In this document: positions 1-64,000 of the stretch, one piece after another
Numbering within the stretch: position 1 is the stretch's first letter
How the letters are laid out: the number at the start of each line of letters is the position of its first letter
Virus record (IMG/VR): IMGVR_UViG_3300046787_000286
Location: 62,001 to 126,000 of that record
Length of the DNA stretch: 64,000 nucleotides
Reading direction: 5' to 3' (one strand)
Position numbers and translations under genes: made by a program
Notes under the pieces: generated by a model
Seen by the model: the letters and a program-made list of their open reading frames with translations, nothing else
What the model was told of the DNA's origin: nothing
The model's database searches: none

Positions 1-164
1 GTCTTATCAGTGATCGCTCCCTTGCAGGAGTGAGCAGGCTTGCCTAAGTGAACTATTTTTAGTAGCGGAGTTATGTAGGCATACCTCCTTTGGCTGTGTC
101 ACCACAGTTATTCTTCACTAGATAGCAAGCTACCTAGTAGGACATTAAGCTGCCCTTATATTCT

Positions 165-193
165 ATTATAACATTGATTGCTGCACTTGTCAA
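165..193 (-). promoter_or_regulatory. sigma70-type early promoter
   Basis: TTGACA-17 bp-TATAAT on the minus strand, firing into a non-coding region at 1-155. Confidence 0.8.
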
Positions 194-222
194 CCATCAA
201 CATTACCAAATCTGTAAACAAC

Positions 223-296
223 TGCACACTTACAGGACTCGAACCTGACGACCAGGGCAATAGCCCTAGCTATGAATCCAACCATATCAGCGTGGC
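223..296 (-). pseudogene. tRNA-like element with contracted anticodon loop, no CCA
   Basis: T-arm CAGG-TTCGAGT-CCTG, D-arm-like GCTGATATGGTTGGATTCATAGC, hairpin TAGGGC-TATT-GCCCTG. Confidence 0.5.
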
Positions 297-347
297 CTAC
301 GCCTTTATGTGCATGTGTTTAAAGACTTTGTTACTGTCTAAGTATCT

Positions 348-376
348 ATTATAGCAAATTACGATATACTTGTCAA
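348..376 (-). promoter_or_regulatory. sigma70-type early promoter
   Basis: TTGACA-17-TATAAT. Confidence 0.8.
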
Positions 377-406
377 CTACTTTTTTGCATTTTGGGTAAA
401 GTGTTA

Positions 407-414
407 TATAAATA
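407..414 (+). promoter_or_regulatory. T4-type late promoter
   Basis: TATAAATA 8 nt upstream of ATG 422. Confidence 0.7.
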
Positions 415-421
415 TTCCACT

Positions 422-1600
422 ATGAATAAATCTAAAACTTTTTGTATAGCCACTCATGTTTGTATGGCAGTACAAAACGAAGTTGACTACTGTTGTTGCA
501 ACGCCAACAAAGAAAGTTGGAAAACAAATGACCACCAAGTCATGCGTGTAAACGAACACTCTCCCAAACAAGCCTGGAACAGCTATTCTCGTAAAATAAT
601 AAGAGAAGTATTAGATAATGGGCAACAACATCATTCGTGCCAGAAGTGTTGGGACATTGAGGCTGCTGGTAGCATAAGTCAACGTATGACATTGAATAAT
701 ATGTTTGTTGATGTTGAGTTACTCAACGACCAACCGCAGATTATAATTATAAAACCCGGAAATACTTGTAATTTTGCATGCCGAATGTGCAATCCTGAAA
801 CTAGCTCAAGCTGGTATTCGGATGCATACAAATTAGAAAAATCTACTTTGCCCTTTTCCGAATACACTCGTAAGTTTGAAACTATACGAAACAGTTTTAA
901 CCGTGATAATGAAAATTTTTGGAATACCTTCAAACAGTGGTTGCCAACTATAAAGTACATTGACATTTACGGCGGAGAACCATTCTTAGCTCCTGCATTG
1001 TTTGATCTACTAGAGCACGGAGTTAACATAGGTGCTGCAAAAGAAGTTTCTTTGCAACTGCATACAAATGCATCAATCATGAATCAACATTATCTTGATA
1101 TTTTAAGTCAGTACAAAAAAGTTACCTGTAAAGTAAGTATTGATTCAAGTGATCCGAAGAAAAACGATTACATACGGCATCAAGGAAACTTTGATAAAAC
1201 AATAGCTAATGCAAAATTATTCAAAACATTTTTTGATCAACATAAAAATTTAAATTTTGGAGTAACATACACACTTACGCCGTTGAATGTGTTCCATGTG
1301 GATCAAGATAAAGAACTTATTAGCGAACTATTAGAATTACCTAAAATAGATGTAAACATAGTAACTACACCAGAATACGACATACGTCACTTACCGATTC
1401 CAGTTAAGGACTTTCTAATTAATAATATTAACGATAGCTCGGTGAACAATTTTCTAAAACAAACTATACCAGGTTGCGACATTGAGTGGCCAAAATTCTG
1501 TAAAGTAACTGATGAGTTAGATGCCATACGCAACCAAAGTTTTGCCGAAACATTCCCCGAATGGTGGGAAATGCTCAAACCATACTGGGTGTCTCAATGA
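422..1600 (+). CDS. radical SAM protein with N-terminal Cys-rich (twitch/SPASM-like) segment
   Basis: GNTCNFACRMC (CxxxCxxC), GGEPF, TN, SID motifs; ATG 422 preferred to track start 392. Confidence 0.85.
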   Translation: MNKSKTFCIATHVCMAVQNEVDYCCCNANKESWKTNDHQVMRVNEHSPKQAWNSYSRKIIREVLDNGQQHHSCQKCWDIEAAGSISQRMTLNNMFVDVELLNDQPQIIIIKPGNTCNFACRMCNPETSSSWYSDAYKLEKSTLPFSEYTRKFETIRNSFNRDNENFWNTFKQWLPTIKYIDIYGGEPFLAPALFDLLEHGVNIGAAKEVSLQLHTNASIMNQHYLDILSQYKKVTCKVSIDSSDPKKNDYIRHQGNFDKTIANAKLFKTFFDQHKNLNFGVTYTLTPLNVFHVDQDKELISELLELPKIDVNIVTTPEYDIRHLPIPVKDFLINNINDSSVNNFLKQTIPGCDIEWPKFCKVTDELDAIRNQSFAETFPEWWEMLKPYWVSQ

Positions 1601-2028
1601 AACTATTACTAGGACTTAGGGGCACAGCAGAATGTAATGATGTTTGTGTTGAGGTTTTTGTAAATCAAAAATTAATTGCTCAACGCACATCTCAACTTGA
1701 CGAATTTATAACCGAACTAGTATTGCCAGAAAACCCTGCTGCTCATGTGGTAGAGATCTGCATATCTGGGAAAACAGAAAAACATACAGAAGTCGATGCA
1801 CAGGGCAACATTGTATCTGATGTAGCATTTATAATAGAAACGCTACAAATCGAAGACATAGACATGAAGCCAGTGTTCTGCCAAGGCAGACAGTGCTACT
1901 ATCACTCATCGAACATTCCCAATGGGCCAATAATTCAAGATGAGTTATACGATTATATAGGGTTTAACGGAAAAGTTCAACTCGAATTCTTTACACCTAT
2001 ATATCTATGGATGAGTGAATACTTTTGA
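1597..2028 (+). CDS. hypothetical protein
   Basis: ATGA overlap with the radical SAM stop. Confidence 0.7.
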   Translation: MKLLLGLRGTAECNDVCVEVFVNQKLIAQRTSQLDEFITELVLPENPAAHVVEICISGKTEKHTEVDAQGNIVSDVAFIIETLQIEDIDMKPVFCQGRQCYYHSSNIPNGPIIQDELYDYIGFNGKVQLEFFTPIYLWMSEYF

Positions 2029-2038
2029 ACTTTTCCTG

Positions 2039-2530
2039 TTACGCTACTTGAGCATGCCCGCGAGCATTGCCTAAGCTACGGAAGCGATCAGCTGCATAAG
2101 AAGCTGCAAACGCTTGTGGCTTAACTAAGGGTTCAACGTTGCATACGCCACGTATGTAACCGATAGCTTGGCTAACAACACAGCTTGAACCGTGCATTTC
2201 GTTAGGGTTAATATCCAAGTGAACTTCGACATCGCGACCTTCTAACACATCGGCTAACTTCAAATACAATGCTGACACTTTATAAACTTCAGTCATCAAG
2301 CGAGTGCTAGGACGGCTTGCACGTTGGTCATAATCGCGTTCGCGAGTTACTTCACCAAACAGCTTACAACCGTGGTTGCCATCGATATGAACCACAATGA
2401 CTGCTGTATAAACAGCATGCCATACGCCGTTGATTCTTGTACGTTCAGAGTCACAACCAATATAAATTTTAGTTTCTAGACTTTGTTCTACTATGAAGTC
2501 ACGGATTTCATCGATGTTAAATTTTGTCAT
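2039..2530 (-). CDS. YkuK/DUF458 RNase H-like protein
   Basis: IYIGCDSE ... EVHLDINP ... VKPQAFAASYAAD, typical of the YkuK family; AGAGG RBS. Confidence 0.75.
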   Translation of the reverse strand: MTKFNIDEIRDFIVEQSLETKIYIGCDSERTRINGVWHAVYTAVIVVHIDGNHGCKLFGEVTRERDYDQRASRPSTRLMTEVYKVSALYLKLADVLEGRDVEVHLDINPNEMHGSSCVVSQAIGYIRGVCNVEPLVKPQAFAASYAADRFRSLGNARGHAQVA

Positions 2531-2546
2531 TATTTCCTCTTTTATT

Positions 2547-2622
2547 TGGCGACCCCTGATGGATTCGAACCACCGACACGCGGCTTTGGAGACCGCTGTT
2601 CTGCCAACTGAACTAAGGAGCC
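2547..2622 (-). tRNA. trnW: tRNA-Trp(CCA)
   Basis: cloverleaf, loop CTCCAAA, encoded CCA. Confidence 0.95.
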
Positions 2623-2627
2623 ATTTT

Positions 2628-2701
2628 TGGTAGCCTGTAGAGGTTACGATCCTCTGTCGCTCGATTATCAGTCGAGTGCTCTACCATTGAGCTAACGGGC
2701 T
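2628..2701 (-). tRNA. trnI: tRNA-Ile(GAT)
   Basis: loop CTGATAA, encoded CCA. Confidence 0.9.
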
Positions 2702-2885
2702 ATTTTACTTTTACCTTTTGCAGGATATCTTTTCGCATCAAAAAGATTCTTGGGGAATTCTCTTGATGCACTGCAATATACTCTACCCCATCTATCCACT
2801 GGGAGAGTTTTGTGTTATCACATACAACACGTTCGCGATTTAGTTTATTCTCAAATGTCACGGGTTTCATCTCCTCCTCCCTTCA

Positions 2886-2960
2886 TGGCCGGTCCTGCAG
2901 GAATCGAACCCACATCTCCAAGTTCGAAGCATGGCATTCTATCCATTGAACTAAGGACCG
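2886..2960 (-). tRNA. trnR: tRNA-Arg(TCG)
   Basis: loop CTTCGAA, encoded CCA. Confidence 0.9.
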
Positions 2961-2964
2961 AAAA

Positions 2965-3144
2965 TTAATTACCTTCTAACTGCTCTATTTTATCGGCAGC
3001 TTCTTCAAGTAAGTCAGCAATGCGATCGGGCTTGCCCTCTTCTACACTCTTGCGTCCTTGAATCTGTCGCCTAATCTCTGCTCGCTTACGCAAGCGAAAG
3101 ACTAGGCTTTGTTCACTAACAGGTAGATGACTTTCGTCAATCAT
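2965..3144 (-). CDS. small hypothetical protein (59 aa, below track cut-off)
   Basis: MIDESHLPVSEQSLVFRLRKRAEIRRQIQGRKSVEEGKPDRIADLLEEAADKIEQLEGN; ATGA overlap with the ligase stop. Confidence 0.7.
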   Translation of the reverse strand: MIDESHLPVSEQSLVFRLRKRAEIRRQIQGRKSVEEGKPDRIADLLEEAADKIEQLEGN

Positions 3145-4046
3145 ACTGTTTCCATATAGTTACGTACCCACTCTAAACGAGCTTGCTCGTCCATAGCAGT
3201 ATACTCAACAATGTTAGCACGGATAGCATCCACTAGTGGATAGTATTCTTCGTCTAGTTGGTGCTTGATGTCTTTGTTCAAGTCTACTAACTTGTCTGTA
3301 CGTGGATTGCGAGCAACCCACTTTGAAGTCAAGTAGTATGGTGACTTGATTTTAGCACTCACACCTTCGTTAGTGTAGAATACAAAACCTTCGTGCTTGC
3401 ATTCCTTTGCTAAGTTCTTCAATGCAGCCATTGAAGTTGTTACACTTTCTGGCTTGTGACAGTTAAACAACAATGCTAAGTCTTGCAACACACATGGATC
3501 GTGCCCCACTTTAGATCCAAACTCGTTTTCGCGATAGCCTAAAACATACATGCCTGCCTTCTCTGGAACGATATGAGGGTCACTTGGGTGAACACACTCG
3601 AACATCACAGTCATACCGTCTAGTTCATCGTCACAAAATGCTATACGCCAATCAGCTAAAGAACCATGAGTCAACATCATTTCTTTTGCCAGGTCAACGT
3701 ATGGGCTGTCAGTGCTACCTGTAGTAGAAACTAGCACGTCGCCGTTATACCAAGTTATAGCAACCATAAAGCCGTTGACCTTACGATATGCTAGCACTTC
3801 TGTATCGTCGGCCAGCACTGGTGCTTCCTTTTCGATACCGTAGTTGTAGATCTTTGTGAATGGATATGACACTAGGTTGAAATCCTTGTCCACAATAGAC
3901 CCACGACATTCAGCAATGTATTCATTCCACAGGTTATCGTAGAACACTTTCTTCTTGTACTTTAGCACGTAGATACCGTCGCCGGCTTCCTTCATGTTAA
4001 CCAAGTTAGAAGTAGCTACATACTCCTTCAACTCATCTTTAAACAT
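3141..4046 (-). CDS. T4 Rnl1-like RNA ligase
   Basis: motif I RKVNGF, FECVHP, EGFV, KIKS; CRG and FTKIYNYG N-terminal motifs; likely start MFKDELKEY. Confidence 0.85.
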   Translation of the reverse strand: MFKDELKEYVATSNLVNMKEAGDGIYVLKYKKKVFYDNLWNEYIAECRGSIVDKDFNLVSYPFTKIYNYGIEKEAPVLADDTEVLAYRKVNGFMVAITWYNGDVLVSTTGSTDSPYVDLAKEMMLTHGSLADWRIAFCDDELDGMTVMFECVHPSDPHIVPEKAGMYVLGYRENEFGSKVGHDPCVLQDLALLFNCHKPESVTTSMAALKNLAKECKHEGFVFYTNEGVSAKIKSPYYLTSKWVARNPRTDKLVDLNKDIKHQLDEEYYPLVDAIRANIVEYTAMDEQARLEWVRNYMETV

Positions 4047-4500
4047 ACCAAATTTCCTTAAAGCCTTCTTCTTCAGTTGGCATTTCAAAATTGTTAATCA
4101 TTGAACGCATAACGTTCTCCGGAATTGCCTTACCTGGTCGGCTAGCTAATCGACGTTCGTGTTCTTCCTTTTCGGGAGTACGAAACACAACAGCAATCTT
4201 TTCATAGTTAGACAAAATTGCCAACTTAGACTTGCGAGATTTTGCGCTAGTATTAGTTTGATCCCAAATACAATCTACTTGGTTCGCGTGGCAAACTCGT
4301 GCTTGATTGTCCATCAACTTCATTGCAATAGGCGCATATTCTTTGAACACTTCGTTGTAAGTTTTACCTACACGTTCTGCATGCTCGTCAATAAAACGAT
4401 CGCTAGAGATAACCGGAACACCATCAGTCCAATTTTGTGCTTTGATCCAAGTGCTCTTACCTGAACCTGGCACACCAATTAACATGTAAACTTTTGGCAT
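4039..4500 (-). CDS. polynucleotide-kinase-like P-loop protein (AAA_33)
   Basis: GVPGSGKST, SSD, WDQTN, lid RLASR. Confidence 0.85.
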   Translation of the reverse strand: MPKVYMLIGVPGSGKSTWIKAQNWTDGVPVISSDRFIDEHAERVGKTYNEVFKEYAPIAMKLMDNQARVCHANQVDCIWDQTNTSAKSRKSKLAILSNYEKIAVVFRTPEKEEHERRLASRPGKAIPENVMRSMINNFEMPTEEEGFKEIWYV

Positions 4501-4509
4501 AATTACTCC

Positions 4510-5052
4510 TTAGTGGTGAGCTCGAATCTCACCTTTTAATGCGTCTGCAATCATGTCGTCCATGTTGCTAACCACACGACCTGTTGCGTCAAAAGCTACA
4601 TCACGGGCACGATACTTTTCCATGCCAGTCTTTGCACCATGTACATGACCGTAGAAGTGAACACTACCACGATGCATTTGGTCCCACTCCCAGATAGGGT
4701 AGTGCAACATGATAACAATTTGACCTTCATGGTTGTAACGCAAGTACTGATGCACTTCCTTAAACTCTGCACGGAATGCAGGGTCATTCAACAACTTGCG
4801 GTCATGATTGCCTTCAACCAAAATCTTACTACCATTCAACCGGCGCAAGATATCCACTGCGTCTTTTGCTGGCAAGAAAGCAAAGTCACCCAAGATGAAT
4901 GTTTCATCTTCTGGCGCAACACTTGCGTTCCATTCTTTAATCATCTTTTCTCGCATGTCAGCCACATCAGTGAAGCCTGCCCGAGTTACTGGGCAAAACT
5001 TCATAATGTTTGCGTGACCAAAATGCAAGTCACTTGTAATCCATTTTGTCAT
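4510..5052 (-). CDS. calcineurin-like metallophosphoesterase
   Basis: DLHFGH, LGDF, GNHD, HYP, GHVH motifs. Confidence 0.9.
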   Translation of the reverse strand: MTKWITSDLHFGHANIMKFCPVTRAGFTDVADMREKMIKEWNASVAPEDETFILGDFAFLPAKDAVDILRRLNGSKILVEGNHDRKLLNDPAFRAEFKEVHQYLRYNHEGQIVIMLHYPIWEWDQMHRGSVHFYGHVHGAKTGMEKYRARDVAFDATGRVVSNMDDMIADALKGEIRAHH

Positions 5053-5054
5053 TA

Positions 5055-5252
5055 TTATTCTCCGATGTATTCACGAACCCAATCAAAGTGAGCTTCGTCT
5101 GCTTTAACCCACTTGAACTGTTCTCGACGACGGTTGATTTTGTCAAAGTCAAAACAGATAAAGATCCAGCCCTTGTCCTCTGAGAACATGACGGTATTTT
5201 GGACTTTGACAATCTGTACGATTTTGTCTTTCATCTTTGCTACTATCATCAT
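5055..5252 (-). CDS. hypothetical protein
   Basis: operon position behind a sigma70 promoter. Confidence 0.6.
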   Translation of the reverse strand: MMIVAKMKDKIVQIVKVQNTVMFSEDKGWIFICFDFDKINRRREQFKWVKADEAHFDWVREYIGE

Positions 5253-5281
5253 GCTAGATCCTTTTGCTTTGTTATGTGTAT

Positions 5282-5310
5282 ATTATAGCAAATCGGGCAT
5301 TTTTGGTCAA
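5282..5310 (-). promoter_or_regulatory. sigma70-type early promoter of the RNA-repair operon
   Basis: TTGACC-17-TATAAT. Confidence 0.8.
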
Positions 5311-5330
5311 CCAAAAAATGTAGTACTTAA

Positions 5331-5813
5331 TTACACATCGCCTTCGCGGGTTGGACTATCTTCTAATCCCCACTCAACGCCATTGATTGTGTGGGGCTCT
5401 GCTTCGTCATAAGTCCAACCCAGCGCCTTCATCATCTTGTGCTTGACAAGTAAGTTAGGACTACGAAATGCTTCAGTGTCATCAAAGCCTAACATTACCC
5501 CAATTTCTGCAACTGCACCCGAACGGCACACTCCTGCGTGGCAATGAACAATAACGTTCATGCGTTGACCGTATGCTTTGAGCAACAAGTCAACCAATTG
5601 CTTGGCCTGTTCATCTGTGCATTTGCATTCGTCTGGAAAGTTATCTTTGTCCTCAGCATCCAAGAATTCAAACTGATGAACTTCACGGAATTCATACTTG
5701 GGAACAGGAAACTCGTATGCTGGATCTACAATCTGAATCAGCATAGAGTTAATGCCGGGGGTAATATGAAACCCTTGACGAATGTCACTCATGCTTACAT
5801 TTTGAATCCACAT
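5331..5813 (-). CDS. protein-tyrosine/dual-specificity phosphatase-like protein
   Basis: HCHAGVCRS (CX5R) and FLD acid loop. Confidence 0.8.
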   Translation of the reverse strand: MWIQNVSMSDIRQGFHITPGINSMLIQIVDPAYEFPVPKYEFREVHQFEFLDAEDKDNFPDECKCTDEQAKQLVDLLLKAYGQRMNVIVHCHAGVCRSGAVAEIGVMLGFDDTEAFRSPNLLVKHKMMKALGWTYDEAEPHTINGVEWGLEDSPTREGDV

Positions 5814-5835
5814 AAAAAATCTCCTTTAATGCGTT

Positions 5836-5864
5836 ATTATAACACTAAAGGAGATTTTGGTCAA
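5836..5864 (-). promoter_or_regulatory. sigma70-type early promoter
   Basis: TTGACC-17-TATAAT. Confidence 0.8.
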
Positions 5865-5889
5865 GTACTACCTTAGTACTACTTTTGTT

Positions 5890-5964
5890 TGGTACCTGGT
5901 GACGGTTTCGAACCGCCGACCCGCTGCGTGTAAAGCAGCCGCTCTCCCCCTGAGCTAACCAGGC
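5890..5964 (-). tRNA. trnV: tRNA-Val(TAC)
   Basis: loop TTTACAC, CCA. Confidence 0.95.
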
Positions 5965-5972
5965 AAATTGTT

Positions 5973-6046
5973 TGGAGCGGGGTGCGGGAATCGAACCCGC
6001 AACTTCAACTTGGAAGGATGGTGTTTTACCACTAAACTAACCCCGC
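5973..6046 (-). tRNA. trnG: tRNA-Gly(TCC)
   Basis: loop CTTCCAA, U73, CCA. Confidence 0.95.
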
Positions 6047-6054
6047 ATTAAATC

Positions 6055-6130
6055 TGGCTCCCCAGCGTGGGATCGAACCACGGACACCTTGATTAACAGT
6101 CAAGTGCAACTACCGCTGTGCTACTGGGGA
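6055..6130 (-). tRNA. trnN: tRNA-Asn(GTT)
   Basis: loop CTGTTAA, CCA. Confidence 0.95.
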
Positions 6131-6139
6131 ATATTTTTT

Positions 6140-6229
6140 TGGCGGTGCGAAAGAGACTCGAACTCTTAAAGCGGCTTTCACCACTCGACGGATTAGCAAT
6201 CCGCTCCAATACCATTATGGGACCGCACC
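6140..6229 (-). tRNA. trnS: tRNA-Ser(GCT)
   Basis: loop TTGCTAA, long variable arm, G73, CCA. Confidence 0.95.
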
Positions 6230-6233
6230 AAAC

Positions 6234-6608
6234 TTAACAAGGTATCGAACTTAGTTCATCTACCTGCTGCCTAGTAATATAATGAACTTTTTTACCGTCC
6301 ATAATACTTATAGGCATATAAACTACTCTATCTATGTCTGACAGATAAACTGCCCAACAGTCGATTAAATCTCTATTAATAGCAACACCCTTCCCGTTTA
6401 CCATAGAAGATGCTGCTATTTCATATCTATCACCTCTTCCCGGTGATCTATATTTTATTTGCAATCTAAACAATCTACCCTCTGAATCAACTGCTATACA
6501 GTCAACTGGATTATAGTCATCAAACGGTGTAAACGCGGTAAATCCTTTGGTGTATAAGTCTCCTATAACTTTAATAAGTCCTAGGTTGCCTTTTTCATTA
6601 ACATTCAT
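6234..6608 (-). CDS. free-standing PD-(D/E)XK homing endonuclease (I-Ssp6803I-like)
   Basis: GNLG...PFDD...VDCIA...LQIKY motif order; inserted between tRNA genes. Confidence 0.75.
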   Translation of the reverse strand: MNVNEKGNLGLIKVIGDLYTKGFTAFTPFDDYNPVDCIAVDSEGRLFRLQIKYRSPGRGDRYEIAASSMVNGKGVAINRDLIDCWAVYLSDIDRVVYMPISIMDGKKVHYITRQQVDELSSIPC

Positions 6609-6685
6609 GTGTATCTCCTGCTATGTTTATTTAGCAGATGATGCATCTGTTTGAATTACCGTCCTGCCCGTCTTCCAATTATTCT

Positions 6686-6714
6686 ATTATATATCCAACT
6701 GCATGTGCAGTCAA
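6686..6714 (-). promoter_or_regulatory. sigma70-type promoter inside the tRNA array
   Basis: TTGACT-17-TATAAT. Confidence 0.8.
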
Positions 6715-6720
6715 CTATTT

Positions 6721-6803
6721 TGGTACCCCTGGTCAGATTCGAACTGACATATTATACTCCTCTGTTTGAGAGAGGCGACTTTACCAAGTTTGTCCACAGG
6801 GGC
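6721..6803 (-). tRNA. trnL: tRNA-Leu(CAA)
   Basis: loop CTCAAAC, variable arm, CCA. Confidence 0.95.
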
Positions 6804-6808
6804 ATTTA

Positions 6809-6883
6809 TGGTGGATGTAGCTAGATTCGAACTAGCGGTAGGCACCGTATGAAGATGCTGCATTACCACTTTGCTATACATCC
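6809..6883 (-). tRNA. trnM: tRNA-Met(CAT), non-initiator type
   Basis: loop TTCATAC, no GGG/CCC anticodon stem, CCA. Confidence 0.85.
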
Positions 6884-7000
6884 ATATAGAAGCACTCTCA
6901 AATGCAGGCCTAGGAGGAGTCAAGCTCTGAAACCTTTGCGTATGCATCCACTAGGGTCTCTTCTCCCGCTTTGACTTATGCTAAGAATACTTCTATATGG
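6882..7000 (-). ncRNA. stem-clamped spacer RNA A (between His CCA and Met 5' end)
   Basis: about 17-bp terminal stem CCATATAGAAGTATTCT/AGAGTGCTTCTATATGG with G-U pairs on the minus strand. Confidence 0.65.
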
Positions 7001-7073
7001 GGTGTTAGATGGGGAACGATCCCATACTATCGCTTTCACAGAGCAATGTGCAGACCACTACACTACTAACACC
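6998..7073 (-). tRNA. trnH: tRNA-His(GTG)
   Basis: loop CTGTGAA, G-1/C73, CCA. Confidence 0.9.
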
Positions 7074-7085
7074 ATAAATATTTTT

Positions 7086-7250
7086 GTGAAAACTTACTAC
7101 AGTCAAACACCAGCCGGATTAGACTTTCAATTGAGTCTAAGTGATGATGGCGTGTGTTGCATTATAGTTTACGACACTTACGATTGTGAACTTGTCATGC
7201 GCTATTTCACTAACGTCAATCGAGCTCTACGCTTTATCAACAATCTCTAA
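7086..7250 (+). CDS. small antisense-orientation hypothetical protein (54 aa)
   Basis: GTG start 5 nt after the late-promoter motif ATAAATA (7074-7080); the rest of track ORF 6978-7250 overlaps tRNA-His. Confidence 0.5.
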   Translation: MKTYYSQTPAGLDFQLSLSDDGVCCIIVYDTYDCELVMRYFTNVNRALRFINNL

Positions 7251-7252
7251 TA

Positions 7253-7381
7253 CCATATAGAAACACATTCTTGACGTAAAGGGTCTTTTCATCGCGCTGG
7301 TTAGGCTGCTTCATAGTGAGACTCAACTATTAACCAAGTTGCTCGAAGTCTACTATCAATGATGAATGCATTTCTATATGG
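7253..7381 (-). ncRNA. stem-clamped spacer RNA B
   Basis: CCATATAGAAATGCATTC/GAATGTGTTTCTATATGG terminal stem. Confidence 0.65.
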
Positions 7382-7566
7382 CATTTGTAAAGCCGGCTCA
7401 CTTTGAGCACCCTCGTCCTCCACGGACGGAGTTCTATTGTCATCATCAGTAGCATCCAACAACGCAGGGCCCATTGTTATCTTACTCTACCAACTTATCG
7501 CGTCCCTTGCTCATACCCGTCGGTAATCACTCAGGCTTTCATTTAAACTACAGCTTAACAAATACC
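7379..7566 (-). ncRNA. 188-nt structured RNA closed by a GGTATTTGTTAAGC/GCTTTACAAATGCC stem
   Basis: 14-bp terminal stem ending in ...GCCA; internal hairpins; no plausible ORF. Confidence 0.5.
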
Positions 7567-7692
7567 ATATGAAAACATTCTGTTGTGCTTGAAACAGTGA
7601 CAACCCATCTTCCTGGCAACTTTTACCTGTATAGTCGACTTCAGGGTTACTCGATGAACTCCAGTGTAGTTGTTCAGAATGTTTACATATAG
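7565..7692 (-). ncRNA. stem-clamped spacer RNA C
   Basis: CTATATGTAAACATTCTG/CAGAATGTTTTCATATGG terminal stem. Confidence 0.65.
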
Positions 7693-7792
7693 CAAGCTCA
7701 TTGTAGGCAGGGCTCGAACCTGCACACAGTCCTTACGGATAATGTCGCCCCTATAACGGGGCAATGTCTACCAATTCCATCACTACGAGCTC
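7690..7792 (-). pseudogene. Leu-type class II tRNA-like RNA with non-canonical anticodon loop and a CTA end
   Basis: D-arm GTGATGGAATTGGTAGACA, T-arm GCAGG-TTCGAGC-CCTGC, GCCCC-GTTATA-GGGGC hairpin, bulged acceptor stem. Confidence 0.6.
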
Positions 7793-7840
7793 CTGGAGTT
7801 AATTACTCTCCAGCATGGGTGTTACCTGCAGATAACACTT

Positions 7841-7949
7841 ACCATATGTAAACACACTAACGAACCTGGCTGTGGGCCGCGAACCCACTGTTTTCGCGTG
7901 GCACCAGCAAGTATTGCCACAATTACTGGTTAATGTGTTTGCATATGGT
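7841..7949 (-). ncRNA. stem-clamped spacer RNA D (after Lys CCA)
   Basis: ACCATATGCAAACACATTA/TAGTGTGTTTACATATGGT terminal stem. Confidence 0.7.
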
Positions 7950-8019
7950 AGGGCTGCGGGGTAATGATCCCCGTTCTACTGGTTAAAAGCCAGTTGCTTC
8001 ACCTTAAAGCTTCAACCCC
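7946..8019 (-). tRNA. trnK: tRNA-Lys(TTT)
   Basis: loop CTTTTAA, CCA. Confidence 0.95.
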
Positions 8020-8022
8020 ATA

Positions 8023-8098
8023 TGGTCCCTCTGGTGGGAGTCGAACCCACACGTCACGGATTAAGAGTCCGGCATGCTGCCTTAACATCTCAAAGGGA
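8023..8098 (-). tRNA. trnK: tRNA-Lys(CTT)
   Basis: loop CTCTTAA, CCA. Confidence 0.95.
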
Positions 8099-8207
8099 TG
8101 GATTGTAAAAATTGTCTTTTACGTGCCATCCCGGACCATACAGGGTACAGGGATGACACTAACGTTTACCTGAACGTTTCATATCAAAGTTTCCTTATAA
8201 AAAATTT

Positions 8208-8283
8208 TGGTGCCGAAGAATGGATTTGAACCAGTGACACACGGATTTTCAATCCGCTGCTCTACCAACTGAGCTACATCGGC
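8208..8283 (-). tRNA. trnF: tRNA-Phe(GAA)
   Basis: loop TTGAAAA, CCA. Confidence 0.95.
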
Positions 8284-8290
8284 AATTGTT

Positions 8291-8364
8291 TGGTGCTCTC
8301 ACCAGGTATCGATCCTGGGTTTCTACATTACCAATGTAGTGTAATGCCTTTATACTATGAGAGC
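8291..8364 (-). tRNA. trnT: tRNA-Thr(GGT)
   Basis: loop TTGGTAA, CCA. Confidence 0.95.
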
Positions 8365-8619
8365 TTATTCTTCGTCGACTTCTTCTGAGTCGATTACTAC
8401 AATATCTTCTGCATCGATGTCTTCTTCATCGATTTCGTCGAGTACAACTTCTGCTTCTTCAACTACAGGTGCAGCCACAGGTTTCTTAGGTCTACCCCAT
8501 GCCGAGTAACTTGCACCTTCTACTCTACCGCTTACATTCGGTTCAATTTTTTGAATAGTGCCTCCACGAGCTAAGAACTCCTGGATAGCAAGGTCGGTTG
8601 AATTGTCTCTGTTACTCAT
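8365..8619 (-). CDS. hypothetical protein with acidic C-terminal tail
   Basis: AAGGA RBS, start MSNRDNST; IQEFLARGG motif; D/E-rich tail. Confidence 0.7.
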   Translation of the reverse strand: MSNRDNSTDLAIQEFLARGGTIQKIEPNVSGRVEGASYSAWGRPKKPVAAPVVEEAEVVLDEIDEEDIDAEDIVVIDSEEVDEE

Positions 8620-8637
8620 ATGTTCCTTTAAGTTAAT

Positions 8638-8713
8638 TGGTCCGGCGTGCAGGAATCGAACCCACATTCATGAGGTAGAAGCTCATTGTACTATCCATTG
8701 TACTAACGCCAGA
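8638..8713 (-). tRNA. trnR: tRNA-Arg(TCT)
   Basis: loop CTTCTAC, CCA. Confidence 0.95.
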
Positions 8714-8715
8714 TA

Positions 8716-8816
8716 TGGTAGGAGCGGTGGGAATTGAACCCACGTTAACTGCCTTATCTAGACAGTGCTTACGGCTGTATAAGGGCCGCCCTTAGGCCAA
8801 CATTAGCAACACTCCC
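8716..8816 (-). tRNA. atypical 101-nt class II tRNA with TAT anticodon
   Basis: 7-bp acceptor stem, T-arm GTGGG-TTCAATT-CCCAC, loop CTTATAC, about 28-nt variable arm, A73, CCA. Confidence 0.7.
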
Positions 8817-8907
8817 ATTGAAAAACACACTTAGACGTAGTAGTTCTTTAGTCCACTAAGATACACGACTACCACTCGTGTCATTAGTTAAATGTGTTTA
8901 TCAATGG
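8815..8907 (-). ncRNA. stem-clamped spacer RNA E (between Glu CCA and the TAT tRNA)
   Basis: CCATTGATAAACACATTT/AAGTGTGTTTTTCAATGG terminal stem. Confidence 0.65.
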
Positions 8908-8979
8908 AGTCGCATACGGGTTACGATCCCGTCTGGTCACCTTGAAAGGGTGATGACCTCACCAGAAGTCTAATGCGAC
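8905..8979 (-). tRNA. trnE: tRNA-Glu(TTC)
   Basis: loop CTTTCAA, CCA. Confidence 0.9.
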
Positions 8980-8988
8980 ATTGTTGAA

Positions 8989-9206
8989 TTTGTAAGTAGT
9001 TGAGCCACTTTTATCTCAACTTTTTTCCTGATTATACAAGTCCGGACAGGGGGCGGCATGACACTTGGGATACTAAGTCCAGCGTGGCAACCATACTGCA
9101 CCGATCCTTTCGGATCAGCCGGGAGTCGAACCCGCTTGCCTTTTACTACACAACACCTTCGAAGAATATTGAATAGCGTGACATTCTCTTGCTGACACTT
9201 ACAAAA
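8989..9206 (-). ncRNA. about 215-nt structured RNA with an internal T-arm
   Basis: terminal TTTGTAAGT/ACTTACAAA stem; GGG-TTCGACT-CCC at 9121-9133; GATCC-GAAA-GGATC hairpin. Confidence 0.55.
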
Positions 9207-9207
9207 T

Positions 9208-9281
9208 TGGTGGAGGATAACAGAATCGAACTGTTGCGAAAACCTTGCAAAGGTCCCAGGCTACCACTACATCAATCCCCC
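9208..9281 (-). tRNA. trnA: tRNA-Ala(TGC)
   Basis: loop TTTGCAA, GGG start, CCA. Confidence 0.95.
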
Positions 9282-9292
9282 GAATTTTTTAC

Positions 9293-9367
9293 TGGAGCCT
9301 TTGTAAAGAATCGAACTTCAGTTCCCGGCTTCGTAGACCAGTGTATTATCCATTATACGACAAAGGC
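9293..9367 (-). tRNA. trnR: tRNA-Arg(ACG)
   Basis: loop CTACGAA, CCA. Confidence 0.95.
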
Positions 9368-9374
9368 AAATTGT

Positions 9375-9447
9375 TAGGCCCCGGAGGGAGGAATCGAACC
9401 TCCATTGGTTGTATACGGACCGTGTTACCATTACACTACAACCGGGA
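9375..9447 (-). pseudogene. degenerate tRNA-like element
   Basis: intact D-arm GTGTAATGGTAACAC and T-arm GGAGG-TTCGATT-CCTCC; weak anticodon arm; ends in CCTA. Confidence 0.6.
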
Positions 9448-9453
9448 TATAGG

Positions 9454-9604
9454 TTTTTGAGAGTTCCAACTATCTTTCTCAAGGACTCGCCGGGCTTGTC
9501 TCGTATGAGGGAGTTTAAACTACCTTGTGTTGCTACTGGTGTGTCAGTCTCAAGAATAGGGACCTAGCGCACAAGGGACTCAACCTCTACGTCTATCTCA
9601 AAAA
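9454..9604 (-). ncRNA. about 150-nt spacer RNA closed by TTTTTGAGA/TCTCAAAAA
   Basis: 9-bp terminal inverted repeat directly after the tRNA-Thr CCA. Confidence 0.45.
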
Positions 9605-9605
9605 T

Positions 9606-9679
9606 TGGTGCCCCATAACAGAATCGAACTGCTATCCCCGGATTACAAAACCGGTGTTCTACCATTTAACTAATGGGGC
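9606..9679 (-). tRNA. trnT: tRNA-Thr(TGT)
   Basis: loop TTTGTAA, CCA. Confidence 0.95.
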
Positions 9680-9686
9680 AAATTGT

Positions 9687-9765
9687 TGGCTCCGTGTGTG
9701 AGATTCGAACTCACCTAGTCACTGATTAACAGTCAGGTCCTTGCACCTAGCTTGGATTTCACGGA
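9687..9765 (-). tRNA. trnN: tRNA-Asn(GTT), second copy
   Basis: loop CTGTTAA, CCA. Confidence 0.9.
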
Positions 9766-9772
9766 ATAAAAT

Positions 9773-9978
9773 TGGCGTTCCTTGTAGATTTTCACTACTG
9801 CTACACTAACGAGAGCGTTACAAGTCTTCCTTATCGTGCAGCTGGTTAGGCCTATTGTCAGGAGTTACGAAGCGTTTAGTATTCAGATCTGACCTGCGAC
9901 CAAGCAGCGATGCCTGTCAACTACTACTTCACCTTGCAGAGCACTGAGAGCTCGCTGTGTCATCCTTTACGGAGGAAC
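9773..9978 (-). ncRNA. 206-nt CCA-tailed RNA with acceptor/T-arm mimic
   Basis: GTTCCT/AGGAAC stem + G + CCA; GTAG-TGAAAAT-CTAC arm immediately 5' of the acceptor strand. Confidence 0.6.
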
Positions 9979-9985
9979 ATAAAAT

Positions 9986-10060
9986 TGGCGGTCCCAGGGG
10001 GTAACGATCCCCCTCCTCAGCAGTGACAGTGCTGTGTGCGTCCATGAACACCTTGAGACC
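9986..10060 (-). tRNA. trnD: tRNA-Asp(GTC)
   Basis: loop CTGTCAC, G73, CCA. Confidence 0.95.
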
Positions 10061-10065
10061 TAAAT

Positions 10066-10138
10066 TAAGAAAAACACATTGTAAGGGGTTCTCTGGTCAC
10101 CTCTACACGCTTTTGTATACGCAATGTGTCTTATATGG
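10066..10138 (-). ncRNA. stem-clamped spacer RNA F (after Tyr CCA)
   Basis: AAGACACATTG/CAATGTGTTTT stem. Confidence 0.5.
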
Positions 10139-10220
10139 TGGAGGTGGCTGGACTTGAACCAACAATGCACAAGGGCGGCGGATTTACAGTCCACTGGGGA
10201 TACCATTTTCCTACACCTCC
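10136..10220 (-). tRNA. trnY: tRNA-Tyr(GTA)
   Basis: loop CTGTAAA, variable arm, CCA. Confidence 0.95.
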
Positions 10221-10324
10221 ATAATTCTTCTGCCGACCGGACCTGCCCCGATAATATACTAGATACGTTAAATCTAGCCTTTCTAATGATACGTGCTTTC
10301 TTCACACGAATGACGACAAATTCT

Positions 10325-10408
10325 TGGTAGGACCGACCGGAATCGAACCGGTACGCATTACGCGGCAGATTTTAAGTCTGCTGTGGCTACCTATTACACC
10401 ACGGTCCC
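10325..10408 (-). tRNA. trnL: tRNA-Leu(TAA)
   Basis: loop CTTAAAA, variable arm, CCA. Confidence 0.95.
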
Positions 10409-10501
10409 ATAAATTGTTCTGGCGGTGCGAAACCATCTGCACACTTACGCCTCTTAGCTTCTCACACCCGGGTGTTTACGCTTGGGTCATCGCCTGAAAC
10501 T

Positions 10502-10592
10502 TGGTGGACAACAATGGGAATCTAACCCACTTCTCCCTCCTATGCTATTAGGAAGTTTCAGCACAGCATCAGTGCATCACGACAGTAAGTCC
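10502..10592 (-). ncRNA. CCA-tailed tRNA-like RNA with altered T-loop
   Basis: GGAC/GTCC + A + CCA; GTGGG-TTAGATT-CCCAT arm; no recognisable anticodon arm. Confidence 0.5.
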
Positions 10593-10599
10593 ATAAACT

Positions 10600-10630
10600 T
10601 GGAAGAGCGTAGGGGAGTCGAACCCCTCTA
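10600..10630 (-). pseudogene. orphan tRNA 3' fragment (T-arm, acceptor strand, U73, CCA), Cys-like
   Basis: AGGGG-TTCGACT-CCCCT-ACGCTCT-T-CCA fused to the HNH stop codon; no matching 5' half seen nearby. Confidence 0.6.
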
Positions 10631-11065
10631 CAAGTCTTCTAAATCTTTTATACTCAAACTGGCTCGGTTAGTTTTTCCACTGCCCCAGCCAGTTTGCAAT
10701 CCTTTTAGCATATTTGCTTTTGCCTCTGGGCTAGCGTTTCTGCTACCCCATGTGTCTGTTTGTGTATGACAGTTAGGACAAAGCCAAGTCACATTGTCAA
10801 TGGTATTGTTTTTTGGATCGCCGTCGATATGTTCTAACTGGAGAACTAATTTCTTGCCATTCCAATCACTAATACCACAACAACTGCACTTATACTCTGA
10901 AAATCTCTTTAGATAAGTTTTAGCATTGCCTTTATTGGCTTTGCCACTTTCCATTATAGTTTTTATCCTATAATCTTGAGTGCATTCTCTACTACAAAAA
11001 TGCCCTGATTGTTGCGAATCAAAATACTTGTATTCTGTGTTGCAACTTTTACACAATCCAATCAT
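10628..11065 (-). CDS. HNH homing endonuclease with Zn-ribbon N-terminus
   Basis: CxxC motifs; LQLEHIDGDPKNN...LCPNCH. Confidence 0.9.
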   Translation of the reverse strand: MIGLCKSCNTEYKYFDSQQSGHFCSRECTQDYRIKTIMESGKANKGNAKTYLKRFSEYKCSCCGISDWNGKKLVLQLEHIDGDPKNNTIDNVTWLCPNCHTQTDTWGSRNASPEAKANMLKGLQTGWGSGKTNRASLSIKDLEDL

Positions 11066-11107
11066 TGGTTAGTTCTCCTTGCATTTATTTAGCAAACTAA
11101 CCAATAA

Positions 11108-11182
11108 TGGTACTCCGAAGGAGAATCGAACTCCTCTTTCCGCCTTGAAAGGGCAGCGTCCTAACCGATAGACGACCGGAGC
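11108..11182 (-). tRNA. trnE: tRNA-Glu(TTC), second copy
   Basis: loop CTTTCAA, CCA. Confidence 0.95.
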
Positions 11183-11190
11183 ATAATAAA

Positions 11191-11425
11191 CACTATACAT
11201 AAACACATTGGGATGATTGACAACAACCTATCTAGGCTAACCACGCTATCGTCTAGCGACTGGCTGTCAAACACATTACAATCCTACCTGGTCCAGCGTG
11301 ACTACTGATCAAAGCCTAAGCCGATTTCCATCTTTCATGTAACATAGCACGGCTGACACGGCTGTCAACATCGCGATGCTATTGTTACCTACTGGGGCGG
11401 TAACCCAATGCGTTTGTGTATAGTG
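11191..11425 (-). ncRNA. stem-clamped RNA G (235 nt)
   Basis: CACTATACACAAACGCATTGGG/CCCAATGTGTTTATGTATAGTG, about 22-bp terminal stem. Confidence 0.65.
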
Positions 11426-11501
11426 TCCGGAACTGAATCCGGATTCACTATACAAAAATAAATTTTTAATGAACATTAGCTAGTTGCCTAACTAAGTGTC
11501 T

Positions 11502-11670
11502 AGTATAACATGATTGCCGATACTAGTCAATTTATTTGTTGCAAGTCCTTACACTTTGTAGGGTTACTTGGTATTCAGTTAGTTGCCTAACTTCCTAACT
11601 AGCCTCTAGTATAACACTCTTTTGATAAGTGGTCTACCACAAAATATTAACCCTACGCAATGTAGGGTTA
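11502..11670 (-). promoter_or_regulatory. tandem sigma70 promoters, each preceded by a palindromic box
   Basis: TTGACT-17-TATACT (11502-11530) and TAGACC-17-TATACT (11608-11636); TAACCCTAC-N5-GTAGGGTTA at 11648-11670 and a variant at about 11544-11566. Confidence 0.7.
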
Positions 11671-11691
11671 TGTAATACTTTTGTTTGTAGA

Positions 11692-11767
11692 TGGTCTCCA
11701 TAGAAGGATTTGAACCTTCACCACATGCTCCCAAAGCATGGACGCTACCAGGTTACGCCATACGGAG
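11692..11767 (-). tRNA. trnP: tRNA-Pro(TGG)
   Basis: loop TTTGGGA, CCA. Confidence 0.95.
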
Positions 11768-11772
11768 ATAAA

Positions 11773-11994
11773 TTATTTTACTTTTGGTTCTTTTGATTTG
11801 TCAAGCTCATGTGGCTCAGCAAATCTTGTAGGTGGATGGTCAAATGTTAGCCCCATCGACTTAAACCAACCTAATGGTTTCCAGTACTTGTGTATAATGT
11901 TGTTGACTATAACTAACCCAACAATGATTACAACAAAACCCATCATTGTCAATACTGACCCGGCTAAAAATACCGCTGCTTGATCCATGTCCAT
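11773..11994 (-). CDS. small single-pass membrane protein
   Basis: hydrophobic AAVFLAGSVLTMMGFVVIIVGLVIV stretch; AAGGA RBS. Confidence 0.65.
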   Translation of the reverse strand: MDMDQAAVFLAGSVLTMMGFVVIIVGLVIVNNIIHKYWKPLGWFKSMGLTFDHPPTRFAEPHELDKSKEPKVK

Positions 11995-12009
11995 AATTTT
12001 TAAAGTCCT

Positions 12010-12086
12010 TTGGAGCGGGCAAAGAGACTCGAACTCTCGACATCTTCCTTGGCAAGGAAGTGCTCTACCAACTGAGCTATACCCGC
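12010..12086 (-). tRNA. trnG: tRNA-Gly(GCC)
   Basis: loop TTGCCAA, U73, CCA. Confidence 0.95.
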
Positions 12087-12136
12087 ATTATATTTTACTT
12101 ATTATACAACACTCTTGCTGTGTTGTAAAGACATTT

Positions 12137-12213
12137 TGGTGCCGCCACGTGAACTCGAATCACGGACCTTCCGCTTATCAAGCGGATGCTCTAACCAACT
12201 GAGCTATGGAGGC
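12137..12213 (-). tRNA. trnI: tRNA-Ile(GAT), second copy
   Basis: loop TTGATAA, CCA. Confidence 0.95.
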
Positions 12214-12218
12214 ATATT

Positions 12219-12307
12219 TGGAGGAAGGATGGTAGAATCGAACTCCAACCGCTTTCGCAGTCCATCTGTTTTCAAGACAGTGCAGGGCCCAGCCCTGATA
12301 ACCTTCC
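12219..12307 (-). tRNA. trnS: tRNA-Ser(TGA)
   Basis: loop CTTGAAA, variable arm, CCA. Confidence 0.9.
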
Positions 12308-12313
12308 ATGTTG

Positions 12314-12387
12314 TGGTCTGGGTAGGAAGAATCGAACTTCCGCATCAAGTATCCAAGACTCGGAGACTACCACTATCTTATACCCAG
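12314..12387 (-). tRNA. trnP: tRNA-Pro(TGG), second copy
   Basis: loop CTTGGAT, CCA. Confidence 0.9.
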
Positions 12388-12394
12388 ATTGTTT

Positions 12395-12469
12395 TGGTGG
12401 ACCGTAGGAGAATCGAACTCCTGCTAAAGCGTTGCAAACGCCCTGTGCTACCATTATCACTAACAGCCC
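12395..12469 (-). tRNA. trnA: tRNA-Ala(TGC), second copy
   Basis: loop TTTGCAA, G3-U70, CCA. Confidence 0.95.
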
Positions 12470-12478
12470 ATAAATTGT

Positions 12479-12552
12479 TGGCACGGGAACTAGGGATCGA
12501 ACCTAGGACGACAGAGTCAAAGTCTGTTGTGTTACCTCTACACCATTCCCGA
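12479..12552 (-). tRNA. trnQ: tRNA-Gln(TTG)
   Basis: loop CTTTGAC, CCA. Confidence 0.95.
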
Positions 12553-12908
12553 ACAAATTTTTAACGCACTGTTGCCAATGCGTGTATTAAAAAGCACAGA
12601 TGTCTATGCTCTTTAATACGCTGGGTTTTTTCACACACCACAAAAGGTGCTTCTCATCCCCCAGGCCGCCCTCATTCTAGATTTTTATAGTGACTCTACG
12701 GCTCGCGTTGCCTAACCACTGTTGCTTAACCCAAGACCGGAGTCTTGCGTCTAGCCTTAAACTGTGCTGTTGCACGTTCTAGCTTCTGAGTAATGAGCGT
12801 TTGTCTTTGCTCAGAAGTTAAAGTATGCGTCCTCAACCAATCCTTCTTATCGTTGGGTATGGATTTTACTATGTCTGTCATTAATTGTCAATTCCTACTT
12901 TAGTTTTA

Positions 12909-12947
12909 CAAAACAAAAAACCCTAGGAGTTTTAGTCCTAGGGTCCT
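12909..12947 (-). terminator. intrinsic terminator (candidate attenuator)
   Basis: ACCCTAGGA-CTAAAAC-TCCTAGGGT followed by TTTTTGTTTT. Confidence 0.75.
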
Positions 12948-12969
12948 TTAGTTTGTAAGTTACTTGCTG

Positions 12970-13119
12970 TTAAGCGTAACCTGCTCCCTCGGACCCTAAG
13001 ATAATCTCTGGTGTGCGATCATTACTATTCATTCCTGATGCAAACCATACGGCGGGGCATGTGCCCAAGCCTTTAGCCTGTGTCTGGAGTGATAACGAAT
13101 AATAATGTATGTTGTTCAT
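12970..13119 (-). CDS. 49-aa leaderless leader-peptide candidate
   Basis: MNNIHYYSLSLQTQAKGLGTCPAVWFASGMNSNDRTPEIILGSEGAGYA; ATG is 6 nt after a TATAAT box. Confidence 0.55.
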   Translation of the reverse strand: MNNIHYYSLSLQTQAKGLGTCPAVWFASGMNSNDRTPEIILGSEGAGYA

Positions 13120-13125
13120 GTTAGT

Positions 13126-13154
13126 ATTATATGTGTTTATTTATACCTTGTCAA
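13126..13154 (-). promoter_or_regulatory. overlapping sigma70 and late promoter
   Basis: TTGACA-17-TATAAT with TATAAATA inside the spacer. Confidence 0.8.
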
Positions 13155-13204
13155 CCTAGTGTTGAGCTTTTATTTAGCCTTTTGGCAAAATTAGTTTGAT
13201 TATG

Positions 13205-13387
13205 TTATGATTTTCGTCTAGAACAGTTGGGATCATTGCAAACACTAATTCTCTTGCGATCACAGTGTGGACAATCTTTTGCGATCATCCATGTTTTTAA
13301 AAACATGGGTTTTTCATTCTTACCCGGTTTATCATTGCCTGAACATTGCGTGTAAATCATAATAGCCTCCTTGGCTACTATATACAA
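13205..13387 (-). CDS. small Cys-rich (Zn-finger-like) protein
   Basis: CPHC...CNDPNC. Confidence 0.45.
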   Translation of the reverse strand: MYIVAKEAIMIYTQCSGNDKPGKNEKPMFLKTWMIAKDCPHCDRKRISVCNDPNCSRRKS

Positions 13388-13421
13388 CGCCTTGCAAGTT
13401 ACTTACGTTGACACAAAAGGT

Positions 13422-13449
13422 AAAAAAGAATGCCCGCCGAAACGGGCAT
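13422..13449 (-). terminator. intrinsic terminator after the tmRNA coding piece
   Basis: ATGCCCG-TTTCGG-CGGGCAT-TCTTTTTT. Confidence 0.85.
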
Positions 13450-13835
13450 GGTTGTTTAGGTTACAAGGTAAGTCCTACCCCGGGTGCATGGGTTATTAAG
13501 CCAATACAGCAGCACGACGAGCGATTTTTACACCGCGAGCGTTGATAGCTACTTCACCTTTTGTATTTGCGTTTGCATTTACGTTTTTTTGCGTCTACGG
13601 CCGAGTTCCCCCAACCCTACGGCTTCTGCTTTGCCGAGCTGTCCACTTGTTTACTTGTTGCCCTGTCGAAACCATGGCAGGCCCATTATAAAACACACTA
13701 TTCCGTTATCCCACGTCTAGAACGATAACTGGGGCTCCGTAGAGCTAATGTGTTTTATGGTGGACCTGGCGGGAGTCGAACCCGCGTCCAGAACACTTTT
13801 CTCTTTGCTTCTTTCCTTACGGTTTTTACAGCAAT
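13450..13835 (-). ncRNA. ssrA: circularly permuted (two-piece) tmRNA
   Basis: acceptor piece ending GCGGGTTCGACTCCCGCCAGGTCCACCA (13758-13835) precedes the coding piece starting GGGCCTGCCATGGTTTCGAC (13684); G3-U70; tag ORF ANANTKGEVAINARGVKIARRAAVLA (13496-13576); promoter TTGACT-17-TATAAT at 13842-13870. Confidence 0.9.
13683..13760 (-). ncRNA. tmRNA intervening segment, equivalent to stem-clamped spacer I
   Basis: CCATAAAACACATTA/TAGTGTGTTTTATAATGG stem. Confidence 0.7.
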
Positions 13836-13872
13836 ACAACAATTATATATGACTTCTTTTAAAAAGTCAATA

Positions 13873-13895
13873 GAAAAGCCCACCGAAGTGGGCTT
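13873..13895 (-). terminator. intrinsic terminator
   Basis: AAGCCCAC-TTCG-GTGGGCTT-TTC. Confidence 0.8.
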
Positions 13896-13915
13896 AATAG
13901 TTAATCTAGTTTAGA

Positions 13916-14464
13916 TTAGAAGCCGAAACTTAGACCTAAACCAAATGCTTTCTCTTTGATATCCTGAGCAGAACGGCTTGCATTTAAGTTAACTGCAACA
14001 TTCTTTGCGACTGGCAAAGAGTATGTTGCAAATGAAACTGTTTGCTTAGTACGTGCGCCGTCTTCAGTTGAACCTACACGAGTCTTTGCACCCAACAACA
14101 AGAAGCCTGGACCGACTGGGCGACCATAAGTTGCACCAACTAAGCCATAGTTGAAACTTGCGCCACCGTTGAAGCCATTGTCATGACCAGCACCGATGAA
14201 TGGAGTAATACCTGCGATGTTAACCTTGTTGTTAGCAACAGTAGTTTCCAAACTGTTCACAACAACGCCGTCATTAAAACGTGCGGTTCGAGATTGCAAG
14301 TTGACTTGGTAGTCACCGAAGCCTTTTCCAGCACGAATATATTGGGCTGTGCTGTCAGTTGCACCTTTGCGACCTTGTACGTTTTCAACGTCAACTGATA
14401 CAAAGTCTACTGCAAAAGCAGAGCTAGAAATGGCCAAAGCCAAGATTGCGAAGATTTTTTTCAT
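13916..14464 (-). CDS. outer-membrane beta-barrel protein
   Basis: MKK signal peptide with AFA cleavage site, alternating beta-strands, C-terminal GLSFGF (BamA signal); sigma70 promoter at 14504-14532. Confidence 0.75.
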   Translation of the reverse strand: MKKIFAILALAISSSAFAVDFVSVDVENVQGRKGATDSTAQYIRAGKGFGDYQVNLQSRTARFNDGVVVNSLETTVANNKVNIAGITPFIGAGHDNGFNGGASFNYGLVGATYGRPVGPGFLLLGAKTRVGSTEDGARTKQTVSFATYSLPVAKNVAVNLNASRSAQDIKEKAFGLGLSFGF

Positions 14465-14546
14465 GTAATTTCCTTTTAGTTAAAATGACTTGCGTCACTT
14501 TACATTATATATTCGTAGCTACGTTAAGTCAAGTAAAAACGACAAA

Positions 14547-15101
14547 TTACTTGTTGGTGTCTTCTACAGGAACCCATCCTAATTTAAAAAAGTCTTCTCG
14601 GATCTCATCTGTGACACAGCTTTCACTAACATACTTGACAATGTCCATGCCTTGCTCTAGAGCCGATGCTATCTGCTGTTCAGTAAGCTCGCCTTTAATT
14701 CCTGAGCAGTACCAATCAATGTAGTCCCCAGACTCTACCATGTCAGCAACAATACCCCCGGCATAACGCCAGGAGCAAGAGTAAGTTTGCCCTTTCAGCA
14801 GCGGCCACACATCATTCTTTTGCCAGTCTTGATTGCACAAGGCAGCATAGATATTTTGTGCATAGCTTTCACGAGACTTAGCTTTGTCGCAGATCCACTC
14901 AGTGCTACGAAGATCATATTCCAAATTGTTCTGTTGCCACTCGGGCTCGGCTTCTTTTTTCTTAACCATATCACTCCACACACGCTCCCGCTCAATGGTT
15001 TGTCGAACTTCTTCATCAGTGTTGGGATCGCGCCCTTCTGCTATTACATCGTCGATGCGACACTTGCTGTGAAAGGTACCTTTAATGGGACTTGAGTTCA
15101 T
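14547..15101 (-). CDS. hypothetical phage protein
   Basis: long ORF downstream of a tRNA and promoter. Confidence 0.7.
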   Translation of the reverse strand: MNSSPIKGTFHSKCRIDDVIAEGRDPNTDEEVRQTIERERVWSDMVKKKEAEPEWQQNNLEYDLRSTEWICDKAKSRESYAQNIYAALCNQDWQKNDVWPLLKGQTYSCSWRYAGGIVADMVESGDYIDWYCSGIKGELTEQQIASALEQGMDIVKYVSESCVTDEIREDFFKLGWVPVEDTNK

Positions 15102-15119
15102 ATAGCTAAGAAAGTTAAA

Positions 15120-15194
15120 TGGTGCGACTGGAGGATTACGATACCTCGACCCAGCGATTATGAGTCGCTTGCTCTTCCTCTGAGCTACAGTCGC
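15120..15194 (-). tRNA. trnI: tRNA-Ile2(CAT), lysidine type
   Basis: AGCGA-CTCATAA-TCGCT arm typical of Ile2; CCA; promoter at 15203-15231. Confidence 0.8.
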
Positions 15195-15227
15195 TTATGT
15201 GTATTATACAACTATCCTAGATAATTG

Positions 15228-15611
15228 TCAATTGTAATTATCTAAAAACTTTTCCAAATCGCCGTATAAGTTAACTAACACAGCTTCACGGCTGCTAAAG
15301 AAAATTAGTTTAGCGACTCTTTGTTTTTCTACTTTGATGTAGTATGGCATTTGCAGCCTACGATCTAACTCTAAAATAGTTTTTTGGTTAAATCTAGACT
15401 TTGCCGGAATGTCAAATTCGTAGAACTCTATCTCTAACTCTTTAACAAATGCATCGTACCCATGTTTGGTTAAACGCATGCCACCGTTTTCTCTAAAGTT
15501 GTACCACCAAGTTATCCTTGCTTGGTCCACAGTCCAACTACCTGGTGGCAGTTTCTCCACCAGTTGTCGGGTGAGCTCTACCTTATCGCGCACCTGGGTA
15601 GATTTGTTCAC
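15228..15611 (-). CDS. hypothetical protein
   Basis: ORF in co-directional operon. Confidence 0.7.
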   Translation of the reverse strand: MNKSTQVRDKVELTRQLVEKLPPGSWTVDQARITWWYNFRENGGMRLTKHGYDAFVKELEIEFYEFDIPAKSRFNQKTILELDRRLQMPYYIKVEKQRVAKLIFFSSREAVLVNLYGDLEKFLDNYN

Positions 15612-15879
15612 CTTGTGTTAGTAACACTACAGTGAACTTGTCTGTTTTGAATTGAGTATTCAACTTCTTGGCCAAGTTAATAGCATGCCCTGGATTAGAG
15701 AATGATACCTTCTTATACTTCGGCCCTGGATATTGCACCAAAAGATTAGAAGTTTTAAGATTGATTGGCTTGTTATCATAGAACACTGCCCATACACCCT
15801 CACTGGCTAATACCTGCTCAGATTTGTATGTTGCTTTGTCTGTTAGTTCAACAAGAACTTTTGGTTTAGGTCTACTCAT
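15583..15879 (-). CDS. hypothetical protein
   Basis: late-promoter motif ATAAATA at 15885-15891. Confidence 0.75.
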   Translation of the reverse strand: MSRPKPKVLVELTDKATYKSEQVLASEGVWAVFYDNKPINLKTSNLLVQYPGPKYKKVSFSNPGHAINLAKKLNTQFKTDKFTVVLLTQGEQIYPGAR

Positions 15880-15909
15880 AACAATATTTATCCAAGAAAA
15901 CGGCGCAGT

Positions 15910-16119
15910 TTACTTAAACGTGCCGCCTTCTATGGAAACTTGTATTATTTCTTCTGCAGGCTTTGCAGCCATCTGCTCTCGGTAACTTTGTAACTCTAAC
16001 AAAATTCTTGTGATTTCAGCTGACATTGCCTTAGCATCAGACAACGGAATGCTCATGTCTCGTAGTCCACGAGCTTCCGTACCTTGTACCCTATCGATAA
16101 ACTTTTGTAAGTGTATCAT
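15910..16119 (-). CDS. hypothetical protein
   Basis: ATGA overlap with the upstream gene. Confidence 0.7.
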   Translation of the reverse strand: MIHLQKFIDRVQGTEARGLRDMSIPLSDAKAMSAEITRILLELQSYREQMAAKPAEEIIQVSIEGGTFK

Positions 16120-16478
16120 TGCTTTCTAACAAACGGTTTAAGATCAGGTGCTACCCAGCCCAGCGGCTTGAGTACTTTACCATCTTCGCGCTTGCGTACC
16201 ATACCTGTTTCACTGTCAATTTTAGCAAAGTTAGTTTTCATAACTTCTTTCCAGGCACCTTCGGCGTCTGCGCCCATTGAATGTATAGCACCAATAGTAA
16301 CAACTAAAATGTCAATCAATGCATCCAAGTCGTCTTCCATGGTAACAGAATCTTCTAATTCCTGCACTTCTTCTTTGATAAGATTAAAATAGAGTTTATA
16401 TTGCTCTATATTTTCGCCAGCAGTGGATTGACCACATGCTTGCATAAATTTTTGTTGGTCCTTAAATGGATTGGTCAT
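16116..16478 (-). CDS. MazG-like/PRA-PH nucleotide pyrophosphohydrolase
   Basis: LIKEEVQEL...DALIDILVVTIG, NFAK, GKVLKP; start MTNPFKDQ. Confidence 0.8.
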   Translation of the reverse strand: MTNPFKDQQKFMQACGQSTAGENIEQYKLYFNLIKEEVQELEDSVTMEDDLDALIDILVVTIGAIHSMGADAEGAWKEVMKTNFAKIDSETGMVRKREDGKVLKPLGWVAPDLKPFVRKQ

Positions 16479-16914
16479 TTGCTTCTTCCTTTGTATGAAA
16501 TGGTCCATGGTATTTGTAACGCTGTAGTGCAATCAACTTTGGGTTTTGAATTGTTTTCCAATTCTTGCCTCGTTGAATAGTATACCACCCGGCAGCGAAC
16601 CATGATTTAGATTTGTTAGATTTTGTAAACAACGGTAATCGATGTTTAACGTCCCAAATTGGATTGTAAATCCTACCGGCAGTTTCGTAACCGTGTACGT
16701 CACCTACCGCAGTTTTCTTTTTTGTTTTAGGAGGCTGCTCGAACACAATATTGTGTAGTTGAGTAACCATCTTGATAGATTTGTACTGCTGAATAGTATC
16801 GTTTAAACGAACTTGAAACCCGCCACTTTGACATGCTTCGACATTGCCTATTTTTTTGTCGTCTTGTTGTAGAATCCAAAACTGTTTATCAATTACTGGT
16901 TTAGCTACGATCAT
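16462..16914 (-). CDS. hypothetical protein
   Basis: coupled to the RNase H gene. Confidence 0.7.
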   Translation of the reverse strand: MIVAKPVIDKQFWILQQDDKKIGNVEACQSGGFQVRLNDTIQQYKSIKMVTQLHNIVFEQPPKTKKKTAVGDVHGYETAGRIYNPIWDVKHRLPLFTKSNKSKSWFAAGWYTIQRGKNWKTIQNPKLIALQRYKYHGPFHTKEEANDQSI

Positions 16915-17944
16915 TTAATACTCCTTTGTATGTTTCATTCATCCAGCGACTAATTGGATCAGCAAACTCACTCAACTTGTTAAGTTCGAATTTTCCACAG
17001 AACTTGAGAAAGTGCATGCCCACTTGCCCAACATCTTTGTGGCTAATTTGCTCTAAGATTGCTGCATCTACAGTTGCTTTGATGTCGTCGGGTTGAGCTG
17101 TTAAATCAATCAAGGTTCGATTGCGTTCGTAGTCGTCGAGAACTTTGTGCTCTTGTTCATTATGATCGGTCCAGCGTTGCAACATGAGATTGTTCCAAGA
17201 ATATCCTTTCTTGTCACGATCTTCAAACGCTTCTGTAAGACCTACTCGATTCTTGCTACCTTTGATAGGAGCACCAGGGTAAGCAGAAAATACATTATCG
17301 CCAGTATCACCTCGGATACATTTCAAGAACAATGCCCATTTGTGCCAGTTTGTGGGAGCCACAAAGCTGGGATCATGTTTTTCAACTTTAATCTTGCTGT
17401 CACTCTTAACTGTAAACTTCAACGAACGACCCTTGTCATCTTCTACCCCGTTGACAGTAAACAAGTGATCGGTGATACCATTATAGAGACTGACGTTTGG
17501 TGCAACCAATTGCACAAAATCAGAATCTGAACTTACAATAACATGTTCGTCTTGAGGGTGTAAAGCAATCCAACGTGCAATGATGTCATCAGCTTCTGCT
17601 GTAGCACAGCGAATAACACTACAGTTGGTTTTTGTAGACAAGTATTTAGTCATCTCGTCATACGTTTGCCAAAACAGGGTATCTTCTTCTGCTTCTGTTT
17701 CTGTCATTGCCTGGCGTGCTACTGTGCGATTGGCTTTGTAAGGCTTGTATGCGTCTTTGCGCCAGCTACGCCCTTCCAGTGCGAAAACCATGTGATCTGC
17801 GCCAAACTTGCGAGCTACTTTGTTTGCGCTCATCATTGTAACTTGCAACGAGAACCCTAATTTAGTCCAAGTATCACTAGCACGGTGCGCTGAATGACGG
17901 GCACGAAAAAACATATTGGATGTGTCAATTAGCACATATTTCAT
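16901..17944 (-). CDS. rnh: T4-type RNase H / 5'-3' exonuclease (FEN family)
   Basis: LIDTSN, EADDII, SSDSDFVQL, GDTGDN motifs. Confidence 0.9.
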   Translation of the reverse strand: MKYVLIDTSNMFFRARHSAHRASDTWTKLGFSLQVTMMSANKVARKFGADHMVFALEGRSWRKDAYKPYKANRTVARQAMTETEAEEDTLFWQTYDEMTKYLSTKTNCSVIRCATAEADDIIARWIALHPQDEHVIVSSDSDFVQLVAPNVSLYNGITDHLFTVNGVEDDKGRSLKFTVKSDSKIKVEKHDPSFVAPTNWHKWALFLKCIRGDTGDNVFSAYPGAPIKGSKNRVGLTEAFEDRDKKGYSWNNLMLQRWTDHNEQEHKVLDDYERNRTLIDLTAQPDDIKATVDAAILEQISHKDVGQVGMHFLKFCGKFELNKLSEFADPISRWMNETYKGVLNDRS

Positions 17945-17952
17945 TAGAAGCC

Positions 17953-18657
17953 TTAGATTATCTGGTTACGAACAATGTATTGTAGCATATAATTTGCCCA
18001 AAAGCAATGAGCGTCTTTACCAAAATGCCAAGAATCGGGCGCTACAGTTTGAAACCCGTTTTGTTGTAATACAGAAGTGTACGTTCCTGCACTGCTGTAA
18101 GGATCAATGTAACTTGTGCCCCAATCATGCTGATCTGAGATGGTGCTAAAGTCGTTGTTACCGTTAAAGAAAATGTGCGGGATTCCTTGATCTTCTAACT
18201 CAAGATGGAACTCCCAGATATTCTTGTGCCACTGCTGTGTACAAATATGCCAGTCTACGTTGGCAACAAAGTTTTTATAACGAAGTTTCATGCTATCAGG
18301 AACATCGTCAATTCCTGATGCATTGACTTGAAAATACGTACCGTTTTCGTCTTGCCATTCTTCTCGTTCCCATGTGCTCCATTGTATAACAACTAGTGCA
18401 TCTTGATTACGTGCATGATTTAACCATTCGCGTGTGGTACGTAGAATACGATGATTAGAACTTGCTGATTCAGCACCGCAATGAAAACTTGCTTTCAATG
18501 GCGTGCTTAATACTTTGCCCCAACTAACTGCTAGATTAGCAGGATGTGGGCTTCGTCCTAGATAAAATAATGCACCATCGTCCATTGCAAACGCATGGTT
18601 ATTCATTGCTTCTGCTGCGGCAGTGTGGCTATCACCATTGACGTATAGTATTGTCAT
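17953..18657 (-). CDS. SGNH-like hypothetical protein
   Basis: NGDSH block I, C-terminal HFGKDAH. Confidence 0.55.
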   Translation of the reverse strand: MTILYVNGDSHTAAAEAMNNHAFAMDDGALFYLGRSPHPANLAVSWGKVLSTPLKASFHCGAESASSNHRILRTTREWLNHARNQDALVVIQWSTWEREEWQDENGTYFQVNASGIDDVPDSMKLRYKNFVANVDWHICTQQWHKNIWEFHLELEDQGIPHIFFNGNNDFSTISDQHDWGTSYIDPYSSAGTYTSVLQQNGFQTVAPDSWHFGKDAHCFWANYMLQYIVRNQII

Positions 18658-18953
18658 TCTTGTTTTGCTAATTTTACAACAACTTCAAGGCGTCCTAACA
18701 TATCTGCTACTGCCGGCACATGGCGAAGTTTAAATGCTTCCTCTAGCATGCCGACTGTGTCATGCTCAAAGTCGTTCATAAACTGAAACAAGTAGGTAGA
18801 TCCGTCGCTGCATATATTGGCTAACACACCATTTCTACCGCGAATACTTACAGTAGTACCAGCGGCTGGCGGTGTTGAGAAGCTGATAGAGTTCTGCGTA
18901 GCGTGATAATCCGCACCAGGGCACTGCATAATCCCATTGACGTAAACTAGCAT
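18654..18953 (-). CDS. hypothetical protein
   Basis: overlapping start/stop junctions on both sides. Confidence 0.65.
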   Translation of the reverse strand: MLVYVNGIMQCPGADYHATQNSISFSTPPAAGTTVSIRGRNGVLANICSDGSTYLFQFMNDFEHDTVGMLEEAFKLRHVPAVADMLGRLEVVVKLAKQE

Positions 18954-19336
18954 TAGCTAACTTCTTTGCGACCGTTACCTAAATCTGTTGTTCTAACATA
19001 AATGCCCGAGTTACGCATAGCTTCTTCTTGTTCCCATGTTTCCATTACAACATGCCTACACACATTCTGGAACCAACGATCAACAATATCAGATTCGGTA
19101 TCGTCTGCTTTCATTTGATACCCGGCACGAACTAAATTGCTAACAAACTTATCATTCCAGTCTAGCTCAAACGCACCTTGGTGTAAGTTGTCGGGATCGA
19201 TTTCCATGCTAACCATACTTACATATGGTTCACCACGTTCGTTAGCCAACTCTTTTTCTGTTTTCTTTTTAGGCTTTGGTAAGTCAACTACTTTGGCCTC
19301 TGGCTTCTTCTTTTTAAATCTATCAAATATTCCCAT
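18953..19336 (-). CDS. conserved hypothetical phage protein
   Basis: AGGAG RBS 7 nt before MGIFDRF. Confidence 0.7.
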   Translation of the reverse strand: MGIFDRFKKKKPEAKVVDLPKPKKKTEKELANERGEPYVSMVSMEIDPDNLHQGAFELDWNDKFVSNLVRAGYQMKADDTESDIVDRWFQNVCRHVVMETWEQEEAMRNSGIYVRTTDLGNGRKEVS

Positions 19337-19802
19337 TGTCATTCTCCTTAATTTCTTGCCAGGTGTAATCACCTAACCACTTAACCCGGGTTATGTATTC
19401 ATAACCTTCAGGGATACCGGTGGTCCAATCAGATGGACCCAGGATGCTCAATCTAGTAATATTCTTTCGATGATCGCATATTAGCCAGTATATATTACCA
19501 TGCGCAATTTGAAAGTCGTATTTGGCTGCATGTACCATGTCAGTAACAGCTAATCTATGTTTAATATCGTCTGCTTGTTTTTGTAACACAGAAACTAGAT
19601 CCATAATACGGTTGTATTCTTGCTCGGCATGCATACGAGCAACATTGATCATGATATCTTTTTGCTGCTCAACAGGAACTAGATCAAATTTAACACTACC
19701 TGCTTCCGTAGGGTACGGCGACACATTTCTATTAAAAAACGCAACCAGTGTATTACCACTGGTTATGTCAAAACTTTCTCTGCCCTTGGATACATTGGAC
19801 AC
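19323..19802 (-). CDS. DUF2452-like hypothetical protein
   Basis: PYPTEAGSVKF...AKYDFQ...GNIYWL pattern. Confidence 0.6.
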   Translation of the reverse strand: MSNVSKGRESFDITSGNTLVAFFNRNVSPYPTEAGSVKFDLVPVEQQKDIMINVARMHAEQEYNRIMDLVSVLQKQADDIKHRLAVTDMVHAAKYDFQIAHGNIYWLICDHRKNITRLSILGPSDWTTGIPEGYEYITRVKWLGDYTWQEIKENDNGNI

Positions 19803-19813
19803 TATATTTACTC

Positions 19814-20602
19814 TTACTTTTTAAACACAGGAATTGGATTCATCTTGTGTATGTTGCGAGCACGAATCTCTCGATACTTCTTGAGTTGTGCTTTTTCTGT
19901 CTTGGTCAATGCTAGTGGATCCCATACACAGTTATCAGCTTGATCTAGTGCCATTGCATGTTCTAACTCTGGGTAAGTCATTCCTAACTGTGACTCGTCT
20001 GTGCGGTCGTCGTCCCATAACCCATCTGTTGGCGGTGCGTTAATGATCTCTTGCTCGATGCCCAATTCTCGAGCTATAGCCCACACTTCAGTTTTTAAGC
20101 AGTCGCCAATTGGGCTGATGTCTACACCGCCGTCGCCATACTTGGTAAAGAAGCCAACACCAAAGTCTTCTACTTTATTGCCAGTGCCTACAACAATACC
20201 GTTATGGCATTGTGCAATTTGATACAGCGTCATCATACGTAAACGAGCACGTGAGTTTGCTGATGCTAGCTTGTATGTATCATATGTGTCATCCTCGATT
20301 CCACAGAAAGGATCTACTTTCTTTTCGAATGCAGAAAACACTGGAGTTAAATCCATGCTCATGTGTGTAACGTTGTCAAACCGCTCTACTAGCCAACCGG
20401 CATGCAATGAGCTACGTTTGTCTAGCTTTTTATTCTGACGAATTGGCATTTGCACAACAATAGTTTTCAGCCCGGTCTTGGCACATAAAGTGCTAACAAC
20501 TGAGCTATCGATGCCGCCGGAGATACCAACAACTAGTGTAGTGACCTTTGCCTTCTTGGCATAGTCTTTGATCCATTTTGTAATTTGTGCGTGTAATTTC
20601 AT
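19814..20602 (-). CDS. nadE: NH3-dependent NAD+ synthetase
   Basis: SGGIDS PP-loop, NSRARLRM, GTGNKVE, FFTKYGDG, PTDGL...TDE...LG..Y; start MKLHAQ overlaps the queE stop. Confidence 0.88.
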   Translation of the reverse strand: MKLHAQITKWIKDYAKKAKVTTLVVGISGGIDSSVVSTLCAKTGLKTIVVQMPIRQNKKLDKRSSLHAGWLVERFDNVTHMSMDLTPVFSAFEKKVDPFCGIEDDTYDTYKLASANSRARLRMMTLYQIAQCHNGIVVGTGNKVEDFGVGFFTKYGDGGVDISPIGDCLKTEVWAIARELGIEQEIINAPPTDGLWDDDRTDESQLGMTYPELEHAMALDQADNCVWDPLALTKTEKAQLKKYREIRARNIHKMNPIPVFKK

Positions 20603-21459
20603 TATTTCCCCCAACCATTTCCCCACAAGTCGACGTGTAGTCGTGGACTGTAGTTGTAACCTTTGCTTAGTGCCCAATCTGCAACCTTAACACGGTTAGC
20701 AGCATAAGGAGTAACAACACCGCCTTGTGGCATTACATATACAACCCCAGTAAAGCCACCTGCTCTAAATTCTTTCACAGCACGTTCGACTTCGGCAAAG
20801 TGTTCTTCTGTTTCAACAACGAACTTAAGATACGTTGTACCATAGTCTTGATACATGCGTACAATTTCTGGGCGAATAGCTTCTTCCCACAGTTCACCAC
20901 TTGCACTTAGTTTAGCACTAACACTAAATGTAATTTCATTACCAGGACGATCACCCCAGTCTAACAAGTAGTCAATGAACTTAGGTTGCAAAGTTTGTGT
21001 GCCATTTGTTTCAAATGTAATATTCTTCAAGTCTGCCATATCCGGATGATCCAGCAGCTCTTGGTAAGCACGTTGCCAGCCTAACAAAGGCTCGCCACCT
21101 GTGATAACCAAATGTACATCGTTGCCGTTATCCTGTACCCAATGTTTGTTGGGAGTCAACGCCAACATTTGATCCACTAGGTCTTTGGTCTCAACCATCG
21201 GACTCAGTTCTTTAAACGCAGGATGCCAACTTGCGTAGCTGTCGCATCCAGTATTAACAAGGGGTAGACTAGTAAAATCCTTATACATCTCGATGTTCTT
21301 CGCCACGTCGTCTGCCTCTTTCGAAGTCTCGCCCGGCTTGCAACCGAAGCCCGAACAAGTAAAGTTACATCCGAAGGTTCGTAAGAATACTGAAGGAACG
21401 CCAACAAAGCGTCCTTCGCCCTGGGCAGAGTAAAAGAGTTCACTGATTTTTAATTTCAT
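20602..21459 (-). CDS. queE: 7-carboxy-7-deazaguanine synthase
   Basis: ELFYSAQGEGRFVGVPSVFLRTFGCNFTC...CDS, ITGGEP, ETNGT, RLHVDLWG. Confidence 0.92.
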   Translation of the reverse strand: MKLKISELFYSAQGEGRFVGVPSVFLRTFGCNFTCSGFGCKPGETSKEADDVAKNIEMYKDFTSLPLVNTGCDSYASWHPAFKELSPMVETKDLVDQMLALTPNKHWVQDNGNDVHLVITGGEPLLGWQRAYQELLDHPDMADLKNITFETNGTQTLQPKFIDYLLDWGDRPGNEITFSVSAKLSASGELWEEAIRPEIVRMYQDYGTTYLKFVVETEEHFAEVERAVKEFRAGGFTGVVYVMPQGGVVTPYAANRVKVADWALSKGYNYSPRLHVDLWGNGWGK

Positions 21460-21512
21460 AGTGTATTTAGACAAGATATTTTATATGCTATTATAATGGT
21501 TAAATAGATTTT

Positions 21513-22211
21513 ATGCAACCATTAAATTTACCAAAACTTATTGACAGTCCAGGCTTCATGTTAGCAGCCGATACTGTGTACTTTCAAAAATGGACAAAGT
21601 ATTTGTTCTTCAGTATTAAGAAACATGCACCTTGGGCGCACGTACATTTTCATGTGTTTGATCCAACTGCGGAAGATTTAGCCTGGTTGTCGGCAGCAGA
21701 TTGTAGTTATACATTTGAAACAACCCCATTAGATTATTGCCAGTCACACCAGGACAAGGTTGTGTATTGGTGCGCTGCAAGATATATTCGAACTACTGAA
21801 ATATACACTGATTCAACTCCTGTGATTAACCTAGATGCCGATAGCATTATGGTTTCTAGTTTAAGTCAAGAGCAATTTTTAAAAGACCTTGAACATAGCT
21901 GGGTACCAGTTGCTCCAAAGAGAGAAACTAGAAGTTTGTGTAGTGCGTTAGGTCTAGGGACTGATAACGGACGCTACGATGTTAGAAATGTATTACTAGA
22001 GGTATATAACAACTCTAGATTAACCTGGGCATTAGACCAACGACTATGCGATCAACTGCTAGACTCAGGCAAACTACAAGCAATGGACTTACGATACACA
22101 GATTTCAAAATGAAAGATACCTCTTACATCTGGACTGGTAAAGGAGACAGAGTTGATAAGTCTAGTTTCCAAAATGCACTGCGCCCGTATATAGGGTTAG
22201 TATCTCGCTAA
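21513..22211 (+). CDS. glycosyltransferase-like protein (GT-A, DAD motif)
   Basis: INLDADSI, DQ near the C-terminus, WTGKG; TTAAATA late motif upstream. Confidence 0.5.
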   Translation: MQPLNLPKLIDSPGFMLAADTVYFQKWTKYLFFSIKKHAPWAHVHFHVFDPTAEDLAWLSAADCSYTFETTPLDYCQSHQDKVVYWCAARYIRTTEIYTDSTPVINLDADSIMVSSLSQEQFLKDLEHSWVPVAPKRETRSLCSALGLGTDNGRYDVRNVLLEVYNNSRLTWALDQRLCDQLLDSGKLQAMDLRYTDFKMKDTSYIWTGKGDRVDKSSFQNALRPYIGLVSR

Positions 22212-22994
22212 TGATTCTTTAAGTCCTAGCAACGGAAGTTTATATTTTTCTAATTTGTCACCGTTGCCTGTGTAACTCATTCCTTGCTCAGTAACTTCGA
22301 TAAGAGATTTGTCTAGATTGTGTGTGTCGCAGTAGATACCTAATGTCTCGCTAAGGGTATACTTTTCAGCATACACACAGTTAATGTCTCGATCGATTAT
22401 GTTTCCATTGAGTACTGCATTAATGACCGTAGTAAAATCTTCGGCGCTGATCATATCAAATTTTCTATCAGTGATACTGAACTTATTGCCTTGCGCTAGA
22501 GAGGAATGTAATTTTTTAAGTAATCTAGCATTGTCTTCAGACGAGTCGAAACACCCAAACAATCGCAAATTATAACACATAGAATGTGTCCACAAGCATC
22601 TAGATATAAGATTTTTACTCATCCCGTAACTTTGTTGCGGTGAACAAGTGAATATGCTAGATTCTCTAGCACAATCAATTGGCTGACTAATATCAAACTC
22701 TGCACCTGTGCCGATATTAATTAATGTATCAAACTCACGACTATTAGACATGAGATTCATCACAGACAGAAGATTACTATTAACTATGTTACGATCTTCG
22801 GCCCATGGTGTGTTGCGACCAGCTGCACCACAATGGATTACTGCATCATATCTATTATGTTGAAAATGATTGTGTGTTGCTTCTGCGTCAGACAAGTCAA
22901 GTTCCTGTCGCGTAAGTGCAACGACATTGTATTGTAAATGTCTAGCAAGGTACGAGCCGAGGAATCCCCCGGCCCCTGTAATCAAAACCTTCAA
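22197..22994 (-). CDS. NAD-dependent sugar epimerase/reductase (extended SDR; YerF-like position)
   Basis: TGAGGFLG, YGMSK. Confidence 0.85.
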   Translation of the reverse strand: MKVLITGAGGFLGSYLARHLQYNVVALTRQELDLSDAEATHNHFQHNRYDAVIHCGAAGRNTPWAEDRNIVNSNLLSVMNLMSNSREFDTLINIGTGAEFDISQPIDCARESSIFTCSPQQSYGMSKNLISRCLWTHSMCYNLRLFGCFDSSEDNARLLKKLHSSLAQGNKFSITDRKFDMISAEDFTTVINAVLNGNIIDRDINCVYAEKYTLSETLGIYCDTHNLDKSLIEVTEQGMSYTGNGDKLEKYKLPLLGLKESLARY

Positions 22995-24751
22995 CGAATT
23001 CTTTCGTAGTTAAAGTAAGGATTGCCAGCTGCAAATTCTTCGTCGCTAACTAGTGGTGATTGATCGTTGATTGGGCGACCTTTCTCTAGCTTGGGCTCAA
23101 TTTGCACACCTGGGTGAATCTTGATTTCGATGATCCTACGTCCAGGTGCAAGCAATTCTGCGTTAATTTGATCTAGTGATGTAACTAGTTTGTAATCAAA
23201 GTCGAATGCTTCAGCAATTTTCTTAAAGTTAGGACGCCCCGGACCATTTTCTGTAGCAGCGTGTCGCCCATCCATGTAAGCATCTTGGAATTGACAAATC
23301 ATGCCTAGGCGATTGTTGTTAAACACAATGACTTTAATGTCTAGATCATATTCTTTGACTGTTTGCAATTCTTGCAAGTTCATCTGAATGCCGCCGTCAC
23401 CGTTAGAACAAATGTGTTGACGGTCTGGCGCTACTAATGCTGCACCAATTGATGCTGGCAACGCATATCCCATTGCATAATGCCCGGAACTTGTCATTAA
23501 CAACTGATCTTGGTCGCGATGGAAAGACTGGTAAACCCAACAGTGGTTGGCACCTGCATCCGTAGTAATAACAGCATTGGGTTCTGCTACTTTTTGTAAT
23601 TTTTCAACAACAAGATACGGACTCATTGTATCGTATTGCTTGCTATTTGAACTTGTATCTTTGTTAAAATACTTTGCTTTAAGTCCTTGACAATACTTTG
23701 GCCAGTCAGCATCAAACTTAGGCTTCTCTACTCCACGCAAGGCTTTCGAAAGATTGCGCAAATCAAAATGTAATCCTTTATAGTTTGCAGGATCTAGCTT
23801 TTCTAACTCGGCAGGATCGAGATCAACACACAATATTTCTGCATTGGGTGCAAAGTTTGCAGGGTTACCTGAACGCTGACGGTTGTCTAAACGTGATCCT
23901 AGCACAAGGATCTTGTCTGCGTTTTGAATTGCATTATTGCCTCCACGATTACCATATACACCAAAGTGACCAATGTAGTTAGGTGCTTCGTGATTAAAGT
24001 AGTTGAGTGCTGCCCAGGTAGCAACAAACGGAATTTTATTTGATTGCAACCAGCGTTCGAGTTCTACTTGTTGACCAGCAAGTCCAACACCTGCACCAAA
24101 GATAATCAATGGGCGATGTGCGCCTCCCAGGAATTGTTGGATTACTTTTCCTACTTGTTCAGGGGAGATACCTGTATCAACTGCTAACCACTTATCAGAG
24201 TCTGGCAATAACATAGTGCTATCTTCCATTTCTGCATTTTGCAAGTTCATTGGAATGTCAACTAGCACTGGGCCCATGCGACCTGAATATGCTTCTTCTA
24301 CTGCACGTTTTAATTCACGACGCATATCGTCATGTGTGGTTACGTTAACAGCATATTTGCAAACAGGTTTAACCATGCTAACAATATCCATTTGTTGGAA
24401 ACCTGCTTGACGCACAGCAGCACCACGATAGAGCTTTTGTTCTTCGTAGTTGACTTGTCCAGTAATATGCAAGCTAGGAATAGAATCATAATAACCACAC
24501 GCAATACCTGTGATTAAGTTAGATGCTCCTGGCCCTGATGTTGCCATTGACACACCTAGTTGCCCATTGGTACGCCATAATGCATCAGCTGCCATTGCTG
24601 CGGCTTGTTCGTGCTGGAAGCAAATAACATCCATGCCCTCCTCTAGTGCAATTTGATCAATTAAGAATGTGATTGCACCACCTTGCACTTGGAACACTTT
24701 GTTTGCACCAATTGCTTTTAAAAACTTAGCTACGTATTGACTACCTTTCAT
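22991..24751 (-). CDS. ThDP-dependent acetolactate-synthase-like enzyme (YerE-like)
   Basis: HEQAAAMAADA, TSGPGASN, GDGGIQMNLQEL...NN ThDP motif; sits among NDP-sugar genes. Confidence 0.88.
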   Translation of the reverse strand: MKGSQYVAKFLKAIGANKVFQVQGGAITFLIDQIALEEGMDVICFQHEQAAAMAADALWRTNGQLGVSMATSGPGASNLITGIACGYYDSIPSLHITGQVNYEEQKLYRGAAVRQAGFQQMDIVSMVKPVCKYAVNVTTHDDMRRELKRAVEEAYSGRMGPVLVDIPMNLQNAEMEDSTMLLPDSDKWLAVDTGISPEQVGKVIQQFLGGAHRPLIIFGAGVGLAGQQVELERWLQSNKIPFVATWAALNYFNHEAPNYIGHFGVYGNRGGNNAIQNADKILVLGSRLDNRQRSGNPANFAPNAEILCVDLDPAELEKLDPANYKGLHFDLRNLSKALRGVEKPKFDADWPKYCQGLKAKYFNKDTSSNSKQYDTMSPYLVVEKLQKVAEPNAVITTDAGANHCWVYQSFHRDQDQLLMTSSGHYAMGYALPASIGAALVAPDRQHICSNGDGGIQMNLQELQTVKEYDLDIKVIVFNNNRLGMICQFQDAYMDGRHAATENGPGRPNFKKIAEAFDFDYKLVTSLDQINAELLAPGRRIIEIKIHPGVQIEPKLEKGRPINDQSPLVSDEEFAAGNPYFNYERIR

Positions 24752-24760
24752 GGTATCTCC

Positions 24761-26080
24761 TTATTTGTATAAACTTAAGAAACCGCGAACAATTTTACCA
24801 ATGTAGGCAATTTGTTCGGGTGTGATTACAGGGCTAGTACCATGGAAGTAAGTATGGGTCATAGCATGTGTTGCGTTAGGGAAATTGTCCTTGGCCAGCT
24901 GCGGGTCCATTAAATGGCTATAAGCAGGCTGCAACATAATATTGCCAGCAAAGTAAGGACGAGTCTGGATCAAGTTCTCTTCTAGGTAATCCACAATGTC
25001 ACTGCGAGTAAACGGTGCATCTTTTCTAATAGTTAACGGGAACGCAAACCAGCTGGGATCACTCTTGGCAGTTGCTCTTGGCAAGTGGAAGAACTCTTCA
25101 TAGTCCTTGTAAATGTCAAACAGCAGTTGATAGTTACGTCGACGCAATGCGTGAATTTCTGGTAACTTTTTCAACTGTTCAAGACCCATAGCACACTGAA
25201 CTTCAATTGGTTTCATGTTGTAACCAATTTCGTCGTATACGTATTTGTGATCAAAAATTTCATCAGGTAAAGTAGGAATCCAGTTATTAAAACGATTGCC
25301 ACAAGTACCACACTTCAATTTGTTTGCTTCTGGCCCAACACAATAGCAGCCACGCCCCCATTCACGGAAGCTACGCAAGATAACATCTGTATTGGCATCG
25401 TTAGTTGCAACGTATCCACCTTCGCCCATGGTCATGTGATGTGCTGGATAGAAACTGCACGATGCCATTAAACCGTAACTGCCCAATGGCTTGCCATCAT
25501 ATGTGCTACCTAACGCATCACAGCAATCTTCTAGAAGAATCAAATTGTGTTGTTTCACTAATTCCATTAATCGATCCATTACTGGAGGATTACCTAGCAC
25601 GTGAGCAAACGTAATAACACGAATATCAGGGTTAGCTAATAAGGTTGACTCAACTTGATCTAAATCTAAGTTAAGTGTATCAAGTTCAATGTCTACAAAC
25701 ACTGGCTCAAAACCAACTTGCAATGTTGGGTTTAACGTTGTTGGAAATCCAGCAATAGGCATTAGAACTTTAGTGCCCTTGGGTAGGTTGTAGCCACGCT
25801 TGGATGTCAACGCTGACATCATTAATAAGTTACTAGATGATCCTGAGTTTGTTAAGATACCTTTGTCTTTACCAAAATACTTCGGAAACTCACGTTCAAA
25901 CTTTAGGCCATCGTCGCCCATAACAAGCCAACCCTTGAGCAAACTTGCGACCCCTGCTACAAATTCTTTTTCGTCAAAATATGACCCGGCATAGTTGACA
26001 AAATCTTTGCCAGCTACCCATGTTTTATTTTCTTGCTTTTGTTTAATGTGCTCTTGCACTAATTTAAGAATTTCTTCCAT
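24761..26080 (-). CDS. rfbH: CDP-4-keto-6-deoxyglucose 3-dehydratase (E1, RfbH/DdhC)
   Basis: NSGSSSNLL, SFYPAHHMTMGEGG (His in place of Lys), RDC-like GRGCYC...C, DHKYVYDEIGYN. Confidence 0.88.
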   Translation of the reverse strand: MEEILKLVQEHIKQKQENKTWVAGKDFVNYAGSYFDEKEFVAGVASLLKGWLVMGDDGLKFEREFPKYFGKDKGILTNSGSSSNLLMMSALTSKRGYNLPKGTKVLMPIAGFPTTLNPTLQVGFEPVFVDIELDTLNLDLDQVESTLLANPDIRVITFAHVLGNPPVMDRLMELVKQHNLILLEDCCDALGSTYDGKPLGSYGLMASCSFYPAHHMTMGEGGYVATNDANTDVILRSFREWGRGCYCVGPEANKLKCGTCGNRFNNWIPTLPDEIFDHKYVYDEIGYNMKPIEVQCAMGLEQLKKLPEIHALRRRNYQLLFDIYKDYEEFFHLPRATAKSDPSWFAFPLTIRKDAPFTRSDIVDYLEENLIQTRPYFAGNIMLQPAYSHLMDPQLAKDNFPNATHAMTHTYFHGTSPVITPEQIAYIGKIVRGFLSLYK

Positions 26081-26802
26081 TAGATAATACCTACTTCTTT
26101 ACTGATAAATTGCATTAAATTGATAACTTGTTGACTGCCACGGCTAGCATGGAAGTGTAAGATACGAGCGTCTTTAAGATTGATCCCATTCCAGTTATTG
26201 TGTTCAATAACTTCTTCAGGAGACAATGTTCTGAGTTTCATTGCCTGGTACGCCAGCCACGGATGTAAACGATCAGTGTCCGGTATGTCTTGTTTCCAGA
26301 ACATAGTGTTGTGTCGTAGTTGATCAAACCCCCAGTGTTGATCAGGATGACCTTCTCGTTGTTCCCACAACTGATCCCCTAGATCCCAAATATCCTGGCT
26401 CATAGTATGAGGGTAGTACTGAATGTCATCATTAAAGTAATTTGTAAATTCTTTATATGATTTGGGGTCCGTGTAATTGAATAAGCGATATTCCTTGAAC
26501 TTACTATCAAACAATTTAGTAGGTTGGGTCATCAGTGTATCGGCACCAGCCCAGAAAATATTACACGGCTCTTTGTGCCAAAGTTCCTTGATTGCATTCC
26601 AGTTTGCTACTGTATACTCATCGTTGTTTTTTACAGGTTCTGTCCAAAGCACTGCTTCAAACGGCTCCTCAACAAACTTCTGAAAGCTAGCCACACTTAG
26701 GTCATACATTTGCCTGTAGAACGTATAAAGATCAGTTCGTTTTTGATGTAGCCATCCGTCCTCAATTGGACGGACAGCGCAAACTAGATAATTTTTTACC
26801 AT
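26080..26802 (-). CDS. glycosyltransferase-like hypothetical protein
   Basis: in the sugar operon; FWAGADT and ILHFHASR motifs resemble GT-A enzymes. Confidence 0.5.
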   Translation of the reverse strand: MVKNYLVCAVRPIEDGWLHQKRTDLYTFYRQMYDLSVASFQKFVEEPFEAVLWTEPVKNNDEYTVANWNAIKELWHKEPCNIFWAGADTLMTQPTKLFDSKFKEYRLFNYTDPKSYKEFTNYFNDDIQYYPHTMSQDIWDLGDQLWEQREGHPDQHWGFDQLRHNTMFWKQDIPDTDRLHPWLAYQAMKLRTLSPEEVIEHNNWNGINLKDARILHFHASRGSQQVINLMQFISKEVGII

Positions 26803-27776
26803 ACAAAGTTCTCAATGTAATATTGTACTATCTCTTCTAGGGCTGTGTCAAAGACTGATTGCGGGTACCATCCCAGCCCCTTGAGTTTCGAGTCATCGAT
26901 TGCGTACCTTACATCTTGCCCCATACGCTGACTATCAAAAATATAATCTTCCCAATTATCCGAAGCATCTTCACCTTTGTAGATTTTTAGAAGCTTCTTG
27001 ATAACTTCTCGGTTGGGCATTTCGGCATTTCCTGAAATATTGTATATCTCATTAGTAACACCTGATTTGATAATAGTTACAACAGCAGTAGCAGTATCAG
27101 CAGCATGCAACCAAGTACGCACAGGTTTTCCTTGATCGTGAAGATCAATTTTCTTACCTAGCGTTAGGTATTTGATTGACTTAGGGATAAGTTTTTCAAC
27201 ATACTGTCCTGTGCCATAGTTATTGGTTGGTCGGACAATAACATACTTTAAGCCATATGTTCTAGCCCACGCAGTAATAAGCATGTCGGCAGCAGCTTTA
27301 CTTGCTGAGTATGGATTACTAGGCTTTAACAAATCTGTTTCTGAATGAGTACCTGCTTCAATGTCGCCGTAAACTTCGTCTGTTGAGAAATGTAAAAATA
27401 CAGGTTGCTTGTGTCGCGGCTGTTCTTTGATTAGTTCTAGTAGATGATGCACACCATTTACATTACTGTGCAAAAATACTCCACTGCTCATAATACTATT
27501 ATCAACGTGAGTTTCTGCAGCCATGTTAATAACATAGTCGCAATCGTGTAACCGATCTAGTTCATTGATATCAGTCTTGATAAACTTAAATGTTTTGTAT
27601 TTTTTAAATTTTTCTAAGAAGTGTTCATTACTAGCATAGGTACATTTATCTACACCTATAACATACCAACCCCGAGCTAGTAATTCGTGAGTCACATGCG
27701 ACCCCATAAACCCAAGGCATCCAGTTACATAAACTATCTTCTTCAAATCTTTCTCGCTTTGACTAATAAATGCCAT
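26796..27776 (-). CDS. rfbB: NDP-glucose 4,6-dehydratase (RmlB-like)
   Basis: TGCLGFMG, AAETHVDNSI, STDEVYG, PYSASKAA, NNYG. Confidence 0.9.
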   Translation of the reverse strand: MAFISQSEKDLKKIVYVTGCLGFMGSHVTHELLARGWYVIGVDKCTYASNEHFLEKFKKYKTFKFIKTDINELDRLHDCDYVINMAAETHVDNSIMSSGVFLHSNVNGVHHLLELIKEQPRHKQPVFLHFSTDEVYGDIEAGTHSETDLLKPSNPYSASKAAADMLITAWARTYGLKYVIVRPTNNYGTGQYVEKLIPKSIKYLTLGKKIDLHDQGKPVRTWLHAADTATAVVTIIKSGVTNEIYNISGNAEMPNREVIKKLLKIYKGEDASDNWEDYIFDSQRMGQDVRYAIDDSKLKGLGWYPQSVFDTALEEIVQYYIENFVW

Positions 27777-28522
27777 CCGAGATATTCTCGAACAGCTTCA
27801 CGCATTGCATCTGGCATAGCAGCAAACCATGGCTCTAATTCATAGCGGCCTGCCTTATACGCATCTACATTATACATAAAGCAATGATCCTGACGTACAC
27901 GTTCTATATGCCAGCCTGGACCCAACAACTCAGGAATTTCTTCTTTGGTGAAACTTTTAGCATACGGGCAACCAGCTTGTGCTTCGTATTGGTCAAGCCC
28001 TTTATAAATCATTGCTTGCTTCCAGGAATTCTTCGCGTATACCATGAAGCGGAACTCTCCACCAGGATTAAGCAACGAGTGTACATTGTTGATTATAGTA
28101 TTGATTGCTGGAAAGTGATGAATAACACCATAGCTGTAAACAAGATCAAATTTTCCCAGGTTTGCAGTGTCGGTGCTATTACTTGCATCAATGTTATGGA
28201 ATTCTCCATCGAGCCCTAGTACTTCAAAACGTTGTCGAGCAATTTCCACACTTTGGTCACTGTAGTCAATGCCTACATATTCTGCACCGTGCTTGGCAAA
28301 TTCTTCGCCGTCGCTAGCAATACCACATCCAACTTCTAAAACACGTTTGCCTTGCCACAAATGAAATCCAGCAAATTCTGGAATGTGCGGCTCCACTTGA
28401 TATCGACGTTCGCTAACTTGATGGAAAAACTTTGGTGTTCCAAACTCAGCTGTGCCGTGTTTGATATTACAAGGCTGTGCATTCCAATATTTTTTAATTC
28501 GTGCCTCTAACTCGTCACTCAT
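27743..28522 (-). CDS. class I SAM-dependent methyltransferase
   Basis: VLEVGCGIASDG, FDLVYSYGVIHH, LNPGG. Confidence 0.85.
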   Translation of the reverse strand: MSDELEARIKKYWNAQPCNIKHGTAEFGTPKFFHQVSERRYQVEPHIPEFAGFHLWQGKRVLEVGCGIASDGEEFAKHGAEYVGIDYSDQSVEIARQRFEVLGLDGEFHNIDASNSTDTANLGKFDLVYSYGVIHHFPAINTIINNVHSLLNPGGEFRFMVYAKNSWKQAMIYKGLDQYEAQAGCPYAKSFTKEEIPELLGPGWHIERVRQDHCFMYNVDAYKAGRYELEPWFAAMPDAMREAVREYLGWHLLVKARKI

Positions 28523-29349
28523 GCTGCACCCATCTTTGTCATTGGTATTTGGAATTGTTTGCATTGATTATTGGTATCATTTTCTTGTAGTTTAATCCAC
28601 GGGTCTTGTTTACCAGACTTGACGTTTGCCCACCAGGTGATATCCAAGTTCTTAGATGCCATGTAATCAGATAGCTTTTCAACGTCTTGCATTCTACGCA
28701 AGTGCCAACTCACGTGATGAAAATCTCTCGAGTCTGATGGATTGCCTTCGTACATAACACGATTTTTGTAAGTGTCATCATTGTTATTGCCAGTGAGATC
28801 ATGACGATCGTGTGTGACCCAAACAGGAACCCTTTCGAAAATATCCAACAAGTAAGCCTGTTGACTTAGCCAAGCATCAGAAATCTGATGTGGACTTAGA
28901 TATCCCAAATGGTCTAACCATTCTCGAGGGACGATAGGGAAAATTGAATATGGATGATCGTTGTGTGTATGAACAGCCAAACATTTAAACTCCCCTGTGT
29001 GTTTAGCAATAACCTTGTCCCACCCAGCGGTGTCCATCATTGCATCGTCGTTCCAGAACATTAACCAATCAGCGTCAGACGACACTGCAAGAGCGTTAAC
29101 ATATTCGTTTAATCTATTGTATCCAAGTCTTTCAAAAACTTGTGCATCATAGTTGACTTTTTTCTCAATTAACCACGGCTCCAATTCGTTTTGGAAATGT
29201 TCGATGCCAGGTGTATCATCGTGATCGAACCCTAGTAATAGTTGAACTGTGTTTAAATCAACTGCTCGGTTAATTAAACTCATTACGCTGCGGCTTAGCG
29301 CATCTGTGCGTCCTCGTGTGGGTAGTAAAATTGCAATGCTATATTTCAT
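28519..29349 (-). CDS. GT2-family glycosyltransferase
   Basis: LLPTRGR, FDHDD, WNDD motifs. Confidence 0.75.
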   Translation of the reverse strand: MKYSIAILLPTRGRTDALSRSVMSLINRAVDLNTVQLLLGFDHDDTPGIEHFQNELEPWLIEKKVNYDAQVFERLGYNRLNEYVNALAVSSDADWLMFWNDDAMMDTAGWDKVIAKHTGEFKCLAVHTHNDHPYSIFPIVPREWLDHLGYLSPHQISDAWLSQQAYLLDIFERVPVWVTHDRHDLTGNNNDDTYKNRVMYEGNPSDSRDFHHVSWHLRRMQDVEKLSDYMASKNLDITWWANVKSGKQDPWIKLQENDTNNQCKQFQIPMTKMGAA

Positions 29350-29386
29350 ATCATTATGTATCTATAAAATGAAGTACCGGCAATTT

Positions 29387-29884
29387 TTACGCAAATAGAT
29401 CTTCGTTCCATTCACGGTGGCCTTCTCGATACGCCATGTTGCTTTGTGTTTCGCGCACTTCAACACGATAGCACCATAAACGATCTGCTTCGCCAGGTCC
29501 CCACATCTCAGGAATGTAAACACCATTTACATACTTGTACAGCATGTCGCTTAGTGCTTCACAACCTAGTGCAGGTAGCACAACGATCTTGGCCATGTTC
29601 TTCTCTTGTAGCAGTTTAAATGTTTCCAACTCTGGATCATCTTGTGCAACAATAAGCGTATGGTCGAATTGGTCTTCCAGTGTCTTCTTTAGTTCCTTGA
29701 GACCGCCGTAGTCTGCGGCCCAGTTACGAACGTCTAGATCATTGGTTCCAAAATAGAACTTCATTGAAAAAGCGTAGCCGTGGATTAAGTTACAGTGACT
29801 ATCAGCACGCCATTGTCTGTAAGCAACAGGGAAGGCGTTGTGATACTCTTTTGTAGAGGTGTATTTGTATTGGATGGGTGTCAT
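29387..29884 (-). CDS. queD: 6-carboxy-5,6,7,8-tetrahydropterin synthase
   Basis: HCNLIHGY (CxxxHG), FDHT, VEVRET. Confidence 0.88.
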   Translation of the reverse strand: MTPIQYKYTSTKEYHNAFPVAYRQWRADSHCNLIHGYAFSMKFYFGTNDLDVRNWAADYGGLKELKKTLEDQFDHTLIVAQDDPELETFKLLQEKNMAKIVVLPALGCEALSDMLYKYVNGVYIPEMWGPGEADRLWCYRVEVRETQSNMAYREGHREWNEDLFA

Positions 29885-29894
29885 GCTTGTTTCT

Positions 29895-29957
29895 CCTATG
29901 TTAATTTTAGCATAGGCAGCAGAATTTGTATAGCGGGATGATGCTCTAAAGGCCGCT
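29895..29957 (-). promoter_or_regulatory. preQ1-I-like riboswitch candidate upstream of queD
   Basis: AGCGG-CCTTTAGAGCATCATC-CCGCT-ATACAAATTCTG, followed by a CCTATG/CATAGG hairpin over the RBS. Confidence 0.55.
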
Positions 29958-30081
29958 TAGAGAAATACTTATGCTAGTTCCACTAGATGGTATTTAGAAG
30001 CCGGATAATGTTCCTGTAGCCACTCCAATAACCCTTCTTGGTTTGGCAACTGAATTTCTCCAGTTTTGTTTGTTATCACAA

Positions 30082-30483
30082 TCATTTTGGTAACTGATAG
30101 CCGCCACTTTTGTAGTTTGCTTGCCCGTGAATAACACCACGCACACCGCCGATTGGGTTAGCACAGTCACCGGTTTTGCGAGGAATCAGATGCACATGCG
30201 GATACATTACTGTTTGGCCAGCAGCTTCGCCCATGTTGATTCCAACGTTGAATGCATCACACATGCCTTCATCAACTAGTTTCTGGCCATGATAAAATGC
30301 ACGTTTAAAACAGTGTTCGATTGTGGCGCCATTGTTTGTTACAGGCACAAACAACAAGTGTCCCTTAGCAACAGGAAATCTATCTTGAAATACTGCGACT
30401 TGTAGATCACTAAGTTCGTGAACTTTTAAATCCCAAGGCGCTACACCTGCTTGTGCGGCCTTGTCTAATGTATTGTATTTCAT
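30082..30483 (-). CDS. HIT-family hydrolase
   Basis: PVAKGHLL, AAGQTVMYPHVHLIPR (HxH triad region). Confidence 0.9.
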   Translation of the reverse strand: MKYNTLDKAAQAGVAPWDLKVHELSDLQVAVFQDRFPVAKGHLLFVPVTNNGATIEHCFKRAFYHGQKLVDEGMCDAFNVGINMGEAAGQTVMYPHVHLIPRKTGDCANPIGGVRGVIHGQANYKSGGYQLPK

Positions 30484-30486
30484 AGT

Positions 30487-31704
30487 TTATAATTCCTTTG
30501 TATAATATTTTCCATTAAGATATTGTAGCACATAGACCTTGTTGTTAGTAGTGTTTTGATAAACTGTGCCGTGCCCAATGTTCCAACTTCCTCGACCTGC
30601 CCCTGCTGTTGCAGCCATTGCATCTAATACGTCTTGTTTATAAGGAACCCATGAACCATTGACAATTTGATAAATTTTCATATGGCCATTATCGGCGCCG
30701 AACAATACAGTTGTATGCCCAGCTGTGAAGATAGTATGTGAATAATAAGCATTATTATTTTGGTTGTCAAACGCAGCCTGTGCTGTGAAGTTGCCTTGCC
30801 CGTCACCTAATAATACTTGCTTCGCCCCAGGCACGCCGGAAACAACATCGTTAAACACCGCTACAAAATCTGTGTGTCCATCATTGTTGATGTCCATTGC
30901 CCGACTATTAATCAAGTCAAATTCGGCGCCATTATTTGGTGCAGTGATACCTATGTTAGATAGCACACCAAGATTGTTGTCCAAATTAACAATGGAAGAT
31001 TTATAGCCAGCAACTAATCCTGACTGTCCCATTATGATAGAAATTGTATTATTTTGATTGTGAACTACACTACATGTAGCAAAATGATCGTTGGGTAATA
31101 CTGTTGTTTGGATTGTAAAGTTACGATTGCCATTATTAACGTATAAGCCACCATTGGCGCCACTTACTAATAAGTCAATATCGCCGTCGCGGTCAATATC
31201 GTCGTAGCAGGCACCATGTGCATACACTTGATCAGACAAGTCTTGTCGAATAAACTGTCCTGAATTGTTCCAGAAGAACACACTGTTAGCAAGCGGTTGA
31301 CCAGCACCGTCGTCAAACGCTGGAAAGAAAATATCATTGCGGCCATCGTTGTCAAAGTCTGCAATAAAAATACGTTGACTACCGCTGTAAGTGTTCGACG
31401 GAAGAACCTCAGTTGTTTTTTCAGTCAACGAGCCATCTGTGTTTTGATAAAATACATAGATGCGAGCAGTGTGAGTGCCGTCATTAACCCATCCACCTAC
31501 TACAATGTCATCAAGCCCGTCGTTGTTTAAGTCTCCTACTGCTAAAGTATTAACAAGATTTAGGCCTGTATTAGTTGTTCGCAATACTGTGTTTAGTCCA
31601 GCTGCTGGCACAACGCCAGTGGAAGACGATGACCCTCCGCCACCACCTCCGCAGCCAGTTAATACTAAAGTTAACAGAATAATAGTTACAGTACTTTTGA
31701 TCAT
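30487..31704 (-). CDS. FG-GAP/VCBS-repeat lipoprotein
   Basis: lipobox LTGC, Gly/Ser linker, repeated DxNxDGxxD motifs; promoter TTGACC-17-TATAAT at 31711-31739. Confidence 0.8.
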   Translation of the reverse strand: MIKSTVTIILLTLVLTGCGGGGGGSSSSTGVVPAAGLNTVLRTTNTGLNLVNTLAVGDLNNDGLDDIVVGGWVNDGTHTARIYVFYQNTDGSLTEKTTEVLPSNTYSGSQRIFIADFDNDGRNDIFFPAFDDGAGQPLANSVFFWNNSGQFIRQDLSDQVYAHGACYDDIDRDGDIDLLVSGANGGLYVNNGNRNFTIQTTVLPNDHFATCSVVHNQNNTISIIMGQSGLVAGYKSSIVNLDNNLGVLSNIGITAPNNGAEFDLINSRAMDINNDGHTDFVAVFNDVVSGVPGAKQVLLGDGQGNFTAQAAFDNQNNNAYYSHTIFTAGHTTVLFGADNGHMKIYQIVNGSWVPYKQDVLDAMAATAGAGRGSWNIGHGTVYQNTTNNKVYVLQYLNGKYYTKEL

Positions 31705-32288
31705 GCATGTATTATAACAGTTTGGGATTTATTGGTCAAACTATTCCAAAAGTATCAATGTTACACTATCAGATGTCTAAGCGACATCTTCTCTTTCGTC
31801 TTTGACTCAGAGAGTTTTGTAGCAAACGAAGTTGAGATATTTTCGCTAGATGCTTGATCCATACGACACCCTGATAAAGGGCGCAGTAAAAAGAATGTTG
31901 AGACATTCGCTGAGTGTTTCACTCACACTGACAATAGGTATTTGTGTTGTTCACGCTTCTGGGCTCTGTACCTTACCCCACCTACTACGATTTTTAAGAG
32001 AACCTCGGTGCCAATGTTCTCATGAGCGTATTAAACAATAAGTTGGATTACTCCACACTCAACCTGTTCCGACTACGCAAACGTAAAACCCACAGGGGCA
32101 ACATTTTAAGGCATCTCTAGTCAAGGCTAGAGGTAGTGCATAGAAGTCCTACTACAGCGGTAGGATTTGGTTGCCGTCACACATCAGAACGGATTCGCCA
32201 GCGGTATTACAATCGGCCCGCCACCCTTGGAGCTGTATTAAATGTCAAGTGAAAGCACGGGCGAACCGTGCTTACGCAAGTAGATTAA

Positions 32289-32990
32289 TTAACGTGGTGC
32301 AAACTCTTGTTGAAGTTTGATGTTGTCAAAGAACTCTTTCTTTACCGAAGCATCTGTCTTAAATGCACCATTAAGAACTGTCGTCTGGGTGAGACTAGAG
32401 TGAGCCATAATACCACGATTCTCACAGCATCCATGGGTAGCTTGGATATAAACTGCAACATCTTTGGATCCAGTTGCAAATTCAATTTCACGAGCGATGT
32501 CCATACAGAGTTCTTCTTGTAGTGTTCCTCGTCGAGCACACCATTGCGCAATTCGAGTGTATTTCGAAAGGCCAATGAGTTTTGGTCCAGCAATAATGCC
32601 AATATAAGCCACACCCGTAACAGGCTGGTGATGATGCGAACACATGCTCTTAAGCTCTGAACGCACAACCAACATACCATCGTAGGCTCCTTCTGTATCA
32701 TTGGGGAAAGCCGTAGCATTAGGGCTCTCCTCGTATCTGCCAGCCATGATTTCATATACATACATCTTTGCTAAACGGCGTGCTGTACCCATTGAGTTTG
32801 GATCGTTTTGTCGATCAATAATCAAACTGTCTAGCACACCTTCAAACTTGCCTGTGAGCTCATCCACTAGCAAGTCTTTTTCTTTATCAGTAATAAAGTC
32901 ACTGATGTTATCACCTGCCCAGTAACGCTTGTCTGCGTCAGTTAATCGTTTGCGAATTACTTGTGATAGGTTTAAACTGTTGTCTGTCAT
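32289..32990 (-). CDS. folE: GTP cyclohydrolase I
   Basis: SMCSHHHQP, GLSKYTR, QEEL, HGCCENRG. Confidence 0.95.
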   Translation of the reverse strand: MTDNSLNLSQVIRKRLTDADKRYWAGDNISDFITDKEKDLLVDELTGKFEGVLDSLIIDRQNDPNSMGTARRLAKMYVYEIMAGRYEESPNATAFPNDTEGAYDGMLVVRSELKSMCSHHHQPVTGVAYIGIIAGPKLIGLSKYTRIAQWCARRGTLQEELCMDIAREIEFATGSKDVAVYIQATHGCCENRGIMAHSSLTQTTVLNGAFKTDASVKKEFFDNIKLQQEFAPR

Positions 32991-32991
32991 A

Positions 32992-33585
32992 TTAGTCCTT
33001 AATTGTGATGGTTCTTAAATCTGGGTATTCAACTAGCTTGGGTTTAACTGGAAACTCTTTAATACCTTGCAGTAGTGCAATTCCTTTGACTGCTTCTTCT
33101 GGTGTAGGTTTATAGTGATAACCAACCCTAAACTCTTTCTGTTGTTCCCACGGTGATATATTTAGATCGCGACCGTCGTATCGCATACGAATTATTACAT
33201 CATACGCTGCTTTGTCATCTAACAGTATAGCACCACCACGGCCTATATGTAAAGGCTTTGTGTGCCCAAAGCTCAAACATTGCATTTGCCCTTCGCGATA
33301 CATGTTCTTTTCTAGTCTACGTGCTGAATCCCAAATTCGAGTTTTTCTAAACTTGTATTCGCCTACCCACTGTTCATTACCTTCGTAGTAGTATTGAATT
33401 TTCAACTTGTGCATTAGCATCGGAATACTCAAGTAAGTAAAAGGTGTGAACGCACAAAACTCAACCTTGTCATATCTCATACAAAGCTCAATAGCGTGAG
33501 TGCAACAATCGGTCATGATTGCATACGGTGCGCCAGTATATTCTGCTAGTGCGATTTCAAATCGATTAATATCGTCAAATGTCAT
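32992..33585 (-). CDS. short DegT/DnrJ-type PLP aminotransferase-like protein
   Basis: DCCTHAIEL, DSA, SFGHTKPL..GRGGAIL. Confidence 0.75.
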   Translation of the reverse strand: MTFDDINRFEIALAEYTGAPYAIMTDCCTHAIELCMRYDKVEFCAFTPFTYLSIPMLMHKLKIQYYYEGNEQWVGEYKFRKTRIWDSARRLEKNMYREGQMQCLSFGHTKPLHIGRGGAILLDDKAAYDVIIRMRYDGRDLNISPWEQQKEFRVGYHYKPTPEEAVKGIALLQGIKEFPVKPKLVEYPDLRTITIKD

Positions 33586-34532
33586 TTGTTATACCAATTC
33601 CATGCATGTTGAATCATTGCATCTAAATCGTGGTGACGCCAAGCTCCAGCTACTAAATCGAACTTAGCCGAAGTAGCAGTTAACGTTGCAGGATCTCCAG
33701 ACCGTGCTGCACTGATATGAATATTAGGACGCTTACCGGTAATTTCTGTTGCACGTAGTATCACCTGCTGAACTGAGTGTCCATGATTTGATCCAAGATT
33801 ATAGATACCTGCAGGAATCTTGTGATAGATCGCCAAAGCATGTGCTCTAGCAATGTCTTCAACATGAACATAATCACGAACGCAGGTACCGTCAGCAGTA
33901 GGGTAATCCATCCCATAAACCTCAAATGTAGATCCATCCTTTGCAGCCTCTAAGAATTTAGCAATTAAATGAGTAGCACCTGGCTCTTGTCCATGGCAGC
34001 CCTTTGGGTCAGCACCACAGGCATTAAAATAACGAAAGCTAACGTAGTCCAAGCCATATGCTCGATGATATGACTTTAGAATCATGTCAATCATATACTT
34101 GCTTTCGCCATAAGGACTAATAGGTAATTCCGGGAACGATTCGTCTATTGGATTCAGCACTGGCTCGCCGTATGTAGCTGCTGAAGAACTAAAAATAAAT
34201 TTAGTCTTAGGTAAACTCTTGCGAACAATGTCCAACAACTTTAGAGTTTTAACCACATTGTTGTTGTAGTATTCACTAGGATCTTTTACACTTGGTCCAA
34301 CAAGACTAGTGCCAGCACAGTGAATAATAGCATCAGGTTGTTTTGCAATAATCCAGCTTAGAGCCACATCGCTAGCAAAGTCCTGGTACAAGTATCCGTC
34401 GCACACGCCTAACAAATGCTTAGGCGGATCTCTACGATCGATGCCGTACACCACGTGCCCTGCGTCTTTCAACAACAGGGCAGTTTGTCCGCCAATGTAG
34501 CCGGCTGAGCCAGTAACAATTACAGTTGACAT
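33582..34532 (-). CDS. galE: UDP-glucose 4-epimerase
   Basis: GSAGYIG, SSSAATYG, PYGESK, RYFNACG, DGTCVRDYVHV. Confidence 0.9.
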   Translation of the reverse strand: MSTVIVTGSAGYIGGQTALLLKDAGHVVYGIDRRDPPKHLLGVCDGYLYQDFASDVALSWIIAKQPDAIIHCAGTSLVGPSVKDPSEYYNNNVVKTLKLLDIVRKSLPKTKFIFSSSAATYGEPVLNPIDESFPELPISPYGESKYMIDMILKSYHRAYGLDYVSFRYFNACGADPKGCHGQEPGATHLIAKFLEAAKDGSTFEVYGMDYPTADGTCVRDYVHVEDIARAHALAIYHKIPAGIYNLGSNHGHSVQQVILRATEITGKRPNIHISAARSGDPATLTATSAKFDLVAGAWRHHDLDAMIQHAWNWYNK

Positions 34533-35723
34533 TTAGTACTTTGCCCCAGCAACGTGGTCACGATAGCGGTTGCCCGATCGATCCCATTGAGTACCGTAAC
34601 CAGTGATGATATCAACAATGCGACCAACAGTTCCGTCGTTCCAATCACTAATCTTTCCAGCATCTGGGTGTAGTCCTGACATTAACATTTCAAGTTTTCT
34701 GATTGCGTCTGACTGACTCCATGGGATATATAAACGGTCAGGGCAGTTTGCAAATGTTTCAGGGAAACTGCGATAAGCAGGATACAGAACATTGCTTCCC
34801 AGAGTGTCAGCTTCTGAGACTGTGTTAGAGACCCAATCTTGTAAAGCACAATTAAAAAGCACACGGGTATCATTGAGTAGATTATAGTAATCATTTTTGC
34901 TCAGGTTGTCGTAGATCTTGATCTTACCTTGCTCTGCTAAAGTTCTTGCTCTTGAGACATACTCCGGATTGTTAGATCTTAACTCACCACCTTGAAAGAT
35001 AGCAAACTCCACGCCAGGAAATCTTTCTTGATATGCTTCAGCAAGATCCATAAAGAAGCCAGGTTGCTTTTCTTGGTCGAACCTGGCCGCAAAGCCAACA
35101 CGTAGAGACCGTTCTCCAAACGGCTTTTTATTTGCTTCGCCGCCGATGCGCTCAAGAACTTCTGCTTTTCCGAATGCAAGACCGGAAATGTTGTAGATTG
35201 GAGCAGTCCATCCAGCAATTCGCATATGGGCAACCATCTCTTCGTTGGTAGCAAGAACTGCACCACCGGATGTTTTAACCAGTTCATTAACCATCTGCTC
35301 ATACAAGCCCATCCATTTACTCATGCCCCATACATGGACAAAATCGTCTGGATCAATAGCTTGAGCCAAACAACGCACAAACACCCTTGGTCGCATACTA
35401 GCAGGAACTTGGTCCATGATGTACGGCAAGGATTCAATACCTGGTTGAAACATGTCTTCGAAGTAGATGACATCTTCATTAGTGACTTCGCCTTCGCGCA
35501 TCATCTTGACCAAGTTCATAAGTTGACTCATGCCAAAGTATGAGCGACCGTGTGCATCTAGCACTTGGCCCACAACAATGCTCTTTGAGTTATCTAGTGT
35601 GTTGCCGGGAACGTACACAACGTCTAGTCCACGTGAGTCAAACACACGCTTGTTCCATTCTGTTAGCTGTAGCGTATAACGGGCTTCGTAGCTCTCTAGG
35701 CCCATATAAAATAGTTTTCTCAT
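34533..35723 (-). CDS. GT-B (GT1/GT4-like) glycosyltransferase
   Basis: ARFDQEKQP, NCALQDWVSNTVSEA donor-binding pattern. Confidence 0.75.
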   Translation of the reverse strand: MRKLFYMGLESYEARYTLQLTEWNKRVFDSRGLDVVYVPGNTLDNSKSIVVGQVLDAHGRSYFGMSQLMNLVKMMREGEVTNEDVIYFEDMFQPGIESLPYIMDQVPASMRPRVFVRCLAQAIDPDDFVHVWGMSKWMGLYEQMVNELVKTSGGAVLATNEEMVAHMRIAGWTAPIYNISGLAFGKAEVLERIGGEANKKPFGERSLRVGFAARFDQEKQPGFFMDLAEAYQERFPGVEFAIFQGGELRSNNPEYVSRARTLAEQGKIKIYDNLSKNDYYNLLNDTRVLFNCALQDWVSNTVSEADTLGSNVLYPAYRSFPETFANCPDRLYIPWSQSDAIRKLEMLMSGLHPDAGKISDWNDGTVGRIVDIITGYGTQWDRSGNRYRDHVAGAKY

Positions 35724-35746
35724 ATAAGTTCTCTCATGTAAAAGTT

Positions 35747-36658
35747 TTAAATTTTATCTAATAACTGATGAAGTAATTTAGAATCAGTTGGGAAGGTATT
35801 TAGACTGTCGCAGCGGATTTCGTATCCAAGAGATCTTAGTCTTTGCTGTACAATAGCTTCTGCAATGATGTTAATCGGTTCCCATGCTAACGATTGATTG
35901 TTAATTGAACAGTCAACTATCTGGGATAATAAATTAAATTCATCTACAATGTACTGTTGTGCTACTCGCCATTGCTCGGCAAACTCTATTAGATTGCCTT
36001 GCAAAGTAAAGTTGCAATAGTTGATAATTTTGTTAAACGAGTCTAATGTGTTAGACAGTAATTCACCATTAGTTAACACCAGCCACTCAGGACCTGACAC
36101 ATGATCCGGCGCAGTAATAAACTCAGTAACAACCCCTGGATAGAACATACTAAACCATTCACGCAGTTCCCAAGATTGCATTTGCGACCAATGTGTATAA
36201 CTGCTATTCCATCCCGACAGATTGTTTCTGTTATCACCAATGATCAGTTCGATGCTATTACCTTCTATAGGGTTAACACATAATTTATGATACTTAAACA
36301 ACAAATTTAATTCTGCTTGCTCAATGTTGGGTTGATAAATTAATATTTTTTTATCTGTATTCCAAGTTGGAATAGTTGAAAAGTATTTTATGATTTCCGG
36401 TAGTTTACATTCTTTGAATGGATATGTCGGAGTTGTGATCGCATCTGTAGATCTATCAGTACCTAAAAAGTAATCGAGCTCAGCAAGGCTAGATATATGG
36501 CATTCTTTTTTAAACGAATGCATGGAGCCATTGGGCATAATATAGCCATCGATCTTGTTTTTATGATTGGTGTAGTTATGTAACACATATTCGATTGTGC
36601 TACCGAACGAACCACTATCATAAAATACATGTATCATTATAGTGTTCCTCTTGGCCAC
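35747..36658 (-). CDS. hypothetical protein, possibly sulfotransferase-like
   Basis: N-terminal beta-strand + SGSFGST loop; AT-rich. Confidence 0.45.
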   Translation of the reverse strand: MAKRNTIMIHVFYDSGSFGSTIEYVLHNYTNHKNKIDGYIMPNGSMHSFKKECHISSLAELDYFLGTDRSTDAITTPTYPFKECKLPEIIKYFSTIPTWNTDKKILIYQPNIEQAELNLLFKYHKLCVNPIEGNSIELIIGDNRNNLSGWNSSYTHWSQMQSWELREWFSMFYPGVVTEFITAPDHVSGPEWLVLTNGELLSNTLDSFNKIINYCNFTLQGNLIEFAEQWRVAQQYIVDEFNLLSQIVDCSINNQSLAWEPINIIAEAIVQQRLRSLGYEIRCDSLNTFPTDSKLLHQLLDKI

Positions 36659-37059
36659 TTGCCGCCGTTGAATGACATTGCAGTTTTTTGCGAAAGCTCA
36701 CGCACGAGATCTCGATCAATAGATTGTGCCATGTTTTGAGCAGCAGTCATGGTGTATTTGTCGTTCCAATCATATGCCTGGCGCGGTTCATATAGTTTGT
36801 TAGTAACATTACGAAGCTCTTCATCCATGCGACTCATACGTTGATTTAGATGATGCATGTCCTCAAACATTCTACGCAACGGTCCATGATTGCGATCGTG
36901 CCGTCCTGATGATTCAGGAGCAGTTAACGCAACAATCATCATTAACTTGCGTAGTGTTTCCACCACGCGAGGATCGCTACTGGTCATTGCAGTATCGAAC
37001 ATGTCGATAAAGCGTTCCAGGTCAAAGTCGGCCTGGTCCGACTCTCTTGCAGCACTCAT
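36637..37059 (-). CDS. hypothetical protein
   Basis: start MSAARES directly after the upstream stop. Confidence 0.65.
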   Translation of the reverse strand: MSAARESDQADFDLERFIDMFDTAMTSSDPRVVETLRKLMMIVALTAPESSGRHDRNHGPLRRMFEDMHHLNQRMSRMDEELRNVTNKLYEPRQAYDWNDKYTMTAAQNMAQSIDRDLVRELSQKTAMSFNGGKWPRGTL

Positions 37060-37061
37060 GA

Positions 37062-37283
37062 TTAGATCAAGCGACCAAGTCTGCGGGCATCTTCTTCCCA
37101 CATGTTCTTTGCGTACTTGCCTGACGTGTATTTAGAATACTGTTGCCATGCATAACTTTTAAAGTTATACAAGTCTGCTTCGTTGAAGCGGTAGCCGTAA
37201 CTGGCTACAAACTCTCGGAAGTTATCTAAATCCTCGAGGATTTGTTGGACTTTAGCATTATGCTTGATTTGAGGTTTGGACAT
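37062..37283 (-). CDS. hypothetical protein
   Basis: AAGGA RBS. Confidence 0.7.
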   Translation of the reverse strand: MSKPQIKHNAKVQQILEDLDNFREFVASYGYRFNEADLYNFKSYAWQQYSKYTSGKYAKNMWEEDARRLGRLI

Positions 37284-37294
37284 TGTTTTTCCTT

Positions 37295-37891
37295 TCAGTA
37301 GTAATTAATGTCGTTATTGATATGCCAGTGGTTGTGTAAAACTTGTGCTTGTTCCTGATCTACATTCTTATTTAGAAAAGTGTTAAGACCGGGAATAATA
37401 TCATGTGCGGTTAAGTTGGGATGCCAGAAGTCATTTAATGCTATAGTATAAATGTTTTCTGGTAGTCCTGTAAAGTACGTTTGGTAAAAGTAAGGCTGAT
37501 AAAGGTAAAGTTGCTCTTCGTCAAGATAGTACGGATGGCTCATTTGGCCTAATCTATTTTGTCGAATGTTAAGTAGATATCTATCTCGAGCGGTATCAAT
37601 AGTTACAACAATAAATTTTTTATCAACGATTGCGTTAATCTGATCTCTTTGGGTTGCTAACTCTCCAAAATGACCATGTATAATGTATTCACGATGAGGA
37701 TCTTGCGCCGCAGCTTCTACTCGAAACGGTTGCACGTTTCTGCCCGAGGTAGAATGAACCTCACGTTCGCCACAGGTGTACACTTCGATGTTGAGATCAC
37801 TACTGTTGCCAAAACTTTTATCAAGGCACAGTATATTTTTAAGATGATTACCTCCGCCGCTTGGCGGGTAGGCAATTACAAGTGCAGTCAT
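37295..37891 (-). CDS. hypothetical protein, possibly sulfotransferase-like
   Basis: IAYPPSGGGNHL loop. Confidence 0.45.
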   Translation of the reverse strand: MTALVIAYPPSGGGNHLKNILCLDKSFGNSSDLNIEVYTCGEREVHSTSGRNVQPFRVEAAAQDPHREYIIHGHFGELATQRDQINAIVDKKFIVVTIDTARDRYLLNIRQNRLGQMSHPYYLDEEQLYLYQPYFYQTYFTGLPENIYTIALNDFWHPNLTAHDIIPGLNTFLNKNVDQEQAQVLHNHWHINNDINYY

Positions 37892-38334
37892 TAGATTTTG
37901 ATATTGTTAGCAGGCTGTGTTAGTTCGTATTTGATTAATGCGCCGTTTTCGCCATCTTCGGCAACTTCGATCCATACTGCACGATTAGGAAAACGTTCTG
38001 CAATCTTTACATACAAGTCGTCACTCATCATTTCACATGACTTGAAGTCGAGTTGGAGAGTTCCGTCTCTGTAAAGATTTTCAAGCCATCGTTTAAACTG
38101 GATGAACTCGACATCTCTATCGTTGTGGAATACATCGAGCCAGACTCGAAAATGGAATATATGGCGGTGAGGCACACCAAGAAAACTAACATCATACTCA
38201 TCACCGGTCGCCAGTAATGGATCAGTAGCTGCGGCAGGATATTTGTGTATTCCTTCTTTGCGGAATGTAACCCAGATCTTTCGTTCTGCATGTTGCTTAA
38301 TTCTTTCAATTTGTTCTCGTTCTGCTTGTATCAT
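37891..38334 (-). CDS. dpdL: QueD-paralog T-fold protein, DpdL-like (CDG decarboxylase candidate)
   Basis: FLGVPHRHIF fits the LxxxHRHxF signature as recalled for DpdL; DRDVEFI, SCEM. Confidence 0.62.
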   Translation of the reverse strand: MIQAEREQIERIKQHAERKIWVTFRKEGIHKYPAAATDPLLATGDEYDVSFLGVPHRHIFHFRVWLDVFHNDRDVEFIQFKRWLENLYRDGTLQLDFKSCEMMSDDLYVKIAERFPNRAVWIEVAEDGENGALIKYELTQPANNIKI

Positions 38335-38600
38335 AATGCTTTCATACTTTCTGCTGTGATAATTTTACTAAGTTCTTCGCCGAGCTTGGCATCGTCGTGT
38401 ACAATGTAAAACCCGATAAAGCTCATGTCTTTAACTTTGTTGTATGTGGTTGTTTCGATTGCAACACCACCTGCACCTTTGTACACGTCAATGCGTATAG
38501 AGTTTGATTCTAGTACTCTGCCATCACGCCCTACTTCAATTGGATCTTCGTCAATTGACCAAGCCCAGTGCAATACTTTGCGTTTTAACCATTTGATCAT
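38331..38600 (-). CDS. hypothetical protein
   Basis: ATGA-coupled. Confidence 0.65.
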   Translation of the reverse strand: MIKWLKRKVLHWAWSIDEDPIEVGRDGRVLESNSIRIDVYKGAGGVAIETTTYNKVKDMSFIGFYIVHDDAKLGEELSKIITAESMKAL

Positions 38601-39106
38601 AATAGACTGTCTTTACTGTATTGATCCCATGACGTAAATGTTTCACGACTCATCAAGCTGTGTAGACTATGTGTCCATACCCCAGGATTAGTTGCATCGA
38701 AATCGTTGTCGTCAATCTTGATCATTGTGTTGTAGTTCCACAATTTAACGTAAGGGATACTTACACGAATTTGTGGGATGAAGTTGTTATATTCACACAA
38801 GCCAGAATCGTTAAACGTTTCTACGTGTGTAATTGGAATGTCTAGACTGCACATATACCCGCGATCTAAGAAGGCGGTAATCATGGTTTCCCAGCGTTGC
38901 CATTCTAGTGCGTTCTCGGGATGGAAGCTGTGATTAGCACCAAAGAAGATATGTTCAACTCCCCTAGGGTTCATATCGAAGTGATGCGCAATATCATCAA
39001 TTGACTGTACGCCAACCACGAACAAAGTTTGTTTTCCAAAAGCAGGAGTACGCTCTACCTCTTCACCAAAAAAGAAGTTAACGTTGTCATGGCCTTCACG
39101 ATTCAT
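38597..39106 (-). CDS. hypothetical protein between dpdA and dpdL
   Basis: coupled to dpdA; GANHSF motif. Confidence 0.7.
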   Translation of the reverse strand: MNREGHDNVNFFFGEEVERTPAFGKQTLFVVGVQSIDDIAHHFDMNPRGVEHIFFGANHSFHPENALEWQRWETMITAFLDRGYMCSLDIPITHVETFNDSGLCEYNNFIPQIRVSIPYVKLWNYNTMIKIDDNDFDATNPGVWTHSLHSLMSRETFTSWDQYSKDSLL

Positions 39107-40769
39107 TGTGTATATCCTCTTCCATTTTGTCTAGTGCTGTTGTATCTAATTGTACAGTATCATCTGTGGTTTCTGCAACCTCAGGTTCTTCTAAATCAAA
39201 CAATGCATTAAATTGAGTTCGGGCATTTAGAGCTTTTTTACCTTTGAAGCCTCGTGTGCCTACAATTTCCATCCAATATGTCGAGTATGTTTCAATGATA
39301 GCTTCAGCACTATCGCGATCTGGTGCAGCAAAGATAGCTTCTACAATGTCTTGAAAGCGAGCATAATCGCCAGTGCTGCGTCGCATCATCTTTGGATGTT
39401 GACCGGCGTCAAATCGTCGATTGGCTTCTTGTACAGCAGTCAGATGCATCCAAACATTATGGCCCATTAGTAATGCGTAGCTAAAACTATCCCAAGAAGT
39501 TTTACCTTCCTTGCCATTCTTATTTAGATCACCGGGCTTGTAGATACAGATGTCCTTCATTGTGAGCATATCACTAATTGGGCTATCTTCCCAACGAGGA
39601 TACACACCATCTGCAACTACTCCGTCCGACCATTTGCGTGTGTCTGTTGCGTACTTTTTGTCGTCTGCTGATGGGGCCATTCTGTAGCTCCACTTTTCGT
39701 CGTGTTCGTATACGTTCTCGAAGTAGACCTGCCCATTCGCAGTCGCCAGAAACGGACTGGCACAATCAAAAGAAATAGTAAAAGCAGGATTGACATATTT
39801 TCTTACAGCTCTCTGAATAACAGTGAGCAATACTGCCCACTCTAGTTTACTTGTACCCAAGAAGTGCATCCAATCATGCTTGCCCTCTTGTAACAAGTTA
39901 TCGTAACGCAATGCTACTAGGCGCTTTAACACCAAGTGTACGTCACACATGTTCTGGCCTCCCATTGACCAACCATCAAAATGCGTGTCGGGATACTTTA
40001 CAGGATCACAAAACTCTTTCATTTCGTGATACCATGCATCGGCAGAGCCGTGATTATCGCCCTGTAGCACGTTTAAGAATTTTGCACCGCCATTGGCAAC
40101 ACCTTTACGATGAGCCATAAAGTACAGGTTATTGTACTTTGTTGCAGCCACAGCTTCTTCTAATGTGGTAATGCCACAAGCGTTAGATGCTTTTTTATCA
40201 TGAATAACCCATGTAGGAATATCCAAGATCATGCCATAGTCGGCAATGTTGTCTAACCATTTAAGAACACCGTCGCGTTTTTTCTGAGCAGCGTCGATTA
40301 GTTTTTGATACTCAGCCGCAGGATCTTTCTTGGTTGTTTTGCCTTTGGCATTAACAGACTCAATTGGTCCAGCTGCTTTTAACGCAGAAAGTTTATCTTG
40401 AACTTCTTTACTTCCTGGATCTCGCCACTCGCCTTCCCAAAGACCTTTTGCGATCTGGAAACCGCCCGAGTCTCCTAAGATGAATGTGCCTGGTTCGCGG
40501 GAGCGTACCATATCCTCTGACCAGTCTTGTTTGGCAAGATCGAGGTTAGCATGTCCTCCAGAGTAGAGTGACCACTTATATGGAAAGAGTCCCTTAGTTG
40601 AGTTGAGCCAATTAAGCTGTTCCATGTCCGTAAGGCCTTGCGGAAATCTTGCTGGATCCACATACTGTTCATTTCTCTGTTTGCCTATAAATGTTCCGTA
40701 GAAGCCAGAGATAGCTGGTAAGAAAACAGCGTAGTCATTCTGCTTGGCAGTTAAGTTATCTTGTGTCAT
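39096..40769 (-). CDS. dpdA: TGT-fold deazapurine transglycosylase (DpdA-like)
   Basis: LGDSGGFQ, LDIP, LNVLQG, HFLG, SFDCASP motifs; co-located with folE/queD/queE. Confidence 0.8.
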   Translation of the reverse strand: MTQDNLTAKQNDYAVFLPAISGFYGTFIGKQRNEQYVDPARFPQGLTDMEQLNWLNSTKGLFPYKWSLYSGGHANLDLAKQDWSEDMVRSREPGTFILGDSGGFQIAKGLWEGEWRDPGSKEVQDKLSALKAAGPIESVNAKGKTTKKDPAAEYQKLIDAAQKKRDGVLKWLDNIADYGMILDIPTWVIHDKKASNACGITTLEEAVAATKYNNLYFMAHRKGVANGGAKFLNVLQGDNHGSADAWYHEMKEFCDPVKYPDTHFDGWSMGGQNMCDVHLVLKRLVALRYDNLLQEGKHDWMHFLGTSKLEWAVLLTVIQRAVRKYVNPAFTISFDCASPFLATANGQVYFENVYEHDEKWSYRMAPSADDKKYATDTRKWSDGVVADGVYPRWEDSPISDMLTMKDICIYKPGDLNKNGKEGKTSWDSFSYALLMGHNVWMHLTAVQEANRRFDAGQHPKMMRRSTGDYARFQDIVEAIFAAPDRDSAEAIIETYSTYWMEIVGTRGFKGKKALNARTQFNALFDLEEPEVAETTDDTVQLDTTALDKMEEDIHNES

Positions 40770-41449
40770 TTGGTAAATGCTTTGTTGATTAAATTATAGT
40801 CCTCTTTGTACGCTTCTTTAACACGTAGTAGTAGATCGGGTCTACTATCCAATAACTTTTTAAAAAAATCCTGGAGAACTTTTGTTTCGTTATTTGTTGC
40901 ACCATAATTGCGATCGAGGTCGACGCCGGGCAAAAGGCCATGGGGTGGAGCAAAATTTTTGTCAAAATTTTGATCTAGCATAAAATACTTTCTTTCCACA
41001 TATGGTCGAATATCTTGAATGAATGCATACTGTGGCCATACATGATCATCGAATCTATAGATATTATCAAATATCAATCTCTCAGTTGACAGATTGTAAA
41101 AATTAATAAATTCTTGTGCTGAAAGTGAAGCATTTGCATCGATGTTTGCCCAGGGAGAATTGGGCAGTATTGGGCCGTTTGGACCAATTGGGCATAACAC
41201 ATACGTTGTTAAATATTGTGCAATGCCGCTGATCCAGCGATCGACTGGATCTCTTAAAATAACGCTAATCTGATTAACGTTAGCCCAATTATCGCCGGTT
41301 AACTCTGCGGTTATCCATTCATATTGTCTTGCCCAGCTATGTACATAGCTACTGGCATTTTTTGGAATGTTAAGTATGAATTTTGTTTTGCTAGGACTTA
41401 GCAACCCAGAAGCCATCCCATACCCGCGATCCTTGAGCGTTACATTCAC
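40766..41449 (-). CDS. sulfotransferase family protein
   Basis: IPKNASS (5'-PSB) and RDPVDRWISG (3'-PB). Confidence 0.75.
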   Translation of the reverse strand: MNVTLKDRGYGMASGLLSPSKTKFILNIPKNASSYVHSWARQYEWITAELTGDNWANVNQISVILRDPVDRWISGIAQYLTTYVLCPIGPNGPILPNSPWANIDANASLSAQEFINFYNLSTERLIFDNIYRFDDHVWPQYAFIQDIRPYVERKYFMLDQNFDKNFAPPHGLLPGVDLDRNYGATNNETKVLQDFFKKLLDSRPDLLLRVKEAYKEDYNLINKAFTK

Positions 41450-42168
41450 TTGCTTTGTGCCGGAAGAATGAAGTTGTATGTAGCAATGCCTGAGTTAACA
41501 GTAATCATTGCAGCGCCATCGTCACTAACTTTCATGACCTTGTCACCTGTTAAGCTCAAAATTGAGATAACGGTGTTAATTGGCCATGACCATGCACGTT
41601 TGAGTTGGCCTTTAACGCCAGGTTCAAACACAAAACTACCTGAGTGGGTAGAATGGTCGCCGAAGCTAAACTTCAAGTCGCCGTTTTCTGTTTTTGCTTG
41701 GAACACAGTTTCTTCTGCGTTAGCTTGGGCCTGCATTTTTAAACGCATGATGCTAGCGGCACTAGGTTCGAATTCAATATGCCAGTTAACGCCTTTGAAC
41801 TTAACAGTTTTTAACTTTTCATTGATAATTTCACTAGACATGAAACGGTAGTTGTTCTTGAAGTCGCCTACGGCATTTTCAAAGTTGATACCATCTGGTT
41901 GTGCATCTGCTCGCTTGGTAATGCTTAACTTGGCATTCTCTTTATACTCTTGGATGTTAAGTAAGATTTTAAGTTTGTTCAAGTTCGGCATACCAAATGT
42001 GCCAATAAACTCTGGCACAGGTCCGGCATATTGCCCTTCGATAACAACACTTCGATCTTCTGCAAGACCAGCGATAGTAGTTGTAGTGTCGTCTCCGACA
42101 ATTTTAACTAGGTCAATACAGCCTAGGTCGTATGTGTGACTTACTAAGTCAAGTAAATGATCTCTCAT
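41446..42168 (-). CDS. probable sliding clamp (gp45-like)
   Basis: 240 aa, two-domain alpha/beta pattern, FGMPNLNKL, close to PolB. Confidence 0.5.
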   Translation of the reverse strand: MRDHLLDLVSHTYDLGCIDLVKIVGDDTTTTIAGLAEDRSVVIEGQYAGPVPEFIGTFGMPNLNKLKILLNIQEYKENAKLSITKRADAQPDGINFENAVGDFKNNYRFMSSEIINEKLKTVKFKGVNWHIEFEPSAASIMRLKMQAQANAEETVFQAKTENGDLKFSFGDHSTHSGSFVFEPGVKGQLKRAWSWPINTVISILSLTGDKVMKVSDDGAAMITVNSGIATYNFILPAQSK

Positions 42169-42211
42169 AATTTTCTCCTATTAATTAGTATACACGAAGT
42201 ATTTAGATTTT

Positions 42212-43156
42212 TCAAGTCTTATGGACAACTTTTGCAAGAGCTTGTCCTCCTCTTAAGCTACTTAATGTACCGGGCTTTTGTAGCTCGATCCATGTAGTTG
42301 GTAGATTGTCATTCCAGATAAAATAAATTTCGTATCCGATCTGACGAGCAATATCCTTTACTAGTTTTCCCGGAGTGTAGCATGCATAGTAACTTTCTGC
42401 TAACCTAACTGCTTTTTCATTGTCGCAGTCATTGAAGGTCATCATTAGTCTACCGCCAGGCTTTAGTTTGGAAAAGATTTCTTGTAACCATCTTTCGATT
42501 ACTTGCACAGGAGTAAACTCAAAAAAGTTATAAGCAACACATACTGCAAATTGCGAATCTGGTAACCGTTCTAGTATAGGTCTTGAATGATCACGATCGT
42601 CAACAATTACAGGGCGCAATCGACGCTGGTACTGATCCGGGAACCCAAGGGTACAAGGAAACAACATGTCATTGCTACGATCTATTAGATACAACGGATC
42701 AAAACTAACCATATGTTCAACAAATGTTTCTAGTCCAGGACGTATGATCATACCTGGATGTAAATTTGTACTGAAATTTTTAATACGTGCTCGGATAATG
42801 CTATCGTGCTCGGCTGTTAACACAGGTCTACGATTGAGTATATGCTCGTCTGTGTCGTTTACCATTTCTTGATCATACAAGCGATACGTTTCGTCGAGCC
42901 AGTACTGTTCTTTAAGATCGATTTCTTGCTGTGCTTCTGCTTTAGCTTGCGCAACAAGATCTACAAACCGATCAAACTCGTGATGCATCGATTGGTGAAC
43001 ATCGGCCATTTGTTGTTTAAGATTAGTTGGATCAAAGTCCTTGCTGTTAACAAGATGTTTAATTTGACTTAGATCTGTATCAACTTGAGACCGTGCTTCC
43101 TCGACATGAAGACGATTTAATTGATTGCGGTAAGCAACTAGTTCACTTAGTTTCAT
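42212..43156 (-). CDS. coiled-coil + methyltransferase-like protein
   Basis: YNFFEF...LKPGGRLMMTF Rossmann end. Confidence 0.6.
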   Translation of the reverse strand: MKLSELVAYRNQLNRLHVEEARSQVDTDLSQIKHLVNSKDFDPTNLKQQMADVHQSMHHEFDRFVDLVAQAKAEAQQEIDLKEQYWLDETYRLYDQEMVNDTDEHILNRRPVLTAEHDSIIRARIKNFSTNLHPGMIIRPGLETFVEHMVSFDPLYLIDRSNDMLFPCTLGFPDQYQRRLRPVIVDDRDHSRPILERLPDSQFAVCVAYNFFEFTPVQVIERWLQEIFSKLKPGGRLMMTFNDCDNEKAVRLAESYYACYTPGKLVKDIARQIGYEIYFIWNDNLPTTWIELQKPGTLSSLRGGQALAKVVHKT

Positions 43157-45816
43157 GTGAAATCAAACAAAGAAGTAAATGTATTATCTGTGTTAGTAGC
43201 AGACGCAAGATCCCACTCTAACACACCCAGCAAGTTATCAACTTTGCCATCAATAACAGTAGCTTCCATTAGCGAATCATCAAACGGCAACTCAGAGAAC
43301 CATTGTGGTAGACGTTGCTCGTCAGTAGGATAACCAATCGAAGTCCACCCTAGTGGATTATCCCGTAGTTTACATACAATAGTTTTCATGCCGTCAACAA
43401 TTTGCATCGAATAGTTGTCGCTATTCATGCGGCGCAACGTATTCCAGTTTAGTGCAGCTCTAACGTGCCCTGGCATGTTTGCTCGTCCTAGTCGTGCTTC
43501 TTCTGCACCGTACTTGGTCAAGTTGTTTACACGCTTGGGAGAACCCTTTTCCCAACCTGGGCGCTCTTTGAACTCGTATTTGAATTTGCGAATTTTCTCA
43601 ATGATATCGTCTCGCGACACACCGGTTAGAACGTCATACAAAATTCCACTCAAGAAGTCTTGAATAACTTTGGGAGTATCCGAACGTTTCAAGTCCAAGC
43701 CCATGGCTTTTACTTTGCCAGGCTTGCCGTCTGTGTCGACTCGTTTGCCTTCTTTGTCGATGATCATTACAGCATAACGCTTTTTAGTAATAAACAAACC
43801 TTTACTTGCAACTACTTCGCGCCCGCCCTTGATTACTGATCCCATTTCCCGTGGAACGTGGAAGGCTTGTTCCATAAAGCCCGGAAAACTAATATTAACC
43901 TGATCTGCAATAGAGTCATATAGCTGGATAGCAATATCTTTGCTCCACGCCATGCGCCCTTCTTCAACTTCCTTTTGGAGAACTGGCCAGGCTGAGAAAT
44001 AGCACGAATCGGTATCACCGTAGATGATCGTGTCACCAACATGATCATATTTGCCGGTAATGCATTCGTTGACATACGCATCCATGTGTTTCGCGATGCT
44101 ACGCCCAGTAAGAGTGGTTGATTGACCAATACGCTTGTCAAAGAAACGACAGCCCGCATTAAGGATGGCGCCATAAAGTGAGTTAAGGTTAATTTTCTTA
44201 ACCAGTTGTCGTTTGTCCCAGTATTCTTCATCTTCTTTAGTCTCGCACTGTTTGAGCTTGGCCTGCATTTCCTTACGTTCGGCATACCAACGCTTTAACA
44301 AGCCGGGGATAACACCTTCTTTTTCATAAGTGAAGATAGTACCGTTAGCACTGATACCCCAAGGTTGGTTTGAGTCAAAGATCATGTGCCAAACTTCGGC
44401 AGCACTGTGAACAGTTGATTCTCCGCCTTCCCAGTCGATTGTGATCTCTGTGCCTCGTTGTTGCTCCATTACAGCAGTATACTCTAATGTAGCAAACAAT
44501 CCTTCCCAGGCAGCAGCAAAGCTCATCTTCTGCTTTTCCATACGCTCTTTAATGAGCCTATCTGTCATTGTGAGTCTAAGCTGTCCGACAATCGTTTCCG
44601 GTCCCATGTTAAGAGCACGGATTGTTGACGGGTAGAGCGAGTTAATGTCAATGGACCCGACATACTCGTGGACTCCTTTTTTGGGATAAGCAACATAGGC
44701 ACCTGCGGCTTGTGTGTCTTCATCATTGAGTCTTTCTTTACGGTTGGGAACTACCATGCCACGTTCGTGGGCTTCGTTAATGATTGCTTGCTCTGTTACT
44801 GCTACAGCACCCATTGTGGTTTGTAGCAACACAGTGTTTTCGTGTGCCAGTGTATTGGCCAAGTCAAGGAACTTGAGTTTCTTGTCTAGCTTGGCTAACA
44901 ACACAGTATCTTGACGGTTGTAGTCAATGAACGTTTTGAAGTTCTGATTGTAAAGTTGATCCAGAGTACCTTCGTACTGCGTCTTACGCTCGTCGAGTTC
45001 GTACTCGCCGATAGCATCTAGTGAATAACTGTGACGCTCTTCGTATGTGTATTTGCGATACAGTTGCATATAGTCCAAATGCACACGACCTACTAGATCA
45101 AATGTTAGACTTTCTGTGCCGTAGCGTTCAAACATACGTTGTTTAGGTAACTGCCCCCACAAGCAAAAACGTCGAGTGTCGTCCTTGCTCAAGATTCGAG
45201 TAATACGCATCACAGTGTATGGAATATCGAAACCTTCTGAGTTCCAGCCACTAAGTGCATCTGCATCTTCGATTAGATCAAGGAATGTTTTTAACATATC
45301 CTCTTCCTTCTCAAACACCAGAGTGTTTTCAAACTCGCTAGCAATTTCTTGTGCTGTTTCCATACTCATGTGTCGAGGTGGAATAACCAAAGTGACTAGC
45401 TGTTCGAGCCAGTCAAGGTATACAGAGATAGCAGTGATTTTGTTAAAGGGATCGTCAGGTCGACTGTAACCCTTTACTGGATCAAAGTCGACCTCAATGT
45501 CGAAAAATGCTGTTTGCAGTTTCGGAGCATCCTGTCCTTTGAAGTTGTCTTCTAAACAACGAAAGATAGGATTGATGTCTGATTCATAAAGTTGCTTGCC
45601 GGAATGCATGCGAACTTCTTTGCGGAATTCCTTGTTAGTACGTGTACTAAATCTAGCAACTGGATTGCCAAAAATGTTTTGAAATTTACCGCGTGGGTCG
45701 TCGTAATAGAACACATAGTTAGCAGGGAACTCTTGATAGATTCTCTTGCCGTTCTTGCGTTCTACAACATGGATGCGATCGTGCTCACGATCAAATAGTG
45801 CGTCTACGTAACTCAT
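43153..45816 (-). CDS. family B DNA polymerase
   Basis: exo DIEVD, GWNSEGFDIPY, YNRQD; pol DINSLYPS, KINLNSLYG, YGDTDS; no intein. Confidence 0.97.
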   Translation of the reverse strand: MSYVDALFDREHDRIHVVERKNGKRIYQEFPANYVFYYDDPRGKFQNIFGNPVARFSTRTNKEFRKEVRMHSGKQLYESDINPIFRCLEDNFKGQDAPKLQTAFFDIEVDFDPVKGYSRPDDPFNKITAISVYLDWLEQLVTLVIPPRHMSMETAQEIASEFENTLVFEKEEDMLKTFLDLIEDADALSGWNSEGFDIPYTVMRITRILSKDDTRRFCLWGQLPKQRMFERYGTESLTFDLVGRVHLDYMQLYRKYTYEERHSYSLDAIGEYELDERKTQYEGTLDQLYNQNFKTFIDYNRQDTVLLAKLDKKLKFLDLANTLAHENTVLLQTTMGAVAVTEQAIINEAHERGMVVPNRKERLNDEDTQAAGAYVAYPKKGVHEYVGSIDINSLYPSTIRALNMGPETIVGQLRLTMTDRLIKERMEKQKMSFAAAWEGLFATLEYTAVMEQQRGTEITIDWEGGESTVHSAAEVWHMIFDSNQPWGISANGTIFTYEKEGVIPGLLKRWYAERKEMQAKLKQCETKEDEEYWDKRQLVKKINLNSLYGAILNAGCRFFDKRIGQSTTLTGRSIAKHMDAYVNECITGKYDHVGDTIIYGDTDSCYFSAWPVLQKEVEEGRMAWSKDIAIQLYDSIADQVNISFPGFMEQAFHVPREMGSVIKGGREVVASKGLFITKKRYAVMIIDKEGKRVDTDGKPGKVKAMGLDLKRSDTPKVIQDFLSGILYDVLTGVSRDDIIEKIRKFKYEFKERPGWEKGSPKRVNNLTKYGAEEARLGRANMPGHVRAALNWNTLRRMNSDNYSMQIVDGMKTIVCKLRDNPLGWTSIGYPTDEQRLPQWFSELPFDDSLMEATVIDGKVDNLLGVLEWDLASATNTDNTFTSLFDFT

Positions 45817-45869
45817 TTAACTCCGTTTGTGGCTGGAAAGCCGTGATACATGCCCGTAACGTGGGCGAT

Positions 45870-46496
45870 TCATTGATATTTATATTGGTTGCCACGGTGA
45901 TTCTCTTTTATATTTTTCAAATCACTCTCGACATTTTTTATAAAAAAATCATAGTCTTGAGCAGTAATACCTTTGGTACTAAGGTCAGAATACAAATCTC
46001 TCAAATGATCGATGTTAGCAATGAATAAATTAGCATCATACGGGGATTTTATTAATAAATTTTTAATATCGTAGTTGTGACCAAATTTAGAAAAAAGATA
46101 TTTTGGATCAGCTAGTAACTCTTCATATACAATTTCAACTGAGTTACCAAATTGTCTTGATTCTATGGCTTGGTAAAATGCTGTTTGAAAAATAAACATA
46201 TCTGTAAACTCTGTATTATTAATTTCAAATGAGTCAACATTGATATTTGAATCCACAGAGGTCCAATGGAATTTGTCTAGCTTAGACGCTACAAACATGC
46301 TTATTATAGCATCAAACATACTTCTTCGTCGACTGATTACAGGGATGGTATTCTCATCGGGCAACTCTAATAGAGGATTATGTGTTTGTGTTACACAAGT
46401 AGATTTAAAATAATGCGCTAGATTATTCTTAATCAAATGAGACCCAGTTCTCCCTGCACCAAACACTACAGCCGAAAACATCGAAGAGTTTTTCAT
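45870..46496 (-). CDS. Stf0-like sulfotransferase
   Basis: GAGRTGSHL, RRSMFDAIIS, YEEL. Confidence 0.6.
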   Translation of the reverse strand: MKNSSMFSAVVFGAGRTGSHLIKNNLAHYFKSTCVTQTHNPLLELPDENTIPVISRRRSMFDAIISMFVASKLDKFHWTSVDSNINVDSFEINNTEFTDMFIFQTAFYQAIESRQFGNSVEIVYEELLADPKYLFSKFGHNYDIKNLLIKSPYDANLFIANIDHLRDLYSDLSTKGITAQDYDFFIKNVESDLKNIKENHRGNQYKYQ

Positions 46497-46551
46497 AAAA
46501 TTGCCAAGATAGCCCTTGTATGTAACGTGACTACGGAATTATAATTTACAA

Positions 46552-47154
46552 TCATGATGCATCTCGTTTACTAATCACAGTGTCGATCAAACCGTATGCT
46601 AGTGCTTGTTCAGCTGACATGAATGTATCACGATCCATATCCTTCTCAAACTCTGCATAAGTCTTGCCTGCACTGTTATGGCTAACATAGATTTCAGTCA
46701 GTCGCTTTTTCAAGTAGGTGATTTCTTTGTAAGAAATTTCAATGTCACTTTGCATACCACGTGCGCCACCGGAGGGTTGGTGAATCATGTGTCGTGCATT
46801 TGGTAACATTTTACGTTTGCCCGGTGCACCTGCTTGTGCCAGCAGTGAGCCCATTGAGCAGGCCTGTCCCATTACAATAGTTTGCACATCGGGACGAATA
46901 AACTGCATGGTATCATAAATTGCCATGCCAGCAGTTACTGAACCACCTGGGCTATTGATATACATGTAGATATCGCTTTTTGGATCTTCGCTTTCGAGAT
47001 ACAACATCTGGGCAACAATCAAGTTTGCCATCTGATCATGCACTTCGCCTTCTAGCAAAATAACACGATCACGAAGCAAGCGTGAATAGATATCGTAGCT
47101 ACGTTCGCCTTTGCTGGTTTGTTCCAGCACCATTGGGACTAATGCCATATTCAA
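46552..47154 (-). CDS. clpP: ClpP protease subunit
   Basis: [26 protein letters not shown]. Confidence 0.97.
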
Positions 47155-47156
47155 CC

Positions 47157-47417
47157 TTACAGAGTTTTACCGACAGTTTCGAGGATTGTTTCGAGCAATT
47201 CGTGATCTTGCTTTTCTTTGCCAAACTCAGCTTTGTGTGCTAGCTTGATAGCCTTTTTAAGCACAGCTGGCTTGATTTCGAGTTCTTCTGCTACAGCTTT
47301 GATAGTGTCACTCAAGCCGCCTTGTAACGTATCAATCTCGTGCATGACTTGCATACCTTCGTTGATGATTTGGGTGAGTTTGATCTTTTGATCGCCGTTA
47401 AAAGTTTTTTCGCTCAT
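47157..47417 (-). CDS. DsbA/GapR-like dsDNA-binding protein
   Basis: coiled coil + [20 protein letters not shown]; sigma70 promoter at about 47438-47466. Confidence 0.55.
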
Positions 47418-47574
47418 AGAGTTCTCCGTAAAATTACTATTATACAGAGATAGTTTGCAAATGCAATAGCTTTGGTGAAAGTGCTACACTTTTGGATTCC
47501 CGGTAGCGAATCGGGCCGTCCAGGGCAGTAGCCTCCCCACACTACGGTAACTTAATACCGGTCCTAAGGTGTGT

Positions 47575-48153
47575 TCATTTTCGACCTATAACCATATATC
47601 TTGTGTACGTGGTTTCTGGGTCTTGTAAATCGATTTCCCCTTGATACAATACGTCATTCAACGGAAACTTTTTTAATATATCTTGTGTGCTATAAAACGG
47701 TGTGCGATCGACATTGTCGCGAGCTTGCATTACTACTAGAGTATCATCGGGAATGTTATCAAACCATTCGGTACCAGACATGTCTGTAAGGCTGTTGTTG
47801 ACCACAACGCTATCGGTATCAACTTGACGATAATCAAGTTTGTTCGCGTCCTGATTCATGTATTCTACATTTCGGGCACTAATATGATCCATCATGCGAC
47901 GACTTTGATCCAACATGCCTTTGTTAGTTTCGACGTTAATAAACTTGTTAACGTTTACTACAGGATCGAGAGTCATATACAGTGCAAGATTGCCATACCA
48001 CGATCCTAATATGTACATTGTAGAAATTTCTGGCTGCACCTTTGCTAATTCTTGCATCAACCAAACTTTACTTTTAGTTAAGTCGTGTGTGAAACTACCT
48101 TTAAGGCTGTGGCCACTAGACTCTGCTATTGCATAAAGTTCGTTGAGTATCAT
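47575..48153 (-). CDS. methyltransferase-fold protein with an N-terminal targeting-like peptide
   Basis: MILNELYAIAES leader; YILGSWYG, INVETN, VVVNNS. Confidence 0.6.
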   Translation of the reverse strand: MILNELYAIAESSGHSLKGSFTHDLTKSKVWLMQELAKVQPEISTMYILGSWYGNLALYMTLDPVVNVNKFINVETNKGMLDQSRRMMDHISARNVEYMNQDANKLDYRQVDTDSVVVNNSLTDMSGTEWFDNIPDDTLVVMQARDNVDRTPFYSTQDILKKFPLNDVLYQGEIDLQDPETTYTRYMVIGRK

Positions 48154-48162
48154 TACAACTAC

Positions 48163-51100
48163 TTAATCTTTTTTACTAGCCTCAATGGCAGCTAGGCGGC
48201 GTGCTAGGTCTGCAATATCAACTGGCTTAGACTTTTCTTGCTCTCTAGCTTTTTGTCCCATACGTTTGACCATGTCTTGATACTTGTTGCTGTAATTGGC
48301 TTCTTGCTCTTCGTCGTCGCCTTCGTGAACACGGTATGCTGATTGTGCTGCTTCTGGATCTTGGATTGCTTTTTTTGCAATTTTAGATGTTAAGTCGGCA
48401 TAGTAGCGTGGATCGGCATCACTCGCATTTGCCCTAGCAGCAGCGAATCGAGGATTTTGTTGTGATTGTGGAATAACAGGTTCTAGTACATTGTCACTTG
48501 GTTCAAACGATAATGCGTGTTGTCCGGACACTTTATCTGTAATAGAAGAATCGCCTTTGGTAATTCGTTGTGTCATTGCTGACATCGGATCAGCTTTAGG
48601 TGCTGCCAATTGTGTCGCGGTAGATTTCATGCTGGACTTAGCAGGTTGAGCTTTGGGGGTGGGCTTGTTTTTTGTCTTGGGTGCTGCTGGTTCAACAGTT
48701 GTTGTTGACACTGTTGTAGGGGCAACAGATGTATCAGCATCGGCAGCACTAGATTTTTTCTCCGATTTACGACCAGACATTGATGCAAGTTTCTTTTCCA
48801 GCTGACTATTAACATTTTGAAGTTGTCGTAGTCGTGAGCTCAGTGTTGAATTCTGATTTTCTAAGTCGCTGATCTCAGTGTTTTGTTCTTGGTCAATTTG
48901 ATCAATCTGTGCTAGCATTTGATCTTGCTTGCGTTCAGCTTGACGCATTTGATCAAACGCTTGCTGATCTTGATCTTGACTGCGCATAAAATCTTTAGCA
49001 AGTGCTTCAATCCCTGAGCCTGCTGTAGGGAAATCGGCTTTAGCACGACTAATTGCTCGTTGCAGGCCAACGTCTTTTACATCGGGCTCTGCTTCGCCGT
49101 CTTTTTTATCAGCTTCGACTACGCCTTGTTGTGGTACCATATTCGCCGCTGGCGCAGGTTGTGCGGCCATTCTACGTGCAACTTCTCTACGACCAACATA
49201 GTCACCGCTCTTGGGATCTGCCCAGCTTGGTGTAGCTGCTGGTTGTGCTGCCTGTTTTGTAGGTTGAGGGATGCCCGATGCATTAGCTGCGCCGCTATAA
49301 TTCCAGGCCGCTGCATTTGCCGGCATTTGACTTTTGACACTCGACGGAGATGTTGTGCTTGCAGCAGGGCGGCTAGTGGCAGCAGGTGTTGCAGTCATTG
49401 TTGGTTCGACTCTACCTTGTGGGCCAGTTTGTTGTGTAGGTATCTTCATAGAAGAATACACACTATTAATAACTTCTGGCGATACACCAGCGGCTACTAA
49501 TACTTGTCTGACTCCTTCTGAGTCCATTGGTTTTCTTGCTTTGTTCCAGGCTTGCAACAACTTGTCTAACGTAATCTTAGTTGTTAAGTTATGGCCTTTA
49601 GTTTGTGCCCAATTGCCTGCTTTGGCAGCAGCACCCTTAACTGAATCCCACATGCCTTCATTGAGTTTCTTTTGACCAGCAACCACTGAGTCAAACACCA
49701 TATAAATTTGACTTTCTTTTAACTTAGGTGCATTGAATTTCAAGAACCCAGGCTTCTCGGGATCATCTTTCCATCCTGGCATTAAGTTGCCGTCTTGGTC
49801 ATAAGGCACAGGTGATCCAGGATTCTTTGCTAACCAATCAGAATACTCTGCTGATGCTTTGACATTTTGTGTATTGATCTCTGCATTTTGTGCAGCAACG
49901 TCTGCATCAACCTTAGCATTGGCTCTATCCCAAGGATTGGTTTTAGAAGAAGCATAATCAACTTCGTTGCCCTTTGGTGTTATTGTTGGTCTATCGCTAG
50001 CATTGCCGCCCATTTTCATAAATTCTGAATCGGGCTTTAGCAGTGATGCACCATCGTCGAATGCAGGATCTTGTGGACGTCTCTCTCCGCCATCTGGGTC
50101 ATACATCGGAGCTTGATCAGCAGGAATTCTACCACTAGTTGGAACACTTGCTGTTCCACTTGACCCGCTAGGTGCGTTGTATTCTCCTGCACCAGGCAAG
50201 TTCCATTTTGCAGCTTGATTGCGGCTAATCTCACTTGGGGTGTATGCTCCACTCTTAACCTTATCCCATGTGTCGGCTGCTGTGCCTACACCGTCTGCAT
50301 AAGTTTGTGTTGGGCCCAAGCTGCCTGGCACATTTAATTTTTGTCCTGGTTGTAATACATCGGGGTTTGTGAGTTTTGTGCGAACATCATATGTTGGTTC
50401 AGATCCTGTGCCCGGAGGAACAGCATCGCCCATTGGGTTAATGTCAGTGAATGCATTTGGATCGTTCCAGGTTATACGATCACCAGTAGGAACAGTTTGA
50501 CCAGAGTTGGCGGCCATTAAATCTTTTACGCTAACACCATTCTTCTGAGCAATTTGACTTAGTGTGTCTCCCTTTTGCACAACATAATCAGTGCCGTCTG
50601 GTAATTTAGCAGGTGTACCAGTAGGAATTTGTGCATTCGGATTCTTGAAGTAATCAGCAATTGAATGAGCTGCCATTGCCAATGCGCCAGTTTTAGCGCC
50701 CTTGTATAGAGCAGAACTTGCTTTGTCACCTTGCAACAAACGATCTGTCATTTTTAACAGTCCAATTGCGCCAGCTCCGCCTAGCCCTGCGCCACTTAAC
50801 CCTGCGGCAGCAATTAGAGCAGCGTATACGGCGCTTTGAATATAAGGATGTTTTTTAGCAAAGTCACGATACTTGTTGACATATTGCATCACACCTTCGT
50901 CACCACCAGTTGCTGTTTTTAATTTAGCAGCAGCAGTGTCGTATAAATCATCAAATCCTTTAACTGGATGAGATTTCTGTATTTGGTCTTTTAGGCCTTC
51001 CCACGCTGCGTTGAGTTCTGATGCTTTATCAACGCCACGACCAGCTAATGTTCTGTTGTTGCCAGCTTGGGTAGCTGATTGTTCAACTCGTGAAAAAATG

Positions 51101-51807
51101 TCTTGAATTTGCTGAGGTGTTAAACGATACTCAACAAGTTGTGTACCTACTCGATTCCACTGTTCGTAGATCTGTTGGCGGTCTTCCTTAAGAAAGACAC
51201 TTTCATTTACTTTTTTTTTATTTTCTTGTTCTGCTTTCTTAGCAGCTTCACGCTTCTTGCGGAAGATTTCACGGAAGTAATCTTCATCGTCTGGGTTAAC
51301 ACCAGGTGTTTGTTGGCCACGATGTCTTGGCTTGGCTGGCGTATCACCTGGACGAGGATAATCGATTCCCGGTAAGTCGTATGGGCCACCTTCTGCTACA
51401 CTTTTTTTCTTGGCAGCATTCTTTTGACGCTCTTTTTCTAGCCTAGCATCGTCACGCTTGCTTTGCTTTTCTTGTTGTTCTTTGTCGTGGGCTCGACGCT
51501 CTTCGTCGCTCATGTCATTTAGCTCAGCACGTTTTTTATTGCCGGATCTAAATGATGCTGAAGCAGCACGGGCTTCTGACATACCTTGCTTGTGTAATTG
51601 CTTGTAAGCAGTGATTAAATCACTTTCAAAATCATCATCTATGAACTTATTACGGGCTACTGTGCGACCTAAATCTTTAACAACGATTTCCCACGCTGCA
51701 TCTAAAATATCATCATTGGACTGCAATCCTGCTGTTAATTTTTCTGCTACTTGTTCGTAGTAGTGGTGACTTGGGTTTGTGTTCTCATACAAGTTTGTGA
51801 TAATCAT
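48163..51807 (-). CDS. large probable virion-internal protein with Gly/Ala hydrophobic segment and LysM domain
   Basis: YVVQKGDTLSQIAQKNG...PDVLQPGQKLNVP; AALIAAAGLSGAGLGGAGAIG; many V/L-x-E sites. Confidence 0.7.
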   Translation of the reverse strand: MIITNLYENTNPSHHYYEQVAEKLTAGLQSNDDILDAAWEIVVKDLGRTVARNKFIDDDFESDLITAYKQLHKQGMSEARAASASFRSGNKKRAELNDMSDEERRAHDKEQQEKQSKRDDARLEKERQKNAAKKKSVAEGGPYDLPGIDYPRPGDTPAKPRHRGQQTPGVNPDDEDYFREIFRKKREAAKKAEQENKKKVNESVFLKEDRQQIYEQWNRVGTQLVEYRLTPQQIQDIFSRVEQSATQAGNNRTLAGRGVDKASELNAAWEGLKDQIQKSHPVKGFDDLYDTAAAKLKTATGGDEGVMQYVNKYRDFAKKHPYIQSAVYAALIAAAGLSGAGLGGAGAIGLLKMTDRLLQGDKASSALYKGAKTGALAMAAHSIADYFKNPNAQIPTGTPAKLPDGTDYVVQKGDTLSQIAQKNGVSVKDLMAANSGQTVPTGDRITWNDPNAFTDINPMGDAVPPGTGSEPTYDVRTKLTNPDVLQPGQKLNVPGSLGPTQTYADGVGTAADTWDKVKSGAYTPSEISRNQAAKWNLPGAGEYNAPSGSSGTASVPTSGRIPADQAPMYDPDGGERRPQDPAFDDGASLLKPDSEFMKMGGNASDRPTITPKGNEVDYASSKTNPWDRANAKVDADVAAQNAEINTQNVKASAEYSDWLAKNPGSPVPYDQDGNLMPGWKDDPEKPGFLKFNAPKLKESQIYMVFDSVVAGQKKLNEGMWDSVKGAAAKAGNWAQTKGHNLTTKITLDKLLQAWNKARKPMDSEGVRQVLVAAGVSPEVINSVYSSMKIPTQQTGPQGRVEPTMTATPAATSRPAASTTSPSSVKSQMPANAAAWNYSGAANASGIPQPTKQAAQPAATPSWADPKSGDYVGRREVARRMAAQPAPAANMVPQQGVVEADKKDGEAEPDVKDVGLQRAISRAKADFPTAGSGIEALAKDFMRSQDQDQQAFDQMRQAERKQDQMLAQIDQIDQEQNTEISDLENQNSTLSSRLRQLQNVNSQLEKKLASMSGRKSEKKSSAADADTSVAPTTVSTTTVEPAAPKTKNKPTPKAQPAKSSMKSTATQLAAPKADPMSAMTQRITKGDSSITDKVSGQHALSFEPSDNVLEPVIPQSQQNPRFAAARANASDADPRYYADLTSKIAKKAIQDPEAAQSAYRVHEGDDEEQEANYSNKYQDMVKRMGQKAREQEKSKPVDIADLARRLAAIEASKKD

Positions 51808-52655
51808 TATGCTTCCTCAATATAGTCTGCTGACTGGTCTGTTTTTTTACAATGTGCCATATACATTTCCATGGCCATACTAGCGTGATCTAAGTTTTTA
51901 AAGCGACTAGGCAAACGTCTGTTGCCGTGGCGAATTTCAAAGCCTGAACGTTCGTCGCCGTGAATTTCACAAATGCGACCATCTTCTAGTGCAATAGTTT
52001 TTACTGGGGCACTTGTTGCCGCAGCGTATGTGGGTTCTTGTATTGGTGCAACTGGTGTATCAGCAGCTGGTTCTGTCTCGGTTGGATCTTCGTCGAGTTC
52101 GTCTTGAACTGCTGAACCGGCAGCATGACCTGCAAGGCCAGCTAGCCCTCTTGTTACTGCACCTGCTCCGGCACCTGCTAATGCTCTGCCAGTTATAGCA
52201 CCTAGTGCAGGCAAAAACTCATCGAGTTGTTCTTCATCTAAATCGGGATTTTTAGAAATAATATCTTTGTCCGTAGCTTTTTTACCGATGTCACGATTCT
52301 TGGGCTTGTCTCCAATATCACGATCTTTCTTTTTAGCAACTGTGTCTTCGACTGAATCCAAGTAGTCAATAAAAGATTTTTTAACTTTATCTAACAACTT
52401 CTCTTCGTTGGCCACAGCCTCTTCGATTGATTCTTCGTTTTTTTCTTCTGACTCTGCGCCAACAAAGTAACCTTTGGTTACAGCAGGCTTGTCAGGATTG
52501 CCACCTAGTATAGGGCCACCTTTGCCTGGCTTGAATAGAGCAGGCAATTGATGCACTGACTTTTGTTGTGCATTTTGACTGCCACTAGGTTCAGCGGGAG
52601 TAATACGCCCTTCTAAAATAGCTAGTCTTTTGACTATGTCGTGCATGTTATTCAT
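51807..52655 (-). CDS. probable virion-internal protein
   Basis: AILEG, IEEA, LDEF, LDED, YIEEA motifs; Gly/Ala segment. Confidence 0.65.
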   Translation of the reverse strand: MNNMHDIVKRLAILEGRITPAEPSGSQNAQQKSVHQLPALFKPGKGGPILGGNPDKPAVTKGYFVGAESEEKNEESIEEAVANEEKLLDKVKKSFIDYLDSVEDTVAKKKDRDIGDKPKNRDIGKKATDKDIISKNPDLDEEQLDEFLPALGAITGRALAGAGAGAVTRGLAGLAGHAAGSAVQDELDEDPTETEPAADTPVAPIQEPTYAAATSAPVKTIALEDGRICEIHGDERSGFEIRHGNRRLPSRFKNLDHASMAMEMYMAHCKKTDQSADYIEEA

Positions 52656-52656
52656 A

Positions 52657-53100
52657 TTATGCTCTCTGATCTTTCAAGAAACTTCTCAACATCCAGCCGT
52701 GCTTGCCATGTGCGTCGATGCGTTCTGCTATAAAGTTAGCAATACCTTGTTGGTTTTCTTGTTCAGATACGGCAAATGTTTCGTTTAGAAGTTCGATCAT
52801 TTGTTCATTGTTGGCCAAAAGTTCTTCAATCATGAGTCGTGCGCGAGGAATCTTTGTTTGACCTGATATACGTGATAGTTCCATGAATCGTTCAAAACTA
52901 CCAGGAGCATAGTCATCTAGTGTACGAATGTATTCGGCTGTGCGGTCAATGGAGTTGTCATATACTTCTTCGTAGAGATCTCCGAAAAACTCGTGCAATT
53001 GTGCAAAGTCTGGCCCTTCTACATTCCAGTGAAACAACTGGGCCTTGATACTGAATGCATATTCAGTTGCTAATAGAGTTTTTAAACTGTCCGCGAGCAT
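52657..53100 (-). CDS. dps: Dps-family ferritin-like protein
   Basis: FHWNVEGPDF..LHEFF..LYE, D..AE.IR, HGWML. Confidence 0.9.
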   Translation of the reverse strand: MLADSLKTLLATEYAFSIKAQLFHWNVEGPDFAQLHEFFGDLYEEVYDNSIDRTAEYIRTLDDYAPGSFERFMELSRISGQTKIPRARLMIEELLANNEQMIELLNETFAVSEQENQQGIANFIAERIDAHGKHGWMLRSFLKDQRA

Positions 53101-53275
53101 TTTTATTCCTTTTATATTCCTTGGGCGTGTTAGGCGTAGGATCTGTAGTATATTTACCTGCCATTAAGTTTGCGCCATTTCTTGACACTATGCCCAACGA
53201 CGACTCTACTGGGGCCATGCCGCCAGCACAAGTGGCACCAACTGATGCAGATTCAACAATTTCACGCCATCTCAT
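53063..53275 (-). CDS. small protein with a targeting-like leader
   Basis: MRWREIVESA. Confidence 0.6.
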   Translation of the reverse strand: MRWREIVESASVGATCAGGMAPVESSLGIVSRNGANLMAGKYTTDPTPNTPKEYKRNKNARGQFKNSISN

Positions 53276-53558
53276 CTCTAATCCTTAGTAAATTACTGCC
53301 TTTGATATTAGCAGGGCCGTATTCTACACGCAAGTTTTCCATGCGCAAACTAGCTATTGCAGGTGGTACAAGTTCACAACGAATTGCGTATTTGCCTGCA
53401 GGCGCTTCGATTTGCAGCATTTCTTCTAGATATGCGTCAGTAAAATTAAATGTGCGCTCTGTAAAAAGTTCGTCGTTGACAAAAACACGATAGTCGGGCG
53501 CTTGCCCTGCCCACTCGCAATGCACATCAAATAAAACTTTAACAAAATGCCTAGTCAT
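53262..53558 (-). CDS. hypothetical protein
   Basis: late motif CTAAATA at 53564-53570. Confidence 0.7.
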   Translation of the reverse strand: MTRHFVKVLFDVHCEWAGQAPDYRVFVNDELFTERTFNFTDAYLEEMLQIEAPAGKYAIRCELVPPAIASLRMENLRVEYGPANIKGSNLLRIRDEMA

Positions 53559-53592
53559 GAATATATTTAGTTATTATGACAAAGGCGGTGAG

Positions 53593-53787
53593 TTACTTGA
53601 CTTGGCGGATACTTCCTATATGCCAGTCTTCTACTCCGTACTGTGCCTTCATTAGTTGTCGTGCTTGATTGGCATTGTTGGCAGTAACAGTAACGTCTAT
53701 ACGGCCAACATAGTTAGGGTGTTGAATACGAACAGATGCTGTCCATAGTAGGCTTTTTATCTTGGGTAAAACTTCTTTTGCTTTCAT
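53593..53787 (-). CDS. small protein (MKAKEVL start)
   Basis: overlap junction with the upstream gene; ANNANQARQLM motif resembles repeats in 55691-60649. Confidence 0.6.
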   Translation of the reverse strand: MKAKEVLPKIKSLLWTASVRIQHPNYVGRIDVTVTANNANQARQLMKAQYGVEDWHIGSIRQVK

Positions 53788-54188
53788 GTTACAGGGCCAC
53801 CTTCTACCCAGGCATCGCATGTTCGTTTTGCAGCACATTTAAACTTTAAAAATTTGCAATATCCCAATTGCCCAGCATCTATAGTATCGTGTGGATCCGA
53901 CCCAGGCTCTTCTCCAATGCCCTTGGCAATGCAATCTTGCATGTCTTCAGAGATGTCAAATGCTGCACAATTGCCACAACGATTTTGTTTTACTGATTCA
54001 ATATCATCTGTGTTCCATTTATCGGCAAGTTCTGCCCAGTACTCGTCGTTGGGCTCGTTGGGGTTAAGTGGGCCATAGTGATATTCGTCTATGGCCTTTT
54101 GACGATTTTTTAAATTTAGTTCAATGCTTTGTGTAGCAGGTGGACAGCCTTTTTCGATGGCTTCTAATAGATTAATAAAGTTTCTCAT
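53784..54188 (-). CDS. HiPIP-like Cys-rich protein
   Basis: CGNCAAF...GYCKF...TCDAW; leader MRNFINLLEA. Confidence 0.5.
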   Translation of the reverse strand: MRNFINLLEAIEKGCPPATQSIELNLKNRQKAIDEYHYGPLNPNEPNDEYWAELADKWNTDDIESVKQNRCGNCAAFDISEDMQDCIAKGIGEEPGSDPHDTIDAGQLGYCKFLKFKCAAKRTCDAWVEGGPVT

Positions 54189-55219
54189 TTTTTCTTCCCT
54201 GATTTCATGTTCGCGCACCAATGGTACATTCTAGCCTTTTCGCCTGACGCATTTTTAGCACGTTGACGTAAATCTGTAACTGATCCATTGCAACTAGCAC
54301 CTGCACGTTTTACACGTCCGGGGCGACTCTTGCCTTTGACTTTTCCATCTGCAAAGTTTTCTGCTACTGAGTTTGCTCTAGTTAATTTGTATCTAACTGC
54401 ATCACCATCGTCTTGGTGCTGGGCACTATATCCCCAAGCGGCCGCATATCGTTGAACTAGTCTGTTATATAACTTAGCACGACTTTCTGGATTTGGAACA
54501 GGATCGTCGGGTCCGTAGTATGTAGTTGGGTCAACTTCTTTACTGGCTGAAAAGATTAAGTTTTGGGGTTTGTATTTTTTAATGTATTTTTGTATAGCAG
54601 CTAATACAGTGGCAAATATTCTTTGTGCGTCACCTTCGCCTGTTACTTCTTGGCTGTTGTTTCTATGAAAGTCGACCTGTATAACTTCATTACCTTCGCC
54701 ATCGTATTCTTGATTGAACATGATGTTGAGATATGTGCCGTCTGGTAGTTTTGTATTTGCATCAACATCACCGTACTCTGACGTTTCCCATTTGGATTTG
54801 TAAGGTTGATCAAATGCTTCGTCTACGCTTTGTTTCACGGGTATGTTCTTGAGTGCAGCAGCGACACCTGGGTGCATCGGTGCAGGCCAATCGCCAGCTT
54901 CTACCCAGCAATAGTCTTGCCATTCTGGATTGGCACGTGGCTCAAACTCACTTGGTACCGTACCCAAGAATGTAACATACTTGGCGTTTTCGCCAATGCG
55001 CTTTAGCTTGATAGGTCCAGTGTATCCACCTTCTTCGGCTAGTTCTCTGCGAGCGCATTGCTCCAGTGATTCACCAGGCTCTCTGCCACCGCCCCATGCT
55101 GCCCATAGCCCGGGATCGTTAATATCGTTGCTACGCTGTTGCAAGCCATAACGACCCGTGTCTTCTGCGTAGAGCACAATGCCTGCGGCACCTTGGTCTG
55201 TAAATTCGTGTGCTCTCAT
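54185..55219 (-). CDS. Nudix hydrolase + two further domains
   Basis: Nudix box GGREPGESLEQCARRELAEEGG; VDEA and VAEN junctions. Confidence 0.85.
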   Translation of the reverse strand: MRAHEFTDQGAAGIVLYAEDTGRYGLQQRSNDINDPGLWAAWGGGREPGESLEQCARRELAEEGGYTGPIKLKRIGENAKYVTFLGTVPSEFEPRANPEWQDYCWVEAGDWPAPMHPGVAAALKNIPVKQSVDEAFDQPYKSKWETSEYGDVDANTKLPDGTYLNIMFNQEYDGEGNEVIQVDFHRNNSQEVTGEGDAQRIFATVLAAIQKYIKKYKPQNLIFSASKEVDPTTYYGPDDPVPNPESRAKLYNRLVQRYAAAWGYSAQHQDDGDAVRYKLTRANSVAENFADGKVKGKSRPGRVKRAGASCNGSVTDLRQRAKNASGEKARMYHWCANMKSGKKK

Positions 55220-55686
55220 ATTTTTTTAACTACCTTAATCTGTGCTTTTCTAGGATCGACAATTCTAACTTCTTGTTCGTGATGTTGCTGGGCAAAGTTA
55301 ACACCGTGATTGGTAATGTTATTAGGACCAACAGTGGCAGACAATATGTATGCGTGTGGCTGCTCATCTAAGTCCATGTCCATAGCCGCATACTCACCAG
55401 CTTCTGATTGCAAATATTCCTCAGCCGATTTTGGAGTTAAAGTCCAGTGCAATCCGGGCTGTTGTAGATTTGGCTGCTGGCCAGGGACTACCCAGATAGC
55501 ACGATATACTATACCACCTTGTGCTACTAACTTATCTACCGCAGCCATATACGCATCCAGTATTTGGTGTGCTTCTTTTTCGGAATCGTAATAGTCTGTT
55601 AGATAGGCAATTGCATCGACTATGCGCTCTGGCTCGTGCAGCGTATTCAGTTGAACATTTTCTACAACAAACTCGTTTGCTCTCAT
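55216..55686 (-). CDS. ADP-ribosyltransferase-like protein
   Basis: VYRA, GLHWT, EQEVR order fits the R-S/T-E ART fold; leader MRANEFVVE. Confidence 0.5.
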   Translation of the reverse strand: MRANEFVVENVQLNTLHEPERIVDAIAYLTDYYDSEKEAHQILDAYMAAVDKLVAQGGIVYRAIWVVPGQQPNLQQPGLHWTLTPKSAEEYLQSEAGEYAAMDMDLDEQPHAYILSATVGPNNITNHGVNFAQQHHEQEVRIVDPRKAQIKVVKKI

Positions 55687-55690
55687 AGTA

Positions 55691-58600
55691 TTATCCCATC
55701 TCCGGTACTACTGTAACACCATCTACTAGTTGTTGTGGATTCTGTGTTAGCCAAGCCATTGCAATACGGTTAGCATCGCTTTGAGCATTGCCGATACCGC
55801 CAAATCTATAAATCACTTGATTGTTGGGATTTAATATCAACCACTGTCCAGTAAATGATCCTGTGCCCGATGGATTGTAAGTTTGCCCAACCTGGCTACC
55901 TGTCGCAGGTTCGTTTGCTGTAGTAATGATGCCACCTTGTGCTGCATCGGCTCCAGACCCAATTGATTGAACTGTATAGTTATCACCCACAAAATCGTTA
56001 TCGTCGTAAAAATCGCCTGCTATGATAGCAGCTTCTTGGCGGTCGGGTGCATAAAACTGATGCACTAAACGATTAGTGCTGCCGTCTCGAATTTCCCAGT
56101 TAGGGGCTTGTTGTGAAACACTTTCGCGAGTTCTTACAACAAATTCAGCAGGATCGAGCCCTGTTTGTTGTATCCAAGCTCTTGCTTCGGTTTCGGCTGT
56201 TTGACGATCTGTGCTTGTGGGATTAAAGTAAACTTGGTTGTTGGCCATACTAGCAAGTTCCCACGGGCCCGGGCCATGTGGGATTAAATTGTTTACTCCA
56301 GACGATTGCTGTGCAGGTTCAATTTCGCGAACTTCGATATCGGTGCGCATGTTAGGACGCTCAGCACGTTGTTGTTCTATCCAAGATTCAGCAGCTTCTT
56401 GGCTTGGGAATCTATACAATGGTGGCGTTTCACCTCTTGAGTATGTGCCAGGCTGATTAGCAAAGCGGTCGTTTGCGTTGATCCAAATACCCCAGTTGCC
56501 TTGATTTTGTTGTGCCGGTGGTTGTGCAGTTGGTGTAATTTCGCCGGATGCTGATACTCTACCAACTTCTTGACCTTGCGGGTTTCTAACAACAACATCA
56601 ACATCACGGCGTTGTGCCCAATATTGTGCTCTTTGCAATGCTGTCTGATCATTGCCATACTCATCACCTGCAATCAGTCCACCGCCTGTGGTAGTTATTC
56701 TGTAAGTCCCGCCACCTTGTGGTGTGGGTTCAGCACGACCGTGTCCATACATAGCATTGATGTTGCTGTTGGGGTTCTCTTGTTTCCATTGCTGTAATAC
56801 GCCGTATGCGTCTGCATAATCAGAAGCATTAAATCTATAGAAGATCTCATTGGTATCACCATTCTTCAAATACCAATCGCCATCGGGATTGTTTGGACGG
56901 CCTGCTACTGTTGTGCCTTGCGTCTGTGGCTTCTCTTCGTATGGACGAAGTGGCTCAGCAGTCATGCTGTTGATTGCAGTAGGACCTGGTGCAAGTCCCC
57001 ACTCTCGTGCGGCTGTTGTTTTAGCTTCGCTTTCATTGTCAGCAACAACTTCCATACGCTGGCCGTTGTATTTTACATTCCACCACATCTTGCCGGTGTT
57101 TTCGCCCTTGGCCACTTTGCGTTGTAATTGTGCTTGTCTAAGGAAACTCTTTAGTGCAGCCTTGGGCATTTCGCCAGCAGCATAACGACTAAAGATATTC
57201 AACAAGTCTTTATCACCCGGAGTTGCGATCTTATTAGGTGTGATGCTATATTCAGACTGAGTTGAATCGGCTGGCAAGTTTGCTTTAACTTTTTCCCATG
57301 CTTCCTTGGCAGTTTTTGCTTCAACGTTGGTCTTGAACGCAGGCATTTGTCTGCGAGTATCTTTGTCCCACACAGTAGCATTGGATGTAACAGTCCATTC
57401 TACTTCGCCAGTCTTTCCTCTACGTGATCCTATGTCACCAGTTAATACTTTGTAGAGTTTCTTTTGATACTCTTCCTTATACTTGTTAGGATCCATAGCA
57501 GCATCCATTGCCACAACCATACGATTGATTGTGTCCTGCATCTTTTTAGGATTTTCGGCAATGTCAGTTAGGTAGTCGCCACCCGGGGAACGGAACTCAA
57601 TACGATTGTCCTTGGTATTGATACTGGTGAACTTGTCTGTGACGCCAGAGTGTAATATCTTAGATGCCGCAGCGTCAAGGTGAGACTTCATCTTGTCTAA
57701 CAACTCTTTGGCTTTTTCTGGCTTGTCTCTTGCTAATTGCTTAACTTTTTCAATAGCAGGTTTAGCGTATGAGTTTCCAATACGATCAAACTGGCGTAAT
57801 ACGTGTTCGTCGCCTAGTAATAATGCAGCCTTTAAGTAATCTAGTTTGTCAAGATCGTAGCCTGGAATTGAAATGTTTGTGTGCATACTAGTCTTGTTGT
57901 TCTTGCCGGTATACACGCCATTGTCAGCGGCCCAGGCTTGTACCTTTTTCATTACTGTGCCAATATCTTCTAGAGGGATAGGCGGACTTACAAATTCCAA
58001 TCCAGTGTCGCCCTCGTTATCAGGAGTGTCTAAACTGCCGTCCGGTTCGATAGTAAAGCAATCGTCTGGCTTGTTGCTGCCAACCGATACCCACCCGTTG
58101 CCCACCCACTTTTTATAGCCACCGCCGTAGCCGTGGTAGTTAGAGCTGTATGCTACACTATCCATGCCCATGGCATTCATAAAGTCTAACGCAACATTTT
58201 CAATATCGCCTGCTGAGTCACTGCTGCTGGTATAATACGGCCAGACCACATTACCGTAATTGCCTTCGACGTCAGACGCATAACTAATGCTAATACTGTC
58301 TAGCCAGTCACTTTCAGAGTACTCGTCTCTTTTTTCGGCTTCAAATTCTTCCTGGGCATAGTCATAACTGCGACCTTGTGCTTCCCAAGTCTCTACATAG
58401 TATTCTGCGTTGATTTCGCGTAACTTTTCTGCTACTAACTCTCCAAACTCTTCTGATGTAGGGTCTAGATCAGGGTAATCGGCCTTTACTTCATCTTCGG
58501 CTCGTTCTTGGTAGTCCTCAGGATCAAAAGGTTCTTCACGGTCTAAGTATTCCTGGAAGAACTCAAAACCGTTGTTGTGCCAGTCTTGATCTATTTGTTC

Positions 58601-60649
58601 CGTTTGCCAGTCAAAGTAATCAGATTCCATTTGCTCACGAAGTCTGCGGATTTCATTGCGTCCGTTGTAATCACCATCATCAAAAAAGTTCACAGCATCA
58701 TCAATATCACGAACACGCTCGTCCTGATCGTAGTCAGGTTCCTGGTCGCGGTCTTCATCGTTGCTTACGTTGGGAACATACATTTCAAACTCTAAACCAA
58801 CTTTAGCACCTTTGATATCTTTGGCTAGATTAGCCAAGTTTTTAGAAGTCATCTTGACTTCAAACAAGTCTTGTTCCTTGAATGCTTGTAACTCTTCAGC
58901 CAGTGCCTTGTTTAAATGCTTGCCTGTAACATCTTCCCCGCCTTCAACATCAGGATCTAGATCATGTGTTTTTAATCCAAGACGTTTGAATTGTTTTAGA
59001 TAGCCTTGTTCAGCTTCGTCTGATGGAAAAGTAATAACTGTTTGCGGTGGCCCTTGATTGTAGTCCTTTGGATCAGCATCATCCATGTCTGAAATATCCA
59101 TGCCCAGTCTATACCAATCAGTTAAGTCGGTAACATCTACTTTGGTTGTGCCTGCTGGCATCTGTGGCTCAAACTCTGGCCCCGTAGCTTCTTGATTTCC
59201 GAGCTCGTCTTCTTGCTCGCCGGGTGCTTGACTTAATGGAGTTGAATTGTAACCATAACTCTTTTTAGCAGTGGCTTCCTGTAAGTTTGCTGACTTGATC
59301 AACAACTCTGGCTTGCCTTGCTTGTCTGTTTTAAGAGCCATCTTGTTGGCTTCTTTGCCTGTTTGACCAGGATGCACATCCACAGTTAGTGCCATATTGA
59401 AACGTGGATCTTTTGCTTGGGCTCGAGTAGGAATATATCCTGATGCTTCGTTAACAGCTACATCTTCGAAGTATTCTGGGTGCATGCCTGCATAGTCACG
59501 CATTAACACACCAGCACGGGCATTTGCTTCGTTTTCATAGGCAGAACCTGTTTCGCCTGCATCCAGGGGCATAGATTCTGTTTCGTCTTGTTTGCGATGA
59601 GTAAGTTCGTGTGCTAGGGTGCGCAATATGTCCATGATATGACGGTTGCCTAGAGCTACTATTAATTCACCTGTAGCTGCATCGTAACGACCAAAACTCT
59701 TGTTGCGAATTGACCACTCGGGATCTTTCTTGAGGCGCAACTTTGGAACATTGTCGATTTCTAATTCTTCAACAGCAAAGTTTAAAAAATCTCTAATAAT
59801 CTCTTCTTGTGTAGGGGTAGGCTTCTCACTCAAGAACATTCTAGTACTAGCACCGACTCCGTCTGGGGTAGCAGTGGCATCTTCGGCCACGTGCTTGTAT
59901 CCGTAAATAAAAGGCTTTTTAACTTTAACTTTGTTTTGTTCTGCTAAACTCAGTTCAGCATCTCTTGCAGCGGCCTTTGCATCGTATAACTTTGTGATGT
60001 AACCTTGTGTGCGCAACATTTTGTAAGCAAGATTCTCTGGGCCTAGTTCTCCGTGTGCATCTAGGCCTGCTTGGCGATATGTTTTGATCTTTCGAGCTAG
60101 ACTATCAATACGCTCCATGTCGTTGCTTTTTACAGCATCGTCAATTCTGTGCTTAAAATCTTCGTACTTGCTGCGAACTGCATCGTCATCTACTGTGGAC
60201 TTGCGATATCTAGGAATGTTGATCCAGTCGTTGTTTAGTACAGAGAACACACCTTGGCTTACTGGAGGCTTGTTTGCATTTTCTACATACAACTCTACAT
60301 CATAACCGCCAATTTTGATATTGTGCAAGTCGTTATATTGATATTTCTTTGCGTCAAACAATTCACGATAAACATCATCAGAGTCTGCTTGTGGAATATC
60401 AACCACTAGGTGTAAGTCGATGTCTGAATATGGTGTATATGTGTAGCCTGCATTTGATCCTGATACAGTTATGTCTTTTACTTCTAAATCAGAAAGTCCC
60501 AGGAACTCTTTGAAATCGGCAGCAATTTCAAGTAACTTGTCACGTACTTCAGGGCGCATCTGTTCTTTTTGCCACAGGCGTGGGTTCAACTGTTTGTTGA
60601 ATTTAACTGCATCAGCAAGGTTATAGGAATCAAGTTCTTGTAAGTTCAT
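55691..60649 (-). CDS. 1652-aa polyvalent protein: Pol-beta NTase + HExxH metallopeptidase + amidoligase + C-terminal repeats
   Basis: SGSNAGY...SDIDLH; LAHELTH; GLEFEM, EPDGSL, LEFVSPP, SMHTNIS, RIEFRSPG; about 8 short A-x3-EA repeats; late motif at 60675-60681. Confidence 0.8.
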   Translation of the reverse strand: MNLQELDSYNLADAVKFNKQLNPRLWQKEQMRPEVRDKLLEIAADFKEFLGLSDLEVKDITVSGSNAGYTYTPYSDIDLHLVVDIPQADSDDVYRELFDAKKYQYNDLHNIKIGGYDVELYVENANKPPVSQGVFSVLNNDWINIPRYRKSTVDDDAVRSKYEDFKHRIDDAVKSNDMERIDSLARKIKTYRQAGLDAHGELGPENLAYKMLRTQGYITKLYDAKAAARDAELSLAEQNKVKVKKPFIYGYKHVAEDATATPDGVGASTRMFLSEKPTPTQEEIIRDFLNFAVEELEIDNVPKLRLKKDPEWSIRNKSFGRYDAATGELIVALGNRHIMDILRTLAHELTHRKQDETESMPLDAGETGSAYENEANARAGVLMRDYAGMHPEYFEDVAVNEASGYIPTRAQAKDPRFNMALTVDVHPGQTGKEANKMALKTDKQGKPELLIKSANLQEATAKKSYGYNSTPLSQAPGEQEDELGNQEATGPEFEPQMPAGTTKVDVTDLTDWYRLGMDISDMDDADPKDYNQGPPQTVITFPSDEAEQGYLKQFKRLGLKTHDLDPDVEGGEDVTGKHLNKALAEELQAFKEQDLFEVKMTSKNLANLAKDIKGAKVGLEFEMYVPNVSNDEDRDQEPDYDQDERVRDIDDAVNFFDDGDYNGRNEIRRLREQMESDYFDWQTEQIDQDWHNNGFEFFQEYLDREEPFDPEDYQERAEDEVKADYPDLDPTSEEFGELVAEKLREINAEYYVETWEAQGRSYDYAQEEFEAEKRDEYSESDWLDSISISYASDVEGNYGNVVWPYYTSSSDSAGDIENVALDFMNAMGMDSVAYSSNYHGYGGGYKKWVGNGWVSVGSNKPDDCFTIEPDGSLDTPDNEGDTGLEFVSPPIPLEDIGTVMKKVQAWAADNGVYTGKNNKTSMHTNISIPGYDLDKLDYLKAALLLGDEHVLRQFDRIGNSYAKPAIEKVKQLARDKPEKAKELLDKMKSHLDAAASKILHSGVTDKFTSINTKDNRIEFRSPGGDYLTDIAENPKKMQDTINRMVVAMDAAMDPNKYKEEYQKKLYKVLTGDIGSRRGKTGEVEWTVTSNATVWDKDTRRQMPAFKTNVEAKTAKEAWEKVKANLPADSTQSEYSITPNKIATPGDKDLLNIFSRYAAGEMPKAALKSFLRQAQLQRKVAKGENTGKMWWNVKYNGQRMEVVADNESEAKTTAAREWGLAPGPTAINSMTAEPLRPYEEKPQTQGTTVAGRPNNPDGDWYLKNGDTNEIFYRFNASDYADAYGVLQQWKQENPNSNINAMYGHGRAEPTPQGGGTYRITTTGGGLIAGDEYGNDQTALQRAQYWAQRRDVDVVVRNPQGQEVGRVSASGEITPTAQPPAQQNQGNWGIWINANDRFANQPGTYSRGETPPLYRFPSQEAAESWIEQQRAERPNMRTDIEVREIEPAQQSSGVNNLIPHGPGPWELASMANNQVYFNPTSTDRQTAETEARAWIQQTGLDPAEFVVRTRESVSQQAPNWEIRDGSTNRLVHQFYAPDRQEAAIIAGDFYDDNDFVGDNYTVQSIGSGADAAQGGIITTANEPATGSQVGQTYNPSGTGSFTGQWLILNPNNQVIYRFGGIGNAQSDANRIAMAWLTQNPQQLVDGVTVVPEMG

Positions 60650-60717
60650 AGGTATATATTAGAATATCAACTTGTATTTATTCATAGCATAGTTTACAGG
60701 ATATAGATGCTGAAGTC

Positions 60718-60742
60718 AAAAAAAAGCCCCTTGCGGGGCTTT
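60718..60742 (-). terminator. intrinsic terminator
   Basis: AAGCCCC-GCAA-GGGGCTT-TTTTT. Confidence 0.85.
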
Positions 60743-60744
60743 AG

Positions 60745-61674
60745 TTATGCTTCCTTCTTCAAGGACTTGCCTTTAACAGGAGCAGGAGGTTCTGCTGGTG
60801 CACCACTTGTGGCAACCACTTGTGGCGTAGGGGATGAATTAACCGGTAACGTATATTGAGTTGTTGCTTGTCCTGCTGCATCTACAGGTGCAACCGGTGC
60901 ATTAGCCAGGGCCATTGCATGCAATTCACGATACACGTTTTCTTGTGCTTGATAGTCAAACACATAAGTGCCTGTGTGACGCAATAACACACGCTTGTCT
61001 ACCCATACTTTACCACCAACATCGCGCCAGTTTTCGCAGAAGCTCCAGTCTTCTGAGTAGTAACGATTTTCACGCACACCTGTGTCAAAGTAGGTTTTCA
61101 TATGAGGATCCAAGTCTGCTGACAATCCAATGTCGTTCTTGAACGATTTAACATTGGGATGCGAGTTCATCTTTTCAAACACATGCTTCTTGATTAACAA
61201 GAAACCTGTACCTGTTTTAGTAACTTCTTGTAGGCCTTCTGGGCCTTCTTCTGCACCTTCGAATCCGTTAACACACCATTTGATTGGCAAGGATTTCATT
61301 GGGTATAAGCCACCAATAACATCAACGTCGCGATTCAACAATACCAACAAGTGCCATGGTTCCCAGCCAATGTCTGCATCAATAAACATCAAGTGAGTTG
61401 AGTCTGGGTTTGTTAAGAACTTGGCTGTTAGTGTATTACGAGCACGAGTAATTAGCGACTCGTTTGTCATTGTTTCCATGGTCCATTCGATACCCAATTG
61501 ACGAGCGGTGTTACTCCATTTAATAAAGCTCATAAAGGTAGATTCAGTAAGCATGCCGCCGTAGCATGGCATACAAATATGAACACGGGTAGTACGTAGA
61601 TAATCTACATTGACTTGAATTTGTTGTTGCCCAGGTGCTGCTGGGGCTTCGGTTGTGGGTTGGTTATCAGCCAT
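60745..61674 (-). CDS. GT-A glycosyltransferase-like protein
   Basis: CMPCYGG, ESLITRARN, FIDADI, GTGFLLI, SEDWSFC; late motif TTAAATA at 61701. Confidence 0.75.
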   Translation of the reverse strand: MADNQPTTEAPAAPGQQQIQVNVDYLRTTRVHICMPCYGGMLTESTFMSFIKWSNTARQLGIEWTMETMTNESLITRARNTLTAKFLTNPDSTHLMFIDADIGWEPWHLLVLLNRDVDVIGGLYPMKSLPIKWCVNGFEGAEEGPEGLQEVTKTGTGFLLIKKHVFEKMNSHPNVKSFKNDIGLSADLDPHMKTYFDTGVRENRYYSEDWSFCENWRDVGGKVWVDKRVLLRHTGTYVFDYQAQENVYRELHAMALANAPVAPVDAAGQATTQYTLPVNSSPTPQVVATSGAPAEPPAPVKGKSLKKEA

Positions 61675-61725
61675 TGTTTCCTCTTAAGTATTAAGTGAAA
61701 TATTTAAGAGGAATTTACTAGTGGC

Positions 61726-63729
61726 TTATTTTTTCTCGTCTACGTAGTCTTCGTCAACGGATTGTTGCACAGGGCTTGTGCCCAAAACGGTTGCATTTTT
61801 ACTATCGGCCCAGGCGTGTGCAGCTTCAGCTGATGGGAACGTCTTGCGCCACATCACACGTTGGTCACGGCGGTCGTAAACATAACCATATGCTTCCACT
61901 GGTCCTGCTTCCTCTGCTACTTGTTCTGGTTTGAATTCCAAAGCACCTTGTGTATTGCCCATAATGATATTGGCAATCTTGTAGATGTTGTCAAACGTCA
62001 AATCAAAGTGACGCTCAAACGGATGTCCTTTTAGTAAACTAAATGTAGTAAGTAGTTTACCTTTTATTTGTCCGGTAAGGCCGCCTCCGGTATACTTGCC
62101 AACTTGAATACTACCGCGTGTGCTTACTGCACCTTTGTTACGTCCACCCGCTCTAGTCTCATAGTATGAGTAAAGCATTGTTGGGCCATACTCCATTGGG
62201 TCGTGTGGAACAAAGCGGGCTTTGATTGTTGTCTTTACAACGTTTTCTACACAGTCGAAGTCTTTGGCTACAATTTGTTTTACTTGTTCAATGAATTCGG
62301 GCCATGGAATAAACTTACGTGATCCACCACCTTCATCCGGAACAAATTCGGTTAAGTGGGCTTCGTTCATTTTACCATCACTACTAAATCCATAATATTT
62401 CGCTACATCTTGTAAATCACTAGGACGGTACTTGTTGAGAAAGTCTGATATTAAATCGTGGATGTGTCCGGAGTTCCCTGCTTGGTCTAATGCACCGGGC
62501 AAAGGTATTTCACCATATTTCCATCTAATATGCACACCACCAGGACTGTCTATGTACCAACGTCTTCCGTCCCAGTCTAAACCAAATTTATCTACTGTTA
62601 CTTTTAGTTGTATGTCTTTGGCCGGAGTACCTGGCACAGTCTCGCACCATATGTCAAATTGATTGTTGCGTAGATATCTTGATTTGTATGGCTTGCCGAA
62701 GTTTGGCGGCACATATCTGTCTCCATCATCGCCATTACCTGGAGCGAACTCGTTTAGTTGGTCAGCTAGTTGTTCTTCACTCCAGCCAATGTAGCTATCA
62801 CTATCATCGTCGCCGATACGCATAACATACGCACCGCCTTCCTCGCTTTCAAGCTCGCCAATTTCCCAACCGACTTTGGCTAAGGCTTGTTCTACTCGAC
62901 GTTGTGTAGCTACATCTGGGGCAGAATACCACATTTTAGCAAATCGAAGTAACACATCTTCGGGGTCATTTTCTCTGTCGTTACCACTGCCGGGTGCAAA
63001 TTCGTTTAGTTCTTCATCTTCAGTCATGCTAAAGTCCTTCTTCATGAAGTCCTTGGTTCTAGACACTGCTGGCTGTATTTTTTTAAGTTTAGGTGGCTTG
63101 CTTCTAAACATCACAGAACCTAGCATATTACTTTCGTCTAGCGTGGTACCCATGGCTGCGTCTAGCATTTTAACAACAGTAGCAGCAAGTTTAGGATTTA
63201 TTTGTGTTTTTGGGTACAAACTCATTACAAGAGCTGTCTTACGTCTAGTATCCAATGTGGGCCATGCTGTGCGTATTTCTGTAGCACTAGTCATACCAGG
63301 ACCAAACTCCACTGTGGGCAAGTAAGCCATGTAAGCATGCTTATTCATCGGAGCAAGTTCATCTTGTCCTTCATAAGGTTGCAAGTATGCAGGGTTGCCA
63401 TCTTTTTTAACGCCGCCTGCTTGTGGTGGTTTGTTTGCGTCCTTTTCCGAACGTACAAAAATTAATTGGGTGGTTTCGGGATCAAAGTGATCTGTAACTT
63501 CTCGTGCTTGAAACGGTGACTTAACTTGTATGAATTTACCAGGATTAACGCCTGCTAGTTTAGCAAGTTTTTCTTTAACAGCAAACGGGAATGGTCTAGC
63601 GGATGTGTCGTTGGTTGCAGCCACATAGACATCTGCGCCGGGGAAAGCATCTTGTGCTTGTTGGTATAGTGCGTAATGGCCAGCGTGGAACGGATGAAAT
63701 CCGCCTGGCATGATAATAACTTGCTTCAT
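61726..63729 (-). CDS. HIGH-motif cytidylyltransferase-family domain + modular C-terminal segments
   Basis: PGGFHPFHAGH, SATEIR; three L(N/T)EF(A/V)P-headed segments; late motif CTAAATA at 63736. Confidence 0.75.
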   Translation of the reverse strand: MKQVIIMPGGFHPFHAGHYALYQQAQDAFPGADVYVAATNDTSARPFPFAVKEKLAKLAGVNPGKFIQVKSPFQAREVTDHFDPETTQLIFVRSEKDANKPPQAGGVKKDGNPAYLQPYEGQDELAPMNKHAYMAYLPTVEFGPGMTSATEIRTAWPTLDTRRKTALVMSLYPKTQINPKLAATVVKMLDAAMGTTLDESNMLGSVMFRSKPPKLKKIQPAVSRTKDFMKKDFSMTEDEELNEFAPGSGNDRENDPEDVLLRFAKMWYSAPDVATQRRVEQALAKVGWEIGELESEEGGAYVMRIGDDDSDSYIGWSEEQLADQLNEFAPGNGDDGDRYVPPNFGKPYKSRYLRNNQFDIWCETVPGTPAKDIQLKVTVDKFGLDWDGRRWYIDSPGGVHIRWKYGEIPLPGALDQAGNSGHIHDLISDFLNKYRPSDLQDVAKYYGFSSDGKMNEAHLTEFVPDEGGGSRKFIPWPEFIEQVKQIVAKDFDCVENVVKTTIKARFVPHDPMEYGPTMLYSYYETRAGGRNKGAVSTRGSIQVGKYTGGGLTGQIKGKLLTTFSLLKGHPFERHFDLTFDNIYKIANIIMGNTQGALEFKPEQVAEEAGPVEAYGYVYDRRDQRVMWRKTFPSAEAAHAWADSKNATVLGTSPVQQSVDEDYVDEKK

Positions 63730-63757
63730 AGCAAGTATTTAGTTTACATGGTTTCTA

Positions 63758-64000
63758 TTAGTACACGACTGTGATTGAATCAATTTGCCCGGCACTAAAG
63801 TCTGTAATTTTAACACGCAGCCAAGTATAGTTGCCAGTTAGTGACACAGGGTAAACACCTGACACAATAGTAGATGCATCGCCGAATGTGTTTACATCTA
63901 CCCAGTTTGCTACTTCCCAGTTTTGATCAAGCGTGGCTTGAACAGTAATCACACCCTGGAATCCAGTGATGCGTTGATAAACTGTTTGTATTGCACCCTG
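63758..64000 (-). CDS. partial hypothetical (probably structural) protein
   Basis: open frame continues past the window edge. Confidence 0.5.
   Translation of the reverse strand, partial: QGAIQTVYQRITGFQGVITVQATLDQNWEVANWVDVNTFGDASTIVSGVYPVSLTGNYTWLRVKITDFSAGQIDSITVVY

What the first reader, a model, noticed from the sequence alone, without database searches (positions are those of the whole stretch)
29885..29972. preQ1-class I-like riboswitch candidate controlling queD, possibly sensing a different deazaguanine
Seen: P1 AGCGG/CCGCT, a 16-nt loop containing UUUAG and ending in C, then an AUA-led A-rich tail whose UUCUG can pair with loop UAGAG. It is followed by a CCTATG/CATAGG hairpin that overlaps the AGGAG RBS of queD. 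Established: the B. subtilis preQ1-I aptamer is AGAGG-UUCUAGCUACAC-CCUCU-AUAAAAAACUAA. Inference: phage feedback control of its DNA-modification pathway. If the phage makes CDG or DG rather than preQ1, the ligand specificity could be new.
Basis: partly seen in the sequence, partly recalled or inferred. Interest (0 to 1): 0.75.

Follow-up and report, generated by a model that had tools for sequence, protein, structure and literature searches.

The report
Phage QueD leader pseudoknot, riboswitch candidate
Just upstream of a phage queD-like gene lies a small, strongly conserved RNA pseudoknot that looks like an undescribed riboswitch-type regulator; it resembles the preQ1-I riboswitch in outline but is not a member of that family.

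Summary
Taken alone they are no better than chance: fold z-scores are -0.04 and -0.65, and Rfam gives no hit even at E<=10. Comparison with relatives changes the picture. The same about 55-nt element precedes the QueD-like gene in every related viral contig with enough upstream DNA (76 of 81 loci; 100 distinct versions). It occurs once per phage genome and stays with the gene while the neighbouring genes change. P1 is 99.6% paired, with recurrent compensatory changes at three of its five pairs. A different loop-tail helix covaries and gives an H-type pseudoknot: P1, L1 NCUU.., P2 of about 6-9 bp, L2 UC, L3 WUAYAAAYUC. Promoter-like -10 boxes end 7-9 nt before P1, and the start codon lies 28-41 nt after the motif. 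The 3' strand of P2 shares 2-4 nt with a hairpin that covers the ribosome-binding site. My best reading is a new, phage-restricted riboswitch candidate, similar to preQ1-I in topology, in its invariant L2 cytidine and in its A-rich L3, but not a preQ1-I member. The ligand and the ON/OFF logic are unknown. FolE, QueD-like and QueE-like genes are present; canonical QueC and DpdA/TGT were not found.

The parts
29966..29971 (-). -10-like box TAAGTA, ending 8 nt before P1; the likely promoter element for the leader transcript
   Evidence: In 30 of 46 distinct homologous upstream regions, a TAAATA/TAAGTA/TATAAT-type box ends 7-9 nt before P1, and several loci have a full TTGACA-N17-TGTATAAT. Inferred; no 5'-end data.
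29953..29957 (-). P1 5' strand, AGCGG
   Evidence: Pairs with 29932-29936. 99.6-100% paired; variants ACCGG/CCGGT, AGAGG/CCTCT, AGTGG/CCACT, TGCGG/CCGCA, ATCGG/CCGAT.
29947..29952 (-). L1: variable first nucleotide, then conserved C-U-U, then a variable-length extension (CCUUUA here; UA can extend P2 in this sequence)
   Evidence: The second L1 nucleotide (C) is invariant and the next U is at least 90% conserved. Total loop length is 13-19 nt.
29939..29946 (-). P2 5' strand: G(A)GCA, an unpaired U, then CA (P2b 29942-29946; P2a 29939-29940)
   Evidence: P2a is CA:UG in 96 and CG:CG in 4 of 100 distinct sequences, never mixed. P2b own-loop/own-tail duplex averages -5.31 against -4.21 +/- 0.13 kcal/mol for permuted partners (0 of 10000). 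There are 46 distinct duplexes, with 429 Watson-Crick and 24 G-U pairs.
29937..29938 (-). L2: U-C; the C (29937) directly abuts the 3' strand of P1
   Evidence: The C is invariant in all 56 distinct rows of the unbiased alignment A3. It sits in the same position as the preQ1-I specificity cytidine (PMC10622847).
29932..29936 (-). P1 3' strand, CCGCU
   Evidence: See the P1 5' strand.
29922..29931 (-). L3: AUACAAAUUC (consensus WUAYAAAYUC), 10 nt with three invariant A and an invariant U-C at its 3' end
   Evidence: Conservation in A1 and A3. It is conserved even where the downstream platform lacks a -35/-10 arrangement.
29913..29921 (-). P2 3' strand: UG, an unpaired C, UGC, C(UA)
   Evidence: It shares 2-4 nt (29913-29916) with the 5' arm of the hairpin over the ribosome-binding site.
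29895..29916 (-). Hairpin CCUAUG - 10-nt loop - CAUAGG; its 3' arm covers AGG of the Shine-Dalgarno sequence
   Evidence: 100% paired in 57 distinct type-1 platforms but nearly invariant; only U-G x4 and G-U x1. The C-to-U change at its first pair coincides with a G-to-A change in the loop partner of P2 (L055, L195, L245).
29904..29932 (-). Sigma-70-type promoter-like element that overlaps the RNA element: TATACA (29927-29932), 17 nt, TGcTAAAAT (29904-29912)
   Evidence: Found by the consensus scan. TGnTAnnnT is kept in 60 of 62 type-1 hairpin loops, with a -35-like hexamer at 16-18 nt in 58 of 62. The extended -10 pattern is in 69 of 87 platforms of all types. Activity was not tested.
29893..29897 (-). 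Shine-Dalgarno sequence AGGAG
   Evidence: Read from the sequence. The motif-to-ATG distance is 28-41 nt in about 70 of 75 loci and 24-40 nt in the gene-blind set.
29387..29884 (-). Regulated gene: QueD-like T-fold protein (PTPS / 6-carboxytetrahydropterin synthase family), 165 aa
   Evidence: Pfam PF01242 8e-15; phrog_2389 3e-35; best PDB match 7v0f, a CPH4 synthase. 44% identical to the QueD of Pseudomonas phage Iggy, which sits in a QueE-QueC-QueD-FolE-DpdA cluster.
32289..32990 (-). GTP cyclohydrolase I (FolE), the first enzyme of the same pathway, 2.4 kb upstream on the same strand
   Evidence: Pfam PF01227 2.5e-38; NCBIfam FolE models around 1e-39. Found within 3 kb of the QueD-like gene in 30 of 80 loci.
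20602..21474 (-). QueE-like radical-SAM protein, 290 aa, 8 kb downstream on the same strand
   Evidence: Weak hits, all below cut-off, to all five NCBIfam QueE models (about 1e-10). In the relative G001 its homologue (E about 1e-18 to 1e-20) follows motif, QueD-like, Rieske protein and a 97-aa ORF on one strand.

Best explanation
This is the 5' leader of the phage QueD-like mRNA, and it folds into a small H-type pseudoknot. The order of parts is: P1 (5 bp); L1 (NCUU plus 0-6 nt); P2 5' strand; L2 (UC); P1 3' strand; L3 (WUAYAAAYUC); P2 3' strand. Shown here: the two helices covary; the unpaired junction nucleotides are nearly invariant; the element occurs once per genome and always precedes this gene; and it sits at a fixed distance from the start codon. 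Inferred: it is a metabolite-sensing aptamer, that is, an undescribed riboswitch candidate so far seen only in phages. Its ligand probably has a guanine-like face (a 7-deazaguanine or a pterin intermediate of the FolE-QueD-QueE route) that the invariant L2 cytidine reads. Also inferred: forming P2 withdraws nucleotides that otherwise close a hairpin over the ribosome-binding site, so a stabilised pseudoknot would open that site (translation ON). The direction of the switch is the weakest step. A conserved sigma-70-like extended -10 element lies between the pseudoknot and the ribosome-binding site. It may give a second, unregulated transcript, or it may act as a pause site.
For: Conservation and specificity. 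There is one R1 hit of at least 51 bits in each of 76 of 81 loci chosen by protein homology alone; the other 5 lack upstream DNA. There is one hit of 56-69 bits per phage genome, and the next best is at most 14 bits. Of 80 gene-blind pattern hits in viral contigs, 79 have a complementary P1 and 75 have the QueD-like protein as the first ORF. Synteny on both sides varies. The motif is kept where the protein is only 34-38% identical.

Structure. P1 is 99.6-100% paired, with double changes at 3 of 5 pairs and 0 of 500 shuffles reaching the score; RNAalifold finds P1 unaided. On a tree of the adjacent ORF, the P1 state changes at least 15 times and P2a at least 5 times. P2a is A-U or G-C and never mixed. 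For P2b, a loop paired with its own tail beats permuted partners in 10000 of 10000 trials, and 24 G-U pairs tie the structure to this strand as RNA.

Leader context. -10-like boxes end 7-9 nt before P1. The motif-to-ATG gap is 28-41 nt, even with N-terminal extensions.

Switch anatomy. P2 and the hairpin over the ribosome-binding site share 2-4 nt, and a C-to-U change there is compatible with both pairings. The computed unpaired probability of the Shine-Dalgarno sequence is 0.35 with the strands free and 0.67 with the pseudoknot strands engaged.

Pathway. FolE, QueD-like and QueE-like genes are present.
Against: There is no ligand-binding data and no experimental 5' end. The metatranscriptome evidence is contigs only: they have no direction, and their drop-off coincides with the end of sequence conservation. 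In the single sequence, thermodynamic folding is no better than in shuffles. The hairpin over the ribosome-binding site is invariant, so covariation cannot confirm it. Thirteen short-platform variants show no computed change in Shine-Dalgarno accessibility, and blocking upstream partners raises accessibility almost by construction. A conserved promoter-like element inside the platform could bypass the RNA and explains part of the conservation of L3 in type-1 loci. Cultured phages with homologous QueD have no such leader. Small pseudoknots in phage leaders can also be protein operators.
Confidence: 0.55

Rival explanations
1. It is a true but divergent preQ1-I riboswitch that binds preQ1 or preQ0 and represses queD by feedback.
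For: It shares several features with preQ1-I as described in PMC10622847: an H-type pseudoknot, a 5-bp P1 closed by two G-C pairs, an invariant C immediately 5' of the 3' strand of P1, and an L3 that begins AUA and is A-rich. The regulated gene belongs to the preQ0 pathway.
Against: No match to Rfam PreQ1, preQ1-II or preQ1-III even at E<=10, in five variants. The real P2 is 6-9 bp, L2 is 2 nt instead of 4-6, L1 is 4-10 nt with a variable first nucleotide, and the Shine-Dalgarno sequence lies 15-30 nt beyond P2 and is not inside it. The phages show no QueC, QueF or TGT that would make or use preQ1.
Confidence: 0.12
2. It is a protein-binding translational operator. A phage or host protein, possibly the QueD-like enzyme itself or a phage translational repressor, recognises the pseudoknot, as gp32 does with the T4 gene 32 leader pseudoknot or S15 with rpsO.
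For: The same facts that support a structured leader fit this reading too. Pseudoknot operators are known in phage and bacterial mRNAs (from established knowledge; rpsO/S15 appears, PMC3985624). The element is restricted to one phage clade, which would fit co-evolution with a clade-specific protein.
Against: The unpaired nucleotides are nearly invariant across leaders whose proteins have diverged to 34-38% identity, and across very different genomic neighbourhoods. That is more typical of a small-molecule pocket. No candidate RNA-binding gene travels with the motif.
Confidence: 0.17
3. The conservation is mainly at the DNA level. The region is a promoter (a -35 in 'L3', an extended -10 in the 'hairpin loop') with flanking inverted repeats that serve as operator sites.
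For: TATACA-17-TGcTAAAAT was found by the scan. TGnTAnnnT is kept in 60 of 62 type-1 loops, with a -35-like hexamer in 58 of 62, and the extended -10 pattern is in 69 of 87 platforms. The hairpin arms flank the -10 and never vary.
Against: Two interleaved inverted repeats with recurrent compensatory changes and 24 G-U wobbles (which would be A-C on the other strand) point to RNA on this strand. The loop covaries with the promoter 'spacer', which a promoter does not require. Type-2 and short platforms keep L1, L2, L3 and P2 without a -35 at the right spacing. A separate -10-like box lies just upstream of P1. The promoter probably exists alongside the RNA element and does not replace it.
Confidence: 0.08
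4. It is a constitutive structural element of the mRNA 5' end, serving as a stabiliser or translation enhancer, with no sensing function.
For: P1 would lie within a few nucleotides of the inferred 5' end. From established knowledge, 5'-terminal stem-loops protect mRNAs from decay.
Against: A stabiliser needs only a stem. Here about 15 unpaired positions are invariant or nearly so, and a second helix that overlaps the hairpin over the ribosome-binding site covaries.
Confidence: 0.08

Closest known systems
preQ1-I riboswitch (Rfam RF00522; types I-III)
   Same: Small H-type pseudoknot in a 5' leader. P1 is 5 bp and ends in two G-C pairs. A conserved cytidine is the last L2 nucleotide before the 3' strand of P1. 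L3 begins (A/U)UA and is A-rich. It is associated with a gene of the GTP-to-preQ0 pathway.
   Different: No covariance-model match. P2 is 6-9 bp (interrupted) instead of 3-4 bp. L2 is 2 nt instead of 4-6. L1 is 4-10 nt with a variable first nucleotide where preQ1-I has a conserved U. L3 is 10 nt with an invariant YUC at its 3' end. The Shine-Dalgarno sequence lies outside P2, and the anatomy suggests ON rather than OFF. It has been seen only in phage contigs.
Other H-type pseudoknot riboswitches (SAM-II, SAM-V, preQ1-II, guanidine-III, fluoride)
   Same: Compact pseudoknot aptamers with conserved loop nucleotides lining a helix. The pyrimidine-rich L1 next to a longer P2 recalls the L1-P2 triplex of SAM-II and SAM-V (from established knowledge).
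   Different: No Rfam match to any of them, and the gene association is different.
T4 gene 32 leader pseudoknot and rpsO/S15 operator
   Same: A pseudoknot in an mRNA leader (of a phage in the first case) upstream of the ribosome-binding site, used for translational control.
   Different: Those are protein operators of nucleic-acid-binding or ribosomal proteins. Here the gene encodes a metabolic enzyme, and the unpaired nucleotides are conserved far beyond the helices.
THF-II (folE motif) and THF-I riboswitches
   Same: Leader RNAs that control pterin-branch genes downstream of GTP cyclohydrolase I; their ligands have the same 2-amino-4-oxo face as guanine.
   Different: Different folds, no Rfam match, and here the element precedes the QueD-like gene and not folE.

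Membership tests
preQ1-I riboswitch (RF00522) | Scores at or above the gathering threshold with the Rfam PreQ1 covariance model | tested here: not met
   No PreQ1 hit at gathering score over the 64-kb window. None at E<=10 on 29800-30150, nor on four divergent homologous loci.
preQ1-I riboswitch (RF00522) | H-type pseudoknot with a 5-6 bp P1 | tested here: met
   P1 is 5 bp, 99.6-100% paired, and covaries. A loop-to-3'-tail helix is supported by covariation.
preQ1-I riboswitch (RF00522) | Highly conserved cytidine in L2 (the specificity base) next to the 3' strand of P1 | tested here: met
   The C at window 29937 is invariant in 56 distinct rows of the unbiased alignment. Its role in ligand recognition was not tested.
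preQ1-I riboswitch (RF00522) | Conserved uridine at the start of L1 that contacts the ligand | tested here: not met
   The first L1 nucleotide is C, U or A (35/27/21 and others among 100 sequences). The conserved nucleotides are the following C-U-U.
preQ1-I riboswitch (RF00522) | Short A-rich L3 (about 6-8 nt) with a conserved adenine next to P2 | tested here: inconclusive
   L3 is WUAYAAAYUC, with three invariant A, but it is 10 nt long and ends in an invariant U-C before P2.
preQ1-I riboswitch (RF00522) | Short P2 (3-4 bp) whose 3' strand is or abuts the Shine-Dalgarno sequence or a terminator | tested here: not met
P2 is 6-9 bp with an internal mismatch or bulge. The Shine-Dalgarno sequence lies 15-30 nt downstream.
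preQ1-I riboswitch (RF00522) | Binds preQ1 (or preQ0) selectively | not testable with these tools
   Needs in-line probing, ITC or SPR.
preQ1-II / preQ1-III riboswitches | Match to the Rfam models RF01054 / RF02680 | tested here: not met
   No hits at E<=10.
Riboswitch (generic cis-acting metabolite sensor) | Conserved structured element in the 5' UTR of a metabolic gene, with covarying helices and conserved unpaired junction nucleotides | tested here: met
Riboswitch (generic cis-acting metabolite sensor) | Transcribed as part of the mRNA leader | tested here: inconclusive
   -10-like boxes end 7-9 nt before P1 in 30 of 46 upstream regions. G-U wobbles imply RNA on this strand. Metatranscriptome contigs of relatives cover the leader but carry no direction or 5' ends.
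Riboswitch (generic cis-acting metabolite sensor) | Expression platform with pairings that exclude each other | tested here: inconclusive
   The 3' strand of P2 and the 5' arm of the hairpin share 2-4 nt. One substitution is compatible with both pairings. The accessibility calculation is suggestive only.
Riboswitch (generic cis-acting metabolite sensor) | Direct, selective binding of a small molecule that changes expression | not testable with these tools
   No biochemical data.
Sigma-70 extended -10 promoter (overlapping element) | TGnTAnnnT with a TTGACA-like hexamer 16-18 nt upstream | tested here: met
   Window: TATACA-17-TGcTAAAAT. 60 of 62 and 58 of 62 type-1 platforms keep the two parts. 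Promoter activity was not tested.

The most novel reading that the evidence does not exclude
This is a new riboswitch class found only in phages. It is a preQ1-I-like pseudoknot with a different pocket that senses an intermediate of the FolE-QueD-QueE route other than preQ1 (for example 7-carboxy-7-deazaguanine, CPH4 or dihydroneopterin triphosphate) and switches translation of the phage QueD-like enzyme ON. A nested host-type promoter provides unregulated expression at another stage of infection.
Probability: 0.3. Interest if true: 0.85.

Novelty: new variant of a known kind. Interest (0 to 1): 0.7.

Why it matters
To my knowledge, riboswitches encoded by phages are rare, and those reported are copies of bacterial classes. 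This element matches none of the 4227 Rfam families and was not found in the searchable literature. In the species-representative prokaryote genomes, one strict pattern scan found a single real instance, on a 5.8-kb MAG contig that may be phage DNA. If it binds a metabolite, it would add a new aptamer fold variant for guanine-like or pterin-like ligands. It would also show how a jumbo phage meters a 7-deazapurine or pterin pathway during infection, and it would provide a very small (about 55 nt) sensor for engineering. It is also a useful caution: the single-sequence resemblance to preQ1-I was right about the kind of element and wrong about the pairing.

Tried and rejected
- Rfam at gathering score on the window, and at E<=10 on the region and on four homologues: nothing at the motif.
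- Single-sequence MFE folding: not better than shuffles.
- A repeated promoter, terminator or repeat element: rejected, one copy per genome. No terminator-like site in the region.
- Presence in bacteria: a strict pattern scan of species-representative genomes gave 64 hits, near my own rough estimate of the chance level, and only L118 is real. This covers that pattern only. A covariance-model search of Polynucleobacter relatives could not be run.
- Motif in cultured phages with homologous QueD (ACP17, Iggy, Xanthomonas X1): absent, because the genes abut their upstream neighbours.
- My early idea that the His-to-Tyr changes at two Zn-ligand positions mark a non-QueD function: dropped, because Iggy's QueD shares them and sits in a full deazaguanine cluster.
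- My early conclusion that QueE is absent: corrected.
- Metatranscriptome reads to map the 5' end: only contigs of relatives, not decisive.
- A column-wise count of P2b on MAFFT and CM alignments was not possible, because indels shift the register. I used duplex energies with a permutation control instead.
- First two motif-finding scripts: one too strict and one too loose; replaced.
Full report
**1. What is in the window.** All genes around the finding run on the minus strand, so the candidate reads 29972 down to 29885.
- P1: AGCGG (29957-29953) pairs with CCGCU (29936-29932).
- Loop: 16 nt, ending in C.
- Tail: begins AUACAAAUUCUG.
- Hairpin: CCUAUG (29916-29911) pairs with CAUAGG (29900-29895) and covers AGG of the AGGAG ribosome-binding site (29897-29893).
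- Start codon: 29884-29882.
- Downstream ORF: 165 aa, a PTPS/QueD-family protein (Pfam PF01242, 8e-15; phrog_2389 'QueD-like', 3e-35; best PDB relative is a 6-carboxytetrahydropterin synthase).
- Neighbours: the upstream gene is a HIT-family protein, and GTP cyclohydrolase I (FolE) lies 2.4 kb upstream.

**2. Is it more than chance in this one sequence?** No. The minimum-free-energy fold is no more stable than dinucleotide shuffles (z = -0.04 and -0.65). Rfam finds no riboswitch at the gathering score, and nothing relevant at E<=10 on the 351-nt region.

**3. Comparative evidence.** The window lies in a 214-kb viral record that is about 62% complete. The QueD-like protein has at least 593 relatives in viral contigs, and I fetched 80 at 87-98% identity. 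A nearly identical leader precedes the gene in every locus with enough upstream DNA.
- My own filter found it in 75 of 81 sequences, 52 of them distinct.
- A covariance model (R1) found exactly one hit of at least 51 bits in 76 of 81 loci. The other five have fewer than 10 nt of upstream sequence.
- In five large phage records, one of them 354 kb and 100% complete, the model hits once per genome at 56-69 bits. The next best hit is at most 14 bits. It is therefore not a general promoter, terminator or repeat.
- A gene-blind pattern scan of viral contigs returned 80 loci. Of these, 79 have a complementary P1 and 75 have the QueD-like protein as the first ORF. The exceptions are contig ends, one single-mismatch P1, or a small inserted ORF.
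- The genes on either side vary (HIT, FolE and a glycosyltransferase-like gene are present in only some loci), but the motif always stays with the QueD-like gene.
- It is kept where the protein is only 34-38% identical to the window's, so the RNA core is more conserved than the protein.
- The same strict pattern in species-representative prokaryote genomes gave 64 hits, which is near my own rough estimate of the chance level. Only one is real: L118, at the end of a 5.8-kb MAG contig.

**4. Structure.**
- P1 is paired in 100% of 52 distinct sequences (A1) and 99.6% of 56 (A3, the unbiased alignment built by the model).
- Three of its five pairs show changes on both sides, none shows a one-sided change, and no shuffle reaches the observed score.
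- Across 100 distinct instances the P1 variants are AGCGG 73, TGCGG 10, ACCGG 9, AGAGG 6, AGTGG 1 and ATCGG 1, each with the matching 3' strand. Two single-mismatch intermediates exist (L040, L172).
- RNAalifold predicts P1 unaided.
- On a quick ML tree of the adjacent ORF, the P1 state changes at least 15 times. The changes are therefore recurrent, although tree resolution is limited and recombination is possible.

A different helix is supported.
- The CA that lies two nucleotides before the 3' strand of P1 pairs with the UG that follows the invariant YUC of the tail. This pairing is CA:UG in 96 and CG:CG in 4 of 100 distinct sequences, never mixed, with at least 5 changes on the tree.
- The helix continues, across a mismatch or bulge, between the loop (GGCAU, GACGY, ACG.CAU and others) and the next 4-8 tail nucleotides.
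- Indels shift its register, so I scored it by duplex energy. A loop with its own tail averages -5.31 kcal/mol. Permuted partners average -4.21 +/- 0.13, and none of 10000 permutations did as well.
- There are 46 distinct duplexes, with 429 Watson-Crick and 24 G-U pairs (a first version on 52 sequences is). The G-U pairs tie the structure to RNA of this strand.

The fold is therefore an H-type pseudoknot:
- P1: 5 bp
- L1: N-C-U-U plus 0-6 nt
- P2: about 6-9 bp, interrupted
- L2: U-C
- L3: W-U-A-Y-A-A-A-Y-U-C

Invariant unpaired positions cluster at the helix junction: the L1 C, the L2 C, three A's in L3 and the L3 U-C.

**5. Leader context.**
- In 30 of 46 distinct upstream regions, a -10-like box (TAAATA, TAAGTA, TATAAT and similar) ends 7-9 nt before P1. 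Several loci have a full TTGACA-N17-TGTATAAT. In the window it is TAAGTA at 29971-29966. Transcripts would then begin essentially at P1. This is inferred, not shown.
- The distance from the motif to the start codon is 28-41 nt in about 70 of 75 loci, even where the protein has an N-terminal extension.
- Contigs of relatives in three freshwater metatranscriptomes cover the ORF and the leader up to about 29981 and nothing beyond. They carry no direction, and the drop coincides with the end of sequence conservation.

**6. Expression platform.** In the window the 3' strand of P2 (29921-29913) shares 2-4 nt with the 5' arm of the hairpin that covers the ribosome-binding site.
- That hairpin is paired in all 57 distinct type-1 platforms but is almost invariant (U-G x4, G-U x1). 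Covariation therefore neither proves nor disproves it.
- One detail fits a shared 'switching' sequence. The C-to-U change at the first hairpin pair (L055, L195, L245) accompanies a G-to-A change in the P2 partner, so the nucleotide stays paired in both structures.
- A partition-function estimate gives a Shine-Dalgarno unpaired probability of 0.35 with the strands free and 0.67 with the pseudoknot strands engaged, higher in 91 of 97 sequences. This hints at an ON switch.
- The calculation is biased towards that result, and 13 short-platform variants show no effect.

**7. A complication: a nested promoter-like element.**
- The scan found TATACA-17-TGcTAAAAT on the minus strand. The -35 lies in L3 and the extended -10 lies in the hairpin loop.
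- Among 62 type-1 platforms, 60 keep TGnTAnnnT and 58 keep a -35-like hexamer at 16-18 nt.
- The extended -10 pattern occurs in 69 of 87 platforms of all types and ends 12-21 nt before the ATG.
- This looks selected. It may give a short transcript that bypasses the pseudoknot, or it may act as a pause signal.
- It cannot explain the covariation between the loop and the 'spacer', the G-U pairs, or the conservation of L1, L2, L3 and P2 in platforms without a properly spaced -35. I therefore treat it as an overlapping feature and not as the explanation.

**8. Pathway context.**
- No TGT/DpdA family member (Pfam PF01702, or Iggy's DpdA used as query) was found in the window's record or in four relatives, one of them complete. 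No canonical QueC (PF06508) was found in the window's record, in the complete relative G001 or in G002; the incomplete G003 and G004 gave only marginal partial hits (20-24 bits) in 220-320 aa frames, which I did not follow up.
- I first thought QueE was missing too. A search with Iggy's QueE corrected that. A QueE-like radical-SAM gene follows motif, QueD-like, a Rieske protein and a 97-aa ORF on one strand in G001 and G002 (E about 1e-18). A weaker homologue lies at window 20602-21474, next to a NadE-like PP-loop amidotransferase at 19814-20677.
- The phage can therefore plausibly make CPH4 and 7-carboxy-7-deazaguanine. What happens next is unknown.
- The QueD-like family has Tyr at two of the three Zn-ligand His positions (FP[CV]AYR and CxxxHGY in all 80). 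The QueD of phage Iggy shares this and sits in a QueE-QueC-QueD-FolE-DpdA cluster. The substitution is therefore a trait of the subfamily and not a sign of lost function.
- Cultured phages with a 41-53% identical QueD have no leader and no motif.

**9. Comparison with known families.** The features that define preQ1-I come from PMC10622847: an H-type pseudoknot, a 5-6 bp P1, an A-rich L3 in the minor groove of P1, a conserved L2 cytidine as the specificity base, a conserved L1 uridine and L3 adenine, and a P2 that involves the Shine-Dalgarno region.
- Met here: the fold type, the P1 length and the invariant L2 C.
- Partly met: L3.
- Not met: the model match, the conserved first-position L1 U, the short P2 and the Shine-Dalgarno sequence inside P2.

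It therefore works like a small pseudoknot riboswitch and resembles preQ1-I, but I do not file it as a member. No description of it turned up in five full-text searches.

**10. Verdict.**
- It is partly wrong: the P2 pairing, family membership and the DNA-modification pathway.
- I put about 0.85 on a functional structured cis-acting RNA, about 0.55 on the metabolite-sensing reading, and less on the ON direction and on any particular ligand.

Noticed in passing
window 2550-15194 (minus strand): A dense array of 30 tRNA genes and a permuted (two-piece type) tmRNA at 13528-13812 (91 bits). This is unusual cargo and a possible host clue, since from established knowledge permuted tmRNAs occur in alpha- and some beta-proteobacteria and in cyanobacteria.
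   Followed up: no
window 19814-21474 (minus strand): A QueE-like radical-SAM ORF (290 aa) sits directly before a NadE-like PP-loop amidotransferase (287 aa; NAD synthase Pfam 3e-52). Next to QueE, and with no canonical QueC, the NadE-like enzyme might amidate 7-carboxy-7-deazaguanine. This is speculation.
   Followed up: partly
window 22197-29349 and 32992-34532 (minus strand): A large sugar-modification cluster lies around and downstream of the QueD-like gene. It contains a glycosyltransferase-like gene, a SAM methyltransferase, GDP-mannose-dehydratase-like and RmlD-like epimerases or reductases, two aminotransferases and an acetolactate-synthase-like TPP enzyme. In L205 a KdsA-like gene follows the QueD-like gene.
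   Followed up: partly
window 29387-29884 (minus strand) and all 80 homologues: The QueD-like family has Tyr where QueD/PTPS has two of its three Zn-binding histidines (FP[CV]AYR; CxxxHGY). This is also true of the QueD of Pseudomonas phage Iggy.
   Followed up: partly
window 29904-29932 (minus strand): A conserved sigma-70-like promoter with an extended -10 is nested inside the RNA element. Its -35 lies in L3 and its -10 in the hairpin loop, which would put a start point at or inside the Shine-Dalgarno sequence.
   Followed up: partly
L205:6300-6800 (minus strand of the locus); L043, L064, L212: In a few relatives another ORF sits between the motif and the QueD-like gene (for example a 113-aa ORF in L205; gaps of 293-760 nt in the others). 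The motif then precedes the first gene of the unit.
   Followed up: partly
L040:2918-2970 and L172 (minus strand, near 326): Two leaders carry a single mismatch in P1 (UGCGG/CCGCU and AGCGG/CCGGU). They look like intermediates of the compensatory changes seen elsewhere.
   Followed up: no
G000 contig positions 22268-31910 (outside the window) and window 749-1237 (+): The phage record holds about 11 radical-SAM ORFs, most in one cluster. The 354-kb relative has a similar number.
   Followed up: no
L102 (2.4-kb contig binned to an uncultured Polynucleobacter MAG), 2362-2389: A truncated copy of the motif lies at a contig end in a freshwater betaproteobacterial MAG. It may be mis-binned phage DNA, or a weak host hint. 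The closest cultured QueD-like protein is from Acidovorax phage ACP17.
   Followed up: no
window 29994-30170 (minus strand): A 58-aa GTG ORF overlaps the end of the HIT gene and runs into the intergenic region. It has no family match and is probably not a gene, which leaves a 197-nt intergenic region before the QueD-like gene.
   Followed up: no

What the first reader, a model, noticed from the sequence alone, without database searches (positions are those of the whole stretch)
37891..40769. FolE-QueD-QueE-DpdL-DpdA route without QueC: predicted 7-deazaguanine (dDG) DNA
Seen: folE (32289), queD (29387), queE (20602), a TGT-fold DpdA-like enzyme and a second QueD-like T-fold protein with LGVPHRHIF; no queC or queF in the window. 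Established: FolE/QueD/QueE make CDG and DpdA exchanges deazaguanines into DNA. From memory, DpdL is a QueD paralog with LxxxHRHxF that decarboxylates CDG to 7-deazaguanine in Cellulophaga phage phiST. Inference: this phage replaces some G with dDG (anti-restriction). The gene at 38597-39106, coupled to dpdA, is a candidate new pathway component.
Basis: partly seen in the sequence, partly recalled or inferred. Interest (0 to 1): 0.8.

Follow-up and report, generated by a model that had tools for sequence, protein, structure and literature searches.

The report
QueC-less deazaguanine DNA-modification module

Summary
The window holds folE, queD, queE, a DpdL-family protein carrying LGVPHRHIF, and a 557-aa enzyme with a TGT fold and catalytic motifs. 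No queC or queF was found in the window or in 1.13 Mb of 89 related loci.

The 557-aa protein is not the DpdA3 of phage phiST. It belongs to a large, unnamed, Pfam-invisible clade of the TGT/DpdA superfamily, shared with Pseudomonas phage PA5oct.

Among DpdL-encoding phages, six lineages pair DpdL with DpdA3 and have no glycosyltransferase nearby. These include phiST, the only group with dDG shown by mass spectrometry. Seven lineages, including this one, pair DpdL with a "DSGG"-type DpdA and always carry a GT4 glycosyltransferase.

In this lineage the conserved block is dpdA-p169-dpdL-p73-GT4-epimerase-DegT-like-folE-HIT-queD. It is also present in PA5oct and ACP17 and has no recognisable fold relative.

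Verdict: a 7-deazaguanine DNA modification is well supported. Plain dDG as the end product is only one possibility, and a sugar-decorated derivative is a live alternative. I class it as a new variant of a known kind.

The parts
39096..40769 (-). DpdA-like base-exchange enzyme (557 aa), in an unnamed clade of the TGT/DpdA superfamily
   Evidence: AF2 model has pLDDT 90.4. The top three Foldseek PDB hits are bacterial TGT 5lpt (E 1.4e-6) and archaeosine TGT 1j2b and 1iq8. hhalign against E. coli TGT gives 89.5% with all motifs in register. D100, S101, G103, H302 and D335 are invariant in 67 diverse members. There is no Pfam hit.
38597..39106 (-). p169, a conserved protein of unknown fold; candidate partner of the DpdA-like enzyme
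   Evidence: Lies between dpdA and dpdL in 78-80 of 80 viral loci and in MAG loci. Homologues occur only in PA5oct (gp121) and ACP17 (gp122, next to its dpdA). No Pfam, PDB or BFVD relative apart from ACP17 gp122. Overlaps dpdA by 11 nt.
38331..38600 (-). p89, a variable small ORF
   Evidence: Detected in only 27 of 80 related loci at 25-44% identity. One weak PHROG hit.
37891..38334 (-). DpdL-family T-fold protein (proposed CDG decarboxylase)
   Evidence: Carries the LGVPHRHIF motif. tblastn: ACP17 56%, RHph_I1_18 58%, phiST 33% at 5e-9. Family invariants are H30, H56, H58, H70, E76, E101 and E126. hhalign against QueD gives 86.5%. PTPS is the only Pfam family among its Atlas neighbours.
37295..37891 (-). 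p198, an accessory gene
   Evidence: Found in 3 of 80 related loci. No family hit.
37062..37283 (-). p73, a small conserved protein following dpdL
   Evidence: Found in 50 of 80 loci, always after dpdL.
34533..35723 (-). GT4-type (GT-B) glycosyltransferase
   Evidence: A family profile hits only GT4 enzymes in the PDB (WlaC/PglH 2.2e-5, GlgM 4e-4). Atlas neighbours carry PF00534 and PF20706. Homologues sit beside dpdL in ACP17, PA5oct, Phosso, X1, BUCT-ZZ01 and BCSR5.
33582..34532 (-). NAD-dependent NDP-sugar epimerase/dehydratase, abutting the GT4 gene
   Evidence: PF01370, E 7e-52. Found in 47 of 55 related loci that have room downstream of GT4, directly adjacent in 35. The same pairing occurs in the distant locus L099.
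32992..33585 (-). DegT-like short protein (197 aa)
   Evidence: Partial PF01041 match, E 7e-14. Conserved at 52-76% identity in 40 loci between the epimerase and folE.
32289..32990 (-). FolE, GTP cyclohydrolase I
   Evidence: PF01227, E 2.5e-38; NCBIfam FolE models.
30082..30483 (-). HIT-domain protein between folE and queD
   Evidence: PF01230, E 1.8e-8. Found in 25 related loci at the same place.
29387..29884 (-). QueD (CPH4 synthase)
   Evidence: PF01242, E 8e-15. 53% identical to ACP17 QueD.
20602..21474 (-). QueE (CDG synthase, radical SAM)
   Evidence: QueE NCBIfam models at about 1e-10. 47% identical to BUCT-ZZ01 QueE.
40766..41449 (-). p227, a sulfotransferase-like accessory gene upstream of dpdA
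   Evidence: Weak PF03567 hit, E 0.0013. Found in 6 of 80 loci.
41446..42168 (-). p240, sliding-clamp-like protein at the head of the tightly packed gene chain
   Evidence: 32% identical to the protein Phosso annotates as 'sliding clamp beta' (annotation). phrog_12062. Found in 73 of 80 loci.
43153..45816 (-). Family B DNA polymerase, the conserved upstream neighbour
   Evidence: PF00136, E 5.5e-38. 51% identical to the PA5oct and Phosso polymerases.

Best explanation
This is a QueC-independent system that replaces guanine in the phage's own DNA with a 7-deazaguanine base.

**Proposed pathway**
- FolE, QueD and QueE convert GTP to 7-carboxy-7-deazaguanine (CDG). This is established chemistry for these families; the gene identities are shown here.
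- The DpdL-family T-fold protein is taken to remove the carboxyl group, giving 7-deazaguanine. This is inferred from phiST, where DpdL phages contain dDG. The activity has never been shown biochemically.
- The 557-aa enzyme exchanges the base for G in DNA by the covalent Asp mechanism of tRNA-guanine transglycosylases. It keeps the TGT barrel, the DSGGFQ aspartate, the guanine-recognising Asp and Gln, and the nucleophile Asp of FDC. The fold and residues are shown; the DNA substrate is inferred.

**Additional components**
- p169 is made from an overlapping reading frame, and its most conserved segment is predicted disordered when modelled alone. I take it to be an accessory subunit or helper of the exchange step. 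This is speculative.
- The GT4 glycosyltransferase, its abutting NDP-sugar epimerase and the DegT-like gene lie inside the same conserved block. I think they probably add a sugar to the inserted base or its precursor.
- The end product would then be dDG or, as I lean, a decorated DG.

**Function:** protection of the phage DNA from restriction.
For: - **Gene identities:**
- **TGT fold and motif register:**
- **Homology to phage transglycosylases:** ACP17 gp123, 96.5%; X1 'queuine tRNA-ribosyltransferase', 95.5%.
- **Independent context:** the same clade sits inside a QueC/QueF/FolE cluster in Vibrio phage 2.275.O. This ties the clade to deazaguanine metabolism by a second route.
- **Conserved order:** polB-clamp-dpdA-p169-dpdL-p73-GT4-epimerase-DegT-like-folE-HIT-queD holds across 80 viral and 9 MAG loci, down to 35-40% DpdA identity. 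The block is compacted into about 8 kb in L098.
- **No QueC or QueF**.
- **Experimental support in a relative:** PA5oct has the same DpdA clade, DpdL, GT4 and p169. Its DNA resists G-containing restriction enzymes and is attacked by nucleases that sense modified G (PMC12191111).
- **phiST DpdL phages** contain dDG in place of all G (PMC10516641).
- **DpdL conservation:** the window's DpdL is 58% identical to that of RHph_I1_18, a DpdA3-type phage, so DpdL chemistry is probably shared.
Against: - No chemistry has been measured for this lineage.
- DpdL decarboxylase activity is unproven. ACP17 dpdA+dpdL gave no dDG in E. coli.
- The 557-aa clade fails Pfam TGT and lacks the zinc site of TGT.
- dDG has no obvious hydroxyl for a sugar, so the GT4 acceptor is unknown.
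- GT4 and the sugar genes could serve another target.
- p169 is absent from several GT4-bearing DpdL phages: X1, BUCT-ZZ01, BCSR5 and Phosso.
- About 150 kb of the genome was not examined for queC.
Confidence: 0.7

Rival explanations
1. Plain dDG, exactly as in phiST. DpdL makes 7-deazaguanine, the DpdA-like enzyme inserts it, and nothing further happens. GT4, the epimerase, the DegT-like gene and p169 serve unrelated functions, such as glycosylating virion or host surface components, and merely sit nearby.
For: - DpdL is well conserved between GT4-less and GT4-bearing phages: 58% identity to RHph_I1_18.
- dDG offers no obvious sugar acceptor.
- The window carries a second, separate sugar-nucleotide cluster at 22197-29349. 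Marine relatives of its NadE come from phages with cell-surface sugar genes.
Against: - GT4 is present beside dpdL or dpdA in 7 of 7 lineages with a DSGG-type DpdA plus DpdL, and in 0 of 6 DpdA3 lineages.
- The strong hits to this GT4 subfamily among 50,697 phage records are all in DpdL phages.
- GT4 stays inside the compacted cluster in L098 and L099.
- ACP17 dpdA+dpdL alone gave no dDG.
Confidence: 0.35
2. The TGT-like enzyme acts on tRNA. It would insert a 7-deazaguanine at position 34 of the phage's own GUN-anticodon tRNAs rather than into DNA.
For: The window encodes 31 tRNAs, including Asn(GTT), Asp(GTC), His(GTG) and Tyr(GTA), the natural substrates of bacterial TGT. The enzyme keeps every TGT catalytic motif.
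Against: - The gene always lies next to the DNA polymerase and clamp, not next to the tRNA array.
- PA5oct DNA itself is G-modified.
- DpdL phages of the phiST group have dDG in DNA.
- The family lacks the TGT zinc subdomain.
Confidence: 0.05
3. Pre-replicative route. The deazaguanine base is converted to a nucleotide by a phosphoribosyltransferase and kinases and is incorporated by the phage polymerase. The TGT-like enzyme plays only a minor or repair role.
For: A PRTase sits beside queE in BUCT-ZZ01. A PRTase plus an IMPDH/GMP-reductase-like gene sit between folE and queE in L099. The module always adjoins the polymerase.
Against: - No PRTase was found in this window.
- The PRTase and GMP-reductase genes are equally explained as salvage of the guanine released by base exchange.
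- A DpdA-family enzyme is present in every known deazaguanine phage (PMC10516641).
Confidence: 0.07
4. The NadE-like PP-loop amidotransferase next to queE stands in for QueC and amidates CDG, giving dADG as in Campylobacter phage CP220.
For: NadE (19814-20677) abuts queE. It belongs to the same ATP-dependent carboxylate-amidating enzyme class as QueC.
Against: - It passes the curated nadE model (183.7 bits against a cut-off of 63.65).
- It is 46-57% identical to the NadE of Pelagibacter and cyanobacterial phages.
- It is not next to queE in any of the 13 related loci that reach queE.
- The presence of DpdL argues for decarboxylation.
Confidence: 0.03

Closest known systems
Cellulophaga phage phiST dDG system (FolE, QueD, QueE, DpdL, DpdA3; Cui et al., NAR 2023, PMC10516641)
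   Same: QueC-less FolE/QueD/QueE set plus a DpdL with LxxxHRHxF. The cluster lies next to the DNA polymerase and includes a TGT-superfamily transglycosylase.
   Different: - phiST uses the short DpdA3 (259 aa, no DSGG motif). The DpdA3 HMM does not hit the window, and hhalign gives only 79.8% over 85 columns.
- phiST has no GT4, no p169 and no sugar genes.
- DpdL identity is only 33%.
Pseudomonas jumbo phage PA5oct (Wroclawvirus) gp168-gp167-gp166 with gp162 and gp121
   Same: - Same DpdA clade (34% identity, E 6e-72), GT4, DpdL (53%), QueE and a p169 homologue (41%).
- Polymerase 51% identical.
- Its DNA is shown to carry a modified G (PMC12191111).
- A deazaguanine system was noted by Iyer et al. 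2021 (PMC7824862).
   Different: - GT4 lies between dpdA and dpdL.
- The p169 homologue is 27 kb away.
- No adjacent epimerase or DegT-like pair.
- The chemical identity of the base is also unknown there.
Acidovorax phage ACP17 gp119-gp126 cluster
   Same: The order is queD, folE, p169 homologue (gp122), DpdA (gp123), GT4 (gp124), DpdL (gp125, 56% identical), queE, which is the same component list.
   Different: Its DpdA belongs to a sister clade ('type I', shared with X1 and BUCT-ZZ01) that is only profile-detectable from the window's enzyme. Heterologous dpdA+dpdL gave no dDG.
Bacterial tRNA-guanine transglycosylase (TGT, PF01702) and bacterial DpdA
   Same: TIM-barrel fold, the DSGGFQ aspartate, the Asp and Gln that read guanine, the GG loop, and the nucleophile Asp in FDC.
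   Different: - No zinc-binding CxCxxC..H motif.
- A ~45-residue helical insertion after the DSGG motif and a long C-terminal extension.
- Below Pfam thresholds.
- The pocket positions after GG are hypervariable.

Membership tests
DpdL (proposed CDG decarboxylase; Cui et al. 2023) | Sequence homology to phiST CGPG_00067 and ACP17 DpdL | tested here: met
   tblastn: 56% to ACP17 (1e-40), 33% to phiST (5e-9). Family HMM E 2.9e-61.
DpdL (proposed CDG decarboxylase; Cui et al. 2023) | Signature LxxxHRHxF replacing the QueD motif CxxxHGH | tested here: met
   L52-GVP-H56-R-H58-I-F60. L52, H56, H58 and F60 are invariant in 10 family members. The Arg is Phe in PA5oct and Ahp1.
DpdL (proposed CDG decarboxylase; Cui et al. 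2023) | QueD-like T-fold (PF01242 relationship) | tested here: inconclusive
   No direct Pfam hit. hhalign of the DpdL family against the QueD family gives 86.5%, E 4.5e-6, over 65 columns. PTPS is the only Pfam family among its Atlas neighbours.
DpdL (proposed CDG decarboxylase; Cui et al. 2023) | Context: FolE, QueD, QueE and a DpdA present, QueC absent | tested here: met
   for the window and 89 related loci. The rest of the genome was not examined.
DpdL (proposed CDG decarboxylase; Cui et al. 2023) | CDG decarboxylase activity | not testable with these tools
   Never shown for any member. The heterologous test failed (PMC10516641).
TGT/DpdA superfamily | TGT-type (beta/alpha)8 barrel | tested here: met
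   The model has pLDDT 90.4. The top three Foldseek PDB hits are TGT and ArcTGT (E 1.4e-6 to 1.2e-4, probability 1.0). All other hits have E > 0.01.
TGT/DpdA superfamily | Catalytic Asp pair: the DSGG aspartate and the nucleophile Asp of FDC | tested here: met
   D100 and D335 are invariant in 67 members and align with E. coli D89 and D264.
TGT/DpdA superfamily | Match to Pfam PF01702 at its curated threshold | tested here: not met
   No hit for the window protein. Only 2 of 67 family members give weak hits (best E 0.043).
TGT/DpdA superfamily | Zinc site CxCxxC...H | tested here: not met
   The motif is absent from the window protein, and no conserved Cys column lies in the C-terminal half.
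DpdA3 subfamily (phiST CGPG_00065 type) | Homology to phiST, Ahp1 and RHph_I1_18 DpdA3 | tested here: not met
   The DpdA3 HMM finds nothing in the window. BLASTP is not significant. hhalign gives 79.8% over 85 columns.
DpdA (DNA transglycosylase function) | Acts on DNA rather than tRNA | not testable with these tools
   Indirect support only: polymerase-adjacent synteny and G-modified PA5oct DNA.
GT4 glycosyltransferases (GT-B, PF00534-like) | Profile similarity to solved GT4 enzymes | tested here: met
   The A8 profile hits only GT4/GT-B enzymes: WlaC 2.2e-5, GlgM 4e-4, others weaker. The Atlas agrees. The single sequence gives no Pfam hit.

The most novel reading that the evidence does not exclude
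Phages that combine DpdL with a DSGG-type DpdA do not stop at dDG. This group includes the present freshwater/marine lineage, PA5oct, ACP17, X1, BUCT-ZZ01, BCSR5 and Phosso. On this reading, the co-inherited GT4 glycosyltransferase attaches a sugar to the 7-deazaguanine, either in DNA or before insertion. In this lineage it would be fed by the nested epimerase and DegT-like genes. The product would be a glycosylated 7-deazapurine DNA base of a kind not yet described. p169 would be a new accessory factor of the base-exchange enzyme.
Probability: 0.33. Interest if true: 0.85.

Novelty: new variant of a known kind. Interest (0 to 1): 0.6.

Why it matters
7-Deazaguanine DNA modifications are a major phage counter-measure against restriction and some CRISPR systems. 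The DpdL branch is the least understood: its key enzyme has never worked outside the phage.

This analysis shows that DpdL phages fall into two architectures. Only one of them has a known product.

The other architecture is very abundant in lakes and oceans. More than 7,000 DpdA-like protein clusters (at 90% identity) and about 900 clusters (at 50% identity) were found. It includes the therapeutic candidate PA5oct.

This second architecture always carries a glycosyltransferase and often p169. That gives a concrete explanation for the failed reconstitution (missing components). It also points to a possibly new hypermodified base that can be tested directly in cultured phages.

Tried and rejected
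- **Near-identical DNA in 50,697 phage records:** none found.
- **Sequence searches of the 557-aa protein:** single-sequence and profile searches against PDB sequences found nothing. Only fold search and profile-profile comparison revealed TGT.
- **p169 function:**
  - Pfam on 45 members, a PDB profile search, and Foldseek against PDB and BFVD gave no relative beyond ACP17 gp122.
  - The Atlas lead to SGNH lipases was below its reliability threshold.
  - A resemblance of KIDDxDFxATNPG to a PRPP loop was tested against two PRTases and rejected (0.3% probability).
  - Phosso 'glycosylase' and the BUCT-ZZ01 174-aa neighbour are not p169 homologues.
  - phiST CGPG_00066 is not related to p169.
- **NadE as a QueC substitute:** rejected; see rival explanations.
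- **Promoter and terminator scan:** counts were at or below chance.
- **Sequencing runs:** only assembled contigs of freshwater metagenomes are available, so there is no read-level signal of modified G. Read laying was not used.
- **Context of distant DpdA-like members:** two look-ups returned contigs too short to be informative.
- **Xanthomonas PhiXhv GT hits:** these are a different, more distant GT in an unrelated context.


Full report
**Observation**

All genes in the 64-kb window run on the minus strand.

- Pfam and NCBIfam confirm FolE (32289-32990), QueD (29387-29884) and QueE (20602-21474).
- The 147-aa ORF at 37891-38334 carries FLGVPHRHIFHF.
- The 557-aa ORF at 39096-40769 carries GDSGGFQ and SFDCASPF.
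- From the clamp-like gene at 42168 down to folE at 32289, fourteen ORFs follow each other with overlaps or gaps of at most 23 nt. These include an 11-nt overlap between the 557-aa gene and the 169-aa gene, and 4-nt overlaps on to dpdL.

**DpdL**

The paper that defined DpdL (Cui et al., NAR 2023, PMC10516641) reports three things. Phage phiST has dDG in place of all G. DpdL is a QueD paralogue with LxxxHRHxF. [quoted passage not shown]

- The window protein matches ACP17 DpdL at 56%, RHph_I1_18 at 58%, PA5oct gp166 at 53% and phiST DpdL at 33% (5e-9).
- In a ten-member alignment, H30, L52, H56, H58, F60, H70, E76, E101 and E126 are invariant.
- The link to QueD is detectable only by profile comparison (86.5%) and by language-model and structure neighbours, whose only Pfam family is PTPS.

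**The transglycosylase**

- The 557-aa protein has no Pfam, NCBIfam, PHROG or PDB-sequence hit.
- It is nevertheless one of the most abundant unannotated phage proteins I met. There are 7,188 clusters at 90% identity among the 8,000 scored candidates, and 908 clusters at 50% identity.
- A 67-member alignment has invariant S70, D100, S101, G103, H302 and D335.
- Its AlphaFold model is confident (pLDDT 90.4, pTM 0.89).
- The only significant Foldseek PDB hits are bacterial TGT and archaeosine TGT.
- Profile comparison with E. coli TGT puts every functional motif in register:
  - DSGGFQ (Asp89)
  - LD/FD (Asp143)
  - LQG/IQG
  - the GG loop
  - HFLG/YLMG
  - SFDC/MFDC (nucleophile Asp264)
- The family lacks the TGT zinc motif. 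It is hypervariable at the three positions after the GG loop, which in TGT line the 7-substituent pocket.
- It is related to the phage enzymes ACP17 gp123 (96.5%) and X1 'queuine tRNA-ribosyltransferase' (95.5%), but only weakly to phiST DpdA3.
- In Vibrio phage 2.275.O a member of the same clade sits beside QueF, a YhhQ-like transporter, QueC and FolE. This links the clade to deazaguanine metabolism independently and shows that it serves more than one route.

**The 169-aa gene**

- Its family numbers 3,969 clusters.
- Scans seeded with p169 returned 80 viral contigs and 9 MAG contigs, the latter evidently mis-binned phage DNA. Nearly all show polB-clamp-dpdA-p169-dpdL, even where DpdA identity falls to 35-40%.
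- Among cultured phages it occurs only in PA5oct-like phages (27 kb from dpdL) and in ACP17, where it is directly upstream of dpdA.
- The model is confident for an alpha/beta N-terminal part. It is poor (pLDDT < 50) over the most conserved motif, K130-D132-D133-F136-N140-G142-W144.
- No fold or family relative was found.
- It is a genuine, conserved but not universal component. Its function remains inferred from linkage only.

- ORF 34533-35723 is a GT4-type glycosyltransferase.
- It is homologous to the genes lying next to dpdL or dpdA in ACP17 (gp124), PA5oct (gp167), Phosso, X1/BUDD, BUCT-ZZ01 and BCSR5.
- I ran an HMM census of twelve cultured DpdL phages plus this lineage.
  - Six have DpdA3 and no GT4 within 12 kb: phiST, RHph_I1_18, Ahp1, Bakedbeans, D479 and MA9V-3.
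  - Seven lineages have a DSGG-type DpdA and all have GT4.
  - Vibrio phage 2.275.O has the same DpdA clade but uses a QueC/QueF route, and it has neither DpdL nor GT4.
- In this lineage the GT4 gene abuts an NDP-sugar epimerase/dehydratase and a conserved 197-aa DegT-like gene. These lie between GT4 and folE in most loci. The distant locus L099 repeats the GT4-epimerase pair.
- I found no paper describing a glycosylated deazaguanine in phage DNA.

**Interpretation**

- The core reading is well supported: a QueC-less deazaguanine pathway feeds a DNA base-exchange enzyme. PA5oct strengthens it, because its DNA resists G-containing restriction enzymes and is targeted by nucleases that sense modified G.
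- The specific prediction of plain dDG rests on phiST, which belongs to the other architecture.
- DpdL is well conserved across both architectures, so 7-deazaguanine is probably made.
- The obligatory GT4, the nested sugar genes, p169 and the failed ACP17 reconstitution suggest further steps.
- I therefore give 0.7 to the core mechanism, about one third to plain dDG, and about one third to a sugar-decorated derivative.

**Rivals**

- A tRNA target is conceivable, because the window carries 31 tRNAs including all four GUN-anticodon species. Synteny with the polymerase and the PA5oct data argue against it.
- PRTase and GMP-reductase-like genes in relatives could indicate a nucleotide-level route. 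They fit guanine salvage after base exchange equally well, and this window has none.
- The NadE next to queE is an ordinary phage NAD synthetase.

**Limits**

- No chemistry was measured.
- About 150 kb of the source genome was not seen.
- The lineage counts are not phylogenetically independent.
- The GT4 acceptor is unknown.

Noticed in passing
window 224-15194: A dense array of 31 predicted tRNA genes, plus two tRNA-like predictions of unassigned identity and a tmRNA-like prediction at 13405-13850. The tRNAs include the four GUN-anticodon species Asn, Asp, His and Tyr. All are on the minus strand (ARAGORN only).
   Followed up: partly
window 3141-5813: A likely tRNA-repair set embedded in the tRNA array: a T4 Rnl1-like RNA ligase (3141-4088), an AAA_33 kinase-like protein (4039-4500) and a dual-specificity phosphatase-like protein (5331-5813).
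   Followed up: no
window 22197-29349: A second sugar-nucleotide cluster between queE and queD. It holds an epimerase, a three-domain TPP enzyme (586 aa), a DegT aminotransferase (439 aa), a GDP-mannose-dehydratase-like protein, a SAM methyltransferase and two unknowns. It resembles branched or amino deoxysugar pathways. Parts of it are variable in related loci.
   Followed up: partly
window 19814-20677: An NH3-dependent NAD synthetase (NadE) overlapping the end of queE. It is 57% identical to the NadE of Pelagibacter phage HTVC008M and 46-51% to those of cyanomyophages. It is not linked to queE in related loci.
   Followed up: yes
window 32992-33585: A 197-aa protein matching only the middle of the DegT/DnrJ aminotransferase model. 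It looks like a fragment but is conserved at 52-76% identity in 40 related loci, so it is a real short gene.
   Followed up: partly
window 392-1600 (+), 46552-47154, 52657-53100, 54185-55219: A plus-strand radical-SAM protein (402 aa), ClpP protease, a ferritin-like protein and a NUDIX hydrolase. Two very large ORFs (48163-51807 and 55691-60649) were not analysed.
   Followed up: no
L099:13016-14829 and L085:7093-7554: Relatives carry an IMPDH/GMP-reductase-like gene and a phosphoribosyltransferase inside the deazaguanine cluster. This fits salvage of the guanine released by base exchange, or alternatively a nucleotide-level route.
   Followed up: partly
L108:8905-16000 (Vibrio phage 2.275.O): The same DpdA clade lies in a QueF, YhhQ-like transporter, QueC, amidotransferase-like and FolE cluster with no DpdL. 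This is apparently a preQ1-type system using this unnamed DpdA clade.
   Followed up: partly
L102:11182-12363 and L104:11428-12312: In Vibrio phage Bakedbeans and Chryseobacterium phage MA9V-3 the DpdL domain is the C-terminal part of a much longer ORF (393 and 294 aa), suggesting fusion to another domain.
   Followed up: no
L091-L099: Contigs carrying this phage module are filed in MAGs named Haliscomenobacter, Flectobacillus, Crocinitomicaceae, Neomarinimicrobiota (a 335-kb contig), Pacearchaeota and Rickettsiales. These are probably mis-binned phage genomes and not evidence of host.
   Followed up: no
L087:12408-13232 (Rhizobium phage RHph_I1_18): A macro-domain ('Appr-1-p processing') protein directly follows dpdL in this DpdA3-type phage.
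   Followed up: no

Follow-up and report, generated by a model that had tools for sequence, protein, structure and literature searches.

Proteins that phages inject into their hosts are difficult to spot from sequence. To our knowledge, capsid targeting sequences (CTS) have been worked out experimentally in T-even phages only, and our literature search found no paper on such sequences in metagenomic phages. The T4 internal proteins ipII and ipIII begin with MKTYQEFIAE/A (a slash marks a known or putative cleavage site), and ipI begins with MKTFKEFT, followed further on by ITE/A. Residues 4 and 7 of the T4 CTS act in targeting and residues 8 and 10 in processing, and the T4 protease gp21 cleaves after L/I-x-E (PMC9026906). 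In the giant phages phiKZ, 201phi2-1, and SPN3US, a gp21 homologue cleaves many of the head proteins, the cut falling after the Glu of a three-residue motif (PMC9026906, PMC5694885). Iyer et al. (2017) predicted that polyvalent proteins, which occur in phages and conjugative elements, are packaged with the DNA and delivered along with it; autoprocessing by a zincin-like domain was proposed for them, with the cleavage motif and leader left undefined (PMC5512222).

In the present study, we analysed a window of 64,000 nt (the whole stretch of DNA under study, positions 62,001-126,000 of the IMG/VR record IMGVR_UViG_3300046787_000286) and, within it, a block of genes at 47575-63729. A sequence-only reading of the window had proposed that the block encodes capsid-targeted proteins and polyproteins with CTS-like leaders that are cut after Glu. 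The source is an uncultured freshwater jumbo phage, and the signature is common to a widespread related clade. We found that the leader-bearing phenomenon is wider than the block, as it extends to a second cluster on the contig and to a large uncultured clade.

Results

Location of the block on the contig

The ORF list of the window, with its translations, places all genes of the block on the minus strand, to which the block coordinates below refer. A nucleotide search of GenBank phages gave zero matches to the block. The flanks contain ClpP (46552-47154), a ClpA/B-like ATPase, and DnaJ; the block is placed between replication and chaperone genes, outside any head module, and this position counts against a role of its products as head cargo. 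Searches with the head proteins of T4 and of the related locus L238 found neither a portal nor a protease nor a capsid gene on contig positions 45-193 kb (148 kb), in the window, or in the loci related to it. The 45-193 kb region contains replication, chaperone, and lysis genes, many small genes, and the second leader cluster, which lies about 10 kb upstream on the contig and adjoins a GH19 gene. The contig is 214 kb long, against 320-370 kb for large relatives, and the protease search covered 45-193 kb; as no protease was found there, the link to a protease rests on relatives.

Within the block lies an intrinsic-terminator-like hairpin followed by a T run (60723..60742), with the operon of the polyprotein on one side and the two genes upstream of it on the other. 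TAAATA, which had been taken as a late motif of the block, does lie upstream of four block genes (starts 63729, 61674, 60649, and 53558), but it also precedes the DNA polymerase gene and others. In the related loci, it was found upstream of 23.5% of the non-leader ORFs versus 27% of the leader ORFs; as it is equally common before non-leader ORFs, TAAATA was rejected as a block-specific late promoter. Sigma-70-like promoter sites showed no enrichment. A search for RNA runs that contain the stretch listed none.

N-terminal leaders

The eight Glu-containing N-termini quoted in the sequence-only reading were all present on the minus strand, with starts at 55219, 55686, 53275, 54188, 53787, 48153, 51807, and 60649. 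In the window, M-[RK]-x-x-E-[FIVL] begins four of the 13 block genes versus one of about 45 genes elsewhere (Fisher p=0.007). Among the 79 related viral contigs or loci, 198 of 3721 distinct ORFs start in this way; when the Glu was moved by one register, the same ORFs gave 2, 4, and 6 matches. Loci surrounding the head proteases of other phages had at most one leader match each, and the first 50 kb of Phosso, the closest isolate, contained a single leader-like start. The leaders are genuine, and their number is far from that given by chance.

The leader consensus across the clade is MRAxEF[IVL]xE. Since its codons vary synonymously, selection acts on the peptide, not on the DNA. The view that the leaders are one family resembling the T4 CTS MKTYQEFIAE held, the E-F-[IVL]-x-E core being kept in the clade leader. 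Several block genes carry a leader, but the Dps, 309-aa, 98-aa, and 667-aa proteins do not. A short putative propeptide with an aromatic targeting residue and an [L/I]-x-E end is encoded by the genes at 55216-55686, 53063-53275, 53784-54188, and 47575-48153. The Nudix, 64-aa, and 1652-aa proteins have the first half of the leader only, the second Glu being missing, and variants of the leader are carried by the 134-, 192-, and 282-aa proteins.

Multi-domain precursors

The 344-aa precursor (54185..55219) consists of the leader MRAHEF, a Nudix domain (residues 8-128; Pfam NUDIX, 4.5e-16), VDE134, a DUF6934-like domain (135-283), VAE287, and a basic module. In the AF2 model, pLDDT<50 is confined to residues 1-7, 129-135, and 284-298, corresponding to the leader, E134, and E287. 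The DUF6934-like domain scored 20.8-22.1 bits against Pfam DUF6934 (PF22028; cutoff, 27 bits) and matched PHROG 16075 at 1e-11 and PHROG 6387 at 1e-8; being under the Pfam cutoff with matching PHROGs, it is a relative of DUF6934, not a member by the Pfam rule.

The 1652-aa polyvalent precursor (55691..60649), which starts with MNLQELD, was divided by Pfam, AF2, and junction comparisons. A Pol-beta NTase (residues 14-233) is followed by a linker (234-275) with LAE237, VAE256, and LSE275, a HExxH domain (276-399), VNE401, a small ASGYIPT domain, LQE458, a small domain at about 500-565, a linker with LAE585 and LFE597, an amidoligase-containing domain (598-1073), and about eight degenerate small repeats. 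Pfam gave Amidoligase_2 at 1.3e-7 and NTP_transf_2 at 1.3e-3. The NTase matched CdnE and ANT enzymes in a fold search; phages of Maribacter and Synechococcus have it as a protein of its own. The HExxH motif is located near residue 345; the Pfam match of this part to Tox-MPTase3 was not significant (E=0.15), and no PDB fold match was obtained for it. For every domain of the 1652-aa protein, a separate gene was found elsewhere whose product has a leader-type N-terminus. The 1652-aa and 344-aa proteins each combine at least two unrelated domains of the effector type in a single chain.

x-x-E joints

The sequence-only reading had quoted 17 x-x-E motifs as marks of domain borders, and all 17 were present in the block proteins. 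The expected overall enrichment of [VILM]-x-E was not seen: there were 75 sites versus 70.6±7.0 in shuffles, and the density was 14.2 per 1000 residues in the block versus 16.1 in other window proteins. The idea of domain punctuation stood for a subset of sites, by their position, whereas for many of the 17 the evidence is their presence alone. Comparison with relatives supported two sites in the Nudix protein (E134 and E287), two in the 1652-aa protein (E256 and E401), and the points where the leaders of the 156-, 134-, 70-, 192-, and 282-aa proteins end. Of 14 sites in the polyprotein, 7 lie in regions of pLDDT<50, which make up 17.5% of the residues (AF2, p=0.0055). The putative mature N-termini AFDQPY, ASGYIP, and SSGYSL come after a leader in some genomes and after an internal joint in others.

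These comparisons support the view that the leader ends and some internal x-x-E sites form one interchangeable, position-constrained joint, with an apparent P3/P1 preference that is the same as that of T4 gp21. The structural models support the location of the joints in predicted disordered linkers.

The basic C-terminal module

The C-terminus of the Nudix precursor is a basic module of 57 residues (54188-54358) with three predicted helices. The module occurs in more than 592 IMG/VR stretches and, at E<=1e-10, in 1054 representative proteins, nearly always at the extreme C-terminus. The module-bearing proteins are mostly short (median, 210 aa), and 84 of 138 representatives also have a leader start. 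The residue before the module (P1) is Glu in 57 of 57 and in 147 of 147 contexts; V, I, L, or M occupies P3 in 82% and 83% of them, whereas the figure for P2, P4, and P5 is 5-10%.

No Pfam match to the module and no tblastn match in GenBank phages were found, and a PDB sequence search gave no relative of the module or of the DUF6934-like domain. Pfam DUF6321 (PF19846) was tried as a family for the module and rejected, the module not being a member and DUF6321 being a weak Atlas lead only. True DUF6321 is present in a protein of L238 and in a leader-bearing protein of 646 aa that the contig encodes. We found no paper on the function of DUF6321 or DUF6934.

Other genes of the block

The 667-aa multi-domain protein (61726..63729), without a leader, has a cytidylyltransferase/NMNAT-like N-terminal domain (residues 1-199; weak Pfam match to CTP_transf_like) and putative internal joints at LDE199, LNE243/FAPG, LNE327/FAPG, LTE461/FVPD, and VAE606. 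The blocks of homology shared with relatives stop at 199-202 or cover 241-334 and 318-469. The LNE/FAP linker recurs in four related loci (L004, L014, L048, and L053), and some relatives have an extra leader, e.g., MRLRELFE. The 309-aa protein (60745..61674), also without a leader, belongs to phrog_1574 (PHROG E=7.9e-39) and is probably not cargo; in L113, a contig of the ordinary T4-like type, a homologue adjoins the capsid gene.

The 156-aa protein (55216..55686) has the canonical nine-residue leader MRANEFVVE/N. It matched neither a Pfam nor a PHROG family, and Atlas leads pointed to the ART clan; its likeness to ADP-ribosyltransferases is a lead only. The 134-aa Cys-rich protein (53784..54188), with the leader MRNFINLLE/A, has counterparts of 84-92% identity in L009, L063, L064, and L069; [LIV]-x-E/A at residues 7-9 is kept, and in L006 the domain is fused behind the NMNAT-like protein. 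The 64-aa protein (53593..53787; also a 64-aa gene in the JGI annotation) starts with MKAKEVL, lacking the second leader Glu; its relatives begin with MKA[KR]EI or MRAKEI, and the member in L017 begins with MRAQEFITE/S. Next to it are a conserved 98-aa protein (53262..53558) without a leader and a 70-aa protein (53063..53275) with the leader MRWREIVE/S, whose family has a putative mature N-terminus like that at the capsid protein maturation site. The Dps/ferritin-like protein (147 aa; 52657..53100; Pfam Ferritin, 1.7e-22; PHROG 3636) has no leader.

The 282-aa protein (51807..52655) has an alternative 15-residue leader ending in ILE15/G and a Gly-rich hydrophobic segment; its motif DI-x-x-I-x-x-RLA-x-[IV]-E is kept in 11 relatives. 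A motif like this one is also present at the C-terminus of the 1214-aa low-complexity protein (48163..51807), which starts with MIITNLYE/N and contains LysM (Pfam, 5.8e-12). MSE78 and VNE202 of the 1214-aa protein match the ends of homology blocks (HSPs 15-78 and 205-537). The 192-aa protein (47575..48153) has the 11-residue leader MILNELYAIAE/SSG and a weak methyltransferase-like match (Pfam Methyltransf_25, E=0.0065) that fails the cutoff. In its relatives, SSGYSL comes after a leader ending in [IL]AE or after an upstream domain ending in LDE. Among the enzymes listed in the sequence-only reading, Nudix, NTase, amidoligase, and Dps were confirmed, whereas the ART-like call is a lead and those of a methyltransferase and a HExxH peptidase are weak.

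Head proteins of relatives

When K64-1 and T4 served as seeds, a scan for proteases gave mostly other lineages; a scan seeded with L095 found an abundant clade, with at least 600 viral contigs whose protease shares 56-66% identity with the gp21 homologue of L095. Relatives encode a prohead protease of the gp21 family as well as a capsid protein whose maturation site is L-x-E. In L238, the genes for portal, scaffold (L238:8856-9905 and L238:11154-12257), protease (L238:9920-10558), and capsid protein, the latter with HLME/TAT, are followed by leader genes whose homologues (49-64% identity) occur in loci syntenic with the window. PA5oct and the T4-type Vibrio phage nt-1 have homologues of the DUF6934-like domain: the annotation of EST35_0349 (PA5oct) describes it as a structural protein, detected in virions by ESI-MS/MS, and in ORF252 of nt-1 the domain comes after NLTE/.

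Discussion

We consider it reasonably probable that the block encodes phage-head cargo proteins, with T4-like handling at a larger scale. The leader (M-R-A-x-E-F-[IVL]-x-E) would be a CTS that anchors the protein to the prohead scaffolding core. A gp21-family prohead protease would cut after the Glu of [VILM]-x-E, trim the leader, and cut the multi-domain precursors at exposed linkers, so that the Nudix, NTase, HExxH, amidoligase-containing, and DUF6934-like domains and the basic three-helix module would be freed as separate pieces. The pieces would stay in the filled head, the basic module probably remaining with the DNA, and would presumably be carried into the host along with the DNA.

The joints might instead be genuine but processed in the cytoplasm by another protease, either the HExxH domain itself or the phage Clp, with products that act unpackaged inside the infected cell. 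The 1652-aa protein does contain a HExxH domain, and zincin-like peptidases were proposed as autoprocessing hubs (PMC5512222); moreover, ClpP, the ClpA/B-like ATPase, and DnaJ flank the block, and head genes were not found on contig positions 45-193 kb. However, the peptidase-family match of the HExxH part (E=0.15) is not significant, and Clp proteases degrade processively, not at defined sites. More than 1000 module-bearing clusters share the joint, and as these proteins are mostly short, a trans-acting enzyme is needed; the P3/P1 preference is of the gp21 type, and the capsid protein of the clade has the same site. We regard processing in the cytoplasm as improbable. It is likewise unlikely, in our estimate, that cleavage and targeting are both absent, the joints being flexible linkers or recombination joints that ease shuffling and the leader serving translation start context, folding, or chaperone recognition. 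The lack of overall motif enrichment, the extreme domain shuffling between genomes, and the short NFADG remnants that serve as linkers would all fit such linkers, but an invariant Glu with an aliphatic residue two positions before it, and free P2 and P4, is needless in a linker. In addition, the synonymous variation of the leader codons indicates that DNA is not the conserved thing, and the resemblance to the T4 CTS covers both the targeting and the processing residues.

Export of the proteins as envelope, lysis, or superinfection-exclusion factors, with the leader as an export signal, would fit the LysM and Gly-rich hydrophobic segments of the 1214- and 282-aa proteins, the fusion of the relatives' basic module to LysM and a GH19-like lysozyme in L056, and the GH19 gene next to the second leader cluster. 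Against this, the leader is short, charged, and acidic, without a hydrophobic core, unlike Sec or Tat signals, and the cargo is mostly cytoplasmic-type enzymes (Nudix, NTase, amidoligase, and GNAT); we consider export very improbable.

More than 1000 protein families in uncultured relatives carry the signature, which, judged from sequence, points to a large undescribed virion-loaded set. If the head-cargo reading is true, the leader, the [VILM]-x-E joint, and the basic module together would flag candidate enzymes for delivery by the virion, hundreds to thousands of them, among the phages abundant in lakes. They would also list candidate effectors for counter-defence and host takeover and would be natural portable parts to load foreign proteins into phage heads. 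The block would also represent a dsDNA phage using polyprotein-style precursors matured by the head protease, and the module a new, highly conserved small basic head protein. More tentatively, the leader, the protease motif, and the 57-residue tag may form a generalised loading system of the clade that makes any domain, alone or strung into polyproteins, a head-packaged, DNA-associated, host-delivered effector; in that case, the leader and joint would be a signature by which the whole injected effector set of a phage can be read from its genome alone.

Comparison with known systems

The giant phages share with the block the presence of several redundant propeptide sites, like those in the 234-275 linker of the 1652-aa protein. 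They differ in using S/A-x-E or A-x-E and in having propeptides mostly longer than 100 residues, and neither a short leader family nor a common C-terminal module has been described there. As in the polyvalent proteins, unrelated effector-type domains, including a Pol-beta NTase and a HExxH peptidase-like domain, occur in one chain; here, however, there are conserved joints and a leader, and amidoligase is not mentioned in PMC5512222. The PA5oct and nt-1 proteins are DUF6934-like homologues at only 26-32% identity, stand-alone or differently fused, and without the basic module.

The closest parallel is T4. Its IPI, IPII, IPIII, and Alt share with the block an N-terminal propeptide of about 10 residues (putative here), the E-F-[IVL]-x-E core, and a cleavage-site end of [L/I]-x-E; diverse and unrelated mature parts, with the leader as the sole common part, are also shared, and in both lineages there is a protease of the gp21 family and a capsid protein that is cleaved (here, in relatives). 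The mature parts here have no homology to those of IPI, IPII, and IPIII, and a tblastn search with T4 internal proteins gave nothing better than E=5 in the window and related loci. In contrast to the T4 leader, the leader here is one residue shorter, with MRA instead of MKT and mostly Val at P3. The T4 internal proteins have no described counterpart to the precursors here, which reach 1652 aa and contain several internal joints, and here a conserved basic C-terminal module is added, in uncultured freshwater jumbo phages.

Genomic context and gene content

The window covers positions 62001-126000 of the 214,006-bp contig Ga0485269_000016 (IMGVR_UViG_3300046787_000286), which is of freshwater or lake metagenomic origin. 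As its large relatives measure 320-370 kb, this contig probably represents part of a genome. Its family-B DNA polymerase (window 43153-45816) shares 52% identity with that of Sinorhizobium phage Phosso, 46% with that of Atu_ph07, and about 43% with those of jumbo myoviruses in the 121Q/GAP32 group, distant relatives of T4. Below, L followed by a number denotes a related viral locus or a further piece of the window's contig.

A dense array at 224-15194, all on the minus strand, holds 31 tRNA genes and a tmRNA-like gene (13405-13850). An NAD synthase gene and a series of sugar-nucleotide genes lie at 19814-20602 and 22991-37000, the latter encoding a TPP enzyme, a DegT-type aminotransferase, and two epimerase/dehydratases; if the NMNAT-like and Nudix genes are counted as well, the phage has several NAD-related functions. 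The contig at about 54-62 kb and 154-164 kb (L255, L251) encodes RNA polymerase omega-like, RF-1-domain, and IF1-like proteins, superoxide dismutase, AhpC, and PhoH. As ClpP is encoded at 46552-47154 and a ClpA/B-like 747-aa ATPase and a DnaJ homolog just past the window's right end (L168:5661-8742), a chaperone/protease set flanks the candidate cargo block.

This block (47575-63729) consists of 14 closely packed minus-strand genes with a single good terminator (60742-60723), and it had no nucleotide-level match in 50,697 GenBank phage records. The firm domain calls are NUDIX (4.5e-16), Ferritin/Dps (1.7e-22), and LysM (5.8e-12); there is also support for Amidoligase_2 (1.3e-7) and a Pol-beta NTase. 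Phages of Maribacter and Synechococcus encode the NTase by itself; in its predicted fold, it is like CdnE and ANT enzymes. An HExxH domain gave a weak peptidase match, the cytidylyltransferase-like N-terminus and methyltransferase-like match are weak calls, and a language model was the sole source of the lead placing the 156-aa protein in the ADP-ribosyltransferase clan.

By eye, but not by BLAST, we saw about eight degenerate small repeats (W-x-aliphatic ... A-x-x-W) in residues ~1084-1650 of the 1652-aa protein (55691-57400), and also at 53593-53787 and the C-terminus of 61726-63729. The 64-aa gene at 53593-53787 resembles one repeat unit and weakly matches DpnD/PcfM (E=0.15). The C-terminus of the 1214-aa protein (DIADLARRLAAIEA..; 48163-48220) echoes the leader motif of the 282-aa product of the adjacent gene (HDIVKRLAILEG..; 51807-51860).

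Leader peptides

The sequence-only reading had quoted eight N-termini as leaders, and all were found in the window. MRNFINLLE and MKAKEVL begin at ATGs internal to longer, mechanically defined ORFs, and the relatives start exactly at these ATGs. The start M-[RK]-x-x-E-[FIVL] is present in four of 13 block genes, against one of about 45 others in the window (p=0.007). The Dps, 309-aa phrog_1574, 98-aa, and 667-aa proteins have no leader, and the Nudix, 64-aa, and 1652-aa proteins have the first half of the leader only. TAAATA, which that reading took for a late motif, does precede four block genes, but it also precedes the polymerase gene and others, and in the relatives leader genes do not have it more often than other ORFs.

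IMG/VR was searched with the Nudix protein and 79 loci were fetched, the window's own contig being excluded. In these loci, M-[RK]-x-x-E-[FIVL] starts were found in 198 of 3721 distinct ORFs, against 2, 4, and 6 ORFs in register-shifted controls with the Glu one position earlier or later. The most frequent forms were MRAQEF, MRASEF, MRAHEF, MRATEF, MRAKEF, and MRANEF, usually followed by [IVL]-x-E. At the codon level the leaders differ by synonymous changes (AGA/CGA, GCA/GCC/GCT, GAA/GAG, TTT/TTC); thus, selection acts on the peptide, not the DNA. Head-protease loci of other phage lineages had at most one leader-type start each.

The block is a part, not the whole, of the leader-gene set on the contig. 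A second cluster lies about 10 kb upstream (L249:5436-10019; contig ~134.5-139.1 kb), with leaders MRAAEFIVE, MRAQEFLTE, and MRSHEFLDE and a 646-aa MRFDEINE protein with a C-terminal DUF6321; it adjoins a GH19-like gene and a membrane-protein gene.

Basic C-terminal module and internal joints

The last 57 residues of the 344-aa Nudix protein (54188-54358) form a basic module that recurs at 80-92% identity in more than 592 IMG/VR stretches; it belongs to no Pfam family, and searches gave no relative of solved structure and no GenBank phage match. The preceding residue (P1) is Glu in 57 of 57 distinct upstream contexts, in which P3 is V/I/M/L in 82% and P2, P4, and P5 are aliphatic in just ~9-10%. 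When 1.84 billion representative proteins were searched with a profile (E<=1e-10), 1054 matched, and in nearly all of these the module stands at the very C-terminal end. Among the best 150, P1 was Glu in 147 of 147 and P3 V/L/I/M in 83% (P2/P4/P5, 5-8%); 138 started with Met, and 84 of these also carried a leader.

A diverged paralogue (L003:9779-10660; L012:10001-10960) lacks both cysteines and keeps the E/NFADG start (a slash marks the cut, which is a predicted one outside T4) and the HW..NM motif. In some loci (L004:9983-11029; L024, L025, L032, L034), short remnants of the module, reduced to E/NFADG, act as linkers ahead of more joints, an indication that NFADG is preferred C-terminal to the cut.

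Cleavage punctuation by (V/L/I)-x-E at domain borders had also been claimed, with x-x-E enrichment as the proposed check. By count, enrichment is absent (75 [VILM]-x-E sites in block proteins versus 70.6+-7.0 in shuffles; 14.2 per 1000 residues versus 16.1 in other window proteins), and on that basis the claim would fall. Position-specific evidence upholds a subset of the sites; for several of the 17 listed motifs, presence in the sequence is what was confirmed. The AFDQPY.. domain, which follows VDE134 in the window, elsewhere follows MRAHEFIAE/, MRASEFITE/, or MKIKEIISE/, and internal joints in other genomes; the ASGYIP.. domain (after VNE401) likewise stands behind a leader or an internal joint across genomes, and before SSG[HY]SL.. 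of the 192-aa protein stands IAE/ where a leader comes first and LDE/ where an upstream domain does. In these comparisons, leader and internal joint are interchangeable. Aliphatic-x-Glu is kept at residues 7-9 in the 134-aa family and 13-15 in the 282-aa family. In the 667-aa protein, homology blocks stop at LDE199, and its LNE/FAP linker recurs in four other loci; in the 1214-aa protein, they stop at MSE78 or start right after VNE202. Each domain of the 1652-aa protein is found elsewhere as its own gene with a leader-type N-terminus.

AlphaFold2 gave the 344-aa protein pLDDT <50 solely at residues 1-7, 129-135, and 284-298, which are the leader and two joints, and predicted three short helices for the basic module. 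In the 1652-aa protein, modelled for residues 1-1100, segments with pLDDT <50 (17.5% of the chain) hold seven of 14 [VILM]-x-E sites (binomial p=0.0055), an eighth (E585) lying between two such segments; all Glu residues show no enrichment there (20/97). Its linker 234-275 has three sites, recalling the redundant sites reported in phiKZ propeptides (PMC9026906).

Protease and capsid genes in relatives

Neither the protease nor any head gene was found on the window's contig in the 45-193 kb walked. A T4 gp21 (prohead protease) homolog is present in the Rak2-like phage K64-1, and a gp21-family profile seeded with metagenomic L095 picked up proteases that share 56-66% identity with that of L095 in at least 600 viral contigs; many of these contigs share samples with module contigs. 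In L238 (GC 41.7%; window, 42.4%), genes for the portal, an acidic scaffold, the protease, and a gp22-like scaffold come in this order ahead of a capsid gene, whose product has the predicted maturation site HLME/TAT... Downstream are leader genes (MRAHEILAE, MKINEIICE), with homologs (49-64% identity) in module loci syntenic with the window, and a DUF6934-like gene. L-x-E/[ST]A occurred in six of six capsid contexts.

A leader-bearing family of 66-70 aa (window 53063-53275; L063:4168-4368) has the mature N-terminus E/TASAGATGSGSIATV.., which aligns in register with the capsid predicted maturation site and N-arm, HLME/TATTGATAVGNVATL.. (L238:12280-12700). The BLASTP E-value of the L063 member is 3e-5; the window member is too diverged for alignment.

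The DUF6934-like domain has a homolog in Pseudomonas phage PA5oct recorded as a structural protein found by ESI-MS/MS, and in a fold search the domain also turned up within several Atu_ph07 proteins that have multiple domains. In Vibrio phage nt-1, which is of the T4 type, NLTE/ precedes this domain and a neighbouring gene begins MIEFLTE/.

Discussion

We consider it probable that these genes constitute a T4-like system of head cargo. The leader would anchor the cargo to the scaffold; a gp21-family protease would remove it and cut the precursors at exposed [VILM]-x-E joints; and the released domains and basic module would remain in the head. T4 IPI and Alt suggest, by analogy, that the cargo may be injected and have a "first strike" role.

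The joints could instead be linkers that stay uncleaved, or recombination joints, and the leader could have another purpose, a reading that seems unlikely to us; processing in the cytoplasm, whether by the HExxH domain or by the Clp system encoded nearby, is slightly less likely still, and export of the block proteins to the envelope is highly improbable. Against all three stand the invariant P1 Glu, the aliphatic P3 with P2 and P4 free, and the match between the joint and the site in the capsid protein itself, as does the need for a trans-acting enzyme. The head-cargo reading is the one we prefer.

In T4, gp21 cleaves after L/I-x-E, and residues 4 and 7 of the capsid targeting sequence (CTS) function in targeting and residues 8 and 10 in processing (PMC9026906). 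In the T4 record, ipII and ipIII begin MKTYQEFIAE/A, and ipI begins MKTFKEFT and is later cut at ITE/A. The clade consensus M-R-A-x-E-F-[IVL]-x-E has Phe, the aliphatic residue, and the final Glu at the same relative positions. The mature parts have no homology to T4 internal proteins, and our literature search found no published description of this leader/joint system. The proposed system resembles the T4 internal-protein/CTS system and the proteolytic maturation of giant-phage ejection proteins, and its long proteins match the polyvalent protein architecture (PMC5512222). It differs in its leader variant, its internal joints that build polyprotein-like precursors, its ubiquitous basic C-terminal module, and its scale in uncultured freshwater phages.
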